In this document: positions 1-37,809 of the stretch, piece by piece
How positions within the stretch are numbered: the first letter of the stretch is position 1
Layout of the letters: each line of letters starts with the position of its first letter
Source: a virus
Taxonomy: Duplodnaviria > Heunggongvirae > Uroviricota > Caudoviricetes
Length of the DNA: 37,809 nucleotides
Direction: 5' to 3' (one strand)
Virus record (IMG/VR): IMGVR_UViG_2602041644_000008
Location: 1 to 37,809 of that record
The notes under the pieces: generated by a model
What the model saw: the letters and a program-made list of their open reading frames with translations, nothing else
The model's database searches: none
Told to the model about the DNA's origin: nothing
Program-made: the position numbers and the translations under genes

Positions 1-516
1 ATGAAATTTAAAAAATGTCTTCTGCCTGTGGCAATGTTAGCGTCATTCACTCTGGCAGGATGCCAGTCAAATGCTGATGATCATGCCGCCGATGTTTATC
101 AAACCGATCAACTGAATACCAAACAAGAAACTAAAACCGTTAATATTATTTCCATTCTTCCCGCAAAAGTTGCCGTAGACAACTCCCAAAATAAACGGAA
201 CGCACAAGCCTTCGGCGCGCTTATTGGTGCAGTCGCTGGCGGTGTAATCGGCCACAACGTGGGGTCTGGCAGCAATTCCGGAACGACGGCAGGTGCAGTT
301 GGCGGCGGAGCTGTTGGCGCGGCAGCGGGTTCTATGGTGAATGATAAAACCTTAGTGGAAGGTGTTTCTCTAACGTATAAGGAAGGCACCAAAGTGTATA
401 CCTCTACCCAGGTGGGTAAAGAGTGCCAGTTTACGACAGGTTTAGCCGTTGTTATTACCACGACGTATAACGAAACGCGTATTCAGCCAAATACGAAATG
501 TCCTGAAAAGAGCTAA
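1..516 (+). CDS. Host outer-membrane lipoprotein, glycine-zipper (SlyB/Pcp/YcfJ-like, Rick_17kDa_Anti-type)
   Basis: Signal peptide with lipobox LAGC; Gly/Ala-rich zipper AVAGGVIGHNVGSGS...AGAVGGGAVGAAAG typical of the SlyB/YcfJ family. RBS GGAGG precedes the next gene. Confidence 0.6.
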   Translation: MKFKKCLLPVAMLASFTLAGCQSNADDHAADVYQTDQLNTKQETKTVNIISILPAKVAVDNSQNKRNAQAFGALIGAVAGGVIGHNVGSGSNSGTTAGAVGGGAVGAAAGSMVNDKTLVEGVSLTYKEGTKVYTSTQVGKECQFTTGLAVVITTTYNETRIQPNTKCPEKS

Positions 517-531
517 TGATCAGGAGGAGTC

Positions 532-1071
532 ATGAAGAAAGTTTTTCTTTGCGCCATCTTAACCTCCTTAAGCTATCCGGCTATCGCCTCATCATTGCAG
601 GATCAACTCTCTGCTGTCGCAGAAGCGGAACAGCAAGGTAAAAATGAAGAGCAAAGGCAGCATGACGAATGGGTCGCGGAGCGCAACAGGGAAATCCAGC
701 AAGAGAAGCAACGTCGCGCAAACGCCCAGGCCGCCGCTAACAAAAGAGCGGCAACGGCAGCGGCAAATAAGAAAGCTCGTCAGGATAAACTGGACGCCGA
801 AGCCACTGCGGACAAAAAACGCGATCAAAGTTATGAAGATGAGCTACGCAGCTTAGAGATTCAGAAACAAAAACTGGCGCTGGCGAAAGAAGAAGCCCGC
901 GTTAAGCGAGAAAACGAATTTATCGATCAGGAACTGAAGCACAAAGCTGCGCAAACCGATGTGGTGCAATCTGAAGCTGACGCAAACAGGAATATGACTG
1001 AGGGCGGTCGCGATCTGATGAAAAGCGTGGGCAAAGCAGAAGAGAACAAATCGGACAGCTGGTTTAATTAA
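532..1071 (+). CDS. Host secreted Ala/Lys/Glu/Gln-rich coiled-coil protein (unknown function)
   Basis: N-terminal signal peptide MKKVFLCAILTSLSYPAIASS followed by a highly charged low-complexity region. Strong RBS AGGAGG upstream. Confidence 0.45.
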   Translation: MKKVFLCAILTSLSYPAIASSLQDQLSAVAEAEQQGKNEEQRQHDEWVAERNREIQQEKQRRANAQAAANKRAATAAANKKARQDKLDAEATADKKRDQSYEDELRSLEIQKQKLALAKEEARVKRENEFIDQELKHKAAQTDVVQSEADANRNMTEGGRDLMKSVGKAEENKSDSWFN

Positions 1072-1110
1072 TCGATGTAAGTAACTTCAAGCCTATAATT
1101 CTTGAAGATA

Positions 1111-1142
1111 AAAAACCCTCTGTAGTAACAGAGGGTTTTGTT
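1111..1142. terminator. Bidirectional rho-independent terminator at the host/prophage junction
   Basis: AAAAACCCTCTGT-AGTA-ACAGAGGGTTTTGTT is a perfect 12-bp stem flanked by A- and T-tracts. Preceded by the inverted repeat CTTCAAG..CTTGAAG (1089-1107). Confidence 0.6.
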
Positions 1143-1267
1143 CATTCATAGTGCAGGGATCAAAATCATTCCCACTCAATTATTTACGATACACATAAAC
1201 AATTGACTGATAACAACTTTCTTCCACATGATTTTCACCGTACCGTTTTATATACCGTCACCGGAAA

Positions 1268-1765
1268 TCAGTGCCACGATTTTTGCTTCTTCAGTGAATC
1301 GTATTGCTGTTCGCAGGATTCTCCTGCAATCCGATACTTTTCAGCCTCAGCTGCTGTTGCGTTGTAAACTCGGTTGCTTTCTTCAAGCATGTCGGCGAGC
1401 ACACCGATGACCTTGCTGGCTGGCGTGCCAGTGGGGAAAGATCCGGTATAGTGTTCGGCGAGTCGCTTGGTTTTGTCAAGCTCGGCGCGCAGGCTGTCAG
1501 CAGCGGCATTAGCATGCTCAGCATCAACACGCGCCACATCGATACGGGATTGTGCTTCACGTTCAATTTGTGTTTTCTCCTGATCACGTTGTGACCTGGC
1601 CTTATCATCAGCCTGTTTCTGATCTTCCTGTGCCTGCGCATACCCGGCGTCGTACTGACGACTGCCGTGTGCATTCCAGGCTACAACTCCTGATATGACC
1701 AGAACAGCAAGCATCGCCATGATAACCAACTGTTTCCAGTATGCTTTTGCGAATGCCCAGATCAT
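1268..1765 (-). CDS. i-spanin (Rz-like)
   Basis: N-terminal TM ([18 protein letters not shown]) followed by a charged coiled-coil. Overlaps the endolysin stop (ATGA). Last gene of the lysis cassette. Confidence 0.65.
1291..1539 (-). CDS. o-spanin (Rz1-like) embedded in the +1 frame of Rz
   Basis: Alternate frame within Rz encodes [17 protein letters not shown] with lipobox LLTAC, followed by a Pro-rich short lipoprotein; classic embedded Rz1. The start codon choice (M at 1539) is inferred. Confidence 0.5.
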   Translation of the reverse strand: MWRVLMLSMLMPLLTACAPSLTKPSDSPNTIPDLSPLARQPARSSVCSPTCLKKATEFTTQQQLRLKSIGLQENPANSNTIH

Positions 1766-2391
1766 ACCGCCAGCACCTTACTGGCAGTGATGTATCGCGC
1801 GCGCCGGTCATCAATGCCGTTCCGGCCACCATTGATAAGCAGAGTTACACGTGCAATATCTCCGGTATACTTCATGCAGCCTTTGCTGGAGAAGAACCAG
1901 GCCGCGCTACGAGCCGCGTATTCGTCCTGTGCCAGCAGTTCAGGATTCTCCAGCAGGTCAACTTTCAGACCGTTTCCGCAGTCACGATAGTTATTCAAAC
2001 CGGTAATCTGGATAAGCCCGCGCCCACGGTAATTCCAGCCATCGCCGGGAGCATTGTTACCCATGCGTTTGCTGTATACCAGATTTGCGATCGCGCGCTG
2101 GCGCTCAAGTGGCAATGGTGGTTCACCAGCGCGGCGCCCCAGTGCATTAGCCTGTCCCTGGGTGAGGCGTCCAGTCCGGACAAAGCTTGCCAGTCCGGTA
2201 ACGCTGTAGTTGAAATTCTCCTGCAACCTAGTGAACCCCCCAGACTCATGCCCAACTTGAGCAATAAACATTGCCTGATCTTCTGCTTTGCTGATACCAA
2301 ACTCTTTCATCGCAGAAGTTATATGCGAGAACCAGCGAGCGGCCAGCGCCTCGCTAATACCAGCAGCTCGCTGGAATTGTTTAATCTCCAT
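1762..2391 (-). CDS. Endolysin, glycoside hydrolase family 19 (chitinase-like lysozyme)
   Basis: GH19 motifs [12 protein letters not shown] and [15 protein letters not shown]. Confidence 0.8.
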
Positions 2392-2689
2392 GTTTAGACC
2401 TCGTTATTTTGAAAATCTGAACGACGTTACCGCGCGTTTTAATAACCGCAGCAAGCATGACAGCGTTGATAATGACCTCAGATAAATCCACAGCCATTGG
2501 CGTGCGTAACCAGATTGCATAGACGACACGAACTGGAATACTGGCTGCAGCAACAATCAGGAAATAAGCAAGCCATCCCCCCCATCTTCGGTGTTGTGAA
2601 CCGTTACGCCGGAAAGTGACAACGCGAATTGCTATGCCAGTACAAATAACTGCATTGGTGATAAGCAAAAAAAACTCATGCGTTACCAT
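2381..2689 (-). CDS. Small membrane protein of the lysis cassette (holin/antiholin candidate)
   Basis: About 3 predicted TM helices, basic C-terminus. Overlaps both neighbouring genes. Confidence 0.4.
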
Positions 2690-3092
2690 CGTCTTTTCTC
2701 CCCGGAATTAACTCGCGTGGATTATCGGAACGGTGATAGAGCCAGATGCCAATTCGTACTGCGACGATTGCTGACACAAATGCGCCAGCAGAGAAAACAA
2801 TCCCTTTCTCGAAAGAGTCCTGCGTGATGGTAGGTATCAGGCTGGCTATGCCGATAAGAATTGATGCTGCTGGTTTGTAGAAAAGAAGTCCGCAGAGAAA
2901 ACTAAGCATCGACAAGAGTACGCGACGACGAATTGGGTACTCTACCGCAGAGGTAACAAAAATTACCGCGCCAGCCAAAGCTCCCAAAGCAACCTCAGGA
3001 GGCACTCCTGCTATCACCGCCGCCAGAGAACTCATGCTAAGCCACTGATTTAATGTTTCACTGGTTAGTTGAGCTGACATATTTTCCACCAT
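2676..3092 (-). CDS. Holin candidate (multi-TM membrane protein)
   Basis: 3-4 hydrophobic helices and a charged C-terminal tail. First gene of the lysis cluster. Confidence 0.45.
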   Translation of the reverse strand: MVENMSAQLTSETLNQWLSMSSLAAVIAGVPPEVALGALAGAVIFVTSAVEYPIRRRVLLSMLSFLCGLLFYKPAASILIGIASLIPTITQDSFEKGIVFSAGAFVSAIVAVRIGIWLYHRSDNPRELIPGRKDDGNA

Positions 3093-3301
3093 TTATATGC
3101 ATAACGACCCCCTAAATAGTAAAACATCATGCATGATAAACCATTTGTGGTTTTTTGTTACCCTGACATCGTCAATCCCCTGCCTTTGATGTCGATAATA
3201 AGGCTCGCCTTTTACATAACTCTGAACAGATTGCAGTACAGAAATGATTTAAAATATAGAGGCTTAGTTGAATTCCGCGCCATCAAATGGCGCGGTAGCA
3301 G

Positions 3302-3586
3302 TCAAATATAGAAATAAACACCAAAACAAACAGTAACAGGAACAACAAAGTCAAACAGGCTTCCAACATCCCATACGCGCGGATCAAAACCGCCCCACCA
3401 CGGCATGTTCATACGCTTGCCATGCCCGAACATTTCAATCCAGCGATATTCTGCCTGGGTGTGTTCACGCGCAATGAAGAACGTACAACCAGCTATCGCT
3501 CCATAAGCCCAGTTTCCGGTAAAAAGGCCAATCAGTACCTGCGAAGCCACAGCACAAAACGCATGAAGGAAAGGTGTTATATCCAT
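3302..3586 (-). CDS. Small polytopic membrane protein (94 aa), unknown function
   Basis: Start reassigned to MDITPF, which follows AAGGAG-N6-ATG; the upstream 21 codons of the tracked ORF lack an RBS. Several TM helices. Sits between tailspike and lysis genes, where epsilon15-like phages carry O-antigen-modification or exclusion genes. Confidence 0.5.
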   Translation of the reverse strand: MDITPFLHAFCAVASQVLIGLFTGNWAYGAIAGCTFFIAREHTQAEYRWIEMFGHGKRMNMPWWGGFDPRVWDVGSLFDFVVPVTVCFGVYFYI

Positions 3587-3620
3587 TATCGCTCCTTTAA
3601 CATAAGGATAAATAAACACT

Positions 3621-5936
3621 TCATAAAATAGATTTCGTCTTTGTAACAATAATATCTACAAAATCACCTGCAGATATAGCTGATGGTACTGTATCTGCAA
3701 GAGTAATCTTTTCTGAAGAGATGTTTTGCACATCTAATAATTTATTTTCAACCCCATCCGTATATACCAATTTGACATCACTGAATGGAGGGTAATAAGT
3801 GACTGTTCCTTGGTATACATATATTTCAATGCCTGAAATTGATTTCACTACATACCTGCCCCTTACAAGATTAATTTTGAGTTCAGATAAATCGGTTTTA
3901 TAACAGGTAATTCCTGAACCAATGTTAGCCATACTAATATCAGTATCACTATAATAAGTAATTGCTTTTCCTTGTTTTAAGGTGAAGTTATCTTTGCTTT
4001 TCCTTGGCAAGGATGTGCTATTTTTGTAATATCTACCAGTTAAGCATAGCCATGAAAATGCAGTATTCGCTACATTACCACCAGAATACACAGCTAAACG
4101 AATTGCACTAACTGGAACCCCTTCATTATTAATCCTGATCTTAATGGAAGAAATGTTAGCAACAGTAGCATATCTATGGTTAGATGAATCCCATTGCATA
4201 GAAGAAGTTATTGCTTCTGTTTGTGAAGTTATGACATTCCCATCTCCATCTAATGCATACAGGTAAATGCGAAACGATGCCGTATCTGCTGAGAATGTAA
4301 ACATATCACCATTTCTTACTGGTACATCTCCAGATTCCCATAACAACCCAAAATTCCGCATAAAAGCAAACTTAGAAGAAACTAGGTGACGGATATTATA
4401 TAAACCATCTACATCTGTTTGATATGCTAATACACCAACTTCTCCATTGTTGGCACTGGATATAAATGGGGTGTTAGCATTTAAAGAAAACAATGTTACT
4501 TCATCGGATATATTTTCCTGAACATGAAATACTGCATTCCCCTTGCCATTATCAGTTACCTCTACATAAGTGTAAGGTGATGGATTGTATGGTTCATTTG
4601 TATAGTAAGGAGAACTTAACCATGAAGCCTCAATTGAGTTATTCCACGTATATTCACCAAAGTTAATTATCAACTGTTGGTTAGTTGGGGATGATGGATA
4701 TCGTTCAAAACGAAACCCGTAGAAGTAATTGTTATCACCTCTTTGAATATCAATTTTACCTGCCCCCTCCATAGTTCCACCATAAAACTTATTGTGGTTA
4801 TGATGATATGGATTATCAGCGAAAATTATATTATTCGTACGATTCAGATAAAAATAGTTTTCATTTATCCATCCGTTCTCAACTCCAAGAAAATGAATTG
4901 TATCGACCTTTTTCAGGTTAAAGGTTGAGTATGCTATTGAATAATCCGTCGATGCCACCGAAGCATTATAATTTGCATATAACTGTAAGTAGTCGCAACG
5001 CTCAATGTTTATATGCTGCCCTTTTGCCCCGATAATACGAATATCCGGTGTCGTTTCAGATGAAATACCAGAATTTCTGATAATCGTTCCGAAGTTTTGT
5101 CTTGGGTTGTTAGGGTTTGATGCATTCCCGCCAAGCAATACCCCTATTCCTGAGTGGGATATGGTAAAAACAGCATTGGTCATTTCGAGGCTGACATTAC
5201 GAAGATTTAATGTCTCCGTAATAATAAAATTACCTTCCGCTCGTAATGTTCTGGATGATTCTCGTGCATATTCTGCAGCCAGGATCAATGCAGATGTATC
5301 ATCTGTTATACCATCGCCTTTTGCCCCAAAATCGCAAACACTAACGGTGTCTCTCATCTTATCCTGGAACGTTCGGTATACTGCTCCAGAACCATACTGA
5401 ATAAACCAACCAAAACCACCAACAACCCCGGCGATTGCAGCATCGACATAATTACGCATTGAGCGATTATTTACAGCGTCCTGCTCAAGTGATGGATCTG
5501 CAAGGTTAGAAATTTTGTTTTGCTTTGCATCGTAATATTTTGCAAGCAAAGATGGTTTCATCAATGCACGTCTGAACCACCCAAAACATTGCTGGATCAG
5601 CATCGTCAGGTAGTCAAAAGCATCTTCATGCACTTCGGGGAAAAATTTTCCCTGATTGCGAAGATCTGTCTCCTGCACTACATCAAGCACACGATCTATC
5701 GTAATTCGCCAGCCAGCAGCAAGCGGAGACGGCAGAACCACTGAACCGCCACTATAAGTGCCCGCCCCAGTTACCGTATAACCGGTATCCAGAACCAATT
5801 CTGTTACGTTCCCGTTCAGGTCAGACACCTGAACAACCAGGTCTGATTTTCTGAAAATTCGAAAAGTATACGGAAACGATGTCGTAACGCCGTTACCTGT
5901 GTATTCGTTGTGGTCAACTTCGGTTGAGACCGTCAT
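3621..5936 (-). CDS. Tailspike/tail fibre: T7 gp17-like N-terminal adaptor domain plus right-handed beta-helix (pectate-lyase-3-like) depolymerase domain
   Basis: N-terminus EYTGNGVTTSFPYTF..DLVV..DY..LPSPL..DLRN matches the gp17 N-terminal pattern. Internal CDFGAKGDGITDDTSAL is a beta-helix motif. C-terminal two-thirds is AT-rich (receptor-binding module). Confidence 0.8.
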   Translation of the reverse strand: MTVSTEVDHNEYTGNGVTTSFPYTFRIFRKSDLVVQVSDLNGNVTELVLDTGYTVTGAGTYSGGSVVLPSPLAAGWRITIDRVLDVVQETDLRNQGKFFPEVHEDAFDYLTMLIQQCFGWFRRALMKPSLLAKYYDAKQNKISNLADPSLEQDAVNNRSMRNYVDAAIAGVVGGFGWFIQYGSGAVYRTFQDKMRDTVSVCDFGAKGDGITDDTSALILAAEYARESSRTLRAEGNFIITETLNLRNVSLEMTNAVFTISHSGIGVLLGGNASNPNNPRQNFGTIIRNSGISSETTPDIRIIGAKGQHINIERCDYLQLYANYNASVASTDYSIAYSTFNLKKVDTIHFLGVENGWINENYFYLNRTNNIIFADNPYHHNHNKFYGGTMEGAGKIDIQRGDNNYFYGFRFERYPSSPTNQQLIINFGEYTWNNSIEASWLSSPYYTNEPYNPSPYTYVEVTDNGKGNAVFHVQENISDEVTLFSLNANTPFISSANNGEVGVLAYQTDVDGLYNIRHLVSSKFAFMRNFGLLWESGDVPVRNGDMFTFSADTASFRIYLYALDGDGNVITSQTEAITSSMQWDSSNHRYATVANISSIKIRINNEGVPVSAIRLAVYSGGNVANTAFSWLCLTGRYYKNSTSLPRKSKDNFTLKQGKAITYYSDTDISMANIGSGITCYKTDLSELKINLVRGRYVVKSISGIEIYVYQGTVTYYPPFSDVKLVYTDGVENKLLDVQNISSEKITLADTVPSAISAGDFVDIIVTKTKSIL

Positions 5937-6039
5937 GTTAAATCTCCAGATAGTCGCAGCACCCGTTGCGCCGCATATCTGGTTATTCTATTACCCAAAA
6001 AACCATATATGGATAGAAAGACTGTGAATATGAATAGAT

Positions 6040-6056
6040 ATTACCTTTCAGGTAAT
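6040..6056. promoter_or_regulatory. Operator dyad ATTACCTTTCAGGTAAT
   Basis: Perfect 6-N5-6 inverted repeat. Lies between the divergent tailspike gene and the 6133 ORF. Confidence 0.6.
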
Positions 6057-6092
6057 TTGCAAAACGTGCTGGATAGCAAACAAATTATTTGC

Positions 6093-6112
6093 TACTGTAT
6101 AAATATACAGTT
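6093..6112. promoter_or_regulatory. LexA (SOS) box TACTGTATAAATATACAGTT
   Basis: Perfect CTGT-N8-ACAG with an AT-rich centre, 20 bp upstream of the 6133 start. Confidence 0.6.
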
Positions 6113-6132
6113 ATTGCATGGAGAAGATTAAG

Positions 6133-6390
6133 ATGCAGCAGTATCACTATCCACTGGAAGACGGATTTACCGAAAGGATTCACACGCCGGGAGGCGTCAG
6201 GTCACTGGTGGAGGGATCGCACTTGATGAAATTACTCCGGGATCTCGATAAGGATGGATTTAATGTCGATGGCCCACTTGCCGAACTGACTGCACTGATT
6301 AACTACGTCACCAGCTCACAGATGTCTATGCAGGATCTGCAAACACATCTCGACTATTGTGCCGAACAATTACGAAAACAAACCACATAA
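6133..6390 (+). CDS. Small protein (85 aa) paralogous to the C-terminal domain of the adjacent Bro-N protein; candidate SOS-induced antirepressor
   Basis: RBS GGAGAAG 7 nt upstream. Residues TPGGVRSLVEGSHLMKLLRDLDKDGFNVDGPLAELTALINYV..DLQTHLDY align with Bro residues SPSGVLGLTENSLLMNLLNQLQEDGHDVSGAAAELTTMFCYI..DIQTHAEY. LexA box upstream. Confidence 0.5.
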   Translation: MQQYHYPLEDGFTERIHTPGGVRSLVEGSHLMKLLRDLDKDGFNVDGPLAELTALINYVTSSQMSMQDLQTHLDYCAEQLRKQTT

Positions 6391-6412
6391 AGAAAAGGCC
6401 GCTAGAGCGGCC
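6391..6412 (-). terminator. Rho-independent terminator (mainly minus strand) after the 6412..7140 gene
   Basis: GGCCGC-TCTA-GCGGCC followed by TTTTCTTT on the minus strand. Confidence 0.5.
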
Positions 6413-7140
6413 TATCGTTTCGCTTTGTGCTCGTCCCAGCACGTTTTGCACCATGCCATTAAGCCATCCGCATTTTGATTATTAGGGTAAAAGCTGGTTC
6501 GTTTTCTGCGGACATTACAAATTGGGCACCACTTCATATGGCGTGTATTCTTTGGACCATCGAGACACCTTGCACACCACTTAGTCAATCCATCTGGATT
6601 TTTTGACGATTTCCTGAATTTTTCATATGGAAGGTTTATTCTGCATCGCAAGCACTGCTTGCTACCACTTGAAACTCTGTTAGCTGATTCTTCTTTTGGC
6701 GGCGATACAGAAGGTATTCTTGCTGGCTCTGATACTGCCTGAGGTGCTTTTTTAGATGACTGAGACGATATGTCATCACCAGGGAATCGTCCATGATATG
6801 CCGGACGCGTTGACACTCCAGGTGGAAGCTCTGCTGTAAATGGCTTTGGCTGAATCAGTTGCCTCTCTTTTGCTAACTCCTGCTGTTTATAATATGTCTG
6901 GATTACCGCACTATCATAAGCAGGAGGTGCGGAAATATTAGGCGCATTACCTCCAGTTTTTTGAAACTGAGTAGAGGTGTGTTCTATCACCTGTGTACGA
7001 TTAATCGTTATCTCCCCATCTTCGGTCTTTATCGTTTTGTTATGATTAACGACCGTACGATCAGAGATCTTAGTCTTGTTCTGGTTGATAACATAAATAA
7101 TCACCGCAACCACACCAACAACTATCCAGAAAACTTCCAT
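6412..7140 (-). CDS. Membrane-anchored protein with Pro/Ser-rich linker and C-terminal tandem CxxC zinc-ribbon repeats (unknown function)
   Basis: Strong RBS GAGGAAAAG. N-terminal TM FWIVVGVVAVIIYVI. C-terminus has two repeats: CLRCRINLPYEKFRKSSKNPDGLTKWCARC and CPICNVRRKRTSFYPNNQNADGLMAWCKTC. Low GC. Confidence 0.6.
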   Translation of the reverse strand: MEVFWIVVGVVAVIIYVINQNKTKISDRTVVNHNKTIKTEDGEITINRTQVIEHTSTQFQKTGGNAPNISAPPAYDSAVIQTYYKQQELAKERQLIQPKPFTAELPPGVSTRPAYHGRFPGDDISSQSSKKAPQAVSEPARIPSVSPPKEESANRVSSGSKQCLRCRINLPYEKFRKSSKNPDGLTKWCARCLDGPKNTRHMKWCPICNVRRKRTSFYPNNQNADGLMAWCKTCWDEHKAKR

Positions 7141-7159
7141 TGCTTTTCCTCACAATAAC

Positions 7160-7176
7160 ATTACCTTAAAGGTAAT
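7160..7176. promoter_or_regulatory. Operator dyad ATTACCTTAAAGGTAAT
   Basis: Perfect dyad 20 bp upstream of the 6412..7140 start, in a divergent regulatory region. Confidence 0.6.
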
Positions 7177-7252
7177 ATCTTGCTTTCAGGTGATCAAGCG
7201 TTAAACGCAATCAACCAAATAAGGTTGATTTTAATATTTCTTCGCGTTTATC

Positions 7253-7269
7253 ATTACCTTTTAGGTAAA
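7253..7269. promoter_or_regulatory. Operator dyad ATTACCTTTTAGGTAAA
   Basis: Second copy in the divergent region, 93 bp from the first. Adjacent inverted repeat TCAACC-N6-GGTTGA (7211-7228). Confidence 0.55.
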
Positions 7270-7535
7270 TTTACATCGCACTCCTCTTGTGCCATAGTAA
7301 TTGGGCACTGGCAAAATCCAGTGCCGGGATTGGTCTCCCGGATTACTACAGAGGCACATATGCCGCATAAGCGGTTTTTTTATGTGTAAAGCGCACCTAT
7401 TCTATGGTGAGCTGTGTGGGGGCACCGAAAGGTGCGCCGGGTTCCTTTGTAGCCGGTAAGACCAACTCTGCACAGTTCACCACCATCTGATTGGTCTCAG
7501 CGGTGGTGATTAACCTAACTACAAAGGTGATCGCC

Positions 7536-8228
7536 ATGAATACCAAACCTTCCATCTTTTCCTTTGAGTCATCCTGCCAGATCCGTATGTTCATGATTGA
7601 CGGAGAACCTTGGTTTGTCACCAAAGATGTGTGCAATGCTTTGAATATTGATGTTACACAAGCGAGAAAACTTGATAAAAAAGGCTGGAACAAAAAGGGG
7701 CTGTATTCAATACAGACCCCTGGTGGAATACAAGAACTATCCATCGTTTCAGAATCAGGTCTCTACATCCTTATTCTGCGTTGCAAAGAGGCAATGACAG
7801 AGGGAACGAGAGCGTTCAGATTTCTTGAATGGGTTACAGGTGAGGTTCTTCCTCAGATCCGCCGCACCGGAAGTTACATTAAAAACTCGCTCCCGCAGGA
7901 AGAACGCATAAAGATGGTTGCCGACCAGGTAGCCAACGCCACAGCATCAGCAATGATGCAGGCAATGAAGATAGAGAACAAAACCTACAGTGCCCCACTG
8001 AAGCCCGGCTACCGTAGCCTGATTCATTCTCCGTCTGGTGTTCTCGGCCTGACGGAGAACTCACTGCTGATGAATCTGCTGAACCAGTTACAGGAAGACG
8101 GGCACGATGTATCGGGCGCGGCGGCGGAGCTGACCACCATGTTCTGCTACATCGTCGGTGTGAGCAAATGCCTGCGTGATATCCAGACCCACGCGGAGTA
8201 CATCAACGACAAAGCAGGATTCTTCTGA
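7536..8228 (+). CDS. Bro-N domain protein (antirepressor-like, BRO family)
   Basis: Start moved to MNTKPS, which follows AAGGTG-N7-ATG. Bro-N signature FSFE...IRMFMIDGEPWFVTKDVCNALNI. C-terminal domain is paralogous to the 6133 ORF. Confidence 0.7.
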   Translation: MNTKPSIFSFESSCQIRMFMIDGEPWFVTKDVCNALNIDVTQARKLDKKGWNKKGLYSIQTPGGIQELSIVSESGLYILILRCKEAMTEGTRAFRFLEWVTGEVLPQIRRTGSYIKNSLPQEERIKMVADQVANATASAMMQAMKIENKTYSAPLKPGYRSLIHSPSGVLGLTENSLLMNLLNQLQEDGHDVSGAAAELTTMFCYIVGVSKCLRDIQTHAEYINDKAGFF

Positions 8229-8299
8229 CGGGCGGCGGCACAGGGATGTGCCTTTAAATAATTCTGTACAGATTGCAGACCGGGGGTGAATAGCGTACT

Positions 8300-8316
8300 A
8301 TTACCTTAAAGGTAAA
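8300..8316. promoter_or_regulatory. Operator dyad ATTACCTTAAAGGTAAA
   Basis: Immediately upstream of the promoter/RBS of the 8358 ORF. Confidence 0.55.
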
Positions 8317-8357
8317 CCTGTTTTTATTTTATACCTGTAACTTACCGGAGATTAAAG

Positions 8358-8684
8358 ATGACAAAACTTGGATTCGTGATGAGAGGTCCGGTAAGAAGCG
8401 GAACTCATGCAAAGCGTAGCAAGAGTCGTATTTTTACTGGTAAGGTTGTAGCACGTAAATCAGCTATTGGCTCGTTCAATAGTGAAAATGCGGCATTGCG
8501 CCATATTTTTATCAGCACAAAGCCAAGAGCATCCGCTGATGTGCATACAATGTCTATTCCTATCACAAAGAATATCAAGCGGATAAAAAAGCTCTCATCT
8601 GCAGAATCAAAAGAGATATCTTTCCGCCAGCTTAACTCATTAGAAACGCATATGAAGGAAGAGGAATTCGATGTTTTTGAGTGA
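8358..8684 (+). CDS. Basic 108-aa protein, first gene of a two-gene operon (putative antitoxin partner)
   Basis: RBS GGAGATTAAAG-ATG. Overlaps the downstream gene by 14 nt. No recognisable domain. Confidence 0.35.
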   Translation: MTKLGFVMRGPVRSGTHAKRSKSRIFTGKVVARKSAIGSFNSENAALRHIFISTKPRASADVHTMSIPITKNIKRIKKLSSAESKEISFRQLNSLETHMKEEEFDVFE

Positions 8685-9183
8685 GTATAGCGGGAAGGTT
8701 ATACCTACTGGTGAGTTTAAAACTGATGACTTTCTGATTTCGCTAAAAGATGCTTTTAAACAACACTGGCGTCATGGTCATCATCCTGATCTGGGAAAAG
8801 ATACTCTTTTTGAAAGACCAGACGAAGTATTAGGCTTCCATCTCAGAAAGGTTCATGTCAATATTGGTGAATATGCATCATATTCATACTCATGTACTGA
8901 ACAGTGTTGGGATGAGTGGTCATATGGATTGATTGATGAACAAGGAAATTACAGGCCAAAACCAACCAGTAACGCATATCTCATATATGCAGTCAATGAA
9001 ATAAGAGATGCAGCCTTACTAGCTTATTGGGACCCGCCCGCACACACCAAAGCTAACGCAAAAGTTTGGATGGATTCCGTATTGAATTTCACAAAATTAT
9101 TTCATGAACGAACTAATACAGCTCCACTTAGTAGAAATGTTTATCCGTGGGATTATTCGTACAAATCCAAAAAGCCTGCATAG
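8671..9183 (+). CDS. YafO-like toxin family protein (candidate type II TA toxin)
   Basis: RBS GGAAGAGGA. Segments HPDLGKDTLFERPDE, FHLRKVHVNIGE, NAYLIYAV and ALLAYWDPPAH parallel E. coli YafO motifs (LPDIFGRDALYDD, FERVAHIHLANE, AHLVYC, LLIAILKPEPH). Comparison is from memory only. Confidence 0.4.
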   Translation: MFLSEYSGKVIPTGEFKTDDFLISLKDAFKQHWRHGHHPDLGKDTLFERPDEVLGFHLRKVHVNIGEYASYSYSCTEQCWDEWSYGLIDEQGNYRPKPTSNAYLIYAVNEIRDAALLAYWDPPAHTKANAKVWMDSVLNFTKLFHERTNTAPLSRNVYPWDYSYKSKKPA

Positions 9184-9264
9184 TAGTTTTTTATGGACGA
9201 AACAAAAGTCAGTGCTACACTCATTGACGCCACATTGAGGTGGCTTATAGATGGAAATTTCACA

Positions 9265-9426
9265 ATGAAAAAAGCATTTGCTGCACTGTTCGTTTTGTTG
9301 TCTCTGGTAGCTTCAACTCAGGCCTTTGCCGGTCGTTGTCAGCACGACAGCGATACTGCCGCTGACGGCTCCCGCTGCGGTGGGCGTTCTGCGGATTCCC
9401 GCCCGGGCGGCGGTGGCATTCGTTAA
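9265..9426 (+). CDS. Small secreted peptide (signal peptide MKKAFAALFVLLSLVASTQAFA plus 31-aa Gly/Ser/Asp-rich part with 2 Cys)
   Basis: Internal ATG of tracked ORF 9193..9426. A 5-codon uORF (MEISQ, 9251..9268) with SD GAGGTGG overlaps this start as ATGA. Start site uncertain. Confidence 0.3.
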   Translation: MKKAFAALFVLLSLVASTQAFAGRCQHDSDTAADGSRCGGRSADSRPGGGGIR

Positions 9427-9455
9427 AAACAAGGCCGCGAAAGCGGCCTGTTTGA
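9425..9455. terminator. Bidirectional terminator between convergent genes
   Basis: AAAAACAA-GGCCGC-GAAA-GCGGCC-TGTTTG. Confidence 0.6.
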
Positions 9456-10307
9456 TCACTGTGCAGTTTTCGCTGATCGATTTTCAGCTCTAAATTCAAG
9501 AACCGTTTCAATATTTCTTTCCTTCAGCATATCAATAACATTTTTATTCACTTGACTATCACTGGTTAATAACTGGTAAACGTTGCTTCTCTCTTTATCA
9601 GAGTTTTCTTTAACAGCTGCTTTGCATGCCAAATGCTTATTGAAATTTTCTACATCGCTAGTACAGGAATTTACGGCTGCTGATGAAATATCAGACGCTG
9701 AAGAAACACCATCATCCAAACGTTTTATAGCATTTTCTATACATGAGTTAAGGGAATAAACGACAACTGAGCGATACCCTTCAGACGCACACCATTCTAA
9801 ATTTCTTGAAGGATCGAGTGGTTTTACTTCGCTGGATTGAATTAACTTGTCAAAAACTGACTTATATTCAATCTGTTTTTTATCTATAGCCCATACTTCA
9901 GTAGCTGATTTATAATTCCCCGTATGCCTATTAACATCAAATCCATGTTTTATAAGCAAATCTGCCCATGAAAGATTTATTGATTCATTGTTATGAGGCC
10001 ATTTTCCTGTCAGAACCGCCCCCATAGACCCCATATATCCGCCATATGATGGTATAGCACCATGGCTCAGTAACTTCTCAGCAACCACAGGGCAATTAAT
10101 TACATAAGAGGCGTAAAGCCCATTCCATAAAGCCCCTCTATAGTAATCGCCACGATTAGGTTCTTTTAAGTCGATAGCCTTTGATAATTGTTCACACGTT
10201 TTGCATGCATCAAAGTTATCCTTATTGCATTGCAATGAACTGGCAGCTGTAGGATTTACAGAGACTATTGAAAGCACTATGCCAAAAAACAAATTTATTT
10301 TTTTCAT
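9456..10307 (-). CDS. Secreted Cys-rich protein (283 aa) with ankyrin-like repeat signatures; last gene of the virion operon
   Basis: Signal peptide MKKINLFFGIVLSIVSVNPTAASS. 10 Cys. LLSHGAIP and LLIKHGFDVNRH resemble ankyrin repeat ends. Start is 1 nt after the stop of the gp16-like gene. Low GC. Confidence 0.5.
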   Translation of the reverse strand: MKKINLFFGIVLSIVSVNPTAASSLQCNKDNFDACKTCEQLSKAIDLKEPNRGDYYRGALWNGLYASYVINCPVVAEKLLSHGAIPSYGGYMGSMGAVLTGKWPHNNESINLSWADLLIKHGFDVNRHTGNYKSATEVWAIDKKQIEYKSVFDKLIQSSEVKPLDPSRNLEWCASEGYRSVVVYSLNSCIENAIKRLDDGVSSASDISSAAVNSCTSDVENFNKHLACKAAVKENSDKERSNVYQLLTSDSQVNKNVIDMLKERNIETVLEFRAENRSAKTAQ

Positions 10308-10308
10308 C

Positions 10309-13300
10309 CTATTTCATCTGCTCTTCAACTTTATTTAGTAATGGTGATATCGCCCACAGATTCTGAAAAGGTAGCATTTTACGGACAGCGTGGGTTTGCT
10401 GGCTGTCAAATTCTCCGTTAAGTACACCATTCGCAACCGTCGCGGCATCACCGCCAAGATCAAAGGTAGGACCAAGTAAAGCACCAATAGTATTACGACT
10501 CTGAAACCTTGATACCGGAGGCGCACCAAACATCGCGCCAAGACCAAACCTACCGCCGCTTATGTTCTCAACGGTATTCAGCGGCTCAGAGAGCCAGCCA
10601 AGCATTCCGCCCCGGTCGATCCCCTCTTTCACAAGGTTATTCCAGCTGTAGTCGATATCGCGACCGCTTAACTTCTGTTTCATCATATAGACCATTGAGC
10701 CAAGCGCAATCGTGCCAAGCGCACCAAGATAGAATGCAGCATCGCCCTGCTGGATACCAGATACTAGCACCCTGTTATGCTGTGCGAAGATAAACGTTTT
10801 GAACTGCGTGATCATCTTCCAGCCTTCTTTACTAAAAAACAGCGGTGTATCACCTACGCCAGGCGTTACAATCACTGAGTCTACATCTTTCAGCACTGCA
10901 GACTGGAAAATCTCTCTAGCGAAACGGTCATCCCACAGATGACTATGCCCGGTTAACAGCCCGTCCATATCCTCTCCGTGCTTCCCGAATTGCTCCCCGA
11001 TTCGGCGCAGAACATCTTCATTGATGCCGACCTGTGCCATCTTCCGCATTTCACTTTTGGAGAGCGTGCCACCAGCAGAAACTTGGCGAGCCGCGTCAAG
11101 TATCCTCGACTGCACTATCATCCCGGACCATGATTTAAGTGCGCTGTTCCACTGATTCATCAGCGTCCAGTTACCGAATTTCTGCGTCATCCAGTTCAGG
11201 CCTCGCTCAGCGGCGCTTCTCCGGCTATAGGGGTCAGTAAGATCCGCTATAGCCTTTGTACGCGTAGACAGGACATAATCAAGCCCAACGGCCATTTCTC
11301 GCAAATCCCTGGTTGCAATCTTCACTGAGTCCATATTTTTAAGCATGCTTACCATTGGTCCGAGAGATTTTCTCAGGCCATGCTGCATCATCGGTCGCAT
11401 CAGATCAGTTGCAGCGGAGACGGTCATTCCACCAAGCAAACGGAGGAAGTTAATATTCCTAGCAACTCGCCCGGCACGAACAAAGAAACTGCGTGGATCT
11501 TGAGGTGCGCCGTAAGTACCAAGCAGTCGGTCACGCATAGCCGTAATATCCCTAATATCAGCCTCCCGTTGCTTCTCAAGAGCTGCACGTCGTTTAGGTG
11601 TTTTAGCCTCTTTTATTAGCCGGGTATATTCCTCACTAACCTGACGGATTTGCTCCCCCATATCTTTACGGCCAAACTGCGCAGTCAGCTCAATTTCTGG
11701 CGCCACCTGCCGGAGATAACTTTCCATGATGTAGTTAACATCTGATTCAAGAAAATCTTCTATACGCTCATCAGGAATAAGCAGCGTTCGGCTTTTAGTG
11801 AAACCAGCCCGACCAACGAGTCTCTCTGGGATAATATCGGCTGGTACAAGCCCGGAAGGTGCGCCTATTATTTTATTCACGATCTCGTCAGCAGCGTCCT
11901 CTGCTTCCTCTCGGGATAGAGGCTCCATCTGCTTCAGTGCTCGCTCGCGGCTTGCATTCAGCCTTGTGGTTGAATTTGCCCGTTTTTGCAGTCGGCGAAG
12001 CTCAGAACGATATTTCCGTGGATTATCCAGCAACTCCATATGGCGCTGATAGACAGGAAGCTCACTCTTTGCCTGCGCTATATCATCAAGGCGAGTTTTA
12101 AGGTCAGAGCTTTCTTTCATCATTCTTGCCTGAAGTTTTTCTGATGAAGTCTCGGCCAACTCTTTTTCTATTCTTGTAAGACGCGCCTGTGTGTCAGTCT
12201 CCTGAGATATAAGCCTATTTCGTTTATCCAGTTCTTCCATGAGTAGAATTTTTTTACCAGACCATTTCTCCGCTTCAGCGATTTCACTAGCGAGAGCATC
12301 AGCGCGCAGTGCTGATTCCTCTGCAGTTTTTAGCAATGAATTTATCTTTTCAATTCGCTGACCTGCTTTGTCAGCACCTTTGGCACTAATCCCTTGTATC
12401 CAGTTGGCAATTCGCCCTCTGAATTCCGTGCGGTCGGAAAGTATCTTATCGAACTTATAAATGCGGGGAAGATAACTTTTCGCCGTCACGACATCGATAT
12501 CCTCAGGAAGGATCCCCAATTCCTGCATACGGGCTTTTGTGGTCTCAAAAATGGGGCGGATTCTGGCGGCTGCTTGTGAAACCTCAGGAATATCACTCTG
12601 ATCACCACGGCGCATAGCCATGCCAACAGCTTCATTGAAATCAATAAAGTTCATCCTCTTCACGCCGCGGGCGCTGACAGATTTGCTGTACTGCTGGTAA
12701 GCATCACGAGTAGCTTCCATCTGCTTATAAAGCATGGCGTCGTATTGCTTAATCTTAGTCTCGACTGCCGTAAACGTAGCCAACCCCTCATCATTTTTGG
12801 CGAAGAAATAGTTATTTTCGGCAAGCTGCTGGTTAATCTGACGGGAAACAAGAGATGGTGATTGCGCCAAGCGGCCAGCAGGAGTGACACTCAACGTTTT
12901 GTTAGCAAGTCCAAGTCCAGCGAGCTGTTCCTGATCGAGTGTGGTATTGAAAACCTGAGCTGCACCAATGCTTTGAGGAGAATCCATACCTCGCAAATGA
13001 TTACCTACTGAGTTAACCACTGCCTCGCGCGCGCTAGGTCCAGCAAGTAGCTGTGCACCAGCACCAAGGATCCCACCAACGAGAGCATCAACAACAACGT
13101 TCGATACGCTCTCCATCGGTGAGCGAGCTTCCTGAGTGGCCTGCAATGCGGCCTCTGAAGCAACACTGCCAGCAGCATTGGCTAAAGCAAAACGTCCGGC
13201 TGTTTCTGCAATACGACCGCCACGAACGACAGCGCCGAACGGAATAAACATAGAAATCGCATTGAATGGATCTGCTAATCTCATTGCTACAGAAGAGACT

Positions 13301-13698
13301 GTACCAGCAAATCCCAAGCCTGAATTGTATTCCATGTCAGCTCTCTGCTGATCGATTCGATGTTTAATTGCCATTGTTTCTTCAGGCGAACCGGAGTTGA
13401 TAAACGAATCTGCAAAATCTTCATAGCCTTTAATATCTGCTGCATCGTTATCAAATGGGTTATATCCTTCAACCCTGTCAAACTGACTGAAAGGAGCACT
13501 GGCAATAAAGCTACCCAGCGTGTTATCTATACGAAATGCTGCTTGTCTAGACCTTTGAACGCGTTGATCACTGGTAAATGGGTTCACAGCAGAAAGCAAA
13601 GAAGGTGTTTCCATATAGAAATTACTGTCATCAGGTGCTGCTATTTGCTGAATATCCTCGCCAAGCAACTCTTTAGGATCCTGTTCATATATCGGCAT
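10309..13698 (-). CDS. Internal virion/ejection protein, T7 gp16-like by position and size (1129 aa)
   Basis: Large protein following the gp14- and gp15-like genes in T7 order. Coiled-coil-rich middle. No motif verified. Confidence 0.55.
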   Translation of the reverse strand: MPIYEQDPKELLGEDIQQIAAPDDSNFYMETPSLLSAVNPFTSDQRVQRSRQAAFRIDNTLGSFIASAPFSQFDRVEGYNPFDNDAADIKGYEDFADSFINSGSPEETMAIKHRIDQQRADMEYNSGLGFAGTVSSVAMRLADPFNAISMFIPFGAVVRGGRIAETAGRFALANAAGSVASEAALQATQEARSPMESVSNVVVDALVGGILGAGAQLLAGPSAREAVVNSVGNHLRGMDSPQSIGAAQVFNTTLDQEQLAGLGLANKTLSVTPAGRLAQSPSLVSRQINQQLAENNYFFAKNDEGLATFTAVETKIKQYDAMLYKQMEATRDAYQQYSKSVSARGVKRMNFIDFNEAVGMAMRRGDQSDIPEVSQAAARIRPIFETTKARMQELGILPEDIDVVTAKSYLPRIYKFDKILSDRTEFRGRIANWIQGISAKGADKAGQRIEKINSLLKTAEESALRADALASEIAEAEKWSGKKILLMEELDKRNRLISQETDTQARLTRIEKELAETSSEKLQARMMKESSDLKTRLDDIAQAKSELPVYQRHMELLDNPRKYRSELRRLQKRANSTTRLNASRERALKQMEPLSREEAEDAADEIVNKIIGAPSGLVPADIIPERLVGRAGFTKSRTLLIPDERIEDFLESDVNYIMESYLRQVAPEIELTAQFGRKDMGEQIRQVSEEYTRLIKEAKTPKRRAALEKQREADIRDITAMRDRLLGTYGAPQDPRSFFVRAGRVARNINFLRLLGGMTVSAATDLMRPMMQHGLRKSLGPMVSMLKNMDSVKIATRDLREMAVGLDYVLSTRTKAIADLTDPYSRRSAAERGLNWMTQKFGNWTLMNQWNSALKSWSGMIVQSRILDAARQVSAGGTLSKSEMRKMAQVGINEDVLRRIGEQFGKHGEDMDGLLTGHSHLWDDRFAREIFQSAVLKDVDSVIVTPGVGDTPLFFSKEGWKMITQFKTFIFAQHNRVLVSGIQQGDAAFYLGALGTIALGSMVYMMKQKLSGRDIDYSWNNLVKEGIDRGGMLGWLSEPLNTVENISGGRFGLGAMFGAPPVSRFQSRNTIGALLGPTFDLGGDAATVANGVLNGEFDSQQTHAVRKMLPFQNLWAISPLLNKVEEQMK

Positions 13699-16445
13699 TA
13701 TTTGCCCCCTGCGTATATATTGCTCGGAAGGTAATTGGCTGAACCATAACCGAATGGTTTGGTCAGATCTGGAGGAGTATATCCATCTTTATTGCTGAAC
13801 TGCGGCAGCGGATTGCCTTCTCTCCGCACTCTAGCCTCATCAACACGCTGTTGCTGGAACTGAATGGTTTGCCTGTACATTGGAGATGTCAGCTGATCCG
13901 GCTTGAAACGAACAGGGAGACCATTTTCTCCAATATAATTTCTCGGTTCTATCGCTCCGTTTGCGTCAGGCTGTAAAACCATAACAGCATAACTCCTATC
14001 CCTTGCCGTAAGGCCATCAGAAACAAGTATTAAGTCCGTATCACTGCGAGGACCGCCAAAGGATTTTGATTTAAGCTCGCGTTTTTCCTGCTCCCACTGC
14101 CCCTGTATCCAGTTACCAGCACCATTATTTACTCCGTACAATGCCTCAGGTGCATACTTCATAACCTCTGCTTTGCCATTAACCGTAGAAACTCCCCAGG
14201 TGGTTCTGATCATGGCATTGGTCATTTTCTCAGCCTGTTCTGCATCGCCACCTGTCTGTACAAAGTTAGCATCGTAAATTGTCTGGTAATCTCGCTGATA
14301 GGCCGCATTTGATTTTCCTGGATCGGTAATATCCGGAGACCACGAACCAAAGGAAGTCAGACTGCTGGCGTTATTTTGTGCAGCAGTTGCCCTCGCCGCG
14401 ACATATTTTTTGTCTCGCATGGCAGTGGAAAGCATCTGTTTCATTCGGTCATCCTGTTGGAACACCTGGCTGTAAGCCATATCAACAGCCTTATCCTCCG
14501 GCACTCCAGCGCGGGAATAATCGTAAACCTTGCCGTAAAATGCCATCGTACTTTTATCAAGTGTTGCCGCTGCCGCCGGATTATTATCGAATAACTGACC
14601 GTAGAATTTTGCCATCGGGACAACCAGCGCAGGATCTCTTGATGTTGCTCCACTGTTAAGCATTGTTTTAACCTGAGTTGGTATCATGCCGCTTTTAGTT
14701 GTGACGGTGACCAGTGTATTGATGCTCTGCGGATCAGATATGGAAAACGAAGGCGCGATATCCTGCGCGAAATAACGGTCTACCGCTGCCTGATTGTTTT
14801 TGTCGTTCGGGTCCAGCGGGAAGTTATTTTGCATTGAAGACACGAACCTGTTTCTTCCCTGCTGAATCTCCCACTCCCTATCCATCTCTTTAAATTTGGC
14901 CTGCATTTTCTCCCAGCGTTGCTGGTTAGCTGCAAATCCAGGAGCGTTTGGATCCTGTGGACGTAAACGTTCAAGAATGTCTTGTCGTCCTTCTGGAGTG
15001 AGGTCTTTAGCGGCACCAATGACACCTCCATATTGTATCTGCGCCTGCATATCCTTCCACTTCATAGCGCCAATGCGCGGACCATTGGCCCGGATAAAAT
15101 CGTCCTCAGAAGGTAACTTCTCAGGTTTCAATCCTTCATCAAGGGCTGAATATGCATCTTTAACTACGGTGCTAAGCTGGTCCGCATACTGCTGGCGGTA
15201 CTGATTTCTCAGCTCATTAGCCTGCCTCAATGCCTGTATTTGCATTTGAGGGCTCATAGCATCAAATGCCGCATTGCCCGTATAACGCTTAGGTGAATCA
15301 AGGTTAGTTAGACCAAGGGCTGCCGAGATACCAGTTTCAAGCTGTTCGGTGCTATAAGGCATACTGCCATTTTCGTGTTTAATAATCCCAGCACATAAAG
15401 CAGCTAGTGTCTTTGGGTTAGAGATATCAAGCTGATCATTCTCCCCAACACCAAGCTCACCACACAATGCCCTAATATAAGCATCAGTATTATTACCATC
15501 ACTAGCCGGAGCATAGCGATTAACAATCTCGCTAACGGTGTCATAGCCTTGACGCTGGTAAGACAACATATTTTTACCCAACGCGCGGATTCCATGCTCA
15601 GGGGTAGCAAACGTTGCAAAACGTCCATCGCTACCGATCTGACCTTCCCACGGGTTAGATTTGCTCGCTTCAATATTACCAGGGTTATTATTACGTAAAC
15701 CACGAGCATCCAATGAATTACCATGTGATATTGCACGACTCACACCATCAAGATCCCCTGGCTCTCCATTAACCTGAAGAAACTCGTTGTATTTTTGAGC
15801 GATATTTCCTATCCATGCTTGCTGCCCCATTTGTTCCTTGAGCTGAGTTTTCTGCTGAACACGCCACTCATCAGGAAGCCCATGCGCATCAGCGTATTGA
15901 TCAATAGATTCAAATCGCTGCTTGGCTAAATCGACAAATGCTTGGTTATCGCTATATAGCCCCGCAGACTGAGTGACAGCCAATGCATTTCCTGACAAAT
16001 ACGTTTGATCTTGGAATTGCTGAAACTGCCCAACTTCATATCGACGTGCCTGATTGTAATAAGACTGCATAGACTGCTGGAGTTGAAAGGATAATTTATT
16101 CCTTTCCTCACTTTCAGGAATTGAGCCTAATAATGCCTGAGCCCTTTCCTGCATATTTTTCATAACAGCGTCACTCTGACCAAGAGCGTTTTTACCCTGT
16201 TTAGAAATCAGCCCACTTTCAGGGTTGTTAATCTGGTCATCTGCAAATTGGTTAAATTGCAGTAACGCCTCCTGGGCCATAGCAACATTCGCTTTCTGCC
16301 TGGCTTCACCATATGCCACCGCATACTGATCTGCGACATTCGCCAGCACCTGACCTGCTTGAGGAACATCGAAGATCTGAAAACCACCGGTTTGCACACC
16401 ACGACTTTGCACCTGGCGTCCGGATGTAGTAGGAACAACAGGCAT
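13698..16445 (-). CDS. Internal virion protein, T7 gp15-like by position (915 aa), with embedded conserved NNPGN-motif domain
   Basis: Residues about 245-365 are GLRNNNPGNIEASK..FATFATPEHGIRALGKNMLSYQRQGYDTVSEIVNRYAPASDGNNTDAYIRALC, a compact conserved-looking block. Confidence 0.55.
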   Translation of the reverse strand: MPVVPTTSGRQVQSRGVQTGGFQIFDVPQAGQVLANVADQYAVAYGEARQKANVAMAQEALLQFNQFADDQINNPESGLISKQGKNALGQSDAVMKNMQERAQALLGSIPESEERNKLSFQLQQSMQSYYNQARRYEVGQFQQFQDQTYLSGNALAVTQSAGLYSDNQAFVDLAKQRFESIDQYADAHGLPDEWRVQQKTQLKEQMGQQAWIGNIAQKYNEFLQVNGEPGDLDGVSRAISHGNSLDARGLRNNNPGNIEASKSNPWEGQIGSDGRFATFATPEHGIRALGKNMLSYQRQGYDTVSEIVNRYAPASDGNNTDAYIRALCGELGVGENDQLDISNPKTLAALCAGIIKHENGSMPYSTEQLETGISAALGLTNLDSPKRYTGNAAFDAMSPQMQIQALRQANELRNQYRQQYADQLSTVVKDAYSALDEGLKPEKLPSEDDFIRANGPRIGAMKWKDMQAQIQYGGVIGAAKDLTPEGRQDILERLRPQDPNAPGFAANQQRWEKMQAKFKEMDREWEIQQGRNRFVSSMQNNFPLDPNDKNNQAAVDRYFAQDIAPSFSISDPQSINTLVTVTTKSGMIPTQVKTMLNSGATSRDPALVVPMAKFYGQLFDNNPAAAATLDKSTMAFYGKVYDYSRAGVPEDKAVDMAYSQVFQQDDRMKQMLSTAMRDKKYVAARATAAQNNASSLTSFGSWSPDITDPGKSNAAYQRDYQTIYDANFVQTGGDAEQAEKMTNAMIRTTWGVSTVNGKAEVMKYAPEALYGVNNGAGNWIQGQWEQEKRELKSKSFGGPRSDTDLILVSDGLTARDRSYAVMVLQPDANGAIEPRNYIGENGLPVRFKPDQLTSPMYRQTIQFQQQRVDEARVRREGNPLPQFSNKDGYTPPDLTKPFGYGSANYLPSNIYAGGK

Positions 16446-17020
16446 CAGTAACCTCCTATTTTGAATCGGGAGTCAGAATTCATAAAACCTGAGTTAGATA
16501 ACATTGGCGTCCCACCACTAGATGTACTTCCTTTAGAGAACGGACTCCACGTCCCACCAAACATCTGGTACGCACCGTATGCCTTCAGAGGCGCAGTGAG
16601 TAAAGTTGTTGCTGCTCCCACATTCCCCTGTTTACGGGCTGAACTGGCTTCTGCTTTATAGTTGGCAGCCTGAACCTGATAACCGTAAGCCTCGCGTTGC
16701 GCGTTATTCACCGTCGTCAGAGAATCAAGAGCGCCAAACTGGGCAGTGTCGCCAAATATATCCAGCGCGTTACCTGTAGATAAATCAGCGCCGGTAGCCC
16801 CCATTGTCGCCGCCTGTGTACCAAGCCGCTGTCGGGTCTCTCTGCGCCGTTGCTCAGCTTCAGCGTTACCTCTGTTTATTGCATCATTTGCCTGAGCTGT
16901 GGCTATATCTGCGTTCGCTTCTGCAACCTTCGAGGCATACTTTCCCTGTTGGTACTGGGTGTATGCCTGAATGCCACTCATGGCGAGCATTGCGCCACCA
17001 GCAATAACCGGATCGCACAT
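16445..17020 (-). CDS. Internal virion protein B (T7 gp14-like)
   Basis: N-terminus MCDPVIAGGAMLAMSGIQAYTQYQ resembles T7 gp14 MCWAAAIPIAISGAQAISGQ. Length 191 aa versus 196 for gp14. Confidence 0.55.
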   Translation of the reverse strand: MCDPVIAGGAMLAMSGIQAYTQYQQGKYASKVAEANADIATAQANDAINRGNAEAEQRRRETRQRLGTQAATMGATGADLSTGNALDIFGDTAQFGALDSLTTVNNAQREAYGYQVQAANYKAEASSARKQGNVGAATTLLTAPLKAYGAYQMFGGTWSPFSKGSTSSGGTPMLSNSGFMNSDSRFKIGGY

Positions 17021-17484
17021 TATTTTCTCTCCATGTGAAATCTGTGGAAATTAAGACCAAGAGCACCATAAGGCGCGGCTTCTTCAAGCCTGAATCCAAG
17101 CCAGTGCAGCCATGCTTTGGCAACATGGTTTCGCTCGTCGACATAGTTTTCCAGGCGCGGATAAACTGCCAGCATCTGCTGCAATACAGGGCGGCAGTGG
17201 CGAAGAAATGTCTTCTGATATTTTTCGATACGGCTGGTTCCGACCAGCCAGGGCGTACCATTGCCACCGATCATTGACGCCGGAGATACGCCAAACATGG
17301 TTACCAGTTCTCCGTTCGCAAATCCTGACCAGGCCATAGTCGCAGTACGCAGACCAACACGCAGCGCATCTTCGGTAGTCATCAGTGATACCGCATACAG
17401 TTCGTCAATATCAGCCTGACGAACATCCGGCAAAATCATCTGAAGATGCTCTTCGGTTGCGGGAATAATTTGAACACCGATCAT
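17020..17484 (-). CDS. Virion-module protein (gp13 position), unknown function
   Basis: Position only, between the gp12-like and gp14-like genes. Confidence 0.35.
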   Translation of the reverse strand: MIGVQIIPATEEHLQMILPDVRQADIDELYAVSLMTTEDALRVGLRTATMAWSGFANGELVTMFGVSPASMIGGNGTPWLVGTSRIEKYQKTFLRHCRPVLQQMLAVYPRLENYVDERNHVAKAWLHWLGFRLEEAAPYGALGLNFHRFHMERK

Positions 17485-19955
17485 CAGAATCCCCCAACAG
17501 TAAGGCGAGGAATAACGGCAAGAACAGACAGCGGCAACGGATCAAGCTGACGGATTTTTACACGTCCGTTTTTGCCCCAGTTACTGTCCAGTTTCACTTC
17601 TACTTTTCCGGTAGCATCATCAACAGGATCATCGTAGAACTCGAATTCACGCTGTGGATATTCGTACCATTTACCGCCGGGCGTAGTCGCCCAGATGCCG
17701 CGACTGGCATTCACAACCAGAGTAACGGAGGGGATCACCTGTTTTTTGTCCAGCAGCGTTTCCTGTCCGTTAATGTTGATATCCAGTGTTTCGAATTCAG
17801 CAGTTATTGGCAGGCCGATGTGCACTACAGCCCCCGGAGATTCCAGCGTGACGGCACCTCCGGAAACCACTTTCTGTGGTTCCACGTTCGCATCAGAGAG
17901 AATGTTTACGGTCTGGCCTTCAAGATGAGACAGGCCTCCAAATGTCCGGCGCGCCATCTGCCAGTTCGTGGTGGCCACATTCCTGAGGGATGGCGGGACG
18001 TTCCTGTTAGCACGAACCACTACAGCGGTGTTGCTGGTTACAGAAATAATGTCGCAACGTAATTCTTTTGACACTTCATCGCCAGTATCAGGATCAGTTC
18101 CGGTATAAGGGAACTGTAGTTGCGCGCCGACATCACTACTGGTGAAGTACGCACCACCAGAAACACTGATTGTATATTCCGCATGGTAATCCCATTCACC
18201 AGAACCACCAGTGATGGTCATCGTTCTGTCAGACGTATTTCTTCCATCATAGCTAAGGCCAGAATCAACAAAGAAAGCATCTTCATCGCTGGTAAATAAA
18301 CGGCTGGACAGTCGCTCGATGTATCTCACTGTTTGCCCGTTAACGGTTCGGTTAACGACGAAATACACCGCATCTTCATTGCCTTCGCTGATACTGCATG
18401 TGCTTTCATATTTTCCGGTACTGGATTGTGGTGCCCATGCAAAAACCTGCTGATCACGCAAATAGGTCATCACCAGTAATTTACCGTCATCACGAATGCA
18501 GAAGGCACTGGAGTAAGGGACAATCGAGAAGCACCAGTCAACAATGCTGTGCTTCTGAAAAAGATGATTGGCAAGGATGGTCAGGTCGTTCCCCTGATAG
18601 CCGTCAACATCGAATGAGTAGGCCAGATCACGGACAACGCTGCCTTTCTCCTGGACGAACAGAGCAATATTCGCCACGGCAATTGGCGGGACGTTGCTTG
18701 AGCCATTTGATCCCTGAGAGCTGAATGCAAATGATGATGGGGTTAACACTTTGTTCTGGTCGCCGGTGATGACGTACTCACCTCCGGAAGTCAGCGCCAC
18801 CAGAGAACCAACATCAATCAGGTGACGGATCTCATTAACCTGACGCCCGGCATAGGTGTAGATAATTCTGTCGTCATCCTGCGTAGGATTGCTTTTGCCA
18901 AAATCCTTATAATCCCCGGTACGGCTGGCCCAGATAGTCTGAGGGAACGCAGTCGATGCGGCGAAGTAAAGACGTTGTTGATAATAAACAACAGTGCCAG
19001 GATAACCATTAACACTGTTCCAGGCATATTTAGCCCATTTATAGCTGGCATTATCCTCGCCAACGACCTGCGAAGGGATATAGGAAATCACCTCGGCAGT
19101 TGCAGTAGTTCCATTTGCAGCAGTGATACGGGCAATGCCAAAACCACTGTGCAGATATTCCCACTCAATGCCGGTATCATCATCACCGGATCCGCCCCAG
19201 CCATCCCATGATGTGCCTTCTGTATGCGAAGGGCGCAAAGTGCCTGTTTTACCTGCTGTAACAGCGCGATAGTAGTTACTGTCTGCACGGCGAACATCGT
19301 CAATCGACGTACTCTTACTGGTTTCCCATACCGGCACTGAATCCACTGCAGGCTGTTCCAGATAGAACAATTTGCCTACCTGCTCCGAGCCAAAAATAGA
19401 GGCGCTTGCCGTTAACGTAATTGTCCCGGTGCTGGCGCTGGCATAAACCGTCACTGACTCGTCAATATTGATATCTTCAAATGGTCCGTTCTTCGTTACC
19501 ACATCAACCAGTTGCCAGTTGTCATGCGCATAGCGACGCAACTCTTTCGGCGGGTATGCCGGATGAACCAGCGTAAGCACGTCTGCGCTTTGCGTGAATT
19601 TAATTCGGAACAGATCGGCTTCAGTATATGGCGTGGCAATTTCATAAATAACATTGCTGCTGTTCAGCACCAACGCACCATCTTTGATAACGCGCATGTA
19701 CTGGTGTCCGAACTCCAGAGCATAGGTCTGAACCGTCGAGAACTGGAACGGGATCAGGCGGCATTTCCGATTTTGGTATTTGGCGGCACCGACAAAACGC
19801 GTACCAGGTCGATTCTCAACGCCGCCATACTGCCGCACGATAAAGTTATCGCACTTGCGCAATGCTACCTGGTACTTCGCCATGTCAATACGCCCGTACA
19901 ACGACGGTCCAATCTCACCACCGGCAAAACTGGGCTGGATCCAACTGATAGCCAT
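17484..19955 (-). CDS. Tail tubular protein B / nozzle (T7 gp12-like)
   Basis: 823 aa versus 794 for gp12. N-terminus MAISWIQPSFAGGEIGP parallels gp12 MALISQSIKNLKGGISQQP. Follows the gp11-like gene. Confidence 0.55.
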   Translation of the reverse strand: MAISWIQPSFAGGEIGPSLYGRIDMAKYQVALRKCDNFIVRQYGGVENRPGTRFVGAAKYQNRKCRLIPFQFSTVQTYALEFGHQYMRVIKDGALVLNSSNVIYEIATPYTEADLFRIKFTQSADVLTLVHPAYPPKELRRYAHDNWQLVDVVTKNGPFEDINIDESVTVYASASTGTITLTASASIFGSEQVGKLFYLEQPAVDSVPVWETSKSTSIDDVRRADSNYYRAVTAGKTGTLRPSHTEGTSWDGWGGSGDDDTGIEWEYLHSGFGIARITAANGTTATAEVISYIPSQVVGEDNASYKWAKYAWNSVNGYPGTVVYYQQRLYFAASTAFPQTIWASRTGDYKDFGKSNPTQDDDRIIYTYAGRQVNEIRHLIDVGSLVALTSGGEYVITGDQNKVLTPSSFAFSSQGSNGSSNVPPIAVANIALFVQEKGSVVRDLAYSFDVDGYQGNDLTILANHLFQKHSIVDWCFSIVPYSSAFCIRDDGKLLVMTYLRDQQVFAWAPQSSTGKYESTCSISEGNEDAVYFVVNRTVNGQTVRYIERLSSRLFTSDEDAFFVDSGLSYDGRNTSDRTMTITGGSGEWDYHAEYTISVSGGAYFTSSDVGAQLQFPYTGTDPDTGDEVSKELRCDIISVTSNTAVVVRANRNVPPSLRNVATTNWQMARRTFGGLSHLEGQTVNILSDANVEPQKVVSGGAVTLESPGAVVHIGLPITAEFETLDININGQETLLDKKQVIPSVTLVVNASRGIWATTPGGKWYEYPQREFEFYDDPVDDATGKVEVKLDSNWGKNGRVKIRQLDPLPLSVLAVIPRLTVGGF

Positions 19956-20560
19956 CAGGACAACCTCGCAATGGTAAACTCGTCAACCGGTGGCTGTGGT
20001 TCCTGTGATTCATTCTGGCTATGCGAGCCAGCACTCAGAATCACGCGATTGTACATATTGAGGGCAAACGTACCGAGGTCTGCCTTCCCAGTCAGCGCCA
20101 TGTTAATAGCTGCCGCAAGACGCCAGGCCAACGCCTCCATAAAAATGGCATCAAACATGTTCACATCTGAAACGCGAGAGACATACTTGAGCCATGCCTG
20201 CGGCTGGTCTGTGTAGATCAACTTTCCTGTTCCGTTGGTGTCTGCACCAACTTCGTACTGAACGCGCATTGCTGCTGTTGGATTGCGTACACCAGGAAGC
20301 ATAATTTCAGTAATGCGCAGACAATCGGACGGGTACTGGTACGCATATTCCCAGTCAGGCGGTGGATTGCTCGTATCTGCAAGCGCCACGCGTTTGGTAG
20401 CAAAGTTCCAGTCAAAATCAGAAAGCACAGCATCACGGCAGGCCTCAAAGTGCAGCGAACATTCCCCCGCTTCCTTGCTGGCTTCCGTCAGGCTGTTAAT
20501 ACTGCGGCTGTTGCCAATATTGGACAGCGCACGATTGCAGATCTCTACTACAGAGGCCAT
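19955..20560 (-). CDS. Tail tubular protein A / adaptor (T7 gp11-like)
   Basis: 201 aa versus 196 for gp11. ICNRALSNIGNSRSINSLTE..RDAVLSDFDWNFA parallels gp11 VNDILASIGEPPVSTLEG..RQIQSRGWTFN. Confidence 0.55.
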   Translation of the reverse strand: MASVVEICNRALSNIGNSRSINSLTEASKEAGECSLHFEACRDAVLSDFDWNFATKRVALADTSNPPPDWEYAYQYPSDCLRITEIMLPGVRNPTAAMRVQYEVGADTNGTGKLIYTDQPQAWLKYVSRVSDVNMFDAIFMEALAWRLAAAINMALTGKADLGTFALNMYNRVILSAGSHSQNESQEPQPPVDEFTIARLS

Positions 20561-20582
20561 AAGTTTCTATACTCCTGCAATA

Positions 20583-20600
20583 AAGGGGCCGAAGCCCCTT
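20583..20600 (-). terminator. Intra-operon hairpin/attenuator AAGGGGC-TTCG-GCCCCTT followed by TTATT
   Basis: 7-bp GC stem with tetraloop between two late genes. Confidence 0.4.
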
Positions 20601-20616
20601 GTCTGATTCGCGAGGC

Positions 20617-20961
20617 TTACACGCCCAGTTCTTTACGCTTATCTGCGATCTTCTTGCGTAGCGTTTCGGCTTTGGCGTTATGGTGTGGCTTCTCGTTAAA
20701 GAGCAATTCGTACTCTTCACGGAGCTTATCCAGTTCACCATCATCTGACACATCGTTGATGATTTTGGTGCTGGTTGCTGCCATTGACACCTTTCCTGCA
20801 ACTTTTGCTTTTGCCTGTCTGGCTGCATCGTTAACAGGTTCCAGTGCGCTACCAGGCTCACCTTCGTATTCGATTTCTGCCCCCTCCGGCCACAGAGTGT
20901 TATGGATATGAGAGAGGCGCAGAACGCGGTATCTTGGTTTCTCACCTGACATCGATATCAC
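20617..20961 (-). CDS. Hypothetical head-module protein (114 aa)
   Basis: ORF in the late operon. No domain recognised. Confidence 0.4.
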   Translation of the reverse strand: MISMSGEKPRYRVLRLSHIHNTLWPEGAEIEYEGEPGSALEPVNDAARQAKAKVAGKVSMAATSTKIINDVSDDGELDKLREEYELLFNEKPHHNAKAETLRKKIADKRKELGV

Positions 20962-20962
20962 C

Positions 20963-21400
20963 TTAACCAGTTACTTTTGAGCGGATCGGGTACGGCGTAT
21001 TGGCATCAACATCCAGACTGATACCCGCAGTGAATTTGCCAGCCGTTAGTGGGCCAGTTGCGACGGAGTAGTTAACACGCAGATATCGCTGAACACCGGC
21101 AGGCACCTTTGCAGAAACAACTCGTTTACCTGCTGTCAGGGCGGTCTTTGCCAGTGCGCCACTATCATAAATAGTGGTCCATGAGCTGTTATTCTCACTC
21201 GTCTGCAACTGGATGTTTACAGTTGCCTCACCACTTGCCGTGGCGGCTTCGTTAACCAGCACCCAAAACTCAAGCGGATAACCCACGCCGATATCACGAC
21301 GTTTTCCGTCAATTGGACCGAGATCGATTACGTCAGTAGAAGCCGCGGTATTCGTAACCGCCTGAGCTTCGGAGAACATCAACAGTTTGTCGGTGATCAT
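20963..21400 (-). CDS. Hypothetical head protein (145 aa; decoration/minor capsid candidate)
   Basis: Follows the major capsid gene and a hairpin. Beta-rich composition. Confidence 0.4.
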   Translation of the reverse strand: MITDKLLMFSEAQAVTNTAASTDVIDLGPIDGKRRDIGVGYPLEFWVLVNEAATASGEATVNIQLQTSENNSSWTTIYDSGALAKTALTAGKRVVSAKVPAGVQRYLRVNYSVATGPLTAGKFTAGISLDVDANTPYPIRSKVTG

Positions 21401-21405
21401 CTTCT

Positions 21406-21425
21406 TTCTCCATTAGTGGGTCTGT
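21406..21425 (-). promoter_or_regulatory. Stem-loop immediately downstream of the major capsid gene (transcript stabiliser/partial terminator)
   Basis: GTGGGTC-N6-GACCCAC. Typical placement for capsid-gene stoichiometry control. Confidence 0.4.
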
Positions 21426-21451
21426 TACGACCCACAGGTTAATAACAGGCG

Positions 21452-22438
21452 TTACACCACGCGGGCTTCTGTTTCCAGAAGCGCATCAGTTTCACGGATT
21501 GGTACACCACGGAATGAAGTCCACCACTCGCCTTCTGTCTCTTTTACGCTGATCGCCAGAGATGTTTTCTCCAGAGATTGCAGATCAAGAGCCTGGCCTA
21601 CAGTGCGGTTCATGTAGAACACCGGGCGACCCATGCCACGATTTGGAATGCGATGCAGTGCTTTAACCATCAACTTCGCAATATTTGCGGCAGAGGATGG
21701 TTCTGAAAGATTGCTGACATCGATGTTTGCAATGCGAACAACATAACGCCAGTCACGCAGAGCAAGTCCGTTATCCCATTTGTAATGGGTACGGTAGCCT
21801 TCGTACTTGCCGCCATTAGCATCTTCCAGTGTCACCTGGCCTTTATCTTCCATCTGAATGCCAGCCTTCTGCCCTTTCGGGAAGATGCCATGCACGGTGT
21901 TTTCGCCCCACACCACTAACCAGATTGAGGTGTTATCTGTACCCGTGCCACCAGCATCAATGATGTTCTGAGCATTACCTGCAGACAGGCTGGAATAGCG
22001 GGAGGACAGTCCCATAAACTGCTGAGGGTTAACGCTGGAATCACCATAAAACAGCGTCTGCGCCATCTGCTGATTCATCGCTTCAATAAATGCGCGGTCT
22101 TCAGACAGGCGGAATTCGGCGGTATTGCCGTTCAGATCAGCCAGTGACTTATCGACTTCAGCATAGGTTTCCAGCATGCCCACGGAATCGGTTACCTGCA
22201 CTGTGGTTGATTTGCTTGGCTGTACGCCATAGTTCAGCAAACGCCAGGTAGCTGAAGGTAAACCAGAACGAATGGTGGTTTTGTGTCCGGTAGGAAGGTT
22301 CCCTTCGACAAAAGGCATATCCTGAAGGATCGGGTTAGTTTGACCGAGAAGCTCGATAATCTTATCGACTTTCCCATCTGGATCGACGCGCTTACCCCAG
22401 TCAGCCAGCGTTAGCGCAGTTAAGCCTTTAACAGCCAT
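21452..22438 (-). CDS. Major capsid protein
   Basis: 328-aa protein directly after the acidic scaffold gene. Call is positional; not T7 gp10-like in sequence. Confidence 0.6.
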   Translation of the reverse strand: MAVKGLTALTLADWGKRVDPDGKVDKIIELLGQTNPILQDMPFVEGNLPTGHKTTIRSGLPSATWRLLNYGVQPSKSTTVQVTDSVGMLETYAEVDKSLADLNGNTAEFRLSEDRAFIEAMNQQMAQTLFYGDSSVNPQQFMGLSSRYSSLSAGNAQNIIDAGGTGTDNTSIWLVVWGENTVHGIFPKGQKAGIQMEDKGQVTLEDANGGKYEGYRTHYKWDNGLALRDWRYVVRIANIDVSNLSEPSSAANIAKLMVKALHRIPNRGMGRPVFYMNRTVGQALDLQSLEKTSLAISVKETEGEWWTSFRGVPIRETDALLETEARVV

Positions 22439-22452
22439 TGTTATTTCCTCTC

Positions 22453-23154
22453 TTATTTGCCATAGAGCACTTCGGCCGCACTACGCTGGCCTTCATTACC
22501 ACCGGTGACCATGCCATCTTCAGACATCGCCTTTCCGATTTTCACGAACGTTTTGACCAGATCAGGGTGATTACCCAGCCCGGTGGTGTTCAGATATTCT
22601 TTGAGTTCAGGTGTCCCGAACTGGTCAAGCGCACGCTGTGCGGCGCTAAGGTTAGAAATCAACTTGTCGCCACCGATTTCTTTGTCAGCTTTTACATCAG
22701 CAGCCCACTGCTCGGTTGTTTTCTGCCAGGCTTCTGCCTGGCGCTGCTGAACACCTGCCAGAATCTTCGGATAAGCATCAACCAGCTTTTGCGCTTGCTC
22801 GTTGGTCAGGTTAAGTTCTCGCGCCACCGGCTCGAATTCCTTCAACGCTTCTGTATCCAGCTCTACGCCTTCGGCAGCCTGAAACTCGTACTTCTCCGGC
22901 GCACCATCCGGTTTATCGCCGTCCTTTTTTTCACCCTGCTTATCGCTTTCAGGCTTTTTGTCATCAGCAGGTTTATCGCCATCAGCAACAGGTTGCGGCT
23001 TATCACCTTCTTGTTGTGATGGATCACCAACTGGAGCATGGTTATCACCTGCAGGCGCTGACGGTTCTGACGCAGCCGGAGCTGCTCCACCATCGACTGG
23101 TTGCTCATTGCAAAGACGGCGATACAGCAAACGCTCAAATAAATTCATGATCAC
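22453..23154 (-). CDS. Scaffolding protein
   Basis: Highly acidic, Pro/Asp/Lys-rich N-terminus and helical C-terminus. Sits between portal and capsid genes. Confidence 0.6.
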   Translation of the reverse strand: MIMNLFERLLYRRLCNEQPVDGGAAPAASEPSAPAGDNHAPVGDPSQQEGDKPQPVADGDKPADDKKPESDKQGEKKDGDKPDGAPEKYEFQAAEGVELDTEALKEFEPVARELNLTNEQAQKLVDAYPKILAGVQQRQAEAWQKTTEQWAADVKADKEIGGDKLISNLSAAQRALDQFGTPELKEYLNTTGLGNHPDLVKTFVKIGKAMSEDGMVTGGNEGQRSAAEVLYGK

Positions 23155-23447
23155 TCCTGTTCACTGGCCTCTTTGGCCATCTTCAAATACTGTTCAGGGC
23201 AATGCGCCATAACGCGCTGAAACAGTTCCAGCGCCAGATTGCGTTGCCCCTCATTAAATGCCATTGCCATAGCGTCCATCGGTGAGATAGCGGAAAACAC
23301 ACGGCCTTTCTCCAGCACCGACCAGACAACGCGACGCCCCTGTTCACTGCTCATGACAAAGCGAATGTCATCAATTTCACGCTGCGCCATGTCACGTTGC
23401 TTACGGGCGTTTTCTTCTTTCAGTTGATCGTCTTCGTAATCTGTCAT
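23151..23447 (-). CDS. Hypothetical protein (98 aa) between portal and scaffold
   Basis: Overlapping start/stop coupling with neighbours. Confidence 0.4.
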   Translation of the reverse strand: MTDYEDDQLKEENARKQRDMAQREIDDIRFVMSSEQGRRVVWSVLEKGRVFSAISPMDAMAMAFNEGQRNLALELFQRVMAHCPEQYLKMAKEASEQE

Positions 23448-25123
23448 TGTGATTGCCCACCCTGACCACTAACTGCATTCGCCATAGCTGACAAAACACT
23501 CGGATCCGAAGTTTTAGCTTCGCTTAGCGTCTTGGCACCCTGTGCCGCCGCCATCCCCATCGCCATCATTTGTTGCTGCTGTTGCTGCTGTGCCCGTTGC
23601 TGGCGAGCCTGCTCAACCTGTTCCTGCGGAACAATGACGGTTGGAGACACTCCGGACATATCAGCGAATGCATCGATCGCCTGATCAACGTTGAGTTTGT
23701 CGAGAGCTTCTGGTTTCGCTTGCGCAAGTTGACCAATGAAGTTGACCGTAGACGCCAGACTGGACAGGCCGATAGACTTCTGCGCCTGAGCCATGACGGA
23801 AATGTATTCGACCTTCAGGGGCATACCTTCCATCGCGTCAGGCGGTGGCGGCAGCATGTTTTTACGCACCATCATCGAGAAAGAGCGGTCAATGAGAGGA
23901 TTAAGACATTCGTCGTTCAGACGCTCCAGAACCGGCCCCAACATCAGAAGTTTTTCTTCTTTCATTTCGATCACCGCTTCAACAGGCATCGAGCGGGTAT
24001 TGATGTTCTGCAACATCATGAACAGATCGACAAAGTAGGCGCTGTTAATGATTTGACGAGTGTCCTGAATGTCTGCTACCAAATCTGCTGTACTGGGGTT
24101 AACCAGATAAGCAGGCCTGAAGCCATCCTGACCAGTAATCTGATCGATATACGTGATGTCGCCAGGAAGAAGGGAGGCGCGCTGATTCTTGAGGGAAATC
24201 GGAGCAACCATCGGCGGATTGGTGGCTTTATCAATCAACTGCGACTTGCGCTTCTGGAGAAGCTGCAATGCCTTAACAGGTCCAAGCGCCAGCATACCCG
24301 GGCATGATGATCCATAAACATCTTCGCCGTTAACTTCCCAGCGCGGAGCCATAATTGGAAACTCATCGAATCCGGACTCACGCAACAACTTGTCGTTATC
24401 GCCACCAACCTCGTAATAAACCGATTTGAATGGCTTGTTCTTGCTATCCAGCTTCGATGTATCGCGGTCAATGTTCGGGTAAACCGAATGCATCACTTCA
24501 ATCCACTTCTCGTAGGTGCCGCTTTCCCACATGCTTTTTACGGATTCGCTGACGTTATTTAGCCCGAACTCCTGAACAAGCTGACGAACAGTCATAGAGA
24601 ACTTGCGAAAACAGGTGTCCACACTGCCACGAGGTGAGTTAGCCAGGTAGTAACTGCCTATCGGGAATGGCATTGTGCGAATGATGTCCTCGTCATCCTC
24701 CAGCACTGCCATTGCACCAGTGCTGTATGTGCCGAGGCTTCCGTATAACTGCGGCAGCGACTGATAGAGATTCGACTTATTGAACATATCGTTCATGCGG
24801 TTCTGCACCGCCTCAAGCCACAACTTAACAGGGCCATAATCCATCATTTCAGGATCTGGCGTAGCCAGGCGAAACCACGGACGCGCGGGGCTTGTGATGC
24901 CTGACATCATGCCGCTGGCGAGAGTGCGCGCCGCCATAGTCCCGGTCGAATCAATAATGCGTGTATTGCGTCGATCGTTACGGTTGACCTCAGAAGTCAG
25001 AAAGCGGGAACCACGCGGGTTGATGTAATCACTCAACTCGCGCCAGTGCGGCTCGAACGACTGACGCTCGCTTTCAAGTTGTGCGAACTGTTTGTTCAAT
25101 CGCTCTTTAGTTGTTTCCGCCAT
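23444..25123 (-). CDS. Portal (head-to-tail connector) protein, T7 gp8-like
   Basis: 559 aa. C-terminal QQRAQQQQQQQMMAMGMAAAQG..AMANAVSGQG parallels the T7 gp8 C-terminus (QQKMAQQSMQMGMDNGAAALAQGMAAQ). Confidence 0.75.
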   Translation of the reverse strand: MAETTKERLNKQFAQLESERQSFEPHWRELSDYINPRGSRFLTSEVNRNDRRNTRIIDSTGTMAARTLASGMMSGITSPARPWFRLATPDPEMMDYGPVKLWLEAVQNRMNDMFNKSNLYQSLPQLYGSLGTYSTGAMAVLEDDEDIIRTMPFPIGSYYLANSPRGSVDTCFRKFSMTVRQLVQEFGLNNVSESVKSMWESGTYEKWIEVMHSVYPNIDRDTSKLDSKNKPFKSVYYEVGGDNDKLLRESGFDEFPIMAPRWEVNGEDVYGSSCPGMLALGPVKALQLLQKRKSQLIDKATNPPMVAPISLKNQRASLLPGDITYIDQITGQDGFRPAYLVNPSTADLVADIQDTRQIINSAYFVDLFMMLQNINTRSMPVEAVIEMKEEKLLMLGPVLERLNDECLNPLIDRSFSMMVRKNMLPPPPDAMEGMPLKVEYISVMAQAQKSIGLSSLASTVNFIGQLAQAKPEALDKLNVDQAIDAFADMSGVSPTVIVPQEQVEQARQQRAQQQQQQQMMAMGMAAAQGAKTLSEAKTSDPSVLSAMANAVSGQGGQSQ

Positions 25124-25137
25124 TTCAATGACTCCGG

Positions 25138-25344
25138 TTACTGACCAAGCAGCGTTTTACCGCTGGTATTAGCGGTTGATGTGTCACCCTGAGAACCGGT
25201 AAGCAGCGTAGAACTACGACCAGCAGCAGCGCGACGGCGACGTGTTTCTTCGTCGCGGGCATCAACAACGGCGGCATCCTGCTCCTGTGGTGCTGCCTGA
25301 ACTTCTGGTGTTGCAGGCACTGATGGTGAGCTACCCATGCACAT
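25138..25344 (-). CDS. Small Pro/Ala-rich protein (68 aa) upstream of portal
   Basis: Shares the RBS context GGAGTCATTGA-N-ATG with the portal gene. Confidence 0.35.
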   Translation of the reverse strand: MCMGSSPSVPATPEVQAAPQEQDAAVVDARDEETRRRRAAAGRSSTLLTGSQGDTSTANTSGKTLLGQ

Positions 25345-25433
25345 ATCAATGACTCCGTACGCAATTAAATTATTACCAATTTAACCACATATGATTTATT
25401 TATCGTAGATAATTGACATTTAACGCACGAGTT

Positions 25434-25450
25434 ATTACCTTTCAGGTAAG
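25434..25450. promoter_or_regulatory. Operator dyad ATTACCTTTCAGGTAAG next to a TTGACA -35 box (25413-25418)
   Basis: Intergenic, between the start of the minus-strand late genes and the plus-strand leader/tRNA unit. Confidence 0.5.
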
Positions 25451-25479
25451 CAAAGAGTTCATTCCGGTTATTAACCTGA

Positions 25480-25770
25480 CTGGCTTGTCGTTAAATTGAA
25501 CAGGTGGAGTGAGCTTTTATTTTGAGCAGTACGGCGTATGGCACATGCGCCGATAGCGGTCTGGATACGTTTAAGGGGTACCCTCCCTTGCTCGGGCAAA
25601 CGAACCAGGTAGCCGGAATGTGCAAGTCGAGCGGTTTTATTCCGCGCACGGGGATTCACCATCCCGGCGATTCGGTGTGACGCCTCGGAAGAGACGAGGG
25701 TACAACGATGAGAGCATTTATGGAGCCGCGACAAAGTGTGGCGCCTTAACAGGCTAAGTGCTCTCAGCGT
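25480..25770 (+). ncRNA. GC-rich, highly structured non-coding leader upstream of the tRNA (candidate ncRNA or tRNA remnant)
   Basis: No ORF of 60 aa or more on the plus strand. Long-range pairing GGTACCCTC/GAGGGTACC encloses hairpins CTTGC-TCGG-GCAAG, CGGAAT..ATTCCG and GGGAT-TCACC-ATCCC. Confidence 0.35.
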
Positions 25771-25771
25771 T

Positions 25772-25848
25772 GTGGCATTAGCTCAGTTGGACAGAGCAAC
25801 CGCCTTCTAAGCGGTTGGTTGCAGGTTCGAATCCTGCATGCCACGCCA
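25772..25848 (+). tRNA. tRNA-Arg (anticodon UCU)
   Basis: Cloverleaf: acceptor GTGGCAT/ATGCCAC, D-arm GCTC..GAGC, anticodon stem ACCGC/GCGGT with loop CTTCTAA, T-arm GCAGG-TTCGAAT-CCTGC, 3' CCA encoded. Resembles argU. Confidence 0.85.
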
Positions 25849-25891
25849 GAATCACGCCTAAGGACCGTGATGCCAGAAGTTCCAGGTGCTT

Positions 25892-25934
25892 GGCGGTGAC
25901 AGTTTCCCTTGAAGGACTATCACCGCCCTTTTTA
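25892..25934 (+). terminator. Rho-independent terminator after the tRNA
   Basis: GGCGGTGA...TCACCGCC followed by CTTTTT. Confidence 0.6.
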
Positions 25935-26011
25935 CAGCAGGACGCCATTGCGATGACTTCATGCTGTAAACCCGTACAGCCACGGAAGGCATAACTCATT
26001 GCTTCCAGTTC

Positions 26012-26038
26012 GCCCGGTTCGCCGGGCATTTTTTTAAG
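26012..26038 (+). terminator. Terminator-like hairpin 10 nt upstream of the Gp49-like start
   Basis: GCCCGG-TTCG-CCGGGC followed by ATTTTTTT, then RBS AAGGTGAG. Confidence 0.45.
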
Positions 26039-26046
26039 GTGAGATT

Positions 26047-26403
26047 ATGAACGACCAGCAAATCGAAAAAGAAATCGTTGAGAAAGGCAAAACCGCTCCG
26101 CGAGTTACGCCTCAATATATCGAAAGCATCATTCTTGAAGAGCATTTCTTTACTGCTTATGACGGCATTCGTGCTGCCAATATGGGCGTTGGCGATACGT
26201 GGACAGCGCATAAATCTACAGACCTCCTTACTTTCTGCGTACTGGTGCTGAAGAATGGCTTCACCGTCACCGGAGAGAGCGCATGTGCAAGCCCGGAAAA
26301 CTTTGATGCAGAAATTGGTCGGAAGATTGCCAGGCAGAATGCTGTAAACAAAATCTGGATGCTTGAAGGTTACTTGCTGAAGCAGAAGTTAAGCGAGCAA
26401 TAA
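26047..26403 (+). CDS. Gp49-like phage protein (unknown function)
   Basis: RBS AAGGTGAG. Sequence resembles the small Gp49 family common in enterobacterial prophages. Opposite strand to the flanking late genes. Confidence 0.5.
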   Translation: MNDQQIEKEIVEKGKTAPRVTPQYIESIILEEHFFTAYDGIRAANMGVGDTWTAHKSTDLLTFCVLVLKNGFTVTGESACASPENFDAEIGRKIARQNAVNKIWMLEGYLLKQKLSEQ

Positions 26404-26406
26404 CAC

Positions 26407-26420
26407 CGTGACATGTCACA
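26407..26420. repeat. Palindrome CGTGACATGTCACA (copy 1), at the 3' flank of terL and the Gp49-like gene
   Basis: Perfect 12-bp palindrome GTGACATGTCAC. Identical 14-mer recurs at 28673-28686. Confidence 0.6.
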
Positions 26421-26423
26421 AAC

Positions 26424-26451
26424 AGCCAGCCTATGAGCTGGCTTTGTTTTA
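26424..26451. terminator. Terminator AGCCAGC-CTATGA-GCTGGCT followed by TTTGTTTT
   Basis: 7-bp stem plus T-tract on the plus strand and an A-tract on the other side (weakly bidirectional). Separates terL and the Gp49-like gene. Confidence 0.55.
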
Positions 26452-26493
26452 TCCTCACCAGAGGATATCAACGACATTATCCCCACCAGCGGA

Positions 26494-27969
26494 TTAAGCA
26501 TAGGGATCGTAATCTGTAATGGCCTTGCCTTGCTGGTTCTGCTGACCTGGAATTCGCAGACGCTTCGACACAGGGAAAGCAAACGTCAGCAATAGCGCAT
26601 CGCCTTTACCCGGCGAACGCCCAAGCCGCTCCTTGATATCTTCCTTCGGTTCGATAACGATTTTACCGTCCACTCGAACTTTGTACTCTGCCGCCGACAG
26701 GTCGTCCGCTGTTTCCTGGTCATCAAGCATCCCGCCCAGCCTCAGCCATGTCTTGCATGAGTTGAACATCTCCCCACGCTTGTTGAGCATCTGCGGGTCA
26801 GTAGACGCGCCACCGAACGGAACAAGTTGCCATGTGCGCCCCCAACCGTCACCGATTGACTTCAGACCGGTACCGTAACCAAAGTCGATGAACACTGCGT
26901 CAGCCTGATACAGGTCTTCAAAGTCAGCGATACGCTTCGCCATAATCAGATCGTCGGTAGTCTTGTTGCCAGTCCACAGCACCTTACTGTGTAGCCCCTG
27001 CCGCAGGTATATCACCGCGTCATCAACGCCTGAATATGCCGGGTCAACACCGATTATCACCGGAGCATGCGCCACCTGCGCAGCGGTTACCACCCGTTTC
27101 ATTGCCTCATCAGTAAGACCGGTAGGGATAAACTGCAATTCAGATGCATCAGGGAATATGCCGCGCACACGGATTTTAACGAAGTCGCTGTCTTCCCCGT
27201 AGTCATCAACCCATTTCTGCAACTGCTGTTTGTTAGTGCCTTCCACCGTCCGGCTGTCAATCTGCGCAGTTTTCCAGCGGTGTTTATATTTGCGGAAACA
27301 TTCGCGGAAACGCCCGGTGTTACGTGTAGGGTTTCCGAACGCCACCCAGATAATCTCAGTGTCTTCGTCCGTAAGCGCACCCTCAGCAACTTCCCACACC
27401 AGATCCGCAATGTTCGACGCTTCATCGAATACCACGATGATGCGTTTGCGCTCGTTGTGTAGTCCGGCGAATGCCTCAGTGTTGTGCTCAGACCAGGGTA
27501 TTGCGTCAGCCCGCCACCGCTTGTCGTGCCCAGGGTCATTGCTGTACATCGCGGTAGCGGTACAGGTAAACCAGTCTTTCGTGATAGCAAGGTTAGACCA
27601 CTTGATAATTTCCGGCCAGGTCTTCGTTCGTAGCTGGTTGTCGGTGTTAGCGGTCACCACAACCTTACAATCCTCGCAAGTGGACATGCCCCAGTTGATC
27701 AGCATTGAGATGAATGCGGATTTACCAATACCGTGACCAGAAGCGCGTGCCAGCATAAGCGGCTGATAGCGCGTCTCTGGATTCTGCAGGTGATCACGTA
27801 TCTCTCGGAACGCATCAGCCTGCCACTGACGTGGGCCGGTGGCATGTGCCAGTTCAGTCCCCTCTTCCCCCCACGGGAACGCATAGAGAGCATAGCCAAG
27901 CGGATCGTGAGTGAACCCTGCAATATCCTCGATCAACTGCTCTTCAGGAGATAACGCTGTATCTGTCAC
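26494..27969 (-). CDS. Terminase large subunit
   Basis: 491 aa. ATPase region GHGIGKSAFISMLINW (Walker A-like) and VVFDEASNI (Walker B-like). C-terminal nuclease-like region. Overlaps the terS stop. Confidence 0.85.
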   Translation of the reverse strand: MTDTALSPEEQLIEDIAGFTHDPLGYALYAFPWGEEGTELAHATGPRQWQADAFREIRDHLQNPETRYQPLMLARASGHGIGKSAFISMLINWGMSTCEDCKVVVTANTDNQLRTKTWPEIIKWSNLAITKDWFTCTATAMYSNDPGHDKRWRADAIPWSEHNTEAFAGLHNERKRIIVVFDEASNIADLVWEVAEGALTDEDTEIIWVAFGNPTRNTGRFRECFRKYKHRWKTAQIDSRTVEGTNKQQLQKWVDDYGEDSDFVKIRVRGIFPDASELQFIPTGLTDEAMKRVVTAAQVAHAPVIIGVDPAYSGVDDAVIYLRQGLHSKVLWTGNKTTDDLIMAKRIADFEDLYQADAVFIDFGYGTGLKSIGDGWGRTWQLVPFGGASTDPQMLNKRGEMFNSCKTWLRLGGMLDDQETADDLSAAEYKVRVDGKIVIEPKEDIKERLGRSPGKGDALLLTFAFPVSKRLRIPGQQNQQGKAITDYDPYA

Positions 27970-28563
27970 TGATTACCATCCTGACGTTCTTTGAGTCGCT
28001 TCCTGGCTGCCGCTATGCGATCAGCAATTGTCACATTCACATTAACATCCAGGCGTTCTTTGAACGCGTTGACATCAACATGCTTACCAATCAGCTCAAG
28101 GTTCTTCACCTTGTCAGGCCATTTAATTTTTTTGAGGATTGTCTCTATCGAATCCTCGTTCATGTTCATGATGGTCGATGACAGATCAAAGCCACTAAGC
28201 GTAGTGCGCCAGATTTTCGGCCACTCACGGATTGGTTTAAGGCTCCCATCGTCGTTGAGGATGTCGATCACGTCCATCTGGTCGATCTCCACCAGGCGCA
28301 TGAGAACGTAATCAGCACTGACGCGCATTCGTTTGTTGCGCTCCTCCATCAACTCGGCAATCCGTTTTTGAATGCGTTCATCGCGCATCATGACACTGGC
28401 TTTAACTGCCGCTGTATTTGGGGAGAATCCTGCGTTAATCGCTGCCTGAGTTTGGTTTTCAGGCGTTTTGATGTATGACTGGCAATAAGCCTCCTGCATT
28501 GTTGTTAGTGGCTTAAATTGCGTTGATTTGCGTTTATAGGTTTTAGGTTCAGCAGGCATCATA
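27966..28563 (-). CDS. Terminase small subunit
   Basis: Start moved to MMPAEPK; the tracked N-terminal 26 codons translate the operator/terminator repeats. HTH-like N-terminus and basic C-terminus. Directly upstream of terL. Confidence 0.65.
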
Positions 28564-28595
28564 ACCACCGTGGTAATAGTTACCGTTGTGGTAAT
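28561..28595. promoter_or_regulatory. Two adjacent operator-like dyads (ATAACCACCGTGGTAAT and GTTACCGTTGTGGTAAT) over the terS start region
   Basis: 6-N5-6 dyads matching the genome-wide motif. Located between the upstream terminator and the terS ATG. Confidence 0.5.
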
Positions 28596-28602
28596 AGTAC
28601 CA

Positions 28603-28631
28603 TGCAAAATAAAGCCGCCATAGTTGGCGGC
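28603..28631 (-). terminator. Rho-independent terminator upstream of terS (end of early/nin transcription or tR'-like element)
   Basis: Minus strand GCCGCC-AACTAT-GGCGGC followed by TTTATTTTG. Confidence 0.55.
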
Positions 28632-28672
28632 AGTATTCAAAATCCATCAAATTCATCATGCATAATCTACTC

Positions 28673-28686
28673 GTGACATGTCACAC
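28673..28686. repeat. Palindrome CGTGACATGTCACA (copy 2), upstream of terS
   Basis: Identical 14-mer to 26407-26420. Overlaps the stop codon of the 28681..29028 gene. Confidence 0.6.
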
Positions 28687-29028
28687 TATTAATTTCGTTT
28701 CATGCCAGCCTTTAGTCACCCAGCATTGCGAGTCACCATTACACGGGCATGAATTAACGGGAACTCTCTCGCCGCACTTACCGCAAAGTTTTCTGCTGAT
28801 CGATTTTATACGCCCGCGCACACGTGCATCATCCTGGCGGATCAGCAGCGCGATGTACTCGGCCATTTCATAGGGATCGCGACCAGGGCGCCGGGCGGCG
28901 CAGTTCCGCGCCAGCATTTCCTGCTCCTGCTTATCCAGCACCAGTTCAATTTTGCGCTCACCGGCGGCGGACTGCCGAGCGCGCTGCGCGGCTTTGCGTT
29001 CTGCGGGGGATTTAGCCACGAATCGCAC
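28681..29028 (-). CDS. Basic protein with C-terminal Cys cluster (CGKCGERVPVNSCPCNGDSQC); candidate zinc-binding late-gene regulator
   Basis: Arg/Ala-rich N-terminus and putative zinc finger. Immediately upstream of the palindrome/terminator/terS region, by analogy to Q/Ogr-type positioning. Confidence 0.4.
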   Translation of the reverse strand: MRFVAKSPAERKAAQRARQSAAGERKIELVLDKQEQEMLARNCAARRPGRDPYEMAEYIALLIRQDDARVRGRIKSISRKLCGKCGERVPVNSCPCNGDSQCWVTKGWHETKLIV

Positions 29029-29134
29029 TCCACGCCAGATTGATTAATGACTCCCAGGCAATATAAACCCGGATACCAGCAGCCAGGCCGAAACCAATCA
29101 CCATGGCATAAAGCAGAGCGTTGCACTTGTTCAT
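29015..29134 (-). CDS. Tiny hydrophobic peptide (39 aa, MNKCNALLYAMVIGFGLAAGIRVYIAWESLINLAWSAIRG)
   Basis: Untracked short ORF with one TM helix, coupled (ATGA-type overlap) to the upstream gene end. Speculative. Confidence 0.2.
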
Positions 29135-29904
29135 TACTTCACCTCCTGCGGTGGTTCCGGTAGCGGCATCCAGTGGGTTGCTTGCTCAATACCATTACCC
29201 GGCTTAATCGTTGCATCTCCGCGCCGAAAGGTGCTTCCGGTATAGCGTGCGGAGCATATTAGCGGTTCAACCAGAGAGCTATCGAAATTCACCGAAATAA
29301 GCACGTTCTGGCCCTTTTCAGGCATTCGCTCACTACAGCTTATCCAACCATCCGGAGTTACCGGAGTTGGTCCATCGAATTCGGGCATGTCAGGACCTTT
29401 TCTGATAGCTTTAGCCAGCTCCAGCGGGTCATCGTAAAGCCAGTCGCCAGTTTGTGGGTGATTTGCTTCTGCAAGCTGCGCAGCCCATTCAAGACCATCT
29501 TTTTGACCTTGGAGATAATCAAGTGGCAACTCTTCATGATTACTTGCAGGTTCGGCACCATGAAGCATGGCGGCGCGGCAGGCGTTCCAGCCTCTCACCT
29601 CTGCAATAGCGGCAACAGCATCAACCGCGTACATGCTAAGAGGATTAGGCATTGGTTTTTCTTCCGGTACTACTGGCACTGGAGGGGTGGCGTAGAGTGG
29701 AACTCCTCCCCCTCCACCAGAAAATTCATTGCGAGCGTTATACTCACGACCATCTGCGTCATCACGCATCCACGCCACCGCTTCTGCTTCCAGCGATGCC
29801 AGTGCGATTTCATAAGCCCGACGCTCAATATTGTCTCGGACGTCCAGGCTGCCTATACGCTCTCTGATTTCTTTAATCAGTTCTTTGTCGGTTAAAGTGG
29901 TCAT
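29134..29904 (-). CDS. DUF551-domain protein
   Basis: C-terminal DGWISCSERMPEKGQNVLI...ATHWMPLPEPP resembles the DUF551 module frequent in lambdoid early regions. Confidence 0.5.
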   Translation of the reverse strand: MTTLTDKELIKEIRERIGSLDVRDNIERRAYEIALASLEAEAVAWMRDDADGREYNARNEFSGGGGGVPLYATPPVPVVPEEKPMPNPLSMYAVDAVAAIAEVRGWNACRAAMLHGAEPASNHEELPLDYLQGQKDGLEWAAQLAEANHPQTGDWLYDDPLELAKAIRKGPDMPEFDGPTPVTPDGWISCSERMPEKGQNVLISVNFDSSLVEPLICSARYTGSTFRRGDATIKPGNGIEQATHWMPLPEPPQEVK

Positions 29905-30434
29905 GCTGCGTTTCCTTCTTTCTTATTAACAATTACACCGTCATATATTTCATTAAGGTGTCCTCTTAGCTCCATGCGCCTTAATGCAGATAACATGTAA
30001 TCGCATTCAACCTGCTTATTCCCAGTAAATGGCTTATCGTCAGGATTACCCCAACAGCAATTACCCCTGGGCCATCCATGTACTTTCCGTACTCTTCCGT
30101 TAACAACGTGAAGTAATCCCCAGCCGGGAGGTAAATCCTCAACTGAAATAATTTCCGGCTCACTAATAAAGAATCGCCAGTCGCCCATGCCAAGTGAGGG
30201 ATTTTTACGGAAACGCTTTTTTCTATCTGCCAACAAGTCAGCACGAGAACACTTCGCCTCTATCAGGCATGATGCTGAATTTCTGAATCCCATAGCATCT
30301 GGCTGTTCTCCGGTACTGGTTACAGCAACAAAGCGGTCATGAAAGCAAACCTTGAACCCGTTGCGCTTAAGGAACTTGTACGCAATCTGACAGAGTTCGT
30401 GGTGTGTTAACGCCATATCACTTTCCTTTCCCAT
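29901..30434 (-). CDS. PD-(D/E)XK nuclease-like protein (VRR-NUC-like motif)
   Basis: GEQPDAMGFRNSASCLIEAKCSRADL fits the G-PD...IE-K VRR-NUC pattern. Confidence 0.4.
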   Translation of the reverse strand: MGKESDMALTHHELCQIAYKFLKRNGFKVCFHDRFVAVTSTGEQPDAMGFRNSASCLIEAKCSRADLLADRKKRFRKNPSLGMGDWRFFISEPEIISVEDLPPGWGLLHVVNGRVRKVHGWPRGNCCWGNPDDKPFTGNKQVECDYMLSALRRMELRGHLNEIYDGVIVNKKEGNAA

Positions 30435-30452
30435 GTTGTCATGTGTTAGTCC

Positions 30453-30716
30453 TTATCCTGCTGTGCTTTCAACTGATGAGGGGAATAAAATCTTTTCATC
30501 AAATCCGGCATTCATATCATGGACAGCAACACACCAATCCATCGACGAACGATTATCAAGAGCCTCCATGATTTCATCCATGCGGCGCAGGTCATACAGG
30601 TAAATGCTTTTATCGCCAATGGTGTAAAAACCAATTTTTTTCGGTGATGGGCAGCGATCAAGAACGTCCTGTAATTCGCTCAACCATGCTTGTTCTTTTT
30701 TTGTCAAAGTTGCCAT
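30453..30716 (-). CDS. Hypothetical protein (87 aa)
   Basis: ORF in the nin-like region with appropriate spacing. No domain recognised. Confidence 0.4.
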   Translation of the reverse strand: MATLTKKEQAWLSELQDVLDRCPSPKKIGFYTIGDKSIYLYDLRRMDEIMEALDNRSSMDWCVAVHDMNAGFDEKILFPSSVESTAG

Positions 30717-30717
30717 A

Positions 30718-31212
30718 TCACTCTCCTTTGATGCGAATGCCAGTGGTACTCATTCTCCTGATTTCCCAGAGCACACGAGGAACACCACCGTTTCCGACCG
30801 GATCGCGCTTACTCCGCATGGCGACGCTTGATTCCGCCCAGCTTTTTCTTGGAGGAAGCTCTTTCACACGAACAAAACCAGCTGCGCGAAGAGATGCTCC
30901 TGATTCATCTGCCTGGGTGTACGTAATACAACGTTGATAACCCATAGCCTTTGCTGCCCGCCAGACAGCACCATAAAGCGCGCTGTTAGCGTTGCGTTCT
31001 CCTGTGGTACATGTGCGATTTACTTCAAGCGTTAATCCATCGTCCAAATGTCGTGCAACAGGTCGACCAGCTGTCGCCACACCTATCAATTCTCCGGCAT
31101 TATTTCTCAGACCAATGCTGAATTTATGCCCCACTGGTGGTTTATTGTGTCGGTGGTGCTGTGCGATAAATTCCTGCGCCGCTTTCAGCGTTATAGGTGA
31201 AATGACCATCAC
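30718..31212 (-). CDS. GNAT-fold acetyltransferase-like protein (tentative)
   Basis: IGLRNNAGELIGVATAG and ERNANSALYGAVWRAAKAMGYQRCITYT resemble GNAT motifs. Weak call. Confidence 0.3.
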   Translation of the reverse strand: MMVISPITLKAAQEFIAQHHRHNKPPVGHKFSIGLRNNAGELIGVATAGRPVARHLDDGLTLEVNRTCTTGERNANSALYGAVWRAAKAMGYQRCITYTQADESGASLRAAGFVRVKELPPRKSWAESSVAMRSKRDPVGNGGVPRVLWEIRRMSTTGIRIKGE

Positions 31213-31901
31213 TCAGACTCCTCCTTGATGCCAGCGGCGCGGGAATCATTCCATCGCTTTACTTCTTCACGAATTACGTCAATGCATTCTTTCGAATCCA
31301 TTAGGTAATCTTCATCAAAAAGACGTTCCTGTTCGTTTTCTATCGCAACAATGATTGCTTCAACTAATTTTTGTGCCTGAGAATCACTTTCTAACTCTGC
31401 AATGCGCTTCTCTGCGGCTTCCAACTTCTCGCGCATATCGTCAACGTACTCGACCAGAGAACCGCCAGCAGGAATTTCGCACTCCTCGACCAGTTGGAAG
31501 TAGATATCAGCTGCGGCCCGTGTGTTGCTATGCCTAGCGTCGCCCATCTCACCTTCACGAAGAGCATCGCGTTCGGCGGTAAGATTGGCTATTTTGCTGT
31601 CTTTGCCTTCCAGCTCAACGCGCAGCTTCCCTACCGTTAGCGCAATATCCTCGTTCTCCTGATCGCGGGATTTGATGTATTGCTGGTTCCTTTCCCGTTC
31701 ATCCAGTAGTGCCAAAGCAACCTTTGGATTAAAGGCAGCAATAAATTCAGCGTTGTTTTTCAGAACGTGTTGCGCAATGGCCTGACCACTTAGTCGGACC
31801 TTATAACCACGTGCGCCACGGTGTGGTTTATATGAGTCCCAGTCTCCCCACGTTGCTTTTTCTGCCTTTTCACGCAGTGCCTGATAGTTAATGTTGGTCA
31901 T
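31209..31901 (-). CDS. Ead/Ea22-like protein
   Basis: N-terminus MTNINYQALREKAEKATWGDW is typical of the Ead/Ea22 family. Coiled-coil middle. Confidence 0.55.
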   Translation of the reverse strand: MTNINYQALREKAEKATWGDWDSYKPHRGARGYKVRLSGQAIAQHVLKNNAEFIAAFNPKVALALLDERERNQQYIKSRDQENEDIALTVGKLRVELEGKDSKIANLTAERDALREGEMGDARHSNTRAAADIYFQLVEECEIPAGGSLVEYVDDMREKLEAAEKRIAELESDSQAQKLVEAIIVAIENEQERLFDEDYLMDSKECIDVIREEVKRWNDSRAAGIKEESE

Positions 31902-31902
31902 A

Positions 31903-32202
31903 TCACATCACCCTGAAGCCGTTGCATTTACGTAAAAAATCGCAGATATAGCCCTTCATTTTTTCGTGCCAATCTCGATCATTCCCATTGCACCAACCAT
32001 CAGGTGGAGTCCAGTTTTCTATCAGAGCAGCCATTTTCTTTGCTTTCGCCGGAGTAGCTGTTGCGGTATCGCAGTAATGACGAGTGTCAACCAACGTATC
32101 CATACCATCGATATCAAGTACGCAAAACCATGTGTGATTCGGAATTCCTACAGGTGGTATTTGTTGCCCACGTCGACGTTTATCAATAAGATATACACTC
32201 AC
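31903..32202 (-). CDS. Hypothetical protein (99 aa)
   Basis: ORF with coupled start/stop. Cys/His/Trp-rich. Confidence 0.4.
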   Translation of the reverse strand: MSVYLIDKRRRGQQIPPVGIPNHTWFCVLDIDGMDTLVDTRHYCDTATATPAKAKKMAALIENWTPPDGWCNGNDRDWHEKMKGYICDFLRKCNGFRVM

Positions 32203-32768
32203 TGGTTACCTCCTTTGCGAAGCTCTGCGGCGATATCTTCGAGAACGCCATCAGAGAATGAGCGGTCAAAATCGCCTTCCGGCGCATTAGCCATAAACTC
32301 AGTAGAGGTAAGAATCATCCGGGCAATATCCGCGGCGTTCTTCGCAGTATCATCAATAAAACCAGCTTCCCAGGCAGCCAGCATTCTGTTCGCCACAAAG
32401 TAAGCGCCCTCCTTGCGTGCTTCAGTCTTCACTTCAGCTAGGAAAGCATCGGTGGCTGGAATGGGCTTTTGTGGTGATATAGCAATGCGAATTGTCTCAA
32501 GGTCTGGAGCTGTTTCCGCTGTTGGCACCTTGATATAACCCGTCTGCACCCCATTCATGATGAACCTGCGACGGTCATCACATATCGCCTTAAGCCCCGC
32601 ATTCTCCGCTGCCAGCGCATTAGCACGCACCAGTTGCACTTCCAGTTGCGTTGCCAAATCGCTGATCAGCTTTGTCACACTGCGCATATCAACGGCACCA
32701 CATTCTGCTTTCAGTTCCGAAGCCATCTCATGCCCGGCGGCAACTAACCCTTTGATATTACTTTCCAT
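32199..32768 (-). CDS. Hypothetical protein (189 aa)
   Basis: ORF in the early-operon continuation. No domain recognised. Confidence 0.4.
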   Translation of the reverse strand: MESNIKGLVAAGHEMASELKAECGAVDMRSVTKLISDLATQLEVQLVRANALAAENAGLKAICDDRRRFIMNGVQTGYIKVPTAETAPDLETIRIAISPQKPIPATDAFLAEVKTEARKEGAYFVANRMLAAWEAGFIDDTAKNAADIARMILTSTEFMANAPEGDFDRSFSDGVLEDIAAELRKGGNQ

Positions 32769-32829
32769 CTTTACCCTCGCTTATCCACATAACTTATTGA
32801 TTACACTGATAACTAAAAAGATCGTCGAT

Positions 32830-33174
32830 TCAGAACTCTTCGATGTTCCAGCCACCACCTGCTTTCTTTGGCTTAACCGTTACCCCGATGATTCGGAACG
32901 GATACTGATCTGCGGCGACTTTGGTTTTCACCCTGGCGTCGTCGGTCCAGAAACCTTTCACTTCGTGCAGTTCCATCTCGCCGGTGGCGAGCATCACAGC
33001 AAAATCGGGCGTATAGAACGTGTTGTCAGCTAACCGCAACTTGATACCCTCGAATCGATACCAGGCGATTTCCCCTGCACGTTTACGCTGCTCAAGGTGC
33101 TGGCAATACGCAGATTCTGTTTTGTTCATCTGGCCTGTTTTGAGTCGACCAAGAGCCTGCATCTGTTTTCTCAT
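32830..33174 (-). CDS. DUF1064-like protein
   Basis: About 114 aa. NKTESAY..LE.RK.AGEI..YRFE...L.......YTPDF.V...GE.E.HEVKGFWTDDARVK.KVAA fits the DUF1064 pattern found in lambdoid phages. Start is overlapped by an operator. Confidence 0.5.
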   Translation of the reverse strand: MRKQMQALGRLKTGQMNKTESAYCQHLEQRKRAGEIAWYRFEGIKLRLADNTFYTPDFAVMLATGEMELHEVKGFWTDDARVKTKVAADQYPFRIIGVTVKPKKAGGGWNIEEF

Positions 33175-33176
33175 GA

Positions 33177-33193
33177 TTTACCCATGAGGTAAT
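33177..33193. promoter_or_regulatory. Operator dyad TTTACCCATGAGGTAAT
   Basis: Abuts the start codon of the 32830..33174 gene. Confidence 0.5.
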
Positions 33194-33238
33194 TAAAAAC
33201 CACATAAGACACGAAATCAATAGATCTTAGAACATTTT

Positions 33239-33255
33239 ATTACCTAGCAGGTAAT
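33239..33255. promoter_or_regulatory. Operator dyad ATTACCTAGCAGGTAAT
   Basis: Perfect dyad between the post-P terminator and the DUF1064 gene. Confidence 0.55.
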
Positions 33256-33264
33256 TATCAAGAC

Positions 33265-33287
33265 GTAAAAAAATGCGCTATCGCGCT
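33265..33287 (-). terminator. Weak terminator after the P-like gene (GCGC-GATA-GCGC followed by ATTTTTTT)
   Basis: Short GC stem with a 7-T tract on the minus strand. Confidence 0.35.
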
Positions 33288-33291
33288 GGTA

Positions 33292-34092
33292 TTACTTGAT
33301 AAATCCTGCCGCCTTTCCCCGCCTGTATTCCTCCATCAGCCACTGCGCCGGTGTTATTCCCCCCAGGGTAGCGGCGTTAGGCATACACCCGAAACTTCGC
33401 CCTGGTGGATGGTAAACGCCTCTCCCTGTGTCCGGAGGCGTACTCATGGGTTCTGGCTTTGCCTGTATGCTGATCACCGGATCGGGTATCTGCTGTCCGG
33501 AAGCCACCTTTTTCGCCCAATCATCAAGCAGCCTGCGCGCGTGTTTCTCAACCTCAATCTCGCTAAGCTGGCGCTGATACATTGCACGGCGGGTATCACA
33601 TACGACCCAGTACATAACCGGATGCCGCCACGGGAATCTTTCGGGACCACCAGGATATAAACTTTTTTCCTTGCTGTACCGGTGAAACTCCGCCATCACA
33701 TCGTCAATGGTGACGCCAAGAACCATCTTGCTGTCTTTACACCACTTGATAAATTGCCCTGGCGACGGCCAGAACGGAGATTCACTGGCGCGGGCGTGGC
33801 GCATACCAGCAGAAACCTGTTCACGGGTTCGGATCCCCCCTTCGGCAAACGCAGCAATCCACTGCTGTTTTGCAGCAACTTCCTGCTCTGGCGTCTTCAG
33901 GTTGGTTACCACTGCCGCCGGAAACAGTTGTTTCAACTGTTTGAAAAGGGCATCAACAAGCCTCTCTGCTGACATGTTCACTACGTTGTCATTGTTGGTG
34001 TACTGATGCTCATAACCTGACATGCGAGAAAGGGCTTCTCCGTCACGGTTTTGTATCGCGGTAAAAACGTTGTTCACAAGAAATCCTCCCAT
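33292..34092 (-). CDS. Replication protein P-like (lambda P family, DnaB helicase loader)
   Basis: EQEVAAKQQWIAAFAEGGIRTREQVSAGMRHARASESPFWPSPGQFIKWCK aligns closely with lambda P QNEVNEIRRQWVLAFRENGITTMEQVNAGMRVARRQNRPFLPSPGQFVAWCR. Confidence 0.75.
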   Translation of the reverse strand: MGGFLVNNVFTAIQNRDGEALSRMSGYEHQYTNNDNVVNMSAERLVDALFKQLKQLFPAAVVTNLKTPEQEVAAKQQWIAAFAEGGIRTREQVSAGMRHARASESPFWPSPGQFIKWCKDSKMVLGVTIDDVMAEFHRYSKEKSLYPGGPERFPWRHPVMYWVVCDTRRAMYQRQLSEIEVEKHARRLLDDWAKKVASGQQIPDPVISIQAKPEPMSTPPDTGRGVYHPPGRSFGCMPNAATLGGITPAQWLMEEYRRGKAAGFIK

Positions 34093-34889
34093 GCTTCAGG
34101 GCTGTTCCAGTGCGGAACGTTGTTATCAGGTAATGTTGATTGCTTCTGTCTGCTAATCTGCAGCCGCCTTGCCAGCTTCTGCTCCCACTGTGCCTGATGG
34201 TATGCCCTACCCTCAGCCATCCAGTAAATTCTGAACTCTGCAAGTTCCTGTGCCGTTGGCAGACTGTCCAGGTAGATCCCCTGCAATGAGCTTTTCCGAA
34301 GAAAGTCATCTGATGGCTGCCATTGTTCATGCATGACAAATTTGCCTAATTGCCCTGGCCCACCAGGAGGAACAAAGTTATTCATCACGGCGTTGTTTGC
34401 GCCGGGGTCATGATGCACAGAATCCCCGTTTTTTGTCCTGCTCTCCCTCTCTTGGTTAAATGACTGGTTATATGACTGGTTCTGGATCCCGTTTTTGGGA
34501 TCATTCAACATCCCGTTTTTGGGATCATTCAACATCCCGTTTTTGGGTATATTCCCGTTTTCGGGAACATTACCGTTTTCGGGTTCATTACCCCCTTCCC
34601 GGTTGCCTTTAATGTTCCCGTTTTTGGTTATATTAAGAGAGAAAACCCGCACTCTTTTCGTCGCTCCCTTTCTCTCTCCGGTATCTGAAATAAGCCCCAT
34701 TTTCATGAGCGATATAAGCCCGGCCTGCACGGTTTTTTTATTCAGGCAAGTGTCTTTAACGAGGCGTTCTATGCTGGGGTAGCAGAGGTTATATTCATCG
34801 GCTCTGTCAGCCATCGAGAGCAGTATGAGCTTTAATGACGAGCTACCTGGATCTGTCTCCCAGGCCCAATCTGTTGCATGTCTGCTCAT
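34074..34889 (-). CDS. Replication initiator (lambda O-like: N-terminal HTH DNA-binding domain, Asn/Gly-rich repeat linker, C-terminal domain)
   Basis: RBS GGAG-N8-ATG. Peptide repeats (ENGNVPENGNIPKNGMLNDPKNGMLNDPKNGIQ) encoded by iteron DNA inside the gene, as in lambda O. Position is immediately upstream of the P-like gene. Confidence 0.6.
   Translation of the reverse strand: MSRHATDWAWETDPGSSSLKLILLSMADRADEYNLCYPSIERLVKDTCLNKKTVQAGLISLMKMGLISDTGERKGATKRVRVFSLNITKNGNIKGNREGGNEPENGNVPENGNIPKNGMLNDPKNGMLNDPKNGIQNQSYNQSFNQERESRTKNGDSVHHDPGANNAVMNNFVPPGGPGQLGKFVMHEQWQPSDDFLRKSSLQGIYLDSLPTAQELAEFRIYWMAEGRAYHQAQWEQKLARRLQISRQKQSTLPDNNVPHWNSPEAWEDFL
34476..34630. repeat. Origin of replication: about 6 iterons (ATCCCGTTTTTGGGAT-type dyads) plus adjacent AT-rich stretch, inside the O-like gene
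   Basis: GATCCCGTTTTTGGGATC x2 (34476, 34500), ATCCCGTTTTTGGGTAT, TTCCCGTTTTCGGGAAC, TTACCGTTTTCGGGTTC, TTCCCGTTTTTGGTTAT, then ATATTAAGAGAGAAAA. Also direct repeat ATGACTGGTT x2 (34451-34472). Confidence 0.65.
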
Positions 34890-34904
34890 GATTAATCTCC
34901 GCTA

Positions 34905-35174
34905 TCAGCTTGAATGTTGTGGGGAGGAATTAATCATGATCTGCTTAATCTCTGCCCTGATACGACGGTTTGATTCCATGGTGCACTCAACACAGTGTCC
35001 GTTGTAAACCCAGCGTTCACTGTCATGTCCGTGCTTACATGGTTTTCCGGTGTAGTAGCGTTTAAGTCCGCGCTTTGCGGCATCAATACGTGTAATGATT
35101 TCCATGGTAAGCCCTGTTATTAGTATTGGGATTACGGTCATTTTGTGCTGACACAAAAAAAAGATCAACCACAT
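34905..35174 (-). CDS. Small Cys/His-rich (zinc-ribbon-like) protein, CII-position gene; start uncertain (M1, M12 or M24)
   Basis: KPCKHGHDSERWVYNGHCVEC motif. First gene after the cro terminator and an operator. Confidence 0.4.
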   Translation of the reverse strand: MWLIFFLCQHKMTVIPILITGLTMEIITRIDAAKRGLKRYYTGKPCKHGHDSERWVYNGHCVECTMESNRRIRAEIKQIMINSSPQHSS

Positions 35175-35184
35175 TTGGTTATTT

Positions 35185-35201
35185 ATTACCTTTGAGGTAC
35201 G
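35185..35201. promoter_or_regulatory. Operator dyad ATTACCTTTGAGGTACG
   Basis: Between the cro terminator and the zinc-ribbon gene. Confidence 0.5.
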
Positions 35202-35210
35202 AATAGATAT

Positions 35211-35233
35211 GAAAAGACCGCCGGGTGGCGGTC
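35211..35233 (-). terminator. Terminator after the cro-like gene (tR1-like)
   Basis: Minus strand GACCGCC-ACCC-GGCGGTC followed by TTTTC. Confidence 0.5.
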
Positions 35234-35255
35234 TACAGAGGGTTGTAGCTGGATA

Positions 35256-35486
35256 TCATGAGTAGAAGAAGTATGCCAGTTCTGCTTTTGAGTGCAGCCA
35301 TTGTCTTGATTTACAGGCTTTAAAAAGCCCATTCATCAATACCTTACCTGGCATTTTGCGCTTACCTGTTAAGTGAGTCTGGATATAGTGACTCGTCGTT
35401 CCGGCTTCCTGTGCGAAGGCTTCACGCTCATCCGGAGTAAGTGCAAGCCAGTGCTTTTTGAAATCGAAATGTCCGTTATCGCTCAT
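35256..35486 (-). CDS. Cro/CII-like HTH regulator (first gene of the early operon divergent from the repressor)
   Basis: HTH segment FAQEAGTTSHYIQTHLTG resembles the CII-type HTH. Position equals cro. Confidence 0.55.
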   Translation of the reverse strand: MSDNGHFDFKKHWLALTPDEREAFAQEAGTTSHYIQTHLTGKRKMPGKVLMNGLFKACKSRQWLHSKAELAYFFYS

Positions 35487-35521
35487 AGCTATTGCCTGAT
35501 ATTTATTTCAGATAATAAATA

Positions 35522-35538
35522 TTCACCTATAAGGTAAC
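35522..35538. promoter_or_regulatory. Operator O1 TTCACCTATAAGGTAAC (cro-proximal)
   Basis: One of three tandem dyads in the 154-bp cI-cro intergenic region. Confidence 0.6.
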
Positions 35539-35552
35539 AAAAATCAAGGATA

Positions 35553-35569
35553 GTTACCCATGAGGTGCA
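35553..35569. promoter_or_regulatory. Operator O2 GTTACCCATGAGGTGCA
   Basis: Centre 31 bp from O1. Confidence 0.55.
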
Positions 35570-35586
35570 TTTACCTGTTGGGTAAT
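35570..35586. promoter_or_regulatory. Operator O3 TTTACCTGTTGGGTAAT (repressor-proximal)
   Basis: Abuts O2. Lambda OR-like tripartite arrangement. Confidence 0.55.
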
Positions 35587-35640
35587 ATTGCTTTAAATTG
35601 AATCATCTTCTGATTCAGATATGAGGCGATTTTCCAGAAA

Positions 35641-36225
35641 ATGAAAAGTATCCAGGACGTCCGCAGGCAAAATCTCAACGACTTGATCGACCGTGAATTC
35701 AATGGTGTTCAGACGCGGATGGCTGAAAAACTTGGAACTCAGGCAAATCTGGTAAACCGCTGGGCTCTTGGCAAGAAGGTTATCGGCGACCAGGTTGCGC
35801 GAAAAATTGAAGCTGCCGCCAATAAACCCCGTAACTGGCTTGATATCGATCGCTCGCTTTCTCAGGAAGGTTTTCAGCCTGTCGGACCAAGCGACATTGG
35901 TCAACTGGCGGCTCACAACCTGGAACGCTGGATGAGCGAAAGCCGCGACCTTTCAACGCAGGGAAAACTTCACCGCGCATCCGGCGTCGCCCAGGTAACA
36001 ATCAGCCGCCTGTTAAACAATGAGGTCAGCGTTTCCATTTCCACCCTGGAGAATGTTGCATCCGCATTTGGGCGTCACGGATATGAATTACTGATTCACC
36101 CGCACGACCCCGCGACTATCAACTATGACCGCTCGCGCTACGCATTGTTACCTGAAACAGAGAAGGCAAAGATCGAAAGTTACATTGAATTTGTCATCAA
36201 CCAGAACGAAAAAAACAAACAATAA
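35641..36225 (+). CDS. Prophage repressor, two XRE-type HTH domains, no S24/LexA-like peptidase domain
   Basis: HTH1 TRMAEKLGTQANLVNRWALGKK. HTH2 LHRASGVAQVTISRLLNNEVSVSISTLENVASAFG. No Ser/Lys autocleavage module. Divergent from cro with three operators. Confidence 0.65.
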   Translation: MKSIQDVRRQNLNDLIDREFNGVQTRMAEKLGTQANLVNRWALGKKVIGDQVARKIEAAANKPRNWLDIDRSLSQEGFQPVGPSDIGQLAAHNLERWMSESRDLSTQGKLHRASGVAQVTISRLLNNEVSVSISTLENVASAFGRHGYELLIHPHDPATINYDRSRYALLPETEKAKIESYIEFVINQNEKNKQ

Positions 36226-36247
36226 AATCATATTTTTCAGTAAGTAA

Positions 36248-36270
36248 GCCGCCTTCTGGCGGCTTTTTTA
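36248..36270 (+). terminator. Rho-independent terminator after the repressor gene
   Basis: GCCGCC-TTCT-GGCGGC followed by TTTTTT. Confidence 0.65.
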
Positions 36271-36281
36271 TTGCCTATTTG

Positions 36282-36298
36282 ATTACCTAACGGGTAAT
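36282..36298. promoter_or_regulatory. Operator dyad ATTACCTAACGGGTAAT
   Basis: Perfect dyad upstream of the promoter for the recombination operon. Confidence 0.55.
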
Positions 36299-36316
36299 TT
36301 TTTTAACTCATATCTA

Positions 36317-36360
36317 TTGACATCAAACCAGATACGCATAATTATTACCTCAACGGTAAC
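36317..36360 (+). promoter_or_regulatory. Early promoter (TTGACA-17-AATTAT) with operator ATTACCTCAACGGTAAC (36344..36360) over the -10/+1 region
   Basis: Consensus -35 hexamer. Dyad overlaps the -10/start region. Drives the plus-strand genes from 36379 onward (PL-like). Confidence 0.5.
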
Positions 36361-36378
36361 AGACCGAGGTAACAAGTT

Positions 36379-36531
36379 ATGCAGTGGAAAATCATCAACG
36401 GTTGGTACTGCGTTACTGCATGCGGATTCATGAGCTGGAAGTTCCGCACCTTACAGGAAGGCATTAAGTGGGCTTTCGTCAGCAAAGAAGCTCGCGATGT
36501 GGCCAACGATAACGAGATATGGGAGGGCTGA
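36379..36531 (+). CDS. Small ORF (50 aa, Trp/Cys-rich), first gene of the recombination operon
   Basis: SD GAGG 9 nt upstream of ATG. Untracked short ORF. Confidence 0.25.
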   Translation: MQWKIINGWYCVTACGFMSWKFRTLQEGIKWAFVSKEARDVANDNEIWEG

Positions 36532-36533
36532 TA

Positions 36534-36833
36534 ATGAACGTTAATCAGCAGAAAAATCTTCAAAAAATCATGCTGGCATTCGACAAGGACTACCGCCTGT
36601 CAGAACAGCTATATGACCGACAAGTTGAACTGATTGAGAGTATCCGGCTTCATCAACTGGCATCAACTTTCGACGTTGTAACAGTTAAAGGCGTTCGCCA
36701 GGAAGTACTGGAGGCCGCTAAAGACAGTCCAGAGTTCGAAGAACTGATGGATTCCTACCGGCGCGAGGCAATGGCAATTATCGCCCGCTGGGATCTGGCT
36801 GATCAGCTTGATGGGCAGAGGGACGCGGCATGA
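36534..36833 (+). CDS. Hypothetical protein (99 aa)
   Basis: Start MNVNQQ follows GGAGGG. Helical. No domain recognised. Confidence 0.4.
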   Translation: MNVNQQKNLQKIMLAFDKDYRLSEQLYDRQVELIESIRLHQLASTFDVVTVKGVRQEVLEAAKDSPEFEELMDSYRREAMAIIARWDLADQLDGQRDAA

Positions 36834-37036
36834 AACCAACACTCCTCTCATTGCTGCGAGGTGGAAAACACAGCATCCGAGATATGGCAAAGATTCTTGG
36901 TATCTCAAGATCGAAGGTTTCTTGGTTCATCGCTGAGCTTGAACGTCGCAAATGGGTAGAGGTAACCAGGAGCGCAATATATTTCCACGATGGAACCAGA
37001 TCCAACAAGCAGAACGAATACAAGGTTAAGTTATGA
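36830..37036 (+). CDS. Small winged-helix/HTH-like protein (68 aa)
   Basis: IRDMAKILGISRSKVSWFIAELERRKWVEV is HTH-like. Stop overlaps the next start. Confidence 0.4.
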   Translation: MKPTLLSLLRGGKHSIRDMAKILGISRSKVSWFIAELERRKWVEVTRSAIYFHDGTRSNKQNEYKVKL

Positions 37037-37560
37037 ATACTGGCATCTATTTCGACATCAGCAATGAGGACTACCACGCCGGTGACGGCGTGAGTAAGTC
37101 GCAACTAGACATGGTTGCCAAGAATCCGGCGCTTCTTAAATGGGTTCAGGCAGCACCAGAAGACGAAGAGAAAAAGTCTGCACTGGATATGGGAACCGCA
37201 TTGCACTGTCTGCTTCTGGAGCCTGGAGAGTTCGACAAACGCTTCATTGTTTCACCGAAATTCGATCGTCGGACGAAACAAGGTAAAGCTGACGAAGAGG
37301 CATTTCTTCGTGATGTGGCGGATATGGGGATTACGGTACTTGATGCCGAGCAGTGGCGGAAACTGGAGCTGATGCGTGATAGCGCAATGGCTCACCCGGC
37401 GGCACGCTGGATGCTGGAAGCACCTGGTTACTGCGAAGCATCAATGTACTGGAACGATGAAGATACTGGTGAGTTGTGCCGCATTCGTCCAGACAAATGG
37501 CTGAACGAGCACAACGTGATCGTCGACGTGAAAAAGGTTGCAGATATGGACCGTTTTGCA

Positions 37561-37581
<21 letters not shown>
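37033..37581 (+). pseudogene. RecE/YqaJ-like PD-(D/E)XK exonuclease, 3' truncated by IS insertion
   Basis: Motifs GTALHCLLLEPGEF, IRPDKW and IVDVKK (catalytic D-x-K) present. Expected C-terminal region replaced by CQRHDV-stop, read from IS-derived sequence starting near 37561. Confidence 0.5.

Positions 37582-37809
<228 letters not shown>

Follow-up and report, generated by a model that had tools for sequence, protein, structure and literature searches.

The window analysed here, 37,809 nucleotides in length, belongs to an epsilon15/phiV10-like temperate podophage residing in E. coli as a prophage. Annotation with PHROGs places its virion genes in the order terminase, portal, protease, capsid, and tail tube A and B, followed by four internal virion proteins, the region considered here (5937–10307) and the tailspike. 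This order is T7-like, and it bears out an earlier note, made from the sequence alone, in which the region was seen to interrupt a T7-ordered virion module. In order of coordinates, the region holds the antirepressor gene ant, a gene for a zinc-ribbon protein, an RNA-controlled Bro-N gene, a toxin-like gene pair, a short signal-peptide gene, and a gene for a secreted protein rich in cysteine. Some of these belong to the backbone of the phage family, and others are cargo occupying three slots, A, B and C.

The earlier note had read the whole interval as one island of lower GC. The GC content is indeed lower, at 0.428 for 5937–10307 versus 0.495 for the virion module (10309–25123), and every 4371-bp window outside 3621–10307 has a GC of at least 0.465. 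However, the decrease is uneven: the 4371-bp window with the minimum GC begins at 3034, the AT-rich zone covers about 3.0–10.3 kb, and the tailspike gene, with a GC of 0.386, is as AT-rich as the cargo. GC and GC3 calculated per gene separate the cargo (zinc-ribbon gene 0.433, 108-aa gene 0.407, YafO-like gene 0.386, 283-aa gene 0.369) from ant (0.477), the Bro-N gene (0.486) and the signal-peptide gene (0.58), which are backbone-like.

The comparison with relatives gives a similarly divided picture. In SPC32H and epsilon15, the last ejection gene is separated from the tailspike by just ∼660 bp, which hold ant, one terminator and a single small membrane gene; the limits of the insertion are the ant stop codon and this ancestral terminator. 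Regarded as an indel, the region conforms as far as the cargo is concerned, since this is variable or replaced among relatives and absent from SPC32H and epsilon15, but ant is conserved and the region is not a single island.

The two antirepressor genes and their control elements

The gene ant (6133–6390, plus strand) encodes an 85-aa antirepressor of the SPC32H type, a homologue of epsilon15 gp19 and phiV10p24. Its product matches PDB 5D50 chain E, "Anti-repressor protein", with an E value of 1.3e-47, as well as phrog_450, and is 88% identical to the product of the SPC32H gene annotated ant. The gene is present in every relative examined, and a count over 5426 complete E. coli genomes gave 529 with ant and its LexA box. 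A LexA (SOS) box, TACTGTATAAATATACAGTT (6093–6112), lies 21 nt 5' of its start codon, agrees with the consensus TACTGTATATATATACAGTA at 18 of 20 positions, and is the sole CTGT-N8-ACAG site with an AT-rich spacer in the window. The box is conserved, 37–38 nt 5' of ant, in SPC32H, epsilon15, phiV10 and Tyrion as well as at every E. coli locus. Of the 17 aligned relatives, 14 have box and Rep operator at a constant distance 5' of ant; the two Klebsiella loci and the Morganella prophage lack the box. The small LexA-box protein of the earlier note is therefore real, both box and gene, but it is the antirepressor Ant and part of the family backbone rather than a moron. LexA control of SPC32H ant was reportedly described by Kim and Ryu (J Virol 2013), and the SPC32H Ant is said to have been shown, by Kim and Ryu in 2013 and Kim et al. 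in 2016, to bind Rep and break up its DNA-binding tetramer.

The partner repressor, Rep, is encoded outside the region (35641–36225, plus strand) and matches PDB 5D50 chain A, "Repressor", over its full length with an E value of 4e-42; Pfam found HTH domains only, and no S24 peptidase domain, in this protein. Its predicted operator is a 17-bp palindrome of the form ATTACC-N5-GGTAAT, which occurs in the region at 6040, 7160, 7253 and 8300, and these sites correspond to the operator copies claimed earlier. Allowing up to two mismatches, the window contains 16 such sites versus 1.26 expected, a number reached by none of 100 shuffled sequences, so that the copies are, as read from the sequence, Rep's own palindrome dispersed genome-wide. 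The first, a perfect palindrome ATTACCTTTCAGGTAAT (6040–6056), is located in the divergent ant/tailspike intergenic region, and it stands 55 bp 5' of the LexA box at every E. coli, Salmonella and Enterobacter locus; moreover, it corresponds to the 17-nt "repressor" site entered as protein_bind in the epsilon15 record. The occupancy of the operators, the positions of the promoters and the direction of the Rep effect are likewise predictions from the sequence.

The second set of control elements begins with two tandem promoter-like sites on the plus strand (7225–7298), TTGATT-18-TATCAT (7225–7254) and TTTACA-17-(TG)CATAGT (7270–7298), with a predicted Rep operator (7253–7269) between them, which overlaps the -10 element of the first and abuts the -35 element of the second. 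This operator sits exactly 52 nt 5' of the IsrK start in 12 of 12 loci and, with its centre close to position -44 of the IsrK promoter, might activate instead of repress. Downstream lie, on the plus strand, an IsrK-type leader sRNA (7305–7381) with a1/b1 target hairpins and an intrinsic terminator, and a C4 antisense RNA (7400–7487). IsrK matches Rfam RF01394 with 74.7 bits (gathering score 50), and its fold has a z-score of -3.3; C4 matches RF01695 with 78.2 bits (gathering score 45), while the c4-a1b1 match, at 38.3 bits, remains under its gathering score of 46.7. Both RNAs score above the gathering thresholds here and in all 12 relatives with a second antirepressor, and both are absent from the three relatives without one. 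The stretch that encodes them (7305–7487) had been overlooked in the first reading of the sequence.

The C4 target sites follow directly (7488–7527, plus strand): a2, UGAUUGGUCUC (7488–7498), and b2, CUACAAAGG (7519–7527), are exactly complementary to C4 positions 7459–7465 and 7444–7452, respectively, and b2 overlaps the ribosome-binding site of the Bro-N gene (7536–8228, plus strand). The Bro-N protein recognised earlier is confirmed by Pfam (51 bits versus a cut-off of 25.6) and can be identified further, for the N-terminal Bro-N domain is fused to a C-terminal Ant-like domain (approximately residues 119–195 counted from the ATG at 7536, or 164–240 of the searched 245-aa ORF from 7491), which matches 5D50_E (E value 1e-13) and shares 42% identity with the small Ant. 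Among relatives this C-terminal domain is 85–93% conserved, and the N-terminal domains are swapped. Overexpression of a homologue, ORF4 of phage vB_EcoP_ZX5, lowered lysogeny ∼1000-fold (PMC9782041), and in Gifsy-1 the downstream antirepressor is controlled by the IsrK leader (PMC4825925). We conclude that the Bro-N protein is a second antirepressor placed behind a predicted RNA gate of the P1/P7 immI type.

Exchangeable cargo in slots A, B and C

Slot A, between ant and the immI-like module, contains a gene on the minus strand (6412–7140) for a protein of 242 aa, in which an N-terminal transmembrane helix is followed by a proline-rich linker and two C-terminal CxxC...CxxC zinc ribbons. The eight cysteines of these units are invariant in a family of 33 clusters, all from Enterobacterales, in full agreement with the membrane zinc-ribbon protein of the earlier note. 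The protein matches phrog_6762 and, weakly, zinc ribbons of the Endonuclease VII/Lar type, and a Serratia prophage carries the gene in this same inter-region. A GC-rich hairpin, AGGCCGC-N4-GCGGCCT (6396–6413), terminates both ant and the zinc-ribbon gene and is a second copy of the family's terminator. In addition, a perfect palindromic Rep operator is predicted 20 nt 5' of the zinc-ribbon start codon (7160–7176), as in all four loci with the zinc-ribbon gene in this slot.

Slot B opens with a promoter-like site recognised by eye, TTGCAG-17-TACTAT (8274–8316, plus strand), overlapped by the Rep-type operator ATTACCTTAAAGGTAAA (8300–8316). Such an operator precedes the slot B cargo, whatever this may be, in 13 of the 14 loci with cargo there. 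Here, two plus-strand genes overlapping by 14 nt encode a strongly basic 108-aa protein (8358–8684; pI 10.6; phrog_5933), a putative antitoxin or regulator, and a 170-aa YafO-related putative toxin (8671–9183). Of the toxin pair proposed earlier, the YafO assignment stays below the Pfam cut-off (19.7 bits versus 25), but the RelE/HigB-type fold is confident. A Serratia islet, which is not an intact prophage, contains a 76%-identical cassette adjoining an Abi_alpha gene; the partner arrangement is kept there, with a 38%-identical homologue of the 108-aa protein.

The palindrome could be the cassette's own operator, and the pair might then be an autonomous, self-regulated toxin–antitoxin cassette whose 108-aa protein binds the 8300 site, the likeness to Rep operators being coincidental or secondarily exploited. 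The basic character of the 108-aa protein would suit such a role. In the Serratia islet, the homologous pair has a perfect ATTACCTTTTTGGTAAT 54 nt upstream, and there the protein in the antitoxin position has diverged to the identity given above and the flanks are unalignable. We nevertheless consider this doubtful, since the same type of palindrome also accompanies cargoes of slot B that are unrelated (DUF2335, DUF4760, further hypothetical genes), and the islet, whose excisionase is 46% identical to epsilon15 gp33, may be the remnant of a related prophage.

The plus-strand gene set ends with a gene for a 53-aa signal-peptide mini-protein (9265–9426; phrog_3117, phrog_14503), with a mature peptide of ∼30 aa and two cysteines. 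All 11 E. coli loci with this gene have it 100% identical, Klebsiella has it at 82% identity, and 26 of the 37–38 substitutions relative to the Klebsiella copies fall at third codon positions; the secreted peptide claimed before is thus a gene under purifying selection. A promoter-like site without operator may precede it, and the gene could be expressed in the lysogen.

The bidirectional hairpin at 9432–9449 is the ancestral terminator, which serves the plus-strand genes as well as the late operon; in SPC32H and epsilon15 it is found directly 3' of ant. With the hairpin at 6396–6413, it accounts for the terminators reported near 9425 and 6391. Slot C lies beyond it, with a minus-strand gene (9456–10307) whose product, 283 aa long, is secreted, all-helical and has eight invariant cysteines. 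This gene starts 1 nt past the stop codon of the 1129-aa ejection protein, and no promoter-like site of its own was found, in keeping with the transcriptional link of the secreted Cys-rich protein to the gp16-like gene proposed earlier. Morganella prophages have a 41%-identical homologue at the same position, a Klebsiella phage with a 92%-identical ejection protein has an unrelated 204-aa gene instead, and relative TL-2011b has Arc, Ant and sar RNA in slot C.

Among the E. coli genomes, the zinc-ribbon gene was counted in 129, the toxin pair in 69, the 283-aa gene in 106, and the whole region in 8, so that each cargo gene occurs in 13–24% of ant-carrying prophages; in other relatives, other genes fill the three slots. 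The zinc-ribbon, 108-aa/YafO-like and 283-aa genes are true indels, AT-rich and variable, and none of them is a virion component.

It may be asked when these genes act. The earlier note took the whole 4.3 kb for a moron island, equipped with promoters and terminators of its own and active in the repressed prophage, where it would serve the lysogen by way of defence, exclusion or fitness. The AT-rich, variably present cargo, the terminators that bracket it, a RelE-fold toxin module plausible as defence material, the Abi_alpha gene beside the related Serratia cassette, and the P22 exclusion gene sieA at the same map position are all in keeping with this. Morons are, however, expressed from a repressed prophage, and the slot A and B promoters bear the operator of the master repressor, from which one would expect the genes to be silent in the lysogen and to come on with induction, in contrast to classical morons. 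Moreover, ant, the gene for the C4/IsrK-gated antirepressor and that for the 53-aa protein have a phage-like GC and belong to the family backbone, the 283-aa gene abuts a late gene, and PADLOC matched no known defence system among the region's genes. A lysogen-benefit island thus appears unlikely; the features first noticed are real overall, and the moron label suits part of the region only.

Somewhat better placed, yet still tentative, is the view that the cargo consists of lytic-phase accessory genes fired by the loss of Rep, for host shut-off, counter-defence or competitor exclusion, in which the RelE-fold toxin would degrade host mRNA and the periplasmic and membrane proteins would modify the envelope. 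In the cargo promoters the operators lie across or downstream of the -10 elements, transcription of the 283-aa gene goes with the late operon, its homologue keeps the place beside the ejection gene down to 41% identity, and the zinc-ribbon gene recurs in this region in Serratia prophages. On the other hand, no functional homology was found for the zinc-ribbon and 283-aa proteins, toxins paired with an apparent antitoxin belong more typically to addiction or defence modules than to host shut-off, and the low frequency of each cargo gene implies that none is needed for lytic growth.

Proposed wiring and its known counterparts

Collectively, these data lead us to read the region, with a probability of roughly three in four, as the immunity and induction-control region of an epsilon15/phiV10-like podophage on which exchangeable cargo has accreted. 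Its backbone is the phage's own, already described induction control and not one inserted island.

In the lysogen, Rep, which has HTH domains and no self-cleavage domain, would sit on its palindromes genome-wide, four of them in the region, and LexA would occupy the SOS box before ant. DNA damage would remove LexA and allow the 85-aa Ant to be made, which, by analogy with its SPC32H counterpart, would bind Rep and break the DNA-binding tetramer. Loss of Rep would then open the promoter of the immI-like module, for IsrK leader, C4 and the Bro-N/Ant protein, together with the slot A and slot B promoters. As C4 would pair with the Bro-N ribosome-binding site, the second antirepressor would presumably stay untranslated unless transcription outruns C4, making a gated feed-forward step, and the periplasmic eight-Cys protein of slot C would be read with the late operon. 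Such wiring predicts cargo expression at induction or infection, not in the resting lysogen.

The closest known system is the Rep–Ant switch of SPC32H (PDB 5D50, 5D4Z; epsilon15 gp19, gp38), with an 88%-identical Ant, a Rep homologous over its full length and lacking a self-cleavage domain, an SOS box and Rep operator equally spaced before ant, and ant adjoining the tailspike gene on the opposite strand. Unlike SPC32H and epsilon15, the window adds the second antirepressor module and three cargo sets, ∼3.7 kb more. That module resembles P1/P7 immI (c4, icd, ant) and Gifsy-1 isrK-orf45-anrP in its a1/b1 leader and IsrK terminator, in C4 loops that pair at the ribosome-binding site of the downstream gene, in the antirepressor downstream, and in the master-repressor operator at the upstream promoter. 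It differs in that the regulated protein is a fusion of Bro-N with SPC32H-type Ant, not P1 Ant1/2, in that no coupled reading frame like icd or orf45 is established upstream of the Bro-N gene, and in that it belongs to a podophage with LexA/Ant as primary switch.

Regarding the toxin pair, the resemblance to the YafO/RelE superfamily (yafN-yafO, HigB, YafQ) lies in the RelE/HigB-like fold, in a family-wide profile relationship that is weak but specific, and in a small overlapping upstream partner gene. In contrast to YafO, the putative toxin is ∼40 residues longer and under the Pfam cut-off, and in contrast to yafN-yafO, the basic partner is unrelated to YafN and the promoter has a phage-repressor-type operator. 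Finally, P22, with the order gene 16, sieA, mnt/arc/sar/ant, gene 9, keeps sieA and immI in the place of our region, from the last ejection gene to the tailspike, and likewise combines an antirepressor under RNA and protein control with an exclusion gene. The window lacks Mnt, Arc, sar and SieA homologues, and the likeness to P22 is one of position and logic, not of gene descent.

Setting and base composition

The stretch between the last ejection-protein gene and the tailspike gene (5937-10307) is an induction-control region combined with three slots for cargo genes, and not one foreign island. The phage that carries it is an epsilon15/phiV10-like (Uetakevirus-type) temperate podophage: by megablast against phage records, positions 5000-11000 match the Escherichia phages EC.W1-9 (98.4%), TL-2011b, phiV10, and vB_EcoP_ZX5 and, more weakly, Salmonella phages of the epsilon15 type. 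PHROG scans give a minus-strand order of terminase, portal, protease, major capsid protein, tail tube A and B, four internal/ejection proteins (the last at 10309-13698, minus strand), the stretch itself, and the tailspike (3621-5936, minus strand), and because of this order the virion module is T7-ordered, as the earlier note had stated. Elsewhere in the window, the terminase region is separated by a tRNA-Arg gene (anticodon TCT; 25772-25848, plus strand) from the promoter region that precedes the late operon and bears an operator at 25434. The tailspike gene is followed directly by a small membrane-protein ORF without family match (3302-3649, minus strand; 94-115 aa), in a slot that holds O-antigen-modifying conversion genes in epsilon15, phiV10, and SPC32H and is the classical lysogenic-conversion position of the family.

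The stretch had been described as a lower-GC island, and its GC content is indeed 0.428 versus 0.495 in the virion module, while every stretch of the same length outside 3621-10307 has a GC of at least 0.465. This low value is due to four genes, namely those for the Zn-ribbon protein (0.433), the 108-aa protein (0.407), the YafO-like protein (0.386), and the 283-aa protein (0.369); the small gene with the LexA box (0.477), the Bro-N gene (0.486), and the gene for a 53-aa signal-peptide protein (0.58) have a backbone-like composition. Since the tailspike gene, at 0.386, reaches the AT-richness of the cargo, the AT-rich zone really runs from about 3.0 to 10.3 kb.

Two antirepressor genes and their proposed control

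Homology shows that the region holds a putative Rep/Ant switch and a second antirepressor predicted to be gated by IsrK and C4 RNAs. The small gene at 6133-6390 (plus strand) encodes an 85-aa product that matches chain E of PDB 5D50 ('Anti-repressor protein'; E 1.3e-47) and is 88% identical to that of the gene annotated ant in Salmonella phage SPC32H. Its partner, a 194-aa protein encoded at 35641-36225 (plus strand), matches chain A of the same entry ('Repressor'; E 4e-42) over residues 1-190, i.e., over its full length. In this repressor, Rep, Pfam detects HTH families only, and the Peptidase_S24 self-cleavage domain, looked for in the same way, was not found. Secondary sources describe Rep as binding DNA as a tetramer, which tetrameric Ant splits by binding two Rep dimers, the tetramerising domain of Rep being also the one that contacts Ant. 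The LexA box that the earlier note had seen is a near-consensus SOS box, TACTGTATAAATATACAGTT, at 6093-6112 in the ant promoter, a predicted LexA site kept in 14 of 17 aligned relatives. Kim and Ryu, in J Virol in 2013, reportedly found SPC32H ant to be repressed by LexA. Judged from its sequence, the small gene is a known antirepressor gene and the predicted SOS-controlled trigger of induction.

The SOS box, together with a Rep-type palindrome 55 bp upstream of it, precedes ant at fixed spacing in SPC32H, epsilon15, phiV10, TL-2011b, Tyrion, and every E. coli locus examined. This palindrome, ATTACC-N5-GGTAAT, occurs in the stretch at 6040, 7160, 7253, and 8300 and in the whole window 16 times, versus 1.26 expected, and the copy before ant coincides with a 17-nt 'repressor' feature of the epsilon15 record, which has seven such sites genome-wide. 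The operator copies noted earlier are therefore Rep operators, already annotated in the family and dispersed across the genome. Other copies lie in intergenic or promoter regions at 25434, 28561, 28579, 33177, 33239, 35185, 35570, 36282, and 36344; the early promoters adjacent to the Rep gene are flanked by palindrome pairs, and matching 17-nt 'repressor' sites are annotated in the epsilon15 record. Consensus promoters for the ant and Zn-ribbon genes were sought by eye, and none could be placed.

A Morganella morganii prophage (locus L020, 6001-7106) has the order 1131-aa ejection protein, 283-aa homologue, Ant homologue (36% identity), and tailspike. A search of this locus for ATTACC-N5-GGTAAT sites and for an SOS box before its ant gave neither, and its sole CTGT-N8-ACAG site lies inside the tailspike gene; the switch of this prophage probably uses different operators and a different trigger.

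The Bro-N gene (7536-8228, plus strand) is predicted to be a second, RNA-gated antirepressor gene. Its product scores 51 bits against the Bro-N family (PF02498; Pfam cut-off 25.6), and its C-terminal ~77 residues share 42% identity with the small Ant and hit 5D50_E (E 1e-13); this Ant-like domain comprises residues 164-240, as numbered from the 245-aa ORF at 7491 used in the searches. TTG 7491 was rejected as the start of the gene, being an artefact of ORF definition, as ATG 7536 has a ribosome-binding site and is used in RefSeq. The N-terminal domain is exchanged from relative to relative (Bro-N, AntA/AntB, ORF6N, and others), whereas the Ant-like C-terminus stays 85-93% identical. In phage vB_EcoP_ZX5, overexpression of ORF4, a homologue of the Bro-N protein, lowered the prophage titre ~1000-fold, and ORF21, a Rep homologue, blocked lytic growth (PMC9782041).

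Upstream of this gene lie an IsrK-type leader at 7305-7381 (Rfam RF01394; 74.7 bits versus a gathering score of 50) and a C4 antisense RNA at 7400-7487 (RF01695; 78.2 bits versus 45), while the c4-a1b1 model (RF03163) remains at 38.3 bits, under its gathering score of 46.7. All 12 related loci with a second antirepressor have both RNAs ahead of it, and SPC32H, epsilon15, and BUCT711, which have no second antirepressor, lack them; neither RNA is annotated in any phage record inspected. The C4 loop CCUUUGUAG (7444-7452) is complementary over 9 nt to CUACAAAGG (7519-7527), which covers the ribosome-binding site of ATG 7536, and C4 AGACCAA (7459-7465) pairs over 7 nt with UUGGUCU both in the leader (7330-7336) and at the a2 site (7491-7497). 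This pairing was judged by the Rfam scores and by exact complementarity; an RNA duplex shuffle control ignores intramolecular structure and was uninformative. A candidate frame of 28 codons (7404-7490), predicted from sequence, lies within C4 and ends 45 nt upstream of ATG 7536. In 12 of 12 loci the distance from a Rep-type palindrome to the IsrK 5' end downstream is exactly 52 nt. The palindrome overlaps the -10 element of one promoter-like site and adjoins the -35 element of a second; lying near -44 of the IsrK promoter, this operator could activate instead of repress.

Cargo in three exchangeable slots

The slots were defined by comparing 17 loci. From the last ejection gene to the tailspike, SPC32H and epsilon15 have ~660 bp with a small membrane gene, one terminator, and ant only. 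The terminator hairpin of the family is single and directly follows ant in these two phages; the window has two copies, AGGCCGC-N4-GCGGCCT at 6396-6413 and 9432-9449, which bear out the terminators noted earlier at 6391 and 9425. Loci of the phiV10 type have the same hairpin, with a GTGACATGTCAC neighbour, after the 53-aa gene and no terminator after ant (hairpin coordinates in two relatives are 5268-5285 in L008 and about 7598-7615 in L002). From these positions it follows that the extra DNA lies after the ant stop codon and before the ancestral terminator, and since phiV10-type loci have no terminator after ant, their ant, IsrK/C4, second antirepressor, and cargo could form one SOS-started transcription unit.

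Slot A, between ant and the immI-like module, holds the Zn-ribbon gene in the window (6412-7140, minus strand) and in relatives a YafO-family gene pair or nothing. Slot B, after the second antirepressor, holds the 108-aa/YafO-like pair (8358-9183, plus strand), replaced in relatives by DUF2335, DUF4760, or other hypothetical genes. Slot C, after the last ejection gene, holds the 283-aa gene (9456-10307, minus strand) and in relatives genes of 46, 98, 186, or 204 aa or, in TL-2011b, a P22-type Arc/Ant/sar set. The latter (locus L003, 8645-9829; sar 44.8 bits versus a gathering score of 43) brings TL-2011b to three antirepressor modules in one region, along with the LexA-controlled Ant and the C4-gated Bro-N protein.

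Among 5426 complete E. coli genomes, the ant region is found in 529, the Zn-ribbon gene in 129, the 283-aa gene in 106, and the 108-aa/YafO-like pair in 69, while only 8 have at least 80% of the whole stretch; near-identical copies of it are those of phage EC.W1-9 and eight E. coli genomes. Variable presence combined with atypical composition, by which a moron is recognized, holds for the Zn-ribbon gene, the pair, and the 283-aa gene, and the description of the stretch as a "moron island" is apt for these. It fails for ant, the IsrK/C4 leader, the Ant-like domain of the second antirepressor, and the 53-aa gene, which are the phage's own. All the earlier gene calls stand; the observation as a whole was largely correct, and its interpretation half right.

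In the Zn-ribbon protein, a membrane helix at the N-terminus is joined by a variable linker rich in Pro to two CxxC...CxxC units, which are invariant; all 33 clusters of the protein's family come from Enterobacterales, and it is found again in the same inter-region of Serratia prophages. The YafO-like protein has a RelE-type alpha/beta fold and scores 19.7 bits against PF13957, under the gathering cut-off of 25; this family, and no other, is matched by 15 of 36 relatives (best E 2.2e-6), and TL-2011b has a slot B paralogue, 33% identical, that scores 26.3 bits. The 108-aa gene overlaps it from upstream in a conserved arrangement, the position of a putative antitoxin. A 76%-identical toxin homologue with an overlapping upstream partner occurs in a small islet of a Serratia marcescens chromosome (L025, 3628-4513), with an epsilon15 gp33-like excisionase (46% identity) and an Abi_alpha gene; the islet may be what is left of a prophage. 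The Serratia pair is preceded at 54 nt by a perfect ATTACCTTTTTGGTAAT, and because the palindrome also precedes this homologous cassette, the copy before the window pair may be the cassette's own operator.

The 283-aa protein is all-helical, with a signal peptide and eight invariant Cys, and belongs to a family of 22 clusters; a search for an informative structural neighbour gave none. Its start codon lies 1 nt past the ejection-gene stop codon, at a sharp drop in GC. A virion accessory tied to the 1129-aa ejection allele was considered, as the two co-occur in E. coli and in Morganella prophages, where a 41%-identical homologue has the same place. Strict linkage was rejected because an unrelated gene stands there in a Klebsiella phage despite 92% identity of the ejection protein, and a virion role as such because a Sec signal and eight Cys are incompatible with virion assembly in the cytoplasm. 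The 53-aa gene is nearly universal among relatives and is real, since 26 of the 37-38 substitutions versus its Klebsiella copies fall at third codon positions. Before it, in 9184-9264 (plus strand), a promoter-like TTGACG-16-TATAGA was seen by eye, without a Rep palindrome. The gene may be the region's one lysogen-expressed element. Eight proteins scanned against known defence-system models (PADLOC-DB 2.0) gave 0 matches at E up to 0.1, and an NCBIfam scan of all island proteins returned nothing usable.

Predicted expression of the cargo and likeness to known systems

Moron expression from the repressed prophage would require the cargo to have an unrepressed promoter of its own that is active in the lysogen, and the sequence argues against this: a Rep-type operator lies at or just after the -10 element of the slot A and slot B promoters, likewise in 13 of 14 relatives with slot B cargo, and no promoter-like site was seen before the 283-aa gene. 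Because of these operators we predict that the cargo is silent in the lysogen, and it is here that the present reading departs most from the moron view of the earlier note. LexA and Rep would keep ant off until DNA damage frees Ant, which would strip Rep from its operators; loss of Rep would open the immI-like promoter along with those of slots A and B, and C4 would delay translation of the Bro-N antirepressor, adding a feed-forward step.

A wider and tentative reading, to which we give as a whole about three chances in ten, takes the inter-region as a hot spot in which unrelated cassettes (RelE-fold toxin pair, membrane double zinc ribbon, DUF2335 and DUF4760 proteins) stand behind copies of the master repressor's operator. 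The cargo would be silent in the lysogen and fired only when Rep is inactivated, be it through SOS, the two antirepressors of the phage itself, or an antirepressor brought in by a relative, and the 283-aa protein would be an exclusion factor. If this is true, the repressor-gated cargo would shut off the host in the induction phase or form an abortive trap, with loss of Rep as the sign of a superinfecting phage; the eight-Cys protein, which is periplasmic and made immediately after the ejection protein, would work against ejection by relatives.

Correct annotation matters because prophages of this type occur in roughly a tenth of complete E. coli genomes. Public records label ant, the predicted SOS-controlled trigger, "hypothetical", and the Bro-N gene is a candidate second, RNA-gated trigger. 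The three slots offer a defined, recurrent site in which to seek new accessory functions, and the operator wiring leads to the testable prediction that the cargo acts at induction or infection rather than in the resting lysogen. The cargo represents three small protein families of enterobacteria, putatively gated by the repressor.

The control parts are already known, and the region otherwise assembles known mechanisms. Every testable feature of the SPC32H Rep/Ant switch (Ant, Rep without self-cleavage domain, LexA box) is found in the window. The leader of the Bro-N gene appears to follow the logic of the P1/P7 immI operon and the Gifsy-1 isrK-orf45-anrP locus, whose RNAs, target pairing, and downstream antirepressor are all matched; for the coupled upstream reading frame (icd in P1, orf45 in Gifsy-1) the 28-codon frame is at most a candidate. 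In Gifsy-1, transcription from the isrK promoter partly passes the IsrK terminator into the antirepressor gene, the translation of which is RNA-controlled (PMC4825925). With the RelE-superfamily toxins the YafO-like protein shares the fold, though its score falls short of the YafO cut-off. The likeness to the P22 sieA-immI region is one of position, since gene 16 and gene 9 enclose that region just as the last ejection gene and the tailspike enclose the stretch.

Follow-up and report, generated by a model that had tools for sequence, protein, structure and literature searches.

In phage lambda, CI and Cro both use OR and OL, while in phage P1 the C1 repressor acts at many operators scattered over the genome and the immI operon (c4-icd-ant) is itself under a repressor operator. 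The stoperators of L5 are asymmetric 13-mers, located mostly within transcribed regions and in one orientation relative to transcription. SPC32H Rep is a tetrameric repressor removed by a LexA-controlled antirepressor, and this Rep-Ant-LexA switch (PDB 5D50, 5D4Z) was reportedly described by Kim & Ryu in 2013 and Kim et al. in 2016. Predicted repressor-binding sites of epsilon15 are likewise said to go back to Kropinski et al. in 2007. In the GenBank record of epsilon15 (AY150271.2 / NC_004775.2), seven exact ATTACC-N5-GGTAAT sequences are marked "protein_bind, repressor, lysogeny", one each upstream of terS, gp3 and the tailspike, a further three at PL, and the last behind the replication genes, all of them an annotator's prediction and not experiment.

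Here we evaluated the same dyad in a 37,809-nucleotide stretch of viral DNA (hereafter the window), which represents a Uetakevirus prophage of the epsilon15/phiV10 type in the guaA att site. The annotated epsilon15 repressor sites are syntenic with dyads of the window. Since the network is already present in the public annotation of this type phage, it is not new, and we consider the finding sound but ordinary.

Distribution and conservation of the dyad

A previous sequence-only reading had proposed 14-15 copies of this 17-bp palindrome, all of them intergenic. Twelve copies with ≤1 mismatch were detected in the window, every one of them within the non-coding 3,036 bp that make up 8% of the prophage, and none in 33.6 kb of coding DNA. 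Composition-keeping shuffles of the intergenic DNA yielded an expectation of 0.0095 such copies, i.e., a ~1000-fold enrichment, and no copy at this threshold was found in 50 kb of the E. coli K-12 chromosome. Both the enrichment and the intergenic restriction were thus upheld, the motif being absent at this threshold from the coding DNA and from those 50 kb of unrelated E. coli DNA alike. Exact matches to ATTACCNNNNNGGTAAT numbered 4 (0.00 expected), and 16 copies were found when up to 2 mismatches were allowed (1.26 expected). The spacer length was equally specific: at ≤1 mismatch, N5 gave 12 matches and each of the other spacers between N2 and N9 gave 0-1. This advantage of N5 is gone at 2 mismatches, indicating that the coding matches at 2721, 13719, and 30045 are noise.

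An independent matrix, built from epsilon15 sites alone and then run over the window, retrieved 13 sites at ≥12.9 bits (0.12 expected; Table 1), and the next-best score was only 7.5 bits, leaving a clean gap below these strong sites. The proposed total is best read as 13 strong sites plus two adjacent copies, 28561 (6.8 bits) and 35553/4 (4.7 bits, 4 mismatches), which score low. Each of the two has a strong neighbour 16-18 bp away and corresponds in position to a strong operator of relatives. Across five Uetakevirus genomes, TTACC-N5-GGTAA was the top dyad recovered de novo, and across six genomes the inter-site distances (62, 62, 18, and 17+30 bp) were kept while the intervening DNA diverged.

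Table 1 Operators, regulatory genes and RNAs of the window. "Strong" refers to the matrix made from epsilon15 sites alone; bit ranges span matrices.
Feature	Coordinates	Strand	Strong	Details
Operator, divergent tail-fibre/ant region	6040..6056	.	yes	exact match
LexA box, TACTGTATAAATATACAGTT	6093..6112	.		just upstream of ant; 2 mismatches to 20-bp consensus
ant, small antirepressor	6118..6390	+		88% identity to SPC32H Ant; phrog_450
Operator 5' of divergent 242-aa gene (6412-7140, -)	7160..7176	.	yes	exact match
Operator on -10 of predicted isrK-C4-Bro/Ant promoter	7253..7269	.	yes	22-24 bits
isrK-type sRNA with own terminator	7305..7381	+		3' of operator 7253; Rfam RF01394, 74.7 bits (gathering 50)
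C4 antisense RNA (P1/P7 immI type)	7400..7487	+		Rfam RF01695, 78.2 bits (gathering 45)
Second antirepressor, Bro-N + Ant-like C-terminal domain	7536..8228	+		Pfam Bro-N, E=2e-13
Operator before three-gene accessory operon 8358-9426	8300..8316	.	yes	19-25 bits
Operator between head-gene operon (p06/portal, -) and tRNA-Arg (+)	25434..25450	.	yes	14.5-19.5 bits
Second, weaker terS-upstream operator	28561..28577	.	no	1 mismatch; 6.8-12.7 bits, matrix-dependent
terS-upstream operator	28579..28595	.	yes	between terminator (28631..28614) and terS start; 18-19 bits
nin-like region proximal operator, after replication genes	33177..33193	.	yes	ends 2 bp before DUF1064 ATG
nin-like region distal operator	33239..33255	.	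yes	exact match; 62 bp from proximal one
Operator 3' of cro	35185..35201	.	yes	just 3' of cro terminator, 5' of p42/replication genes; 12.1-12.9 bits
Cro-like regulator, 76 aa	35256..35486	-		divergent from rep; phrog_35 "transcriptional repressor", E=2.6e-12
OR operator nearest cro, TTCACCTATAAGGTAAC	35522..35538	.	yes	14.4-14.9 bits
Middle OR site, degenerate, GTTACCCATGAGGTGCA	35553..35569	.	no	4.7 bits
OR operator nearest rep, TTTACCTGTTGGGTAAT	35570..35586	.	yes	20-21 bits
Rep, 194-aa prophage repressor	35641..36225	+		phmmer vs PDB
PL distal operator	36282..36298	.	yes	exact match; just after rep terminator
PL proximal operator	36344..36360	.	yes	overlaps -10 and transcription start of predicted early-left promoter

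Placement of the sites at genes and predicted promoters

We next compared site positions with promoters, which are here consensus predictions scored as matches out of 12. Predicted promoter elements were overlapped by about half of the sites: 3-4 cover predicted -10 hexamers in a single fixed register, and 2 further sites lie in the spacers of predicted promoters. The consensus-based scan returned no convincing sigma-70 promoter at terS, 35185, 7160, or 6040, so that promoter occlusion is unsupported at these four positions.

At the immunity region, the three copies placed between the repressor and cro genes consist of two strong operators and a degenerate middle one, the latter aligning with a strong operator of SPC32H, epsilon15, and Kp4865-1, 17 bp from the rep-proximal operator. 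The 35522 operator occupies the spacer of a predicted cro promoter (TTGTTA-17-TATTAT, - strand, 35540..35512), and the 35570 operator overlaps the -35 of a candidate rep promoter (TTTACC-17-TTAAAT, 8/12). The copy located downstream of cro by the earlier reading, beyond the cro terminator (35234..35215), is strong by matrix despite 2 mismatches, and every relative has a counterpart at 337-341 bp from OR. The Cro-like gene is itself syntenic with phiV10 p41 and epsilon15 gp39. Two copies had also been assigned to the recombination-operon promoter, and both are present; the predicted PL promoter (TTGACA-17-AATTAT, 10/12, 36317..36345) ends in two -10 bases that are the first two of ATTACC. The distal PL operator lies upstream of the proximal one at a centre-to-centre distance of 62 bp, a value found in 5 of 6 genomes (63 bp in Kp4865-1). 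The second 62-bp pair, in the nin-like region, has an architecture conserved in SPC32H, Kp4865-1, and epsilon15, with a predicted promoter at 33177 (TTGATT-17-TTTAAT, 9/12) in the same -10 register as PL, and the 33239 operator filling the spacer of another (TTGATA-16-TAAAAT, 10/12, - strand, 33261..33234).

The terS operators, 18 bp apart, have equal pairs before terS in epsilon15 (11/29) and phiV10 (86/104), and no sigma-70-like promoter scoring >7/12 was seen near 28579. The pair was originally described as lying over the terS start, which is correct only with the TTG at 28640, farther upstream, as start codon; relative to the likely ATG at 28559, the sites are 1 and 19 bp upstream. By analogy with L5, the terS pair and 35185, alone among the sites, look like possible roadblocks to elongating polymerase. 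The head-operon site at 25434 is syntenic with an annotated epsilon15 repressor site (2931-2947) and is overlapped by TTGACA-17-TACCTT on the + strand. Upstream of the lysis cassette, the epsilon15 matrix found no strong site in the window, while epsilon15 (24703) and phiV10 (24691) have one.

Of the four sites attributed to moron-island genes, two do front accessory units, but 6040 fronts ant and the tail fibre, and 7253 fronts isrK-C4-Bro/Ant. These last two thus precede antirepressor genes, in the case of 7253 within a P1 immI-like isrK–C4–ant operon. Site 6040 is syntenic with an annotated epsilon15 repressor site (19895-19911), SPC32H is arranged alike, and the LexA box before ant has no second match in the window (0.00 matches expected). 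Site 7160 precedes the ATG of the 242-aa gene by 19 bp and lies 93 bp from 7253, where a promoter is predicted (TTGATT-18-TATCAT, 9/12, 7225..7254). The C4 RNA precedes the Bro/Ant gene, whose product matches phrog_130 ("anti-repressor Ant") and, on residues 147-228, phrog_450. At 8300, a weak TTGCAG-17-TACTAT (7/12, by eye) shares the common -10 register.

The protein predicted to bind the dyads

Rep is homologous to SPC32H Rep over its full length (phmmer, 5D50_A, E=4e-42, residues 1-190), is 100% identical to the repressors of phiV10, ZX5, and phiv142-3, and shares 42% identity with the epsilon15 repressor overall and 53% in the DNA-binding domain. It combines an HTH DNA-binding domain at the N terminus, an HTH-like domain for dimerisation in the middle, and a C-terminal domain for tetramerisation and Ant binding; the Pfam search returned HTH_3 only and no S24 peptidase domain. 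Rep has been described as a tetramer binding palindromic sites (PMC9638917; PMC9986798). Related dyads also occur outside this group, as unrelated phages with a homologous cI DNA-binding domain carry nnTACC dyads beside their own cI. The cI of PseuP_224 (39% identity in the DNA-binding domain, S24 C-terminus) has 3 copies of ATTACC-N4-GGTAAT upstream and 2 downstream, with no other convincing dyad in the 31.7 kb examined and a single 2-mismatch match (17265) at noise level, and the cI of Hafnia phage yong2, with a different recognition helix, is accompanied by TGTACC-N5-GGTACA dyads. Taken together, Rep homology, the epsilon15 annotation, the outgroup dyads, and promoter overlap make a single phage repressor with a set of scattered operators the best explanation, as initially suggested, and the dyads are very probably operators of Rep, the prophage's primary repressor and a member of the SPC32H/epsilon15 family, which is not RecA-cleaved.

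From the sites themselves, where they lie, how they are conserved and where they meet predicted promoters, together with the homologies, all seen directly, we infer Rep binding, two-operator bridging, and an order of events. Each Rep N-terminal domain would read one TTACC half-site, with a domain pair covering one dyad, and tetrameric Rep, having two such pairs, could hold two operators at once, which would explain the 62-bp pairs of the early-left and nin-type regions and the abutting OR and terS sites. In the lysogen, Rep would sit on the -10/start of the PL, nin-region, and isrK-C4-ant promoters and within the spacer of the cro one. It would also occupy the sites where the terS and head operons begin and the one beyond the cro terminator, giving nearly every transcription unit its own block, the lysis cassette excepted here. 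By homology with SPC32H, DNA damage would cause LexA to leave the 6093-6112 box and Ant to be made; Ant may then strip Rep off the DNA, releasing all units together, including the Bro-type antirepressor.

The 76-aa Cro-like protein may possibly bind the dyads as well, alongside Rep or in its place at sites far from the immunity region, and would then turn down early and accessory transcription in lytic growth. The divergent gene beside a three-site OR is a lambdoid arrangement, its product matches a "transcriptional repressor" family, and no sequence feature separates sites for one protein from sites for the other. However, in outgroups without established cro kinship, the half-site goes together with a Rep-type DNA-binding domain, and in ZX5, which carries the repressor identical to Rep, late genes are silenced by repressor over-expression alone (endolysin transcripts down 99.99%, holin down 99.97%; PMC9782041). 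Such a role for the Cro-like protein is in any case compatible with Rep binding.

We consider it unlikely that the operators, besides binding Rep, also serve as short homology for cassette swapping between related phages, perhaps via RecE/RecT, even if this would explain how new cassettes arrive already Rep-controlled. The phiv142-3 homology ends exactly at the final base of operator 8300, with different genes beyond, and BLAST blocks have borders that coincide with those of operators at 25449, 36343, and 7245-7264. Yet of 45 intergenic block edges only 10 were ≤8 bp from an operator, against 14.8% expected given the share of space involved; this is not significant, and the edges are non-independent. 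Any conserved operator will also carry a BLAST alignment across to its other end, regardless of the true junction.

It is very improbable that the dyads are bound by a different regulator, from the host or from the phage itself, e.g., the phrog_536 regulator (28681-29028), with Rep acting only at OR/PL. Several sites lack a recognisable promoter and the phage encodes further predicted regulators, but OR, PL, and dispersed sites share one motif with one N5 spacer, related dyads adjoin cI in unrelated Pseudomonas and Hafnia phages with a homologous DNA-binding domain, and the motif is missing from 50 kb of host chromosome. No E. coli regulator is known to have an ATTACC-N5-GGTAAT consensus. Finally, RNA hairpins, attenuators, or cruciforms are scarcely credible, for although the dyads are inverted repeats and several adjoin terminators or lie in 5' leaders, the stem is just 6 bp with no consistent T-run, and among 82 sites 69 of 71 departures from consensus destroy complementarity and 2 preserve it, with TTACC positions ~97% invariant and a variable spacer, so that sequence and not pairing is conserved, as in a protein site.

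Likenesses to known repressor systems

As in lambda, divergent rep and cro flank three operators, and a second cluster lies at the early-left promoter ~710 bp away. Unlike lambda CI, Rep has no S24 peptidase, its induction would proceed via an antirepressor, and its operators are also placed at late and accessory units. The outgroup cI proteins with a Rep-type DNA-binding domain are of the classical lambda type. As with L5 gp71 stoperators, many site copies lie outside the immunity region; unlike them, those of the window are palindromic, all intergenic, and in about half of cases on predicted promoter elements. The proposed analogy to stoperators is at most tentative; the sites have dyad symmetry, and most of them lie over or beside predicted promoters.

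The window resembles P1 in combining a primary repressor and scattered operators with a C4-led antirepressor operon (C4 by Rfam), but P1 operators are asymmetric 17-mers, and virion and genome types differ. P1 C1 is also not known to belong to the Cro/C1-type HTH family, with which Rep has its Pfam match. SPC32H shares the full-length Rep homologue, the closely related Ant, the LexA box before ant, and the operators with their spacings, whereas the second, Bro-N-type antirepressor behind isrK and C4 has no equivalent in the SPC32H annotation examined, where ant is the sole antirepressor gene. Epsilon15 agrees with the window in consensus, in repressor family, in sites at terS, the head operon, tailspike–gp19/ant, PL, and post-replication, and in the 62- and 18-bp pairings. 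A third PL operator and a lysis-cassette operator of epsilon15 are missing from the window, and sites 7160, 7253, and 8300, in a differing accessory region, are extra in the window. The three OR sites of epsilon15 match as well, though its record leaves them unannotated.

An intergenic dyad shared by Uetakevirus prophages

The motif ATTACCNNNNNGGTAAT, a 17-bp ATTACC-N5-GGTAAT dyad, occurs in four exact copies in the window (0.00 expected) and in 16 copies when up to two mismatches are allowed (1.26 expected). When the spacer was varied at ≤1 mismatch, N5 yielded 12 matches and each other spacer from N2 to N9 yielded 0–1. At ≤2 mismatches N5 did not exceed the other spacers, and the coding matches at 2721, 13719, and 30045 were set aside as chance, equal numbers being obtained with other spacers at that stringency. 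A weight matrix derived from the epsilon15 sites alone and then run on the window recovered 13 sites at ≥12.9 bits, against an expectation of 0.12 from simulated sequence, and the next score was 7.5 bits. Every site falls within the DNA that we judged to be non-coding, which totals 3,036 bp or 8.3% of the prophage, and shuffled intergenic DNA, its lower G+C retained, is expected to contain 0.0095 sites at ≤1 mismatch, compared to the 12 observed. At the same threshold, no dyad was found in the 33.6 kb of coding DNA or in the 50 kb of the E. coli K-12 chromosome searched. The recurrent, exclusively intergenic dyad network proposed by the sequence-only reading is thus real and N5-specific, its enrichment holding up against the shuffled control and its frequency being matched in neither coding nor E. 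coli DNA. Two of the copies in that reading are weak (28561 and 35553, the middle site between the repressor and cro-like genes); each abuts a strong site and has a strong positional counterpart in relatives. Across 82 sites in six genomes, 69 of the 71 deviations from the consensus disrupt the dyad symmetry and two preserve it; we take the dyad to be conserved as a sequence, not as a potential hairpin.

Because of its Uetakevirus homology, an att core at 1164–1180, and host-like genes upstream of this core, we assign the window to an epsilon15/phiV10-type podovirus prophage, of which it covers the left junction and the greater part. Positions 25000–37809 share ~97% DNA identity with phiv142-3, PAS61, TL-2011b, and ZX5 over the aligned 56–69% of that stretch, and with phiV10 over 42% of it. 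The genus backbone is present, including podovirus structural genes and the guaA att site, whose core is the ATTGAGTGGGAATGATT published for this group (PMC9782041). The two genes upstream of the core (window 1–1180), one with a glycine-zipper domain (lipoprotein-like) and one with DUF5384, look like host genes. Relative to the phiV10 and epsilon15 records, its orientation in the window is reversed.

The dyad network is not new, as it is already in the public annotation of epsilon15. The GenBank entry of this phage includes seven features labelled "protein_bind, bound moiety repressor, lysogeny", all seven of which are ATTACC-N5-GGTAAT dyads: one before terS, one before gp3 (head operon), one separating gp19 from the tailspike gene, three at the early-left promoter (PL), and one after the replication genes. 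The window dyads occupy places syntenic to these annotated sites. Full-text literature searches found no text describing these sites; a 2007 paper by Kropinski is said to give the operator consensus as ATTACCWDWWNGGTAAT. The same dyad enrichment was detected in phiV10, phiv142-3, SPC32H, Tyrion, and Klebsiella phage Kp4865-1, and in a de novo search of five genomes for dyads of any 5-mer with any spacer of 0–12, TTACC-N5-GGTAA was the commonest in all five, with 8–11 exact copies each. Compared to the window, epsilon15 has a third PL operator and a strong site upstream of the lysis cassette, whereas the window has extra sites in its own accessory region. The epsilon15 record (L003/L008, 33340–33403) has no repressor site annotated between the repressor gene and the cro-like gp39, a gap that holds three good dyads (33340, 33357, and 33387) with the 17+30 bp spacing seen in SPC32H and Kp4865-1.

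The candidate dyad-binding protein

The 194-aa repressor (Rep) is identical to the phiV10 and ZX5 repressors and aligns over its full length with SPC32H Rep (PDB 5D50_A, E = 4e-42, residues 1–190). It displays the domain order of that family, i.e., an N-terminal HTH, a middle dimerisation domain, and a C-terminal tetramerisation/Ant-binding domain, without an S24 peptidase: Pfam searches matched HTH families only (HTH_3), and no Peptidase_S24 match was obtained. Lambda-type CI carries an S24 peptidase C-terminus, while the C-terminus of Rep aligns instead with the oligomerisation domains of SPC32H Rep. Published work describes Rep as a tetramer that binds palindromic sites through DNA-binding pairs drawn from different dimers and is disabled by the tetrameric antirepressor Ant (PMC9638917), with N-terminal DNA-binding, middle dimerisation, and C-terminal tetramerisation domains and two middle-domain pairs ~100 Å apart (PMC9986798). 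For ZX5, over-expression of the identical repressor cut endolysin transcripts by 99.99% and holin transcripts by 99.97% (PMC9782041), which is consistent with Rep binding the dyads and repressing adjacent promoters.

The N-terminal domain is the best-conserved part of Rep: here the phiV10 type shares 53–55% identity with the epsilon15 and Klebsiella types, versus 42–45% overall, and this conservation fits a motif common to all three. Distant repressor homologues were sought by tblastn against phage records. The cI of Pseudomonas phage PseuP_224, of the classical S24 type, is 39% identical in the N-terminal domain, and ATTACC-N4-GGTAAT occurs three times just upstream and twice just downstream of this gene; in the 31.7 kb examined, the sole other match has two mismatches, i.e., is at noise level. 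In Hafnia phage yong2, whose S24-type cI has a homologous N-terminal domain with a different recognition helix, TGTACC-N5-GGTACA dyads flank cI. These two unrelated phages lend independent support: the Rep-type N-terminal domain family goes with nnTACC dyads, and the Uetakevirus peculiarity is the genome-wide spread of the sites. Moraxella phage Mcat9 was considered as a third outgroup and rejected, its intergenic TTAnC-N5-GnTAA-like repeats being too degenerate for evidence, and a word-indexed search with the Rep N-terminal domain returned near-identical fragments only, of no use for covariation.

Placement of the putative operators and antirepressor modules

Inter-site distances are kept between the window and its relatives even though the DNA between sites has diverged (see table). 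The same register recurs at three predicted sigma-70 promoters, whose final two −10 bases are the first two of ATTACC; their predicted −10 hexamers are at 36340–36345 (PL), 33195–33190 (nin region, − strand), and 7249–7254. Two other sites fall in promoter spacers, 35522 in that of the predicted cro promoter and 33239 in that of a further predicted promoter. A sigma-70 promoter for every site was also considered and dropped, as the search returned none convincing at terS, 35185, 7160, or 6040. The terS pair lies between a terminator (28631–28614) and ATG 28559, where the best promoter score is 7/12, and site 35185 directly follows the cro terminator; bound there, Rep could serve as a roadblock or shut off a promoter that depends on an activator.

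Operator spacing, predicted promoters, and associated features in the window
Feature	Position	Strand	Spacing or hexamers	Score or remark
PL promoter pair	36282, 36344		62 bp (63 in Kp4865-1)	
Pair after replication genes	33177, 33239		62 bp	
terS pair	28561, 28579		18 bp	
Within OR (operators between Rep and cro-like genes)			17 + 30 bp (16/17 + 31/32 in window)	
OR to site after cro			~340 bp	
PL to OR			705–724 bp	
PL predicted promoter			TTGACA-17-AATTAT	10/12
nin-region predicted promoter			TTGATT-17-TTTAAT	9/12
Predicted promoter	7225–7254		TTGATT-18-TATCAT	9/12
Weaker candidate promoter	at 8300		TTGCAG-17-TACTAT	7/12, by eye; same −10 register
LexA box	6093–6112			near-consensus
ant (small antirepressor)	6118–6390	+		
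isrK-type sRNA	7305–7381	+		Rfam 74.7 bits
C4 antisense RNA	7400–7487	+		Rfam 78.2 bits
Bro-N protein with Ant-like C-terminus	7536–8228	+		antirepressor gene
tRNA-Arg(tct)	25772–25848	+		strand opposite to late genes
cro-like gene	35256–35486	−		
Rep	35641–36225	+		

The longest terS ORF (27966–28640) starts at TTG 28640, as in the phiV10 annotation, and would engulf both operators and the terminator; ATG 28559, the start annotated in epsilon15, SPC32H, Tyrion, and phiv142-3, appears more likely. At 25408–25441, a perfect −35 (TTGACA) and a weak −10 (TACCTT) point toward tRNA-Arg and overlap operator 25434; the phiv142-3 record puts its tRNA on the other strand.

Two accessory sites are associated with antirepressors. 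Site 6040 is flanked by the tail-fibre gene and the 90-aa ant gene, the latter encoding a protein with 88% identity to SPC32H Ant; directly upstream of ant is the only LexA box in the window (TACTGTATAAATATACAGTT), and this layout around the site is the same in SPC32H. Given the LexA box and the SPC32H-like Ant, prophage induction therefore probably proceeds by antirepression rather than repressor cleavage. Site 7253 overlaps the −10 of a predicted promoter reading into isrK, C4, and then the Bro/Ant gene. The immI operon of P1 has the same layout, with a C4 RNA upstream of an antirepressor gene and an operator of the primary repressor at the operon promoter, and the isrK-C4-Bro/Ant unit of this podovirus prophage can be described as a module of the P1 immI type. 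Repressor control of antirepressors makes sense and is not evidence for silenced lysogenic-conversion genes. The "moron" label given to four of the sites fails for 6040 and 7253; of the other two, 8300 lies in front of three small accessory genes and 7160 in front of a divergent 242-aa gene. Within the operator-8300 operon, the 170-aa product of 8671–9183 matches the YafO toxin family below threshold (19.7 bits against a cutoff of 25) and is preceded by a gene for a 108-aa product; these genes may form a toxin-antitoxin-like pair under Rep control.

We infer Rep binding, bridging of two operators, and an order of events as follows: Rep tetramers would occupy single or paired operators of every transcription unit bearing them, DNA damage would take LexA off the ant promoter, Ant would then remove Rep from all sites simultaneously, and the derepressed Bro/Ant operon would reinforce the switch.

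Comparison with dispersed-site systems and other repeats

Judged on its defining features at the sequence level, all of which were found, the dyad network belongs to the Uetakevirus Rep-operator-Ant system, and the interpretation of the dyads as dispersed repressor operators was essentially right. P1 has a network of dispersed C1 operators, and the window network would work alike. The P1 repressor belongs to the C1 family and binds asymmetric ATTGCTCTAATAAATTT-type operators, whereas the window operators are symmetric and of another sequence, and Rep matches Pfam HTH_3. L5-type stoperators, to which the dyads had been likened, are asymmetric repressor sites located inside transcribed regions in a single orientation and acting on elongation. 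The window sites are symmetric 6-N5-6 dyads, for which orientation relative to transcription is meaningless; no recognisable promoter accompanies the terS pair and 35185, which come after terminators, and at least five of the remaining sites coincide in part with hexamers or spacers of predicted promoters. Given this symmetry and a location for the most part on or beside predicted promoters, we do not regard the network as an L5-type stoperator set.

A further reading, which we consider unlikely, holds that the terS pair and 35185 are Rep roadblocks rather than promoter operators, and that operators double as short homology patches for cassette exchange. If so, these three sites would be a palindromic enterobacterial counterpart of stoperators, insulating the late and replication operons from lysogen read-through, and exchanged accessory genes would arrive already wired to Rep. 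Homology to phiv142-3 (window 8225–8420, L001 2857–3052) ends exactly at the final base of operator 8300, with unrelated genes downstream, and we read this operator as marking a cassette junction. As general mosaic junctions the operators were rejected, this being the one exact case and overall enrichment not being significant.

The Rep-operator-Ant assignment provides a coherent regulatory map for a prophage family common in E. coli and Salmonella, whose members include phiV10-type phages that serve as O157 reporters as well as relatives in STEC outbreak strains. In this map, one antirepressor-controlled repressor would act on each transcription unit through a single operator or a pair, alongside two antirepressor modules, one LexA-controlled and one behind the isrK/C4 RNAs. 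For Uetakevirus prophages the motif makes a good annotation marker of transcription units and immunity groups, and it predicts possible cross-immunity between phages of the phiV10 and epsilon15 types, although their repressors share only 42% identity. How tetrameric Rep would bridge DNA could be tested simply on the operator pairs with their fixed 62-bp spacing. Practical uses are modest, and no new kind of system is opened.

Two other repeats were noted. The perfect 12-bp palindrome GTGACATGTCAC is present at window 26408–26419 and 28673–28684, in the epsilon15 record (L003) at 2142, 19517, and 39612, and in two further Uetakevirus records (L002 at 2262 and 19493; L007 at 12697, 15252, and 24674), with none in 50 kb of K-12. 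In each Uetakevirus examined, it recurs at matching module boundaries (behind terL/p03, immediately ahead of the terS terminator, and where the structural operon ends), and BLAST homology blocks stop at it (26407, 28671/2, and 9451/5). Finally, TGGGATCATTCAACATCCCGTTTTTGGG is repeated in tandem at 34496–34539 (+), with 24 bp between its two copies, inside the DnaT-like replication gene (34074–34889); the copies surfaced as "terminator-like" matches and might be origin iterons.

Follow-up and report, generated by a model that had tools for sequence, protein, structure and literature searches.

A predicted LexA-controlled antirepressor gene and its Bro-N-fused paralogue in an SPC32H-like Uetakevirus prophage

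The open reading frame (ORF) at 6133-6390 of the DNA analysed (the whole stretch of 37,809 nucleotides of the IMG/VR virus record IMGVR_UViG_2602041644_000008, hereafter called the window) is identified by homology as the ant gene of a prophage of the genus Uetakevirus (epsilon15/phiV10/SPC32H-like). The best explanation of the locus, and very probably the correct one, is that the gene encodes an antirepressor which is repressed by host LexA and which disables the prophage repressor, Rep, upon DNA damage. The mechanism is already known in the genus Uetakevirus from the Ant/Rep/LexA system of Salmonella phage SPC32H (Kim & Ryu 2013, J Virol 87:11775; Kim et al. 2016, PNAS 113:E2480; PDB 5D50, 5D4Z), a phage of the same genus with ant in the same position. 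The basis in the present analysis consists of the homology of Ant and Rep to their SPC32H counterparts, the conserved gene order, a LexA box that is unique in the window and conserved among relatives, and a Rep that carries no peptidase domain. The Ant-Rep complex and the LexA control as such rest on the published SPC32H work, and it is by analogy with this work that we infer LexA binding, SOS-dependent transcription and binding of Ant to Rep, despite a Rep identity of 42%, for the phage of the window.

Results

The ant gene and its genomic context

The window is a Uetakevirus, a temperate podovirus of the epsilon15/phiV10/SPC32H-like kind, and the region has 91-98% DNA sequence identity with Escherichia phages TL-2011b, EC.W1-9, vB_EcoP_ZX5 (hereafter ZX5) and phiV10. 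In a tblastn search the predicted 85-aa protein was 88% identical (E = 1e-47) to Ant of SPC32H (KC911856, gene 'ant'), which is labelled 'anti-repressor protein' in the records of both SPC32H and SPC32N. Residues 2-85 align with residues 3-86 of chain E of PDB 5D50, 'Anti-repressor protein' (E = 1.3e-47), and the predicted start agrees with that of the crystallised SPC32H Ant (86 aa); Ant of the window is one residue shorter. Proteins with 100% identity, annotated as hypothetical, are found in phages TL-2011b and EC.W1-9, and the Ant of ZX5 is identical to that of the window over 84 of the 85 residues. Searches of Pfam and NCBIfam assigned the 85-aa Ant to no family; a match to DUF724 (17.6 bits, cut-off 38.4) was discarded as noise, and neither a Bro-N (PF02498) nor a P22_AR_N domain was detected in it with Pfam. 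The ORF with a good ribosome-binding site that had been proposed from the sequence is present as described, with ATG at 6133, a stop codon ending at 6390, GGAGAAG at 6120-6126 and 20 nt between the LexA box and the ATG. The coordinates of the features considered are collected in Table 1.

The 771-aa ORF on the minus strand at 3621-5936 coincides with the tail fiber or tailspike annotations of related phage records. The ant gene is divergent from this tailspike gene, lies at the end of the virion operon and is followed by a terminator; a rho-independent terminator is annotated in the epsilon15 record at the place equivalent to 6396-6413. The order tailspike (-), ant (+), terminator is common to the window, SPC32H and epsilon15, and throughout the genus both the small ant gene and its LexA box have been retained.

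Table 1 Features of the window considered in this study (SD, Shine-Dalgarno; RBS, ribosome-binding site)
Feature	Coordinates	Strand	Sequence or basis
Perfect 17-bp dyad, predicted Rep operator	6040..6056	.	ATTACCTTTCAGGTAAT; abuts -35-like TTGCAA
Best conserved ant promoter candidate	6070..6098	+	TGGATA-17-TACTGT, 7/12 matches; inferred with low confidence
LexA (SOS) box, putative	6093..6112	.	TACTGTATAAATATACAGTT; consensus match, uniqueness, conservation
ant RBS	6120..6126	+	GGAGAAG; invariant in non-Klebsiella relatives
ant, predicted 85-aa antirepressor, orthologue of SPC32H Ant	6133..6390	+	Homology
G+C-rich hairpin, likely bidirectional terminator	6396..6413	.	Between the convergent ant and 242-aa ORF
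Dyad and promoter-like site	7253..7298	+	ATTACCTTTTAGGTAAA at 7253-7269; TTTACA-17-CATAGT at 7270-7298
isrK-like RNA with its own terminator	7305..7381	+	Rfam RF01394, 74.7 bits (gathering score 50)
C4 antisense RNA	7400..7487	+	Rfam RF01695, 78.2 bits (gathering score 45)
C4 target sites in the Bro-N::Ant leader	7491..7527	+	UUGGUCU at 7491-7497; CUACAAAGG at 7519-7527
Paralogous second antirepressor candidate, 230 aa	7536..8228	+	Bro-N at residues 16-106; Ant-like C-terminal part at about 147-228
rep, SPC32H Rep-type prophage repressor	35641..36225	+	Pfam, PDB match, family alignment

The repressor

By homology, the rep product consists of two HTH-like domains followed by a C-terminal region for tetramerisation and Ant binding. 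It matches PDB 5D50_A, 'Repressor', over its full length (residues 1-190, E = 4e-42) and also 5D4Z_A over residues 89-190. The initial annotation had stated that the repressor lacks a LexA-like autocleavage domain, and this was confirmed in Pfam, where the product matched HTH-type families only and no Peptidase_S24. The Rep of the window is 100% identical to the Reps of phiV10 and ZX5. With the Rep of SPC32H it is homologous along the whole length, at an identity of only 42% as compared with 88% for Ant, and this difference between the two proteins counts against the explanation preferred here. An alignment of five Reps of the genus showed an invariant NLVNRW in the region of the recognition helix, which fits a common operator, and an invariant YD..Y..LP..EK.KI in the C-terminal part.

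A Bro-N fusion protein with an Ant-like domain

A second gene of the window encodes a 230-aa protein with a Bro-N domain (PF02498; E = 2e-13, 51.2 bits against a Pfam cut-off of 25.6) and a weak match to P22_AR_N (E = 0.004, below the family cut-off). Ant aligns with residues 149-222 of this protein over 74 residues without gaps and with 42% identity (E = 7e-16), and the C-terminal stretch also matches 5D50_E (E = 9e-14) and phrog_450, the PHROGs family of Ant (E = 3e-37). The similarity between the small protein and the Bro C-terminus that had been noted at the outset is thus significant, and the homology behind the suggested shared module is real; judged by these matches, the C-terminus of the Bro-N protein is a true paralogue of Ant. 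The Bro-N::Ant architecture is already represented among the 'anti-repressor' families of PHROGs (phrog_1760 and phrog_130). When 1.84 billion representative proteins were searched with a profile, only 60 clusters carried the Ant domain, either as standalone proteins of 81-95 aa or as a C-terminal copy in proteins of 130-319 aa, which indicates a domain that is narrow in distribution, yet found fused.

ORF4 of ZX5 encodes a homologue with 80% identity to the 230-aa protein and a single difference within residues 107-230. When this ORF4 was overexpressed, lysogeny was lowered, the prophage titre falling from 10^9 to 10^6 PFU/mL (PMC9782041). In phiV10 the Bro-N::Ant gene is truncated, diverging and ending inside the Ant-like domain; the small ant gene of the same phage is intact.

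An isrK/C4 cassette upstream of the Bro-N::Ant gene

A consensus scan of the window revealed no LexA box near the Bro gene. The gene appears, from these predictions, not to be LexA-controlled, and it sits behind an isrK-like RNA and a C4 antisense RNA. The promoter-like TTTACA-17-CATAGT predicts a transcription start at about 7305, which is the 5' end of isrK, and the dyad at 7253-7269 abuts the -35 hexamer of this promoter in the same way as the dyad at 6040-6056 abuts TTGCAA upstream of ant. The isrK-like stretch scored 38.3 with the Rfam c4-a1b1 model, under the gathering score of 46.7, and is covered by RF01394 above threshold.

Two recognition elements were located in C4, CCUUUGUAG at 7444-7452 in a hairpin loop and AGACCAA at 7459-7465 in an unpaired junction, the elements being called unpaired from the Rfam consensus structure. 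The first is the exact 9-nt complement of CUACAAAGG, whose position, 8 nt ahead of the ATG at 7536, overlaps with the Shine-Dalgarno region. The second is a perfect 7-nt complement of UUGGUCU, which occurs in the leader (7491-7497) as well as in isrK (7330-7336). The latter site, together with CUACAGAGG at 7347-7355, which by eye complements C4 over 9 nt with a single G-U pair, would give isrK a1/b1-type decoy sites for C4. When duplex energies were compared with those of mononucleotide-shuffled targets, the observed value was reached in 14 of 500 shuffles for the leader and in 9 of 500 for isrK. The energies are thus only moderately better than those of the shuffles, and the argument rests on the exact complementary blocks and on covariation. 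An in-frame TTG is present at 7491 in the Bro leader, and a 37-aa ORF of the 'ash family' is annotated in ZX5.

The covariation was seen between two types of cassette. In type A, found in the window, Tyrion and the Klebsiella ST512 phage, the C4 elements are CCUUUGUAG and AGACCAA and the targets CUACAAAGG and UUGGUCU; in type B, found in ZX5, phiV10 and TL-2011b, the C4 elements are CCUUUUAG and ACGCCAA and the targets CUAAAAGG and UUGGCGU. Where the C4 elements differ between the types, the sites in the leader and in isrK differ correspondingly. The cassette is present in phiV10, TL-2011b, ZX5, Tyrion and the Klebsiella ST512 prophage and absent from SPC32H, epsilon15, BUCT554 and BUCT711.

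These features bear on the question of which of the two proteins acts on Rep. In this E. coli lineage the Bro-N::Ant-like paralogue could be the protein that inactivates Rep, the small Ant then not being the main trigger of induction and being redundant or serving in cross-talk with other prophages; the homologous Ant-like domain of the Bro protein, the effect of its near-identical ZX5 homologue on lysogeny when overexpressed and the lack of a Bro-N::Ant gene in the Salmonella phages that have been studied are in favour of such a role. The Bro gene, however, has no LexA box nearby, and its position behind a C4 RNA complementary to its ribosome-binding site argues for silence of the gene in the lysogen. 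Furthermore, phiV10 has lost part of the Ant-like domain of the fusion and kept the small ant gene, and it is the small ant gene and its LexA box that are kept across the whole genus. We therefore regard inactivation of Rep by the paralogue as improbable, and the small, LexA-repressed Ant as the protein that would act on Rep after DNA damage.

Another target is conceivable for the 85-aa protein, which could be an SOS-induced accessory protein acting on a host or defence protein, with the LexA box setting the timing of a moron gene. The stretch that holds the gene, between the tailspike gene and the virion operon, is indeed variable and rich in morons, and database labels leave its product 'hypothetical' or, in the case of phrog_450, into which the 85-aa Ant falls, of 'unknown function'. 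Such a role is nevertheless very unlikely, given full-length identity of 88% to a protein that was crystallised in complex with a phage repressor, the presence of a homologue of that repressor in the window, and the fact that mitomycin C induces the sibling phage ZX5 although this Rep carries no autocleavage domain. In ZX5 lysogens spontaneous release of 10^7 PFU/mL rose to 10^9 PFU with mitomycin C (PMC9782041). The text of that article does not mention LexA or discuss the small ant gene, which is labelled as a hypothetical protein in the ZX5 GenBank record.

The LexA box and the control region of ant

Compared with the LexA consensus of E. coli, TACTGTATATATATACAGTA, the sequence TACTGTATAAATATACAGTT at 6093-6112 has 18 matching positions out of 20. 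It was the sole site with three or fewer mismatches to the consensus in the 37.8-kb window, all other 20-mers carrying at least seven, and no such site occurred in 100 shuffles. The LexA box of the form CTGT-N8-ACAG that had been reported in front of the gene is therefore present, with two mismatches to the consensus, and is unique in the window. The loose pattern CTGT-N8-ACAG was observed three times in the whole window against 0.52 expected; the two further occurrences (21422 and 25964), whose spacers are G+C-rich and which fall outside the eight best consensus matches, were dismissed as chance.

The intergenic region between the tailspike and ant genes was aligned for nine phages of Escherichia, Salmonella, Enterobacter and Klebsiella. 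In seven of the nine, that is, in all non-Klebsiella relatives, both arms (CTGT and ACAG) were unchanged, whereas the 8-nt spacer differed (ATAAATAT, ATATTTAT, ATGTTTAT, ATAAGCAT and ACATATAT, and GTATTTAT in phiV10). In both Klebsiella phages the box reads ATGT-N8-ACAG. Constant arms around a variable spacer are the pattern expected of a protein-binding palindrome under selection.

In SPC32H the equivalent box, TACTGTATGTTTATACAGTG, lies at the same distance before ant, and in SPC32N it carries the change ACAG>AAAG. Exactly two base differences were found between SPC32H and SPC32N in the 6.2-kb locus, and this change is one of them. Kim and Ryu reportedly described in 2013 that SPC32N differs from SPC32H in two nucleotides, one of them in a LexA site overlapping the ant promoter, and the mutation of the LexA box is said to lead to constitutive Ant synthesis in SPC32N. 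The difference found here in the sequences agrees with that mutation.

A scan for sigma-70 promoters with at least 9 of 12 matches found none before ant, and a relaxed scan gave only candidates with 7 of 12 matches; this lack of a convincing promoter counts against the preferred explanation. The best conserved of the candidates, TGGATA-17-TACTGT, has the same two hexamers in all seven non-Klebsiella sequences, and its -10 hexamer would lie within the left arm of the LexA box. In the other, TTGCAA-18-CAAATT (6057-6086, 7/12), the LexA box would sit at the start of transcription.

The initial annotation had also pointed to a copy of a dyad operator before the gene, and a perfect ATTACCTTTCAGGTAAT is indeed found at 6040-6056. 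With up to two mismatches, ATTACC-N5-GGTAAT occurs at 16 sites in the window against 1.26 expected, and the twelve best (at most one mismatch) are mostly intergenic and include both flanks of rep. The dyad at 6040-6056 is conserved in nine relatives, and SPC32H, too, has an ATTACC-N5-GGTAAT dyad upstream of ant. In the GenBank record of epsilon15 the motif is annotated as protein_bind, 'repressor / lysogeny', at seven places, one of which lies upstream of the ant orthologue gp19, equivalent to 6040-6056. That a Rep-type dyad directly adjoins a -35-like hexamer upstream of ant counts against the preferred explanation, since loss of LexA alone would not suffice if Rep represses ant at this site.

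The proposal that the LexA-like palindrome is a chance occurrence or a relic not bound by LexA, with ant controlled by Rep alone through the 6040-6056 dyad, could appeal to this adjoining dyad and to the lack of a strong ant promoter, but it is hardly credible in view of the absence of sites of such quality from 100 shuffles, the conserved arms and variable spacer across three host genera and the natural point mutation of the equivalent box in SPC32N.

Discussion

All the sequence-testable features of the SPC32H Ant family were found in the ant gene of the window, namely the homology, the position, the LexA box and a cognate Rep lacking an S24 peptidase. The central proposal of the initial annotation, namely an antirepressor under LexA control whose target is a repressor incapable of self-cleavage, is supported by the 88% identity with SPC32H Ant, the 5D50 complex, the homology of Rep and the conserved gene order and box. 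The annotation did not recognise that such a system had already been described, nor that the Bro paralogue has a different control of its own, predicted to act through isrK/C4 antisense RNAs. In the lysogen, host LexA would occupy 6093-6112, overlapping the ant promoter or lying directly after it, and would keep ant silent. DNA damage would activate RecA, LexA would cleave itself and ant would be transcribed. The 85-aa Ant, by analogy with SPC32H Ant a tetramer, would then bind the C-terminal domains of Rep and split the DNA-bound Rep tetramer into dimers that bind operators poorly. Rep, itself uncleaved, would leave the ATTACC-N5-GGTAAT operators and the lytic genes would be expressed.

This sequence of events is modelled on what has been described for related systems. 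A review (PMC7380047), citing Kim & Ryu 2013 among others, reports for several Salmonella prophages that LexA self-cleavage is followed by production of an antirepressor, which inhibits the lytic repressor through an interaction between the two proteins. Two structural papers summarise Kim et al. 2016: SPC32H Rep binds DNA as a tetramer, the Ant tetramer binds two Rep dimers, breaking the Rep tetramer (PMC9638917), and it is through its C-terminal domain that Rep forms tetramers and is contacted by Ant (PMC9986798).

The phage of the window differs from SPC32H in its more distant Rep and its slightly shorter Ant, and also in what lies beside ant. The E. coli lineage has gained the 242-aa ORF and the isrK/C4/Bro-N::Ant cassette, which SPC32H and epsilon15 are without.

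The comparison with 186 Tum and the Gifsy-type systems, made in the initial annotation, stands as regards functional logic and fails as regards sequence relationship: searches of Pfam, NCBIfam and PHROGs matched the 85-aa protein to neither the Tum/DinI-like nor the Gifsy antirepressor families. Kim and Ryu reportedly described Ant of SPC32H as differing in structure from the antirepressors known in siphoviruses and myoviruses. The likeness of ant in the window to 186 Tum (Shearwin 1998) and to the antirepressors of Gifsy and Fels-2 is thus one of logic only. In 186 Tum, Gifsy-1, Gifsy-3 and Fels-2, a small LexA-repressed antirepressor inactivates an uncleaved repressor by binding to it (Lemire et al. 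2011, PMC3121763; PMC7380047).

With P22 the phage of the window shares an antirepressor gene adjoining the tailspike gene of a temperate podovirus and, in the Bro protein, the weak match to P22_AR_N below the cut-off. The Ant of P22 is encoded in the immI region beside the tailspike gene and is controlled by Mnt, Arc and the sar RNA. It is large, not LexA-controlled and dispensable for SOS induction, unlike what is proposed for the 85-aa Ant, which has no similarity to it. A P22 ant mutant is still SOS inducible (PMC7380047).

For the Bro-N::Ant gene, as distinct from the small ant gene, the closest parallels are the immI region of P1/P7 and the isrK-orf45-anrP region of Gifsy-1, in which an antirepressor-type gene is likewise directly preceded by isrK-like and C4 RNAs. 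The layout of immI in P1/P7 is a1 b1 - c4 - a2 b2 - icd/ant. As in that system, the predicted C4 loops of the window complement both the region of the ribosome-binding site of the Bro gene and the isrK decoys, and the recognition elements covary between phages. The controlled gene differs, since here it encodes Bro-N fused to a domain like SPC32H Ant, compared with Ant1/2 in P1, and the phage differs from P1 and Gifsy-1 in being a podovirus with an additional, separate Ant that is predicted to be LexA-controlled. In Gifsy-1, an mRNA for an antirepressor-like protein arises when transcription reads through the IsrK terminator; this mRNA is inactive, and its translation is activated in trans by the short IsrK (Hershko-Shalev et al. 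2016, PMC4825925).

The Uetakeviruses of E. coli, Enterobacter and Klebsiella may thus use the Ant domain twice, once as a LexA-controlled reporter of DNA damage and once in a C4-silenced Bro-N fusion. The C4 recognition loops fall into at least two specificity types; the window, phiV10 and ZX5 have identical Reps and differing C4 types, and would therefore share Rep immunity and differ in C4 specificity. Such an arrangement would amount to bipartite immunity in the style of P1/P7, with phages that are homoimmune through Rep yet able to overcome one another's immunity by means of the C4-controlled antirepressor. This reading, built on the covarying sequence elements, is put forward tentatively, and we hold its chances to be somewhat below even; a literature search found no description of P1/P7-style bipartite immunity in Uetakevirus.

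As regards mechanism the locus adds nothing new, since Ant, Rep and LexA of SPC32H have already been studied both genetically and structurally, and the practical value of the finding is in annotation. Of 5426 complete E. coli genomes, 529 (about 10%) contain the ant locus, and the product was called 'hypothetical protein' in 10 of 10 records among the matches listed out of these 529. With ant labelled hypothetical, lacking a Pfam or NCBIfam model and given as 'unknown function' in PHROGs, the SOS inducibility of a prophage is easily missed, and the prophages affected include relatives from EHEC/O157 such as TL-2011b and phiV10. The C4-controlled paralogue, for its part, could account for superinfection and for cross-induction among Uetakevirus prophages that reside in the same host.

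Antirepressor genes and associated RNAs

The gene encoding a Bro-N domain fused to a C-terminal domain resembling Ant, the 85-aa antirepressor (Bro-N::Ant-like gene), is directly preceded by isrK-like and C4 antisense RNAs identified with Rfam, and its ribosome-binding region is complementary to the C4 loops (see table). Covariation of the C4 elements with their targets defined two specificity types among phages sharing an identical prophage repressor, Rep.

In phiV10 the corresponding Bro-N "anti-immunity" gene p23 (3071-3750) departs from its relatives within the Ant-like domain and ends early, which is consistent with a frameshift, and is followed by a 30-aa ORF, p22. Since p23 diverges inside the Ant-like domain and stops early, phiV10 seems to have kept the small ant gene and to lack a complete second antirepressor.

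In the genome of Escherichia phage TL-2011b, an Rfam match to the sar RNA, the P22 immI antisense RNA (7455-7522; 44.8 bits, just above the gathering score of 43), is separated by a few kb from the region around ant. The Rfam scan of the window gave no equivalent match.

Features of the antirepressor region and of other sites with Rep-type dyads (window positions)
Feature	Position	Strand	Remarks
17-bp dyad and -35-like hexamer TTGCAA	6040-6062		ant promoter; directly adjoining
242-aa ORF	6412-7140	-	between ant and Bro cassette; phrog_6762 (unknown function)
17-bp dyad and -35-like hexamer TTTACA	7253-7275		isrK promoter; directly adjoining
isrK-like RNA	7305-7381	+	Rfam, above gathering score
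C4 antisense RNA	7400-7487	+	Rfam, above gathering score
C4 target sites	7491-7497 and 7519-7527	+	complementary to C4 loops
Rep-type dyad	8300-8316		precedes the 108-aa/170-aa ORF pair
108-aa ORF	8358-8684	+
170-aa ORF	8671-9183	+	sub-threshold YafO_toxin match, E = 9.5e-4
TTGACA, then Rep-type dyad	25414-25450	+	dyad at 25434-25450
tRNA gene	25772-25845	+	Rfam, 73.2 bits
Two Rep-type dyads with near-consensus promoter TTGACA ... CATAAT between them	36282-36360		just 3' of rep

Neighbouring ORFs and occurrence of the ant locus

The 242-aa ORF has a hydrophobic N-terminus and, at its C-terminal end, cysteine-pair repeats (both judged by eye), and it gave weak matches to endonuclease VII, Lar and Stc1. 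ZX5, phiV10 and SPC32H lack this ORF, and the matching stretch in TL-2011b carries a misc_feature annotation only. The 108-aa and 170-aa ORFs overlap by 14 nt and may constitute a toxin-antitoxin-like moron.

A search of 5426 complete E. coli genomes found the ant locus including its LexA box (window 6030-6400, at least 90 % identity) in 529 of them, and ant was labelled "hypothetical protein" in all 10 records among the matches listed.

Rep-type dyads at promoters

The near-consensus promoter next to rep is probably the Rep-controlled early promoter; three repressor sites are annotated at the equivalent position in the epsilon15 record. At the site with the consensus TTGACA, the dyad overlaps the expected -10 position. 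This promoter-like site is directed towards the tRNA gene, which lies on the + strand, within a region that has its large ORFs on the - strand.

The same geometry of dyad and -35-like hexamer is found at the ant and isrK promoters, which suggests a shared function of Rep, either repression or activation, at both antirepressor promoters.

Follow-up and report, generated by a model that had tools for sequence, protein, structure and literature searches.

A predicted membrane-tethered double zinc-ribbon protein on an accessory cassette of an epsilon15/phiV10-like podovirus

Results

The locus and its cassette

The window (the whole stretch of 37,809 nucleotides analysed here, IMG/VR record IMGVR_UViG_2602041644_000008) carries on its minus strand an ORF of 242 codons plus stop, starting with ATG. 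The features of this locus, with the basis of each in brackets, are as follows.

6386..7220, unstranded: cassette of ~835 bp (terminator, gene, operator/promoter), absent from phiV10 (alignment with phiV10 and TL-2011b)
6396..6413, unstranded: terminator, a G+C-rich hairpin AGGCCGCTCTAGCGGCCT plus T-run, between the convergent target and p19-like genes (sequence scan)
6412..7140, minus: CDS, 242 aa plus stop, predicted membrane-tethered double zinc-ribbon protein of PHROG 6762 (ORF, profile match, alignments, dN/dS)
6415..6543, minus: zinc ribbon 2 and basic C-terminal helix, residues 200-242, Cys205/208/231/234, motif KWCP.C..RR..TSFY.N...DGL..WCK.C (alignments, AF2, repeat comparison)
6544..6669, minus: zinc ribbon 1, residues 158-199, Cys163/166/189/192, motif K.C..C...LP...F..SSK.PDGLTKWC..C (alignments, AF2, repeat comparison)
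6670..6960, minus: variable linker, residues 61-157 (alignment, AF2, composition, dN/dS)
6961..7077, minus: conserved juxtamembrane block, residues 22-60, motif T.KTEDGE..I.RTQV (alignments A1 and A4)
7081..7134, minus: N-terminal TM helix, residues 3-20, predicted N-out/C-in signal anchor (AF2 pLDDT ~90; K/R flank counts in 58 homologues)
7147..7151, minus: Shine-Dalgarno sequence GAGGA, 6 nt 5′ of the ATG (sequence)
7160..7176, unstranded: operator copy, the 17-bp palindrome ATTACCTTTAAGGTAAT (minus-strand reading), TTACC-N5-GGTAA (motif count)
7169..7197, minus: candidate sigma-70 promoter TTGATC-17-TACCTT (read by eye)

The ORF is a real gene and not a chance reading frame, because it matches PHROG 6762 (phrog_6762) over its full length (residues 1-242 against profile positions 1-242 of 242, E = 1.1e-150), has an intact copy in 129 of the 5426 complete E. 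coli genomes (2.4%) and has a low dN/dS (0.07-0.33 for the whole gene). It is under purifying selection, with dN/dS values of 0.00-0.14 in the zinc domain and 0.2-1.6 in the linker. The protein is thus a member of this PHROG family, which has no annotation, and membership is therefore uninformative on function.

Alignment with phiV10 revealed an 835-bp insertion with clean junctions, flanked by an imperfect direct repeat (AACCA(C/A)ATAA(A/G)G), and megablast returned matches split around the cassette in 14 related phages. Because it is absent from phiV10 at the same site and brings its own terminator and a candidate promoter, the gene is a moron, a self-contained accessory cassette of a temperate epsilon15/phiV10-like podovirus, here an E. 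coli prophage. The cassette is present in 129 of the ~529 E. coli genomes that contain the neighbouring p19-like gene, or about one quarter of phiV10-like E. coli prophages. At the same site, EC.W1-9 contains a different two-gene cargo. No copy of the gene was found in the plasmid collection. The copy in TL-2011b is annotated only as a misc_feature and was considered as a possible pseudogene, but its translation is intact.

Next to the gene, in divergent orientation, lies an isrK-C4-Bro-N antirepressor unit (identified with Rfam) that carries the same operator motif. The isrK-C4 region occurs in 467 E. coli genomes, compared to 129 for the cassette. The association with Bro genes raised in the earlier note holds for E. 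coli, where Bro-N is directly adjacent, but it is not universal: in Serratia and Pectobacterium one or two genes separate the homologue from a Bro-N gene of the same accessory region, and other homologues adjoin terminase genes, tail genes or a cI repressor. In podovirus prophages the gene belongs to the accessory region flanked by tailspike and ejection-protein genes, where it adjoins an antirepressor module. In other genera the gene is accompanied by, among others, genes for a HicAB toxin-antitoxin pair, for antirepressors and for predicted secreted proteins or lipoproteins; neither these secreted proteins and lipoproteins nor the EC.W1-9 cargo matched any Pfam or PADLOC entry. At the corresponding site of Pectobacterium locus L015, a second ORF of 244 aa was examined as a possible homologue and discarded, as its protein is unrelated.

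Operator and candidate promoter

The motif TTACC-N5-GGTAA is dispersed through the window, with 16 sites against 0.67 expected, and these are concentrated in the interval that separates the repressor-like gene from the cro-like gene. A predicted repressor is encoded at 35641-36225. Similar ATTACC...GGTAAT repeats are reportedly described as repressor operators in the epsilon15 genome paper. One copy lies 21 nt upstream of the target ATG, and the candidate -10 hexamer falls inside the left half of this operator, an arrangement that the earlier note had missed. A consensus promoter scan returned no minus-strand promoter upstream of the gene. The same design (a -35, a spacer of 16-17 bp and a -10 within the palindrome) was also seen 5′ of homologues from Serratia, Pectobacterium, Providencia and several IMG/VR phages, such that the candidate promoter/operator arrangement is kept in four genera. 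The position of the operator suggests that the gene is under repressor control. Since this site overlaps the predicted -10, a stable lysogen of the epsilon15-like lineages may not express the gene.

A different arrangement is found in two lambda-like elements. In Aeromonas phage phiARM81mr the homologue begins 18 nt after the CI gene, and in an Acinetobacter lambda-like prophage it directly follows an S24-type repressor gene, leaving no space for a promoter of its own. It can be argued from this position in the cI operon that the lysogen tolerates the function and benefits from it.

Protein architecture and topology

The layout that the earlier note had read from the DNA was largely borne out. 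Its single N-terminal TM helix corresponds to residues 3-20, modelled by AlphaFold2 as a helix at pLDDT ~90, and its Pro/Ser/Gln-rich linker to residues 61-157, a stretch of ~100 aa rich in Pro, Ser, Ala and Gln (P+S+Q+A = 45%) whose length varies greatly among homologues. Two C-x2-C repeats are indeed present, but their period is 42 aa and not the ~30 aa proposed. Cysteines 163, 166, 189, 192, 205, 208, 231 and 234 form the pattern CxxC-22-CxxC twice over, and all eight are invariant or nearly so in alignments of 28, 38 and 39 sequences. In an ungapped comparison of 40 aa the two ribbons are 35% identical to each other (pairwise E = 1e-7). AlphaFold2 modelled the zinc domain with regular Cys4 knuckles at pLDDT > 90. 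The ribbons would be expected to bind zinc. The stretch between the TM helix and the zinc domain was modelled with low confidence (pLDDT mostly < 65 in 10-residue blocks, several segments < 50); within it, the juxtamembrane block appears as a long beta hairpin (strands 26-39 and 42-55, pLDDT 43-53).

Topology was assessed from the charge flanking the TM helix in 58 family members. In the 15 residues on either side, the mean number of K/R is 0.05 on the N-terminal side and 3.6 on the C-terminal side, and the positive-inside rule for an N-out/C-in orientation holds for 57 of the 58. The upstream start of the one exception, P0053, was probably mis-called. These statistics support a location of the ribbons on the cytoplasmic side of the inner membrane, as the earlier note had supposed, and leave essentially nothing (2 residues) of the predicted protein in the periplasm. 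The zinc domain is strongly basic, with a pI of 9.9 and a net charge ranging from +9 to +18 across the family; a C-terminally truncated member, P0033, has +8.

Distribution of the family

The full layout is common to ~45 representatives at the 50% identity level, and the ~45 clusters defined at that level are spread over Enterobacterales, Aeromonas, Acinetobacter, Pasteurellaceae and Neisseria. When the profile of alignment A1 was searched against species-representative genomes, only four genomes were matched. Variants from Neisseria and Pasteurellaceae have another hydrophobic N-terminus or a single ribbon, and what recurs is therefore a hydrophobic segment at the N-terminus followed by a linker and one or two ribbons.

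The earlier suggestion that this combination belongs to no characterised family agrees with the database searches. The Pfam scan of the target protein gave nothing above threshold; Stc1 (PF12898) came closest, with 21.0 bits (E = 5e-4, profile positions 52-83 only) against a gathering cutoff of 24.8 bits, and several relatives with the same ribbon score above that cutoff. NCBIfam gave no match, and PGAP labels the protein 'hypothetical protein'. No defence model in PADLOC-DB v2 was matched (only TniQ, at E = 1.8), a Sie-like family used as a proxy for superinfection exclusion (PHROG 8545) aligned only in the TM region (E = 0.88), and among PDB sequences the C-terminal profile gave chance-level matches only (E > 0.3). 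Literature searches on TL-2011b, the epsilon15/phiV10 operators, membrane zinc ribbons in exclusion or anti-phage functions and Stc1 in phage found nothing on the family.

Relatives of the zinc ribbon

PHROG matches of the ribbon are to endonuclease VII, HNH and primase families. The N-terminal ribbon of phage endonuclease VII/HNH proteins (phrog_1035, phrog_2633, phrog_2255), to which Pfam Stc1 is related, has the same CxxC-22-CxxC spacing and F...DGL..WC..C signature. Unlike these proteins, the target has neither a catalytic domain nor the conserved catalytic His; its ribbon is duplicated and joined to a membrane anchor in place of the nuclease. Ribbon 2 is closest to the N-terminal ribbon of the Endonuclease_7 protein P0214, in which the ribbon (~residues 12-45) is followed by an Endonuclease_7 domain (PF02945) at 60-137. 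Other relatives of the ribbon are fused to SF1/SF2 helicases and to a winged HTH. Ribbon 2 (residues 201-241) also matches the 'Lar-like restriction alleviation protein' family phrog_5558 (E = 2.7e-9), at profile positions 7-47 of 130; a match to the full profile is absent and the similarity covers the generic ribbon part only.

Structural comparison agreed with this assignment. The best matches were Hpy99I and PacI, both Cys4-zinc beta-beta-alpha-Me nucleases, and 41 matches were found in BFVD at E <= 1e-3, the named ones being mainly HNH or endonuclease VII proteins. The ribbons resemble the Cys4-zinc-stabilised beta-beta-alpha scaffold of the HNH/beta-beta-alpha-Me class. No catalytic His or Asn is invariant inside either ribbon in the alignments of 28, 38 and 39 sequences, where invariance is limited to Cys, Trp, Asp, Lys and Gly/Leu, and neither Pfam HNH nor Endonuclease_7 (PF02945) matches the target protein. 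Judged from these comparisons, the ribbons appear to be a catalytically empty version of a nuclease/helicase-associated module.

Discussion

A possible role in phage exclusion or competition

We tentatively favour, at somewhat short of an even chance, a membrane-tethered nucleic-acid binder that is linked to phage immunity and acts in the exclusion of, or competition with, other phages. The product would lie in the inner membrane in the N-out/C-in orientation with two residues outside, and a flexible linker of ~100 residues would hold the two basic Cys4 ribbons at the cytoplasmic face. There the ribbons would most likely bind nucleic acid, probably DNA, near the membrane. Expression would be tied to phage immunity, through a weak operator-embedded promoter in epsilon15-like prophages and through co-transcription with cI in the two lambda-like prophages. 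During infection by another phage the ribbons might capture or obstruct the DNA emerging from the membrane, and the outcome would be a single-protein superinfection-exclusion or inter-phage competition factor. DNA binding is suggested by the charge of the ribbons and the company that they keep in other proteins. We favour a nucleic-acid-binding module in phage-phage competition because the ribbons are strongly basic and keep company with nucleases and helicases, and because the gene lies in a hotspot and, in two distant prophages, in the cI operon. The tandem zinc finger of eukaryotic Stc1 mediates protein-protein contacts, and DNA binding by the ribbons is therefore not guaranteed.

The functions guessed at in the earlier note (exclusion, abortive infection or a nucleic-acid-binding membrane sensor) are plausible in outline, but nothing points specifically to injection sensing or abortive infection, since the protein has only 2 periplasmic residues and no effector domain. 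Searches with PADLOC and PHROG found no homology of the target protein to known Sie, Abi or defence proteins. A promoter occluded by the operator would be no less compatible with an early lytic function than with defence of the lysogen, and it is at odds with the cI-operon arrangement unless the phage profits from the function in both states. It is possible, though rather doubtful, that the family constitutes an undescribed single-gene class of exclusion, in which partnerless, nuclease-derived ribbons, held by a long flexible linker at the inner face of the cytoplasmic membrane, seize the leading end of a competitor's injected DNA, with the gene placed in the immunity circuit (by an operator-embedded promoter or cI co-transcription) and spread on a mobile cassette through phages of Gammaproteobacteria that are not related to each other.

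Alternative explanations

The sub-threshold similarity to Stc1, with relatives above the cutoff, raises the question of whether the ribbons (of the Stc1/RING/LIM class) instead form a membrane-tethered adaptor that recruits or sequesters a host or phage protein with no binding of DNA. The bound protein could be a regulator of the lysis-lysogeny switch, or else a host enzyme for defence or repair. The recurrent position beside Bro-N and KilA-N/ANT antirepressor genes and the isrK-C4 immI-like module would suit such a role, and the conserved juxtamembrane block could serve as a second interaction surface. However, the family-wide charge of +9 to +18 and the nuclease/helicase company fit nucleic-acid binding better, and no partner gene travels with the family, whose neighbours vary by phage type; we regard an adaptor as unlikely. 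Organisation of the phage's own DNA at the membrane, analogous to phi29 p16.7 and serving replication anchoring, completion of genome entry or positioning for packaging after derepression, is quite improbable in our view. It draws on the same overall architecture as p16.7, on the basic zinc domain and on a predicted repressor-occluded promoter, through which the gene would be expressed early upon infection or induction, along with further early units under operator control. Against this, the gene is missing from about three quarters of the E. coli genomes with the p19-like marker and is thus dispensable for the phage life cycle, its spread across unrelated phage types is patchy, and a position in the cI operon of two prophages makes little sense for replication. 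Still less probable is an early host-takeover or anti-defence factor that ties the nucleoid or a host nuclease to the membrane (an effect like that of T4 Ndd) or alleviates restriction, and co-transcription with cI in two prophages argues against a function that harms the host. Such a factor would agree with the predicted repressor-controlled early expression, the accessory-hotspot location and the match of ribbon 2 to Lar-like phrog_5558, but this match is confined to the generic ribbon, and no anti-defence family was matched in PADLOC or the literature.

Two further explanations alter the biochemistry of the ribbons. Many known exclusion proteins act in the periplasm and the hotspot neighbours are often predicted secreted proteins or lipoproteins, which would be in keeping with an N-in/C-out orientation where the eight Cys form periplasmic disulfides and the domain, in the manner of classical Sie or Imm-type proteins, acts from outside the cytoplasm to block the ejection machinery of an incoming phage. 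This is very improbable given that 57 of 58 members obey the positive-inside rule for the opposite orientation, that translocation of a domain of ~82 aa with a net charge of ~+14 would be hard, that the same ribbon is found in cytoplasmic nucleases and helicases and that the AlphaFold2 model contains regular Cys4 knuckles at pLDDT > 90. Least credible of all is an active membrane-bound HNH/beta-beta-alpha-Me nuclease that cuts incoming DNA. The structural matches to Hpy99I and PacI and the HNH proteins in BFVD point in this direction, but neither ribbon has an invariant His/Asn at the catalytic positions, the Pfam HNH and Endonuclease_7 models do not match, and in genuine nucleases such as P0214 the ribbon is a module of its own that precedes the catalytic domain.

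This small family is widespread and has no annotation, so a functional result for one member would name the whole family. Moreover, the locus offers an example of moron regulatory wiring, in which accessory cassettes of epsilon15-like phages acquire the operator of their host phage inside the candidate promoter.

Comparison with known systems

The divergent neighbour of the target gene resembles the immI region of P1/P7 (c4 antisense RNA-ant) and isrK of Salmonella Gifsy-1. This resemblance concerns context only: the target gene lies outside these modules and is absent from most phages that have them. The homologues in the Aeromonas and Acinetobacter prophages are placed like lambda rexAB, downstream of cI, and the position in the accessory region of podovirus prophages, beside the antirepressor module, recalls that of P22 sieA in the immI/tailspike region. 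Both the rexAB/sieA class and the target family are membrane proteins, but they share no sequence or fold similarity, and the target has a single TM helix with almost all of its mass in a cytoplasmic zinc domain.

The membrane-anchored organiser of phi29 DNA replication, p16.7 (work of Meijer and the Salas laboratory), consists of an N-terminal TM helix, a linker and a C-terminal DNA-binding domain. The target protein shares this design of N-terminal TM helix, spacer and cytoplasmic C-terminal domain, as judged from the AlphaFold2 helix and the positive-inside statistics. The DNA-binding domain of p16.7 is helical, in contrast to the zinc ribbons of the target, and homology is not expected; p16.7 is also conserved within its phage group, whereas the target gene is patchy and lies in the cI operon in two prophages. 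The majority of known superinfection-exclusion and Imm-type proteins work inside the membrane or from its periplasmic side, and a molecular mechanism is available for few of them. An anchor, a tether and a cytoplasmic DNA-binding zinc module would, if this reading is true, be a minimal and easily testable means of interfering with genome entry; the alternatives for such a protein would be to anchor DNA at the membrane or to sequester a partner protein there.

Target protein and its family

The gene under study carries a Shine-Dalgarno sequence, GAGGA, 6 nt before its start codon:

6412..7140, minus strand, target ORF, 242 aa, ATG start

The earlier note described a TM helix, a linker and two zinc ribbons, and this anatomy is upheld by the sequence and by an AlphaFold2 model built with a 28-sequence alignment. 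In the model, residues 3-20 form a confident TM helix, followed by a long beta hairpin (residues 26-55) and a helix (residues 77-94), both of low confidence; the linker to about residue 155 is mostly low-confidence too. The two ribbons, each three- to four-stranded and closed by a short helix, have pLDDT above 90, and the C-terminal domain modelled alone gave a mean pLDDT of 88. The cysteines (163, 166, 189, 192, 205, 208, 231 and 234) follow the spacing CxxC-22-CxxC, twice. The two repeats are 35% identical without gaps (E = 1e-7) and their period is 42 aa, not the roughly 30 aa first proposed.

End to end, the protein matches PHROG 6762 (E = 1e-150), a catalogued family of unknown function that has no annotation, which agrees with the earlier view that the combination belongs to no characterised family. 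Our literature search found nothing published on it. A word-indexed search returned 33 relatives, every one 'hypothetical', from Escherichia, Superficieibacter, Enterobacter, Citrobacter, Salmonella, Serratia, Providencia, Pectobacterium and Buttiauxella. An exhaustive profile search found 1663 proteins at E <= 1e-3, with the full architecture (180-240 aa) present in about 45 representatives at 50% identity. Across these representatives the TM segment, the juxtamembrane motif T.KT..GE..I.R.Q, the eight Cys and the signature F...DGLTKWC are conserved, while the length and sequence of the linker are free to vary.

The gene occurs in 129 of 5426 complete E. coli genomes, always full length, chromosomal and annotated 'hypothetical protein', and was absent from the plasmid collection searched. 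Among four E. coli alleles, dN/dS was 0.07-0.33 over the whole gene; the zinc domain alone gave 0.00-0.14 and the linker 0.2-1.6, all from counts that are small but consistent. Phage TL-2011b (L001, JQ011317; 6512-7600) retains an intact 242-codon ORF, 97% identical to that of the window, which its record labels only as a misc_feature 'similar to hypothetical protein'. The ORF is a real gene.

Topology was assessed from 58 family members. Before the hydrophobic segment there are on average 0.05 K/R and typically one acidic residue, and the 15 residues after it hold a mean of 3.6 K/R. By the positive-inside rule this distribution predicts an N-out/C-in protein with only two residues outside, placing the ribbons in the cytoplasm as previously suggested; the occurrence of the ribbon in cytoplasmic enzymes agrees with this. 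In these members the C-terminal domain, with a net charge of +9 to +18, holds all conserved Cys. In the target protein the zinc domain has 20 K/R against 6 D/E (pI 9.9).

Genomic setting

An epsilon15/phiV10-like (Uetakevirus-type) prophage makes up the window, and in it the gene has the following neighbours:

3621..5936, minus strand, tailspike
6118..6390, plus strand, small p19-like gene
7536..8228, plus strand, Bro-N antirepressor, next after the target gene in local order

Most related phages match the flanks and are without the gene. Alignment with phiV10 delimits an insertion of about 835 bp (6386-7220) comprising a terminator hairpin, the target gene and 80 bp upstream of it. Its ends are an 11-12 bp imperfect direct repeat, AACCA(C/A)ATAA(A/G)G, which overlaps the p19-like stop codon. 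The cassette occurs in 129 E. coli genomes, about 24% of the 529 that have the p19-like gene. At the same site, EC.W1-9 (L096, 2014-2929) carries a different two-gene cargo, of 168 and 139 aa, neither protein having a Pfam or PADLOC match, so the site is a hotspot for cargo genes.

Homologues in several other genera occupy the same accessory region, between the genes for the tailspike and the large ejection/virion proteins. There the homologue adjoins a KilA-N/ANT gene in Serratia, comes after a p19-like gene in Providencia and follows a Bro-N gene plus a HicAB pair in Pectobacterium; in other IMG/VR phages it often adjoins small predicted secreted proteins or lipoproteins. Outside this region, homologues adjoin terminase or tail genes or, in Buttiauxella, lie in a small island with a CI-like repressor and recombinases. 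The suggested conservation beside Bro genes holds in E. coli, and in Serratia and Pectobacterium a Bro-N gene is one or two genes away, but it is not universal; no conserved partner gene was found among the loci compared.

The region has further features of its own. The p19-like ORF duplicates, as a separate gene, the C-terminal domain of the neighbouring Bro-N antirepressor (7491-8228, plus strand); the two share matches to phrog_450 and phrog_15539, and each weakly matches an anti-repressor PHROG. Directly upstream of the Bro-N gene, whose ATG is near 7536, Rfam isrK (7305-7381, plus strand, 74.7 bits) and C4 antisense RNA (7400-7487, plus strand, 78.2 bits) lie in tandem. With Bro-N they form, divergently from the target gene, a module like the c4-ant module of P1 immI, and 467 E. 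coli genomes have this region. An overlapping two-gene unit (8358-8684 and 8671-9183, plus strand) may be toxin-antitoxin-like cargo, the second product having a weak, sub-threshold match to YafO toxin (19.7 bits, cutoff 25). Elsewhere in the window, an 89-aa ORF (34905-35174, minus strand), with the replication genes on one side and the cro-like gene on the other and with the motif YYTGKPCKHGH...G.C..C, is another small Cys/His protein, of a type common in phages.

Operator and regulation

The window has 16 sites of the palindrome TTACC-N5-GGTAA, 11 of them exact, where chance would give 0.67:

6041-6055, operator site
7161-7175, operator site
7254-7268, operator site
8301-8315, operator site
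25435-25449, operator site
28562-28594, operator site region
33178-33254, operator site region
35186-35585, operator site region
36283-36359, operator site region

Sites cluster between a repressor-like gene (35641..36225), whose product matches PHROG families of transcriptional regulators/repressors, and the cro-like ORF (35256..35486) divergent from it, and they cluster likewise in a Pectobacterium prophage. This clustering identifies the motif, on sequence grounds, as the immunity operator of the phage, as the epsilon15 genome paper reportedly proposed. Several early or accessory units have one copy in front of them, including each transcription unit of the accessory region: the p19-like ORF (6041), the isrK-C4-Bro-N unit and the two-gene unit (8301). 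A copy at 25435 lies upstream of a tRNA gene inside the prophage (25772-25845, plus strand; Rfam, 73.2 bits). Phage P1 has many scattered C1 operators, which this dispersed arrangement resembles.

A copy with perfect arms (7160-7176) precedes the target ATG by 21 nt, and the minus strand there reads TTGATC-17 nt-TACCTT, the -10 being the left half of the operator. A generic promoter scan made no call at this position. The same layout precedes the homologues of Serratia (TTGAAC-17-TACCTT), Pectobacterium (TTGACA-16-TACCTT) and Enterobacter/Citrobacter-type IMG/VR phages (TTGACC-17-TACCTT), and Providencia shares it with another palindrome, TTAACC-N5-GGTTAA. We therefore regard it as a candidate promoter, supported by conservation across genera. 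If this is right, full repressor occupancy would silence the gene, which would fire on infection or induction.

Two distant lambda-like prophages have the homologue directly downstream of, and on the same strand as, a cI-type repressor. Aeromonas phiARM81mr has 18 nt between the two; in Acinetobacter sp. HY1485 a hairpin comes after an S24-peptidase repressor and the homologue begins 20 nt later, leaving no room for a promoter. Genes expressed in the lysogen, lambda rexAB among them, classically sit in this place. What the podovirus and lambda-like arrangements appear to have in common is coupling to the immunity repressor. In phages without the TTACC/GGTAA operator the homologues have a conserved CTG-N9-CAGG palindrome (e.g. 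CACTGTTTATCTGTCAGGATG) about 60-100 nt before the ATG (loci L013, L080-L083, L085, L087, L088, L091, L093 and L095), which looks like a LexA box with a spacer of 9 rather than 10 nt.

Ribbon relatives and likely role

The ribbon is an already known, though little studied, phage module. Its PHROG matches are the N-terminal parts of families annotated 'endonuclease VII', 'HNH endonuclease' and 'endonuclease', a primase family and a 'Lar-like' family. One relative (P0214) joins the ribbon KWCPKC...DGLGVWCKTC to a Pfam Endonuclease_7 domain, which comes after it at 60-137; others have arrays of up to ten ribbons or fusions to ResIII/DEAD and AAA_11/12 helicases, HEAT repeats or winged HTH domains. 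Pfam Stc1 scores 21 bits against the target protein (cutoff 24.8) and above cutoff in relatives. A more recent Pfam accession, PF27269, is pre-computed on several short ribbon-only relatives (P0161, P0187, P0191, P0192 and P0201). Variants with other anchors and ribbon numbers occur in Neisseria and Pasteurellaceae, and our literature search did not find the ribbon duplication and membrane-anchor fusion described.

Given the nuclease relatives of the ribbon and its extreme basic charge, nucleic-acid binding is the most economical reading. The protein carries the accessory module of such nucleases, one that presumably binds substrate, and has no catalytic domain. An active nuclease is the least probable alternative: family alignments show no invariant His or Asn within either ribbon and a Pfam scan found no HNH or Endonuclease_7 match, so the protein is no canonical nuclease. 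Hardly more probable is an inverted topology with a disulfide domain in the periplasm, which would run against the K/R distribution.

We tentatively favour interference with the entering DNA of other phages, by exclusion or competition. A bitopic anchor and a long, variable tether carry the conserved, strongly basic double Cys4 domain, which would bind zinc and nucleic acid on the cytoplasmic side of the inner membrane; capture alone, with no further effector, could then block DNA during entry. The family is accessory, mobile and phage-restricted, and keeps hotspot company with toxin-antitoxin pairs, antirepressors and envelope morons. Only interference fits this company, cI co-transcription and early podovirus expression together. 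A protein-sequestering adaptor, the strongest of the rivals, is doubtful; a p16.7-like organiser of the phage's own DNA, which would share the binding activity, is unlikely, and an early takeover or anti-defence factor, which early expression would suit, slightly more so. The 'injection-sensing' or abortive-infection idea of the earlier note gained no specific support, as the protein has no periplasmic sensor or toxic effector domain, and a PADLOC scan of it gave no match.

The anatomy is clean and directly testable, with function inferred from context only. The main new point is the probable immunity-linked regulation, through the candidate operator promoter and the position after cI. In kind, the protein falls under two known types, the prophage accessory membrane protein and the membrane-tethered DNA binder.

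Follow-up and report, generated by a model that had tools for sequence, protein, structure and literature searches.

Do the two overlapping genes in the accessory slot of this prophage form a toxin-antitoxin module with a YafO-like toxin, as the initial annotation proposed, and what governs their expression? Both open reading frames are present on the + strand of the window (the whole stretch of 37,809 nt analysed here), overlapping by 14 nt as previously described. The genes and their products of 108 and 170 residues are hereafter abbreviated as A and T, respectively (table 1). We consider, with a probability of roughly 0.6, that they constitute an exchangeable two-gene accessory module of Uetakevirus prophages in the style of type II toxin-antitoxin systems. 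The name of the toxin is not new, for it is already used in databases (RefSeq), and its family is ordinary; what is new here is the family of the partner, plus an apparent control of the cassette by the repressor of the phage itself. The initial interpretation finds partial support.

A Mobile Cassette in a Uetakevirus Prophage

The pair is prophage-borne, as the initial annotation had it: the host element is an E. coli prophage that resembles phiV10 and belongs to the phiV10/epsilon15 type (Uetakevirus). It carries the mobile two-gene cassette in an accessory position past the Bro-N antirepressor gene and before the virion genes. The limits of the cassette follow from blastn comparisons. Those in common with an island outside Uetakevirus (locus L005) are given in table 1, and the segment that is swapped spans 8318-9186 with respect to TL-2011b and 8271-9186 with respect to EC.W1-9. 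The gp45-gp44 pair of TL-2011b has the same genomic slot, upstream backbone, operator and downstream small-protein gene.

The hairpin that lies directly past the antirepressor stop codon has equivalents in loci L004-L007 and L018; it was not called by the strict terminator scan and may be a weak terminator, partly shielding the cassette from the ant transcript. On the opposite side of the cassette, the backbone gene for a 53-aa protein has copies of 100% identity in TL-2011b and EC.W1-9, in which they lie 3' of the differing cassettes, and is probably the final gene on the transcript of the cassette. The hairpin beyond this gene separates the + strand operon from the convergent virion genes of the - strand, and its counterpart in phiV10 carries a terminator annotation.

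Table 1. Features of the cassette and of its immediate surroundings (positions in the window; a dot marks features without assigned strand).
Feature	Position	Strand	Basis or remark
GC-rich hairpin GGCACAgggaTGTGCC, then TTTAAAT	8237..8252	+	Directly past Bro-N antirepressor stop codon; read from sequence
Candidate weak sigma-70 promoter, TTGCAG-17 nt-TACTAT	8273-8278, 8296-8301	+	Manual reading; inferred
Mobile cassette (-10 element, operator, 5' UTR, gene A, gene T)	8293..9196	+	blastn boundaries, common with non-Uetakevirus island (locus L005)
17-bp palindrome, A-TTACC-TTAAA-GGTAA-A	8300..8316	.	42 nt 5' of gene A ATG
Shine-Dalgarno GGAG of gene A	8347..8350	+	7 nt 5' of ATG
Gene A, putative antitoxin, 108 aa	8358..8684	+	ORF; PHROG 5933, function unknown
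Purine-rich Shine-Dalgarno AAGGAAGAGGA of gene T	8655..8665	+	Inside 3' end of gene A
Gene T, long-form YafO-family RelE-fold putative endoribonuclease, 170 aa	8671..9183	+	Profile, alignment and model evidence
H62 codon of gene T	8854-8856	+	Invariant residue
Clade-specific insertion in T with respect to E. coli YafO (~residues 64-98)	8860-8964	+	Alignment
H125 codon of gene T	9043-9045	+	Invariant residue
Backbone gene, 53-aa secreted or membrane-anchored protein	9265..9426	+	PHROG 3117/14503
GC-rich hairpin AGGCCGCgaaaGCGGCCT, terminator-like	9432..9449	.	Terminator scan

T Belongs to a Long-Form Clade of YafO Proteins

The likeness of T to YafO was first seen in a few spaced motifs. At the level of profiles, PF13957 is the sole Pfam family matched by the protein (19.7 bits, E = 9.5e-4, covering positions 7-100 of the 101 of the profile), although this score remains below the gathering threshold of 25 bits. 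All 13 close members of the T clade match the same family and no other, with a best E of 2e-5, and gp44 of TL-2011b, a long form annotated as YafO family toxin that has 33% identity with T (E = 9e-27), exceeds the cutoff with 26.3 bits. Exhaustive search of 1.84 billion representatives with the profile of the T clade retrieved 53 proteins only, among which are short proteins with PF13957 scores of 49-81 bits, found at E values of 6e-7 to 3e-4. When the clade was compared by hhalign with E. coli YafO plus four canonical YafO proteins, the probability of homology was 99.0% (114 columns, E = 6.5e-18). Direct comparison of T with E. coli YafO by BLASTP gave a nonsignificant E of 1.6, and hence this homology is detectable at the profile level only.

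The identical gene is called 'YafO family toxin' in RefSeq (PGAP) and occurs in 69 of 5,426 complete E. coli genomes. Neither T nor A has a relevant match in NCBIfam, or any match at E <= 1 among the PADLOC defence families. These profile comparisons support the YafO assignment suggested by the initial annotation, with T as a divergent representative of the superfamily in its long form, and a homologue of RelE-fold toxins.

The Palindrome Upstream of A Is a Repressor Operator of the Phage

The pair had been described as following an operator-bearing promoter, and of this description the palindrome is real, whereas the promoter is less clear. The candidate matches 7 of 12 consensus positions and shares 2 nt of its -10 element with the operator, and no promoter was called in 8150-9500 by the strict sigma-70 scan; similar TTGnnn-17/18-TAnnnT arrangements are present at the equivalent position of divergent loci (with TAATAT in L018 and TATATT in L029).

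The implication that this operator is private to the pair finds no support. Its consensus, ATTACC-N5-GGTAAT, is found in 16 copies in the window with at most one mismatch, as against 0.67 expected; three copies sit in the interval from which the cro-like and CI-type genes diverge, and the motif is present also at most other promoters of the phage. In the record of epsilon15 the motif is annotated as 'protein_bind: repressor, lysogeny' at 7 sites, and in EC.W1-9 and TL-2011b the palindrome stands before cassettes that are unrelated to this one and begin with unrelated genes. Over the homologues of the cassette the arms of the palindrome are conserved and its spacer is free to vary. Moreover, the repressor encoded in the window (35641-36225) is 100% identical to that of phiV10 and to ORF21 of ZX5, overexpression of which blocks the lytic cycle (PMC9782041). 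On sequence grounds, then, the palindrome is one copy of the genus-wide operator of the prophage repressor, and the cassette appears to be under the control of this repressor; its binding at this single site, and the strength of the ensuing repression, are presumed.

These observations bear directly on the alternative that survives best, namely that the pair is a classical autoregulated type II module in which A would bind the palindrome, with constitutive expression in the lysogen and a function in prophage addiction or abortive infection. Such a module would have the gene order, the overlap and the toxin family seen here, all typical of type II systems, and the N-terminus of A is conserved and very basic; the palindrome even accompanies the cassette into the non-Uetakevirus island (loci L005/L006), and the proximal promoter of yafNO is autoregulated by YafN (PMC2814082). 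We nevertheless regard it as unlikely, given that the identical palindrome fronts the unrelated cassettes just mentioned, recurs at 15 other places of the phage, cI/cro region included, and is an annotated repressor site in epsilon15, while A has no DNA-binding domain detectable by domain and family searches and is hypervariable past residue 25. The palindrome as the antitoxin's own operator was accordingly dropped as the leading reading, on account of its genome-wide spread and its presence before unrelated cassettes.

A Is an Obligatory and Rapidly Evolving Partner of T

We then consider the relationship between the two genes. All 32 full-length loci (the window and 31 others retrieved) have, upstream of the T homologue, an ORF that overlaps it, and their genomic contexts include Bro-N, pRha, Arc/immI and AlpA-integrase; the Psychrobacter loci L013 and L014 are short fragments without an intact ORF. 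A small upstream gene is found also with each of six distant relatives of T, with partners differing from A, so that every one of the >35 T homologues examined has a small gene directly upstream, mostly overlapping. This recurrence of the gene pair far exceeds chance, and corresponds to the co-directional pair of small genes conserved across contexts that is generally expected of type II systems. The 14-nt overlap (8671-8684) is kept in all 30 loci of the clade with at least 66% identity, the window included, and the sequence ATG AAG GAA GAR is invariant at the nucleotide level over divergent homologues. Together with the Shine-Dalgarno sequence that gene T has within the 3' end of gene A, the overlap suggests translational coupling of A and T. 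The Shine-Dalgarno region of gene A itself, TACCGGAGAT, is retained in nearly all homologous loci.

The A protein has a basic N-terminus (MTKLGFVMRG..KRxK), a hypervariable middle part and an acidic C-terminal tail, ISFRQLNSLETHMKEEEFDVFE, both ends being conserved. Its earlier description as a basic protein thus applies to the N-terminus and the middle (net charge +7 and +9, respectively) but not to the last 30 residues (-5). Mean pairwise identity is 49% for A versus 72% for T, and varies along A from 58% in the first 25 residues to 31% in the middle and 68% in the last 30 residues. Conserved codons of A show synonymous changes, indicating constraint at the protein level, and the tail motif is retained in a clade of 44% identity despite the unrelated remainder of the partner. 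A therefore evolves faster than T and in modular fashion around a conserved segment, as is generally seen in type II antitoxins. (An antisense ORF at 8405-8578 falls inside the hypervariable part of gene A and, because of this placement, is unlikely to be conserved.)

Known antitoxin families offered no relative of A. Its search against Pfam gave no match beyond a chance-level one to DUF1319, thus neither Phd/YefM nor any other known domain, and the 25 clusters of its family are all named 'hypothetical'. E. coli YafN, which matches PF02604 (Phd/YefM type), differs from A in this respect. A resemblance, noted by eye, between the tails of the two proteins (…YLNDMTDDDFNDFKE versus …QLNSLETHMKEEEFDVFE) was rejected as a sign of kinship with YafN: the hhalign comparison was not significant (E = 0.19, probability 0.3%) and an HMM of the A tail did not retrieve YafN. 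As judged from these searches, A is not an antitoxin of the YafN/Phd type. An RNA antitoxin of type I or III was also rejected, for neither tandem nor direct repeats are present upstream of or within the pair, and there is no Rfam match. The partner of gp44 in TL-2011b has only 59 residues and shows no relation to A except for some vague similarity at the C-terminus; that gene pair overlaps by 26 nt, compared with 14 nt here.

In view of the invariant pairing, the translational coupling, the faster evolution and the conserved acidic tail, it is plausible that A is the antitoxin of T, with the tail as the presumed toxin-binding segment. A different view would be that A is no antitoxin but, for instance, a nucleic-acid-binding regulator, an adaptor or a sensor, and that T is a shut-off nuclease of the lytic phase controlled by the repressor only, as with lambda kil. 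The parallel with kil under pL is genuine insofar as a potentially host-toxic gene stands behind a promoter with a prophage repressor operator, the position also of the phage's lytic genes; yet the cassette, unlike kil, comes with a putative neutraliser and a small promoter of its own, is exchangeable and lies outside the early operon. The absence of homology between A and any antitoxin family and the free swapping of its N-terminal and middle parts among clades would fit this view, which we consider improbable because a constant upstream gene and a C-terminal tail conserved at about the rate of T are typical signs of two products that bind each other, and because leaky expression of a RelE-fold RNase would be difficult to sustain if nothing neutralised it.

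Invariant Residues and Predicted Fold of T

The four motifs on which the initial annotation was based are all present in T, namely HPDLGKDTLFERPDE (residues 38-52), FHLRKVHVNIGE (residues 56-67), AYLIYAV (residues 102-108) and ALLAYWDPPAH (residues 115-125), and align with blocks of E. coli K-12 YafO in an alignment of 43 sequences. Residues F29, G42, H62 and H125 are invariant across these 43 sequences, E. coli K-12 YafO among them, and Y106 is invariant as well within the long-form set; long and short forms alike keep the two histidines and the FGxD motif without exception. With its 170 residues T is larger than E. coli YafO (132 aa), owing to an insertion of ~35 residues and a C-terminal extension of ~22 residues (~residues 149-170).

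The structure of T was predicted with AlphaFold on an alignment of 45 sequences. In the resulting model, of high confidence, the core fold is intact and of the RelE-like RNase kind. T, with its two invariant histidines, would thus adopt the microbial RNase fold of the RelE/HigB type. Its sequence identity with the ribosome-dependent mRNA interferases HigB, RelE, YafQ and YoeB of the RelE superfamily is only 8-18%, and T has extra structural elements. Foldseek of the model against PDB and BFVD gave no significant match, and phmmer against PDB sequences found no match for T nor for YafO, and there is hence no solved structure of YafO by which the active site could be confirmed. The idea that T has kept the fold of YafO/RelE while losing its toxin activity, with its insertion and extension carrying a new function such as modulation through ribosome or RNA binding, or anti-defence, draws on these additions, on the subthreshold Pfam score and on the small size of the family, and appears very improbable in the face of the invariant histidines and FGxD motif, the intact core and the obligatory partner gene, which argues for a dangerous activity.

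Proposed Function and Control of the Module

The E. coli yafNO genes form a proven toxin-antitoxin locus tied to a de-repression signal, that of the SOS dinB promoter, in which YafO inhibits growth through cleavage of translated mRNA (PMC2814082); the ribosome dependence of this activity is contested (PMC8546651). T shares with YafO the PF13957 superfamily, the FGxD motif and the two histidines; in both loci the antitoxin gene, here putative, comes first and the toxin gene second, and each is tied to a de-repression signal, namely the prophage repressor operator here and the SOS/dinB promoter in E. coli. In contrast, the E. coli genes lie 2 nt apart within the dinB operon, whereas A and T overlap and form a phage-borne, mobile cassette without a LexA box.

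T, by homology, would most likely arrest growth by mRNA cleavage; A would most likely neutralise it by direct binding via the conserved acidic ~30 residues at its C-terminus. Transcription would be governed by the operator of the prophage master repressor at the promoter, and not by a private operator of the antitoxin. From the position of this operator, the cassette would be kept low in the lysogen and de-repressed upon infection or induction, together with the other promoters of the phage. Its most likely role would then be that of a repressor-gated RNase acting around the switch from lysogeny to the lytic cycle, for example in host shut-off or in the exclusion of competitors, and basal expression in the lysogen could add a defence of the abortive-infection type. 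Classical addiction of the plasmid style seems less likely. Since a labile antitoxin combined with tight repression in the lysogen would endanger new lysogens, the gating may be only partial.

We tentatively extend this proposal, at odds clearly below even, to a reading with two joint parts: that the antitoxin family does without DNA binding and has ceded control to the master repressor via a single immunity operator, and that the Uetakevirus operator is a common plug for interchangeable accessory cassettes. Candidate examples of such plugging come from one slot, which takes either of two distinct YafO-like pairs or a DUF2335 membrane-protein pair, and from another slot with a third YafO-like pair. 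The conserved operator may serve also as a homology patch for cassette exchange, considering that the TL-2011b junction falls immediately past it.

The long-form YafO clade is small, sharply bounded and nearly all phage-borne. Its partners form an unannotated family in which the acidic tail is conserved and the N-terminal parts are freely swapped, thereby providing a clean system to map what neutralises a YafO toxin. If the repressor-gated reading is true, the RNase would be freed at the lytic switch or upon infection, unlike the usual logic of antitoxin decay and autoregulation. Toxic cassettes that bear the operator suggest when they would fire, namely at infection or induction, and this timing bears on the purpose of prophage toxin-antitoxin modules.

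Identity of the 170-aa Protein

The initial annotation had described two reading frames with a 14-nt overlap, the second encoding a YafO-like toxin; both frames are present on the plus strand at exactly the positions claimed (see table), the overlap is confirmed and the four YafO-like peptide motifs quoted for the 170-aa product are all found within it. This protein, hereafter abbreviated as T, is a divergent YafO-family protein of the RelE fold with intact conserved histidines. Its sole match in Pfam is PF13957 (YafO_toxin; E = 9.5e-4, profile positions 7-100 of 101), and the proposed HMM comparison thus recovers the expected family, but with a score of 19.7 bits that falls below the 25-bit cutoff. 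BLASTP of T against E. coli K-12 YafO gives no significant match (E = 1.6).

The assignment to the YafO family is nevertheless correct, and the link becomes firm once profiles are compared. All 13 clade members examined (66-82% identical) match PF13957 and no other family. Only 53 of 1.84 billion representatives, searched exhaustively by HMM, reached E <= 1e-3, and these include short proteins scoring 49-81 bits on PF13957; hhalign comparison of the clade with E. coli YafO plus four such short proteins gives 99.0% probability (E = 6.5e-18). The gp44 protein of phage TL-2011b, 33% identical to T (E = 9e-27), scores 26.3 bits, above the cutoff. Residues F29, G42, H62 and H125 are invariant in 43 sequences, E. 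coli YafO included. With respect to the latter (132 aa), T is lengthened by an insertion at about residues 64-98 (the C..CW..W segment) and by an extension of the C-terminus, defining what we call the long form.

This assignment is not new, having already been made by automated annotation: the identical gene is named 'type II toxin-antitoxin system YafO family toxin' in RefSeq/PGAP. Among 5,426 complete E. coli genomes, 69 carry the gene at 99% identity or more, in each case on the chromosome and preceded by a gene for a 'hypothetical protein'. PHROGs lists T and its partner as 'unknown function', PADLOC has no model for either, and we found in the literature no experimental test of any long-form clade member.

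Features of the gene pair, its surroundings and the repressor circuit (window coordinates)
Feature	Position	Strand	Context or source
Antirepressor gene, Bro-N	7491-8228	+	on one side of gene pair
Candidate promoter, TTGCAG-17 nt-TACTAT	8273-8301		abuts palindrome
Palindrome, A-TTACC-TTAAA-GGTAA-A, 17 bp	8300-8316		sequence
Shine-Dalgarno of gene A, GGAG	8347-8350	+	sequence
Gene A (partner), 108 aa	8358-8684	+	
Shine-Dalgarno of gene T, purine-rich AAGGAAGAGGA	8655-8665	+	inside 3' end of gene A
Gene T (toxin), 170 aa	8671-9183	+	
Secreted-protein gene, 53 aa	9265-9426		on other side of gene pair
Terminator-like hairpin	9432-9449		after secreted-protein gene; terminator scan
cro-like gene, 76 aa	35486 to 35256	minus	immunity switch
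CI-type repressor gene, 194 aa	35641-36225		diverges from cro-like gene
Operators (of 16)	2187, 2942, 6041, 25435		
Operator (of 16)	8301		cassette copy
Operators (of 16)	7161, 7254		ahead of antirepressor gene
Operators (of 16)	28562, 28580		ahead of terS
Operators (of 16)	33178, 33240		ahead of Holliday junction resolvase gene
Operator (of 16)	35186		ahead of replication genes
Operators (of 16)	35523, 35571		154-nt region between cro-like and CI-type genes
Operators (of 16)	36283, 36345		downstream of repressor gene
Operator outside the 16	~35554		same 154-nt region; 2 mismatches, read from sequence

The Partner Protein

The 108-aa protein encoded by gene A has no family match in Pfam, NCBIfam or PADLOC, and its relatives form 25 clusters confined to Enterobacterales, every one named 'hypothetical' and devoid of Pfam domains. 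Locus comparison shows it to be an obligatory, translationally coupled partner of T. An overlapping upstream frame accompanies every full-length toxin homologue retrieved (32 loci, window included), the overlap measuring 14 nt in the clade of at least 66% identity, 11 nt in the 44% clade and 26 nt in TL-2011b, with Bro-N, pRha, Arc/immI or AlpA-integrase genes as neighbours; a small gene also lies directly upstream in six of six more distant relatives, with products of between 36 aa (truncated where the contig stops) and 84 aa. The conserved codons of gene A carry synonymous substitutions, which indicates selection at the protein level.

Over eight paired loci, mean identity is 72% for the toxin and 49% for the partner. 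The partner figure drops from 58% over the N-terminal 25 residues to 31% in the middle and reaches 68% over the C-terminal 30. Partners in the 44% clade (152-171 aa) retain a recognisable form of the acidic tail, …LSDRMYSRTLEEMQGEMYDDAE in place of …LSFRMLNSLEDRMKEExFDVFE, and are otherwise unrelated to that of the window. Modular and fast-evolving, with a conserved C-terminal segment that keeps pace with the toxin, the partner fits the pattern of type II antitoxins, and is predicted to neutralise T. Kinship of its tail with the YafN C-terminus was discarded, the resemblance being by eye only (hhalign E = 0.19, 0.3% probability). An HMM of the tail did not retrieve YafN, and E. coli YafN has a Phd/YefM domain whereas the partner has none; the partner family is unannotated and not a relative of YafN.

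Within the hypervariable middle of gene A, the minus strand contains a 57-aa frame with a hydrophobic N-terminus (8405-8578) and a weak terminator-like hairpin (8503-8491), both probably due to chance because the region is unconserved among homologues.

Operator and Repressor Circuit

The candidate promoter of the pair agrees with the consensus in just 7 of 12 positions, and a strict sigma-70 scan of 8150-9500 found none. The palindrome that it abuts retains its TTACC/GGTAA arms across cassette homologues while the 5-nt spacer varies, which indicates a protein-binding site. With up to one mismatch allowed, the window contains 16 copies of TTACC-N5-GGTAA where 0.67 would be expected, and none of 100 shuffles gave more than four. 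The copies front nearly every transcription unit (replication, resolvase, terS, antirepressor and accessory cassettes); the motif recurs two to five times in almost every cassette-carrying phage locus. The RefSeq record of epsilon15 annotates seven 'protein_bind: repressor, lysogeny' sites, all reading (A)TTACC-N5-GGTAAT.

The operator-bearing promoter of the initial annotation is therefore real as to its palindrome, but this is a phage-wide repressor site that also precedes unrelated cassettes in EC.W1-9 and TL-2011b. Given the 16 copies and the epsilon15 annotation, we rejected it as a sign of antitoxin autoregulation; the earlier reading as a whole holds in part. The operator instead ties the cassette to the immunity circuit of the prophage, although we infer both repressor occupancy of the single site at 8300-8316 and the tightness of repression.

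Three tandem operators occupy the 154 nt between the cro-like and repressor genes. In the repressor, a weak YdaS/Cro-like match (residues 21-61) and HTH_3 (residues 106-147) mark two HTH regions, and an S24 peptidase domain is absent, which fits induction via the Bro-N antirepressor rather than self-cleavage. Numerous separate promoters, beyond an OL/OR pair, appear to be silenced by this one repressor; the identical ZX5 repressor, when overexpressed, blocks the lytic cycle (PMC9782041).

Some 55 nt upstream of the main operator, Serratia-type cassettes (L008/L010, about 3590-3605) carry a second, shorter palindrome, ATACC-TTAA-GGTAT (ATACC-TCAA-GGTAT in L028), which may act as an additional operator or be a variant of it. 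A stand-alone 90-aa protein (6118-6390, plus strand) matches the antirepressor C-terminal module (phrog_450/15539) that also forms residues 162-245 of the Bro-N protein, and the 3' end of ant in TL-2011b (L001 4479-4735) has an inverted counterpart of 96% identity at window 7995-8251; the antirepressor module therefore seems shuffled among genes.

Cassette Exchange in the Prophage

The window represents a phiV10/epsilon15-like (Uetakevirus) prophage; the cassette-flanking DNA matches phages EC.W1-9, TL-2011b, ZX5, phiv142-3 and phiV10, and the CI-type repressor is 100% identical to those of phiV10 and ZX5. Virion genes beyond the terminator-like hairpin lie on the opposite strand. The slot between them and the antirepressor gene is a hotspot for cassettes. 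It holds a different pair in TL-2011b (proteins of 59 and 181 aa, the larger named 'YafO family toxin' by PGAP), an unrelated overlapping pair in EC.W1-9 (L002 3451-4252; a 108-aa protein and a DUF2335 membrane protein of 167 aa) and almost nothing in phiV10. By blastn, the exchange boundaries are 8317/9187 against TL-2011b and 8270/9187 against EC.W1-9, and an AlpA-integrase island (L005) shares only 8293-9196 with the window; operator, gene A and gene T are therefore mobile as a unit.

The DUF2335 pair, which lies behind its own operator copy (TTACCcgattGGTAA), is a further candidate for a toxic or defence-type cassette. Another accessory slot of EC.W1-9 (L002 1278-2193, minus strand) contains a second YafO-like pair, with a toxin 47% identical to T, a 139-aa partner and an 11-nt overlap. 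The equivalent slot in the window (6412-7140) encodes a 242-aa protein that combines a membrane segment at its N-terminus with repeated Zn-ribbon/HNH-like motifs (PHROG 6762; weak matches to Stc1 and endonuclease VII). Between the cassette and the gene for a 1129-aa virion protein, 9456-10307 (minus strand) encodes a 283-aa protein with a signal peptide, no Pfam match and unknown function in PHROG 6118, also present in EC.W1-9. Distant long-form pairs lie between tail-assembly and tape-measure genes of a siphovirus-like contig (L039 2317-3070) and, in a prophage, beside OspG-like kinase and Bro-N genes (L044 2263-4181).

Proposed Role

The toxin would cleave mRNA and the acidic tail of the partner would bind and block it, whereas the prophage repressor would hold transcription of the cassette low in the lysogen until de-repression at infection or induction. 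For E. coli yafNO, toxin-antitoxin function is proven, and YafO cleaved translated mRNA alone; the locus is transcribed from a YafN-autoregulated promoter and the SOS-controlled dinB promoter (PMC2814082), the latter providing a precedent within the family for wiring to de-repression. Dependence on the ribosome should not be taken for granted, as transcriptome-wide mapping of YafO cleavage showed no codon-position or 5'-end bias (PMC8546651). Repression in the lysogen is probably partial, since new lysogens would be poisoned if silencing were complete and the antitoxin labile. The biological role could be host shut-off, exclusion of competitors at induction, addiction or, through basal expression, abortive infection, and what is unusual in this locus is confined to its repressor-operator wiring and cassette-exchange architecture.

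Follow-up and report, generated by a model that had tools for sequence, protein, structure and literature searches.

The last gene of the late (ejection) operon in this phage genome encodes a fusion of two secreted domain families that are absent from Pfam. We propose that this protein, ORF283, is a periplasmic binder, and probably an inhibitor, of the Enc34/PHA02564 type of muralytic domain, serving in superinfection exclusion or immunity much as Spackle does in phage T4. The reading is tentative, with a probability that we put at roughly 45%, and it is built on sequence comparison: since relatives of ORF283 adjoin one type of cell-wall-cutting enzyme, the protein probably neutralises that enzyme and blocks the entry of related phages. 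The whole stretch of DNA analysed, referred to below as the window, is 37,809 nucleotides long. A first-pass annotation of it had offered four roles for the gene product, as a virion-injected effector, a periplasmic effector, a superinfection-exclusion factor or an injected anti-defence protein; of these, periplasmic location and superinfection exclusion fit best, given that the N-terminal domain family is coupled to Enc34-type domains, one of which resides in the gp15-like ejection protein of the phage itself.

ORF283 (283 aa; 9456..10307, minus strand) runs from an ATG at 10305-10307 to a stop codon at 9456-9458. Its junction with the preceding 1129-aa gp16-like gene (10308..10311) reads ...CAG ATG AAA TAG G ATG AAA AAA on the minus strand, the gp16-like stop TAG (10309-10311) being followed by one spacer base (10308) and then the ORF283 start, so that the 1-nt gap claimed earlier is borne out by the letters themselves. 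Beginning 6 nt past the ORF283 stop is the intrinsic terminator of the late operon (9422..9449, minus strand), a GC-rich hairpin of 7 bp (AGGCCGC-TTTC-GCGGCCT, 9449..9432) followed by the T-run TGTTTTT, which is used tail-to-tail also by a convergent 53/77-aa ORF. The gene does, therefore, end at the operon terminator as had been stated, and its GC content is indeed low, at 36.9%, where the gp16-like gene has 48.2% and the window as a whole 47.8%. Translational coupling, which had also been put forward, is compatible with the 1-nt gap in the E. coli and Klebsiella prophages, but in the Morganella relatives the spacer is 31 nt long and contains a GAGG of its own, and in the Serratia relatives it measures 11 nt; co-transcription with the gp16-like gene, and not tight coupling, is the conserved feature.

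The sole PHROG match of ORF283 is to PHROG 6118 (function unknown; E 5.5e-200), and podophage EC.W1-9 encodes a hypothetical protein with 99.6% identity to ORF283; searches of ORF283 and its homologues against Pfam, NCBIfam and PADLOC gave no matches. Nothing was found in the literature under its RefSeq protein accession, and the sole paper on EC.W1-9 calls the phage a podovirus and is silent on the gene. The gene occurs in about 2% of complete E. coli genomes, ExPEC lineages among them, and in Klebsiella prophages; the prophage that carries it is common in extra-intestinal pathogenic E. coli (e.g., IHE3034, APEC O18, ST95, ST131).

Direct inspection of the N-terminus reveals MKK, a 14-residue hydrophobic core (INLFFGIVLSIVSV) and NPTAASS with small residues at -3/-1. 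On the basis of hydropathy and this n-h-c layout, a Sec signal peptide is predicted for residues 1 to about 23 (MKKINLFFGIVLSIVSVNPTAAS; 10239..10307, minus strand), in agreement with the first-pass annotation. Equivalent N-termini are present in all homologues and in every stand-alone relative of either domain, although the sequence itself is not conserved. The segment is the sole hydrophobic one in ORF283, and residues 1-22 are unstructured and of low confidence in the AF2 model (pLDDT < 50). A count of the cysteines gives eight (C27, C35, C38, C72, C173, C189, C215, C228) in place of the ten reported before, and all eight are invariant across 14 homologues with identity down to 39% (the alignment of these homologues counts residues one lower than in the actual protein). 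The Sec signal, four probable disulfides and the purely secreted stand-alone relatives together point to the periplasm of the producer cell as the site of ORF283, from which we infer that it is exported and probably stabilised there by about four disulfides. A lipoprotein reading was dropped, as there is no lipobox and the first cysteine lies 2-3 residues past the predicted cleavage site.

The N-domain (residues about 24-165; 9813..10238, minus strand) consists of a Cys-rich cap (C27, C35, C38) and about 2.5 divergent ankyrin repeats, which hold C72, giving 4 cysteines per N-domain, and the conserved loops WNGLY, GG..GSM and KWPHNN. Ankyrin-like strings are seen at residues 79-84 (LLSHGA) and 117-128 (LLIKHGFDVNRH), with K78, L79, L80, G83, A84, L118 and K120 invariant. 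Stand-alone secreted homologues of about 160 aa were recovered with E values of 1e-41 to 1e-24. Searched against the PDB, the N-domain profile retrieved almost only ankyrin proteins (best E 2.9e-4), hhalign against a DARPin returned 89% probability over 85 columns, and in a search of 1.84 billion sequences the full-length profile found canonical multi-ankyrin proteins at E 1e-9. The Pfam Ank models, however, matched none of 14 family members even at E <= 10, and one stand-alone relative reached E 0.013, below the cut-off. The description as ankyrin-like is thus probably right at the profile level; the similarity is marginal and sub-threshold for Pfam. In the AF2 model the N-domain is only moderately confident, and Foldseek with this model found no neighbour in the PDB or BFVD at E <= 0.001.

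The C-domain (residues about 169-283; 9459..9803, minus strand), predicted by AF2 with pLDDT > 90, is a helical bundle carrying the motif LDDG(V/I)S.ASDI and the remaining cysteines C173, C189, C215 and C228. It has stand-alone secreted homologues of 110-155 aa, encoded by prophage genes, and no match in Pfam or, by profile, in the PDB; a word-indexed search with its profile returned a few unnamed proteins only. Similarity to LprI/DUF1311 was considered and dropped, with no Pfam match at E <= 10. Of the stand-alone C-domain genes, one is found immediately downstream of a CI-type repressor gene (L108/L109) and another in a prophage accessory region (L107), and such sites are typical of lysogen-protecting genes.

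The proposed function draws on the neighbourhoods of stand-alone N-domain genes, found in a genome scan with an 8-sequence alignment. While the first representatives were on contigs < 1 kb, where neighbourhoods are uninformative, about 15 loci were informative, and in 8 of these a PHA02564 gene is linked to the N-domain gene. Seven genes of the WNGLY/WPH subfamily directly adjoin a PHA02564-domain gene (L013, L014, L015, L096, L099, L102, L103), and in the eighth locus, L012, 3.2 kb separate the N-domain gene from that of a phage minor-tail protein in which PHA02564 is the C-terminal domain; no other PHA02564 match occurs elsewhere in the flanks of the informative loci, and about half of the loci are without such a neighbour. 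Gene order and orientation vary across the pairs (upstream, downstream, convergent), the paired N-domains are mutually 34-57% identical (84% for L013/L015), and the partner enzymes are 31-67% identical outside the near-duplicate pair L013/L015 (93%), N-domains and enzymes falling into the same groupings. Chance is a poor explanation for such a pairing when it recurs in seven diverged loci. The partner enzymes have no evident signal peptide and the adjoining N-domain proteins have one, which is the classic effector/immunity layout; the conserved linkage to a cognate hydrolase gene by which immunity and inhibitor proteins are classed is present here.

Other N-domain loci have cell-wall enzymes of other kinds as neighbours, a secreted M15 peptidase in L018 and a weak GH24-like lysozyme match in L097, and one relative is fused to the YbgF/CpoB TPR domain of the Tol-Pal system, all of which we count in favour of the proposed function. 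A more distant subfamily from the Burkholderiaceae, in a conserved housekeeping context with no PHA02564 neighbour, speaks against it. Many of the stand-alone genes come from Bdellovibrionota-like genomes or MAGs, and the stand-alone relatives are found in soil and freshwater bacteria and in predators, beside cell-wall enzymes and not in host-associated effector islands. Around the N-domain/PHA02564 pairs examined no T6SS genes were recognised, the only candidate being an ambiguous ClpB/ClpV-like ATPase in L102.

Within the phage, a domain of the same type is carried by the ejection module, which is complete and is encoded on the minus strand directly upstream of ORF283. It comprises the 1129-aa gp16-like protein (10309..13698; PHROG 342 'internal virion protein', E 4e-233; syntenic in all relatives), a 915-aa gp15-like internal virion protein (13698..16445; PHROG 1044, 873 and 7182, 'tail injection transglycosylase'), and a 191-aa gp14-like protein with a 154-aa internal virion protein (16445..17484; PHROG 418 and 308). 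Residues about 240-400 of the gp15-like protein (15246..15728; RNNNPGNI ... HENG) form an Enc34/PHA02564-type muralytic domain, with an HMM match at E 1e-85 and, in the PDB, matches to the Enc34 endolysin 7q47 at E 1.7e-16 and Gp29 (9vvp_L) at E 1e-35. Its HENG motif aligns with the catalytic-Glu motif of Enc34, whose domain is muralytic by experiment (PMC8943055). In relatives ORF283 always follows gp16 directly, and in every relative examined it lies two genes downstream of the muralytic-domain gp15-like gene; that the two are set apart by the gp16-like gene counts against the gp15-like domain as its target. Judged by sequence identity, the ejection genes and ORF283 have diverged together in the prophages of E. 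coli, Klebsiella, Serratia, Morganella and Providencia: between E. coli and Morganella, gp14, gp15, gp16 and ORF283 are 54%, 44%, 55% and 41% identical, and between E. coli and Serratia 46%, 57%, 79% and 61%. A place for ORF283 in the lysis cassette was dropped, the window already having a holin, a GH19-like endolysin and an Rz-like gene at 1268-2689. The Morganella relatives have a PHA02564-type endolysin (L002, 12247..12723) in addition, and an indiscriminate inhibitor would therefore antagonise lysis by the phage's own enzyme, which speaks against the inhibitor reading.

Comparison with related phages that bear other cargo shows how the gene is exchanged. Homology with them stops exactly at the gp16 stop codon and restarts at the terminator, immediately past the ORF283 stop, and ORF283 is thus an exact swap-in cargo between these two points. 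Since sibling homology ends exactly at the gp16 stop codon, the cassette holds no upstream DNA; a standard and a looser scan found no promoter for ORF283, sites in the gp16 3' end being no commoner than in shuffled sequence. Lacking a promoter of its own, the cassette may go unexpressed in the lysogenic state, in which exclusion would be of greatest benefit. Close relatives carry unrelated cargo in place of ORF283 and retain the muralytic domain, so ORF283 is dispensable. ORF283 resembles phage morons, among them HK97 gp15 and lambda lom/bor, in its deviant, low-GC composition, its patchy presence among close relatives, its insertion at a gene boundary of the late region and the terminator that follows, but of the promoter and terminator that would serve expression from the prophage only the terminator was found, and, unlike a moron, the gene has remained linked to one module through five genera.

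In the mechanism that we propose, ORF283 would be made late, as the final cistron of the ejection-protein operon, and exported by Sec, and once folded in the periplasm it would hold about four disulfides. The ankyrin-derived N-domain would bind Enc34/PHA02564-type muralytic domains as a dedicated partner and most likely inhibit them stoichiometrically, and the 915-aa gp15-like protein ejected by the phage would carry the target domain. With ORF283 occupying this enzyme in the periplasm, virions arriving from the same phage or from its relatives could not cut the wall to assemble their DNA conduit, which would amount to superinfection exclusion, or to protection from lysis-from-without; the C-terminal helical domain may represent a second phage-borne periplasmic module. 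Observed directly are the anatomy of the gene, its domain composition and conserved cysteines, the synteny and the gene pairing; export, binding, inhibition and an exclusion phenotype are inferred, the link to the enzyme being one of guilt by association.

The functional analogue would be Spackle (Sp, gp61.3) of T4, a periplasmic inhibitor of the gp5 tail-lysozyme that leads to superinfection exclusion (PMC7677548), and the genetic analogue a toxin-immunity gene pair. Like Spackle, ORF283 is phage-encoded with a signal peptide predicted to lead to the periplasm, and its proposed target is the virion's own envelope-penetrating muralytic domain; no sequence or fold relation and no common PHROG or Pfam family was detected. 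Spackle comes from a lytic myovirus and is an early protein, small and of one domain, directed at a T4-type lysozyme, whereas ORF283 is a two-domain, ankyrin-like, late-operon protein of a temperate podophage with an Enc34/PHA02564 domain as its presumed target. In genomic location ORF283 is comparable to SieA of the temperate podophage P22, which is encoded in the accessory region between ejection-protein and tailspike genes and acts against the ejection-protein conduit of superinfecting relatives (PMC10883804). SieA is a three-TM inner-membrane protein without signal peptide, with its own promoter on the opposite strand; ORF283, unrelated in sequence, is predicted to be soluble and periplasmic and is promoterless on the late-operon strand, and thus shows neither the polytopic inner-membrane topology nor the lysogen promoter of the SieA type.

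Several other readings need to be weighed. Gene pairing is silent on inhibition versus activation, and ORF283, in binding the cell wall or enzymes of the PHA02564 type, could have a positive or timing effect in place of exclusion, buffering leaked or holin-released lysin so as to make lysis more sharply timed, or localising the enzyme. Its presumed late expression alongside lysis and structural genes would suit such a role, as would the co-occurrence of a PHA02564-type endolysin and an N-domain protein in the Morganella relatives. The E. coli and Serratia phages nevertheless retain ORF283 with GH19-like and T4-type endolysins, a signal-less enzyme beside a signal-bearing partner is typical of inhibitors, and we know of no precedent for an ankyrin-type activator of a phage lysin, so that we regard regulation as improbable. 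An equally doubtful proposal is a periplasmic accessory unrelated to muralytic enzymes, which might interfere with Tol-Pal, with the assembly of receptors or of O-antigen, or with some other process of the envelope to the benefit of the phage. The loci lacking a PHA02564 neighbour, the YbgF/CpoB fusion and a C-domain family without an enzyme partner point in this direction, as does the O-antigen-type tailspike of a phage with no recognisable seroconversion genes; specific evidence for any such target is lacking, however, and the seven diverged pairs are again difficult to put down to chance. That ORF283 is packaged in the virion and injected with the ejection proteins, as anti-defence cargo or a structural component, seems exceedingly unlikely, notwithstanding its co-transcription with internal virion genes, its translational coupling in E. 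coli and its conserved position. Phage capsids assemble in the cytoplasm, and export would take ORF283 out of this site of procapsid assembly; the injected roles considered in the first-pass annotation fit poorly with a cleavable Sec signal, eight invariant cysteines in four probable disulfides and exclusively secreted relatives, and with siblings bearing unrelated cargo instead it is not an essential structural part.

It is also unlikely, in our estimation, that ORF283 is a prophage-borne 'orphan immunity' protein guarding the lysogen from PHA02564-type muralytic toxins that competitors deliver as T6SS effectors or that periplasm-invading predators bring in, and not from phages, although the gene layout and two precedents, which we count in favour of the preferred reading as well, lend themselves to this idea. 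The stand-alone pairs resemble chromosomal effector/immunity cassettes, many of them from Bdellovibrionota-like MAGs, and an Enc34-like T6SS effector of Stenotrophomonas rhizophila, Tae5, is adjoined by the signal-peptide immunity proteins Tai5a/Tai5b (PMC13340143), the same arrangement of signal-peptide protein beside signal-less Enc34-like domain, compared here by layout only. In Bdellovibrio, the periplasmic ankyrin self-protection protein Bd3460 has a signal peptide, is encoded beside the DD-endopeptidases that it binds and inhibits (PMC4686830), and by description is a canonical ankyrin, unlike the Cys-stabilised and highly divergent N-domain family with its glycosidase-type Enc34 partners. 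Such a role would require expression in the lysogen, yet the cassette is promoterless and at the end of the late operon, and a partner within the phage is indicated by its strict placement next to gp16 and by its divergence in step with the ejection genes. A secreted effector against a eukaryotic host, and hence a virulence factor of lysogenic conversion, could be imagined from the frequency of the prophage in extra-intestinal pathogenic E. coli and from the sponge-symbiont phage ankyrin ANKp, which is described as acting on eukaryotic immune cells (bioRxiv 10.1101/608950) and is likewise phage-encoded and furnished with a signal peptide. We consider this very unlikely: Sec by itself reaches the periplasm only, there is no promoter for lysogen expression, the repeats of ORF283 are sub-threshold for Pfam, and its stand-alone relatives, from soil and freshwater bacteria and predators, are tied to bacterial cell-wall enzymes.

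Inhibition of an Enc34/PHA02564 domain in the periplasm is therefore the reading that we prefer, and it can be extended, with slightly less confidence still, to the family as a whole. The N-domain could represent an undescribed, widespread, disulfide-stabilised and ankyrin-derived periplasmic immunity family for Enc34/PHA02564 muramidases, employed by bacteria (particularly those that are Bdellovibrionota-like) beside effector-like lysins, and a lineage of temperate enterobacterial podophages might have fused it to a second phage-borne periplasmic module and aimed it at the muralytic domain in the ejectosome of their own kind, giving rise to a new, ejectosome-targeted form of exclusion.

We know of no described inhibitor of the muralytic domain of an ejection protein. 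Among short-tailed temperate phages, a system thought to block DNA injection has been studied only in the case of P22 SieA (PMC10883804), and should ORF283 inhibit the gp15-like domain, it would provide a second, periplasmic exclusion mechanism. Two secreted domain families missing from Pfam would then acquire a function, and the Enc34-type lysins, which are under consideration as antibacterial enzymes (PMC8943055), a natural protein inhibitor. With the gene present in about 2% of complete E. coli genomes, ExPEC lineages included, and in Klebsiella prophages, such an inhibitor could alter which hosts are open to therapeutic phages relying on this enzyme.

The window represents the essentially complete genome of a temperate podophage, in which the gene under study, ORF283 (9456..10307, minus strand, 283 aa), is 99.6% identical to that of Escherichia phage EC.W1-9, a podovirus when isolated (bioRxiv 10.1101/2024.06.28.601134). 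On the minus strand, an 823-aa tail protein is followed by the 154-, 191- (gp14-like), 915- (gp15-like) and 1129-aa (gp16-like) internal virion proteins, ORF283 and a terminator. As the first-pass annotation had described, a single base separates the TAG of the gp16-like gene (10309..13698) from the ORF283 ATG, the gene ends at a terminator (a GC-rich hairpin and T-run, 9449..9432, 6 nt after the stop codon), and its GC content is low (36.9% against 48% in the neighbouring gene and in the window). The predicted Sec signal peptide also agrees with the layout of the N-terminus, with MKK, a 14-residue hydrophobic core and then NPTAASS. That observation stands apart from the number of cysteines, which is eight and not ten. 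Since the sole Shine-Dalgarno-like AGGA lies directly against the ATG, translation of ORF283 in E. coli probably depends on termination-reinitiation.

Past the terminator, convergent genes make up an accessory region (a 53/77-aa secreted peptide, a YafO-like toxin, a Bro-N/Ant antirepressor and a 242-aa membrane protein), followed by the tailspike and lysis cassette, a layout similar to the gene 16 - sieA - immI - gene 9 region of P22. The small secreted or membrane-anchored peptide (9193..9426, plus strand; PHROG 14503, "membrane associated protein"; likely true start M25 at 9265) reads MKKAFAALFVLLSLVASTQAFA followed by GRCQ and runs convergently into the ORF283 terminator; unlike ORF283, it is carried by about 490 complete genomes of E. 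coli at a nucleotide identity of at least 96%, in many different prophages. A 108-aa gene (8358..8684, plus strand; PHROG 5933, unknown function) overlaps the 170-aa YafO-like gene (8671..9183, plus strand; Pfam E 9.5e-4, below the cut-off; named YafO-family toxin in RefSeq), and the two possibly form a toxin-antitoxin pair. The 242-aa protein (6412..7140, minus strand) has a transmembrane helix at its N-terminus and two Cys-rich, zinc-ribbon-like motifs at its C-terminus; it gave weak Stc1, endonuclease VII and Lar-like PHROG matches and matched PHROG 6762 (unknown function) over its full length.

Homologues of ORF283 were found in Klebsiella (84-89% identity), Serratia (58%), and Morganella and Providencia (about 40%), in every case directly after the gp16-like gene. 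Between the E. coli and Morganella phages, gp14, gp15, gp16 and the ORF283 homologue are 54, 44, 55 and 41% identical, and between E. coli and Serratia 46, 57, 79 and 61%, values by which the divergence of ORF283 follows that of the ejection proteins. All eight cysteines are invariant among 14 aligned homologues, and the low GC content is kept (Morganella 35% against 52%, Serratia 40% against 53.5%). The 1-nt junction is not conserved, the spacer being 31 nt in Morganella and 11 nt in Serratia; co-transcription with the gp16-like gene, unlike tight coupling, is the conserved trait. In sibling phages lacking ORF283, other cargo of no known function follows the stop codon of gp16: a 204-aa cytoplasmic protein (L007 8400..9014, PHROG 3383), or proteins of 149 and 146 aa (L009 4076..4525 and 4538..4978, PHROGs 9944 and 8772).

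The AlphaFold2 model of ORF283 is all-helical (mean pLDDT 78), with residues 1-22 disordered, a repeat-like N-terminal half at 55-85 and a C-terminal bundle above 90. When 1.84 billion representative proteins were searched exhaustively with the profile, positions about 5-155 matched stand-alone proteins of ~160 aa (E 1e-41 to 1e-24), all with a signal peptide and the same four cysteines, while positions about 160-270 matched another set of secreted proteins of 110-155 aa (E 1e-7 to 1e-3) with the LDDG-ISPASDIA motif and one pair of cysteines in common. By these profiles, ORF283 joins two secreted domain families, here called the N-domain and C-domain, for neither of which an entry was found in Pfam, NCBIfam or PADLOC; the protein belongs to no described family. 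The ankyrin likeness noted at first pass is supported by profile comparison, although no Pfam Ank model scored above threshold against the family: the N-domain matched almost exclusively ankyrins or DARPins in the PDB (best E 2.9e-4), hhalign aligned it in register with a DARPin (89% probability, 85 columns covering two repeats and a cap), and the full-length profile reached canonical multi-ankyrin proteins at E 1e-9. In one metagenomic protein of 480 aa (P0054), the N-domain is naturally fused to a YbgF/CpoB-type TPR domain of the Tol-Pal system (TIGR02795, E 3e-32), another hint that the N-domain may act at the cell-wall/outer-membrane interface. The N-domain homologue in Marinobacter suaedae (L017 6001..6458) is a pseudogene, interrupted by a frameshift and by in-frame stop codons.

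Stand-alone N-domain genes were collected from species-representative genomes, metagenomes and viral contigs. Neighbouring genes in two loci (L013, L014) contain the sequence RNxNPGN(I/M) ... YAPA ... E-G, and residues about 240-400 of the gp15-like ejected protein form the same domain. This domain of the gp15-like protein matches the catalytic domain of the Hafnia phage Enc34 endolysin (PDB 7q47, family PHA02564, E 1.7e-16), its HENG motif aligning with the catalytic-glutamate motif, as well as the N-terminus of the 1295-aa "Gp29" (9vvp, E 1e-35); for the Enc34 domain, muralytic activity has been demonstrated, and its alpha-lobe fold is lysozyme-like (PMC8943055). When all stand-alone N-domain loci were scanned with a PHA02564-domain HMM, a PHA02564 gene abutted the N-domain gene by overlap or within a few bases in seven (L013, L014, L015, L096, L099, L102, L103), and in L012 a phage minor-tail (tape-measure-like) protein encoded 3.2 kb away ends in the domain; the HMM had no further match in these flanks. 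The association is thus seen in 8 of ~15 loci with usable flanks. Pairs occur with the enzyme upstream, downstream or convergent, the enzymes have three architectures (DUF3892 fusion, His-rich tail, C-terminus of a tail protein), and none examined has an evident signal peptide. The paired N-domains, which share 34-57% identity apart from one close pair, group as their enzymes do. Two of the remaining loci have other cell-wall enzymes beside the N-domain gene, a secreted M15 peptidase (L018) and a weak GH24-like lysozyme match (L097).

The fusions of N-terminal PHA02564 and C-terminal DUF3892 (L013 6473..7258, minus; L014 5342..6001, plus; L015 4842..5507, minus; L103 72..830, plus) are small proteins without signal peptides; we know of no earlier description of this architecture, which gives DUF3892 a cell-wall-related context. 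A more distant Burkholderiaceae subfamily from MAGs and metagenomes (L111-L118), in which YWENRNP replaces KWPHNN, has strictly conserved surroundings (a Lon-like protease, Usp, a PHB-depolymerase-type esterase and a pyridoxal-dependent decarboxylase) with no PHA02564 gene or other muralytic partner, so the coupling is specific to the subfamily containing ORF283. Stand-alone C-domain genes are prophage genes too, with no PHA02564 gene nearby. In L108 (1614..2843) and L109, one follows a CI/LexA-type repressor gene (HTH_3 and Peptidase_S24) on the same strand after 64 nt, opposite a Cro-like gene, much as rexAB lies next to cI in lambda; in L107, one follows a lipoprotein gene in an accessory region between tail fibre/lysis genes and the integrase. 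Such sites are typical for lysogen-protecting genes.

ORF283 is very probably an exported, non-structural accessory protein, and that it is instead injected with the virion seems barely credible to us. A periplasmic protein that stays beside a peptidoglycan hydrolase lacking a signal peptide, with gene order varying and across diverged lineages, is what marks an inhibitor/immunity pair. Bd3460, an ankyrin protein of Bdellovibrio, is a documented example (PMC4686830), as are T6SS effector-immunity pairs, among them an Enc34-like effector domain whose immunity proteins carry signal peptides (PMC13340143). Among phages, T4 Spackle acts on the gp5 lysozyme and so excludes superinfecting phage (PMC7677548), and SieA of P22 is directed at the inner membrane against the conduit of ejection proteins (PMC10883804). 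Because the N-domain/hydrolase pairing resembles such pairs and has these phage precedents, we propose, with a probability of about 0.45, that ORF283 binds and probably inhibits the PHA02564 domain of the gp15-like protein (15246..15728, minus strand) of incoming related virions, as Spackle acts on gp5. The natural phage target would be the muralytic domain by which the ejectosome crosses the cell wall.

Several observations stand against inhibition of incoming virions: ORF283 has no promoter of its own, so that its expression may be confined to the late lytic phase, the gp16-like gene stands between it and the gp15-like gene, half of the stand-alone N-domain loci have no partner gene, and sibling phages manage without it. 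Moreover, whereas the endolysin of the E. coli phage is GH19-like (1762..2391), a Morganella morganii prophage encodes a 158-aa PHA02564-type protein after two holin genes (L002 12247..12723, HMM E 6.5e-31), so that in this relative one type of muralytic domain serves in the ejected gp15-like protein and, apparently, also as endolysin; an inhibitor there would need specificity or low dosage. The Morganella arrangement may instead suggest a lysis-regulating role, and we regard ORF283 as a positive or timing regulator of lysins as unlikely. Immunity against PHA02564 toxins of competitors, for which the T6SS pairs would be the model, seems equally doubtful, and we give no better odds to an envelope function unrelated to the hydrolases, with which the partnerless loci could be reconciled. 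The ankyrin likeness could also recall a eukaryote-directed effector such as ANKp (bioRxiv 10.1101/608950), which is most improbable beside the recurrent pairing with a peptidoglycan hydrolase.

Inhibition of the gp15-like muralytic domain, as proposed here, would be a variant of a known mechanism in which a virion-borne or effector lysin is neutralised in the periplasm, new in its fold family, enzyme class and genomic arrangement, and would be directly testable with EC.W1-9.
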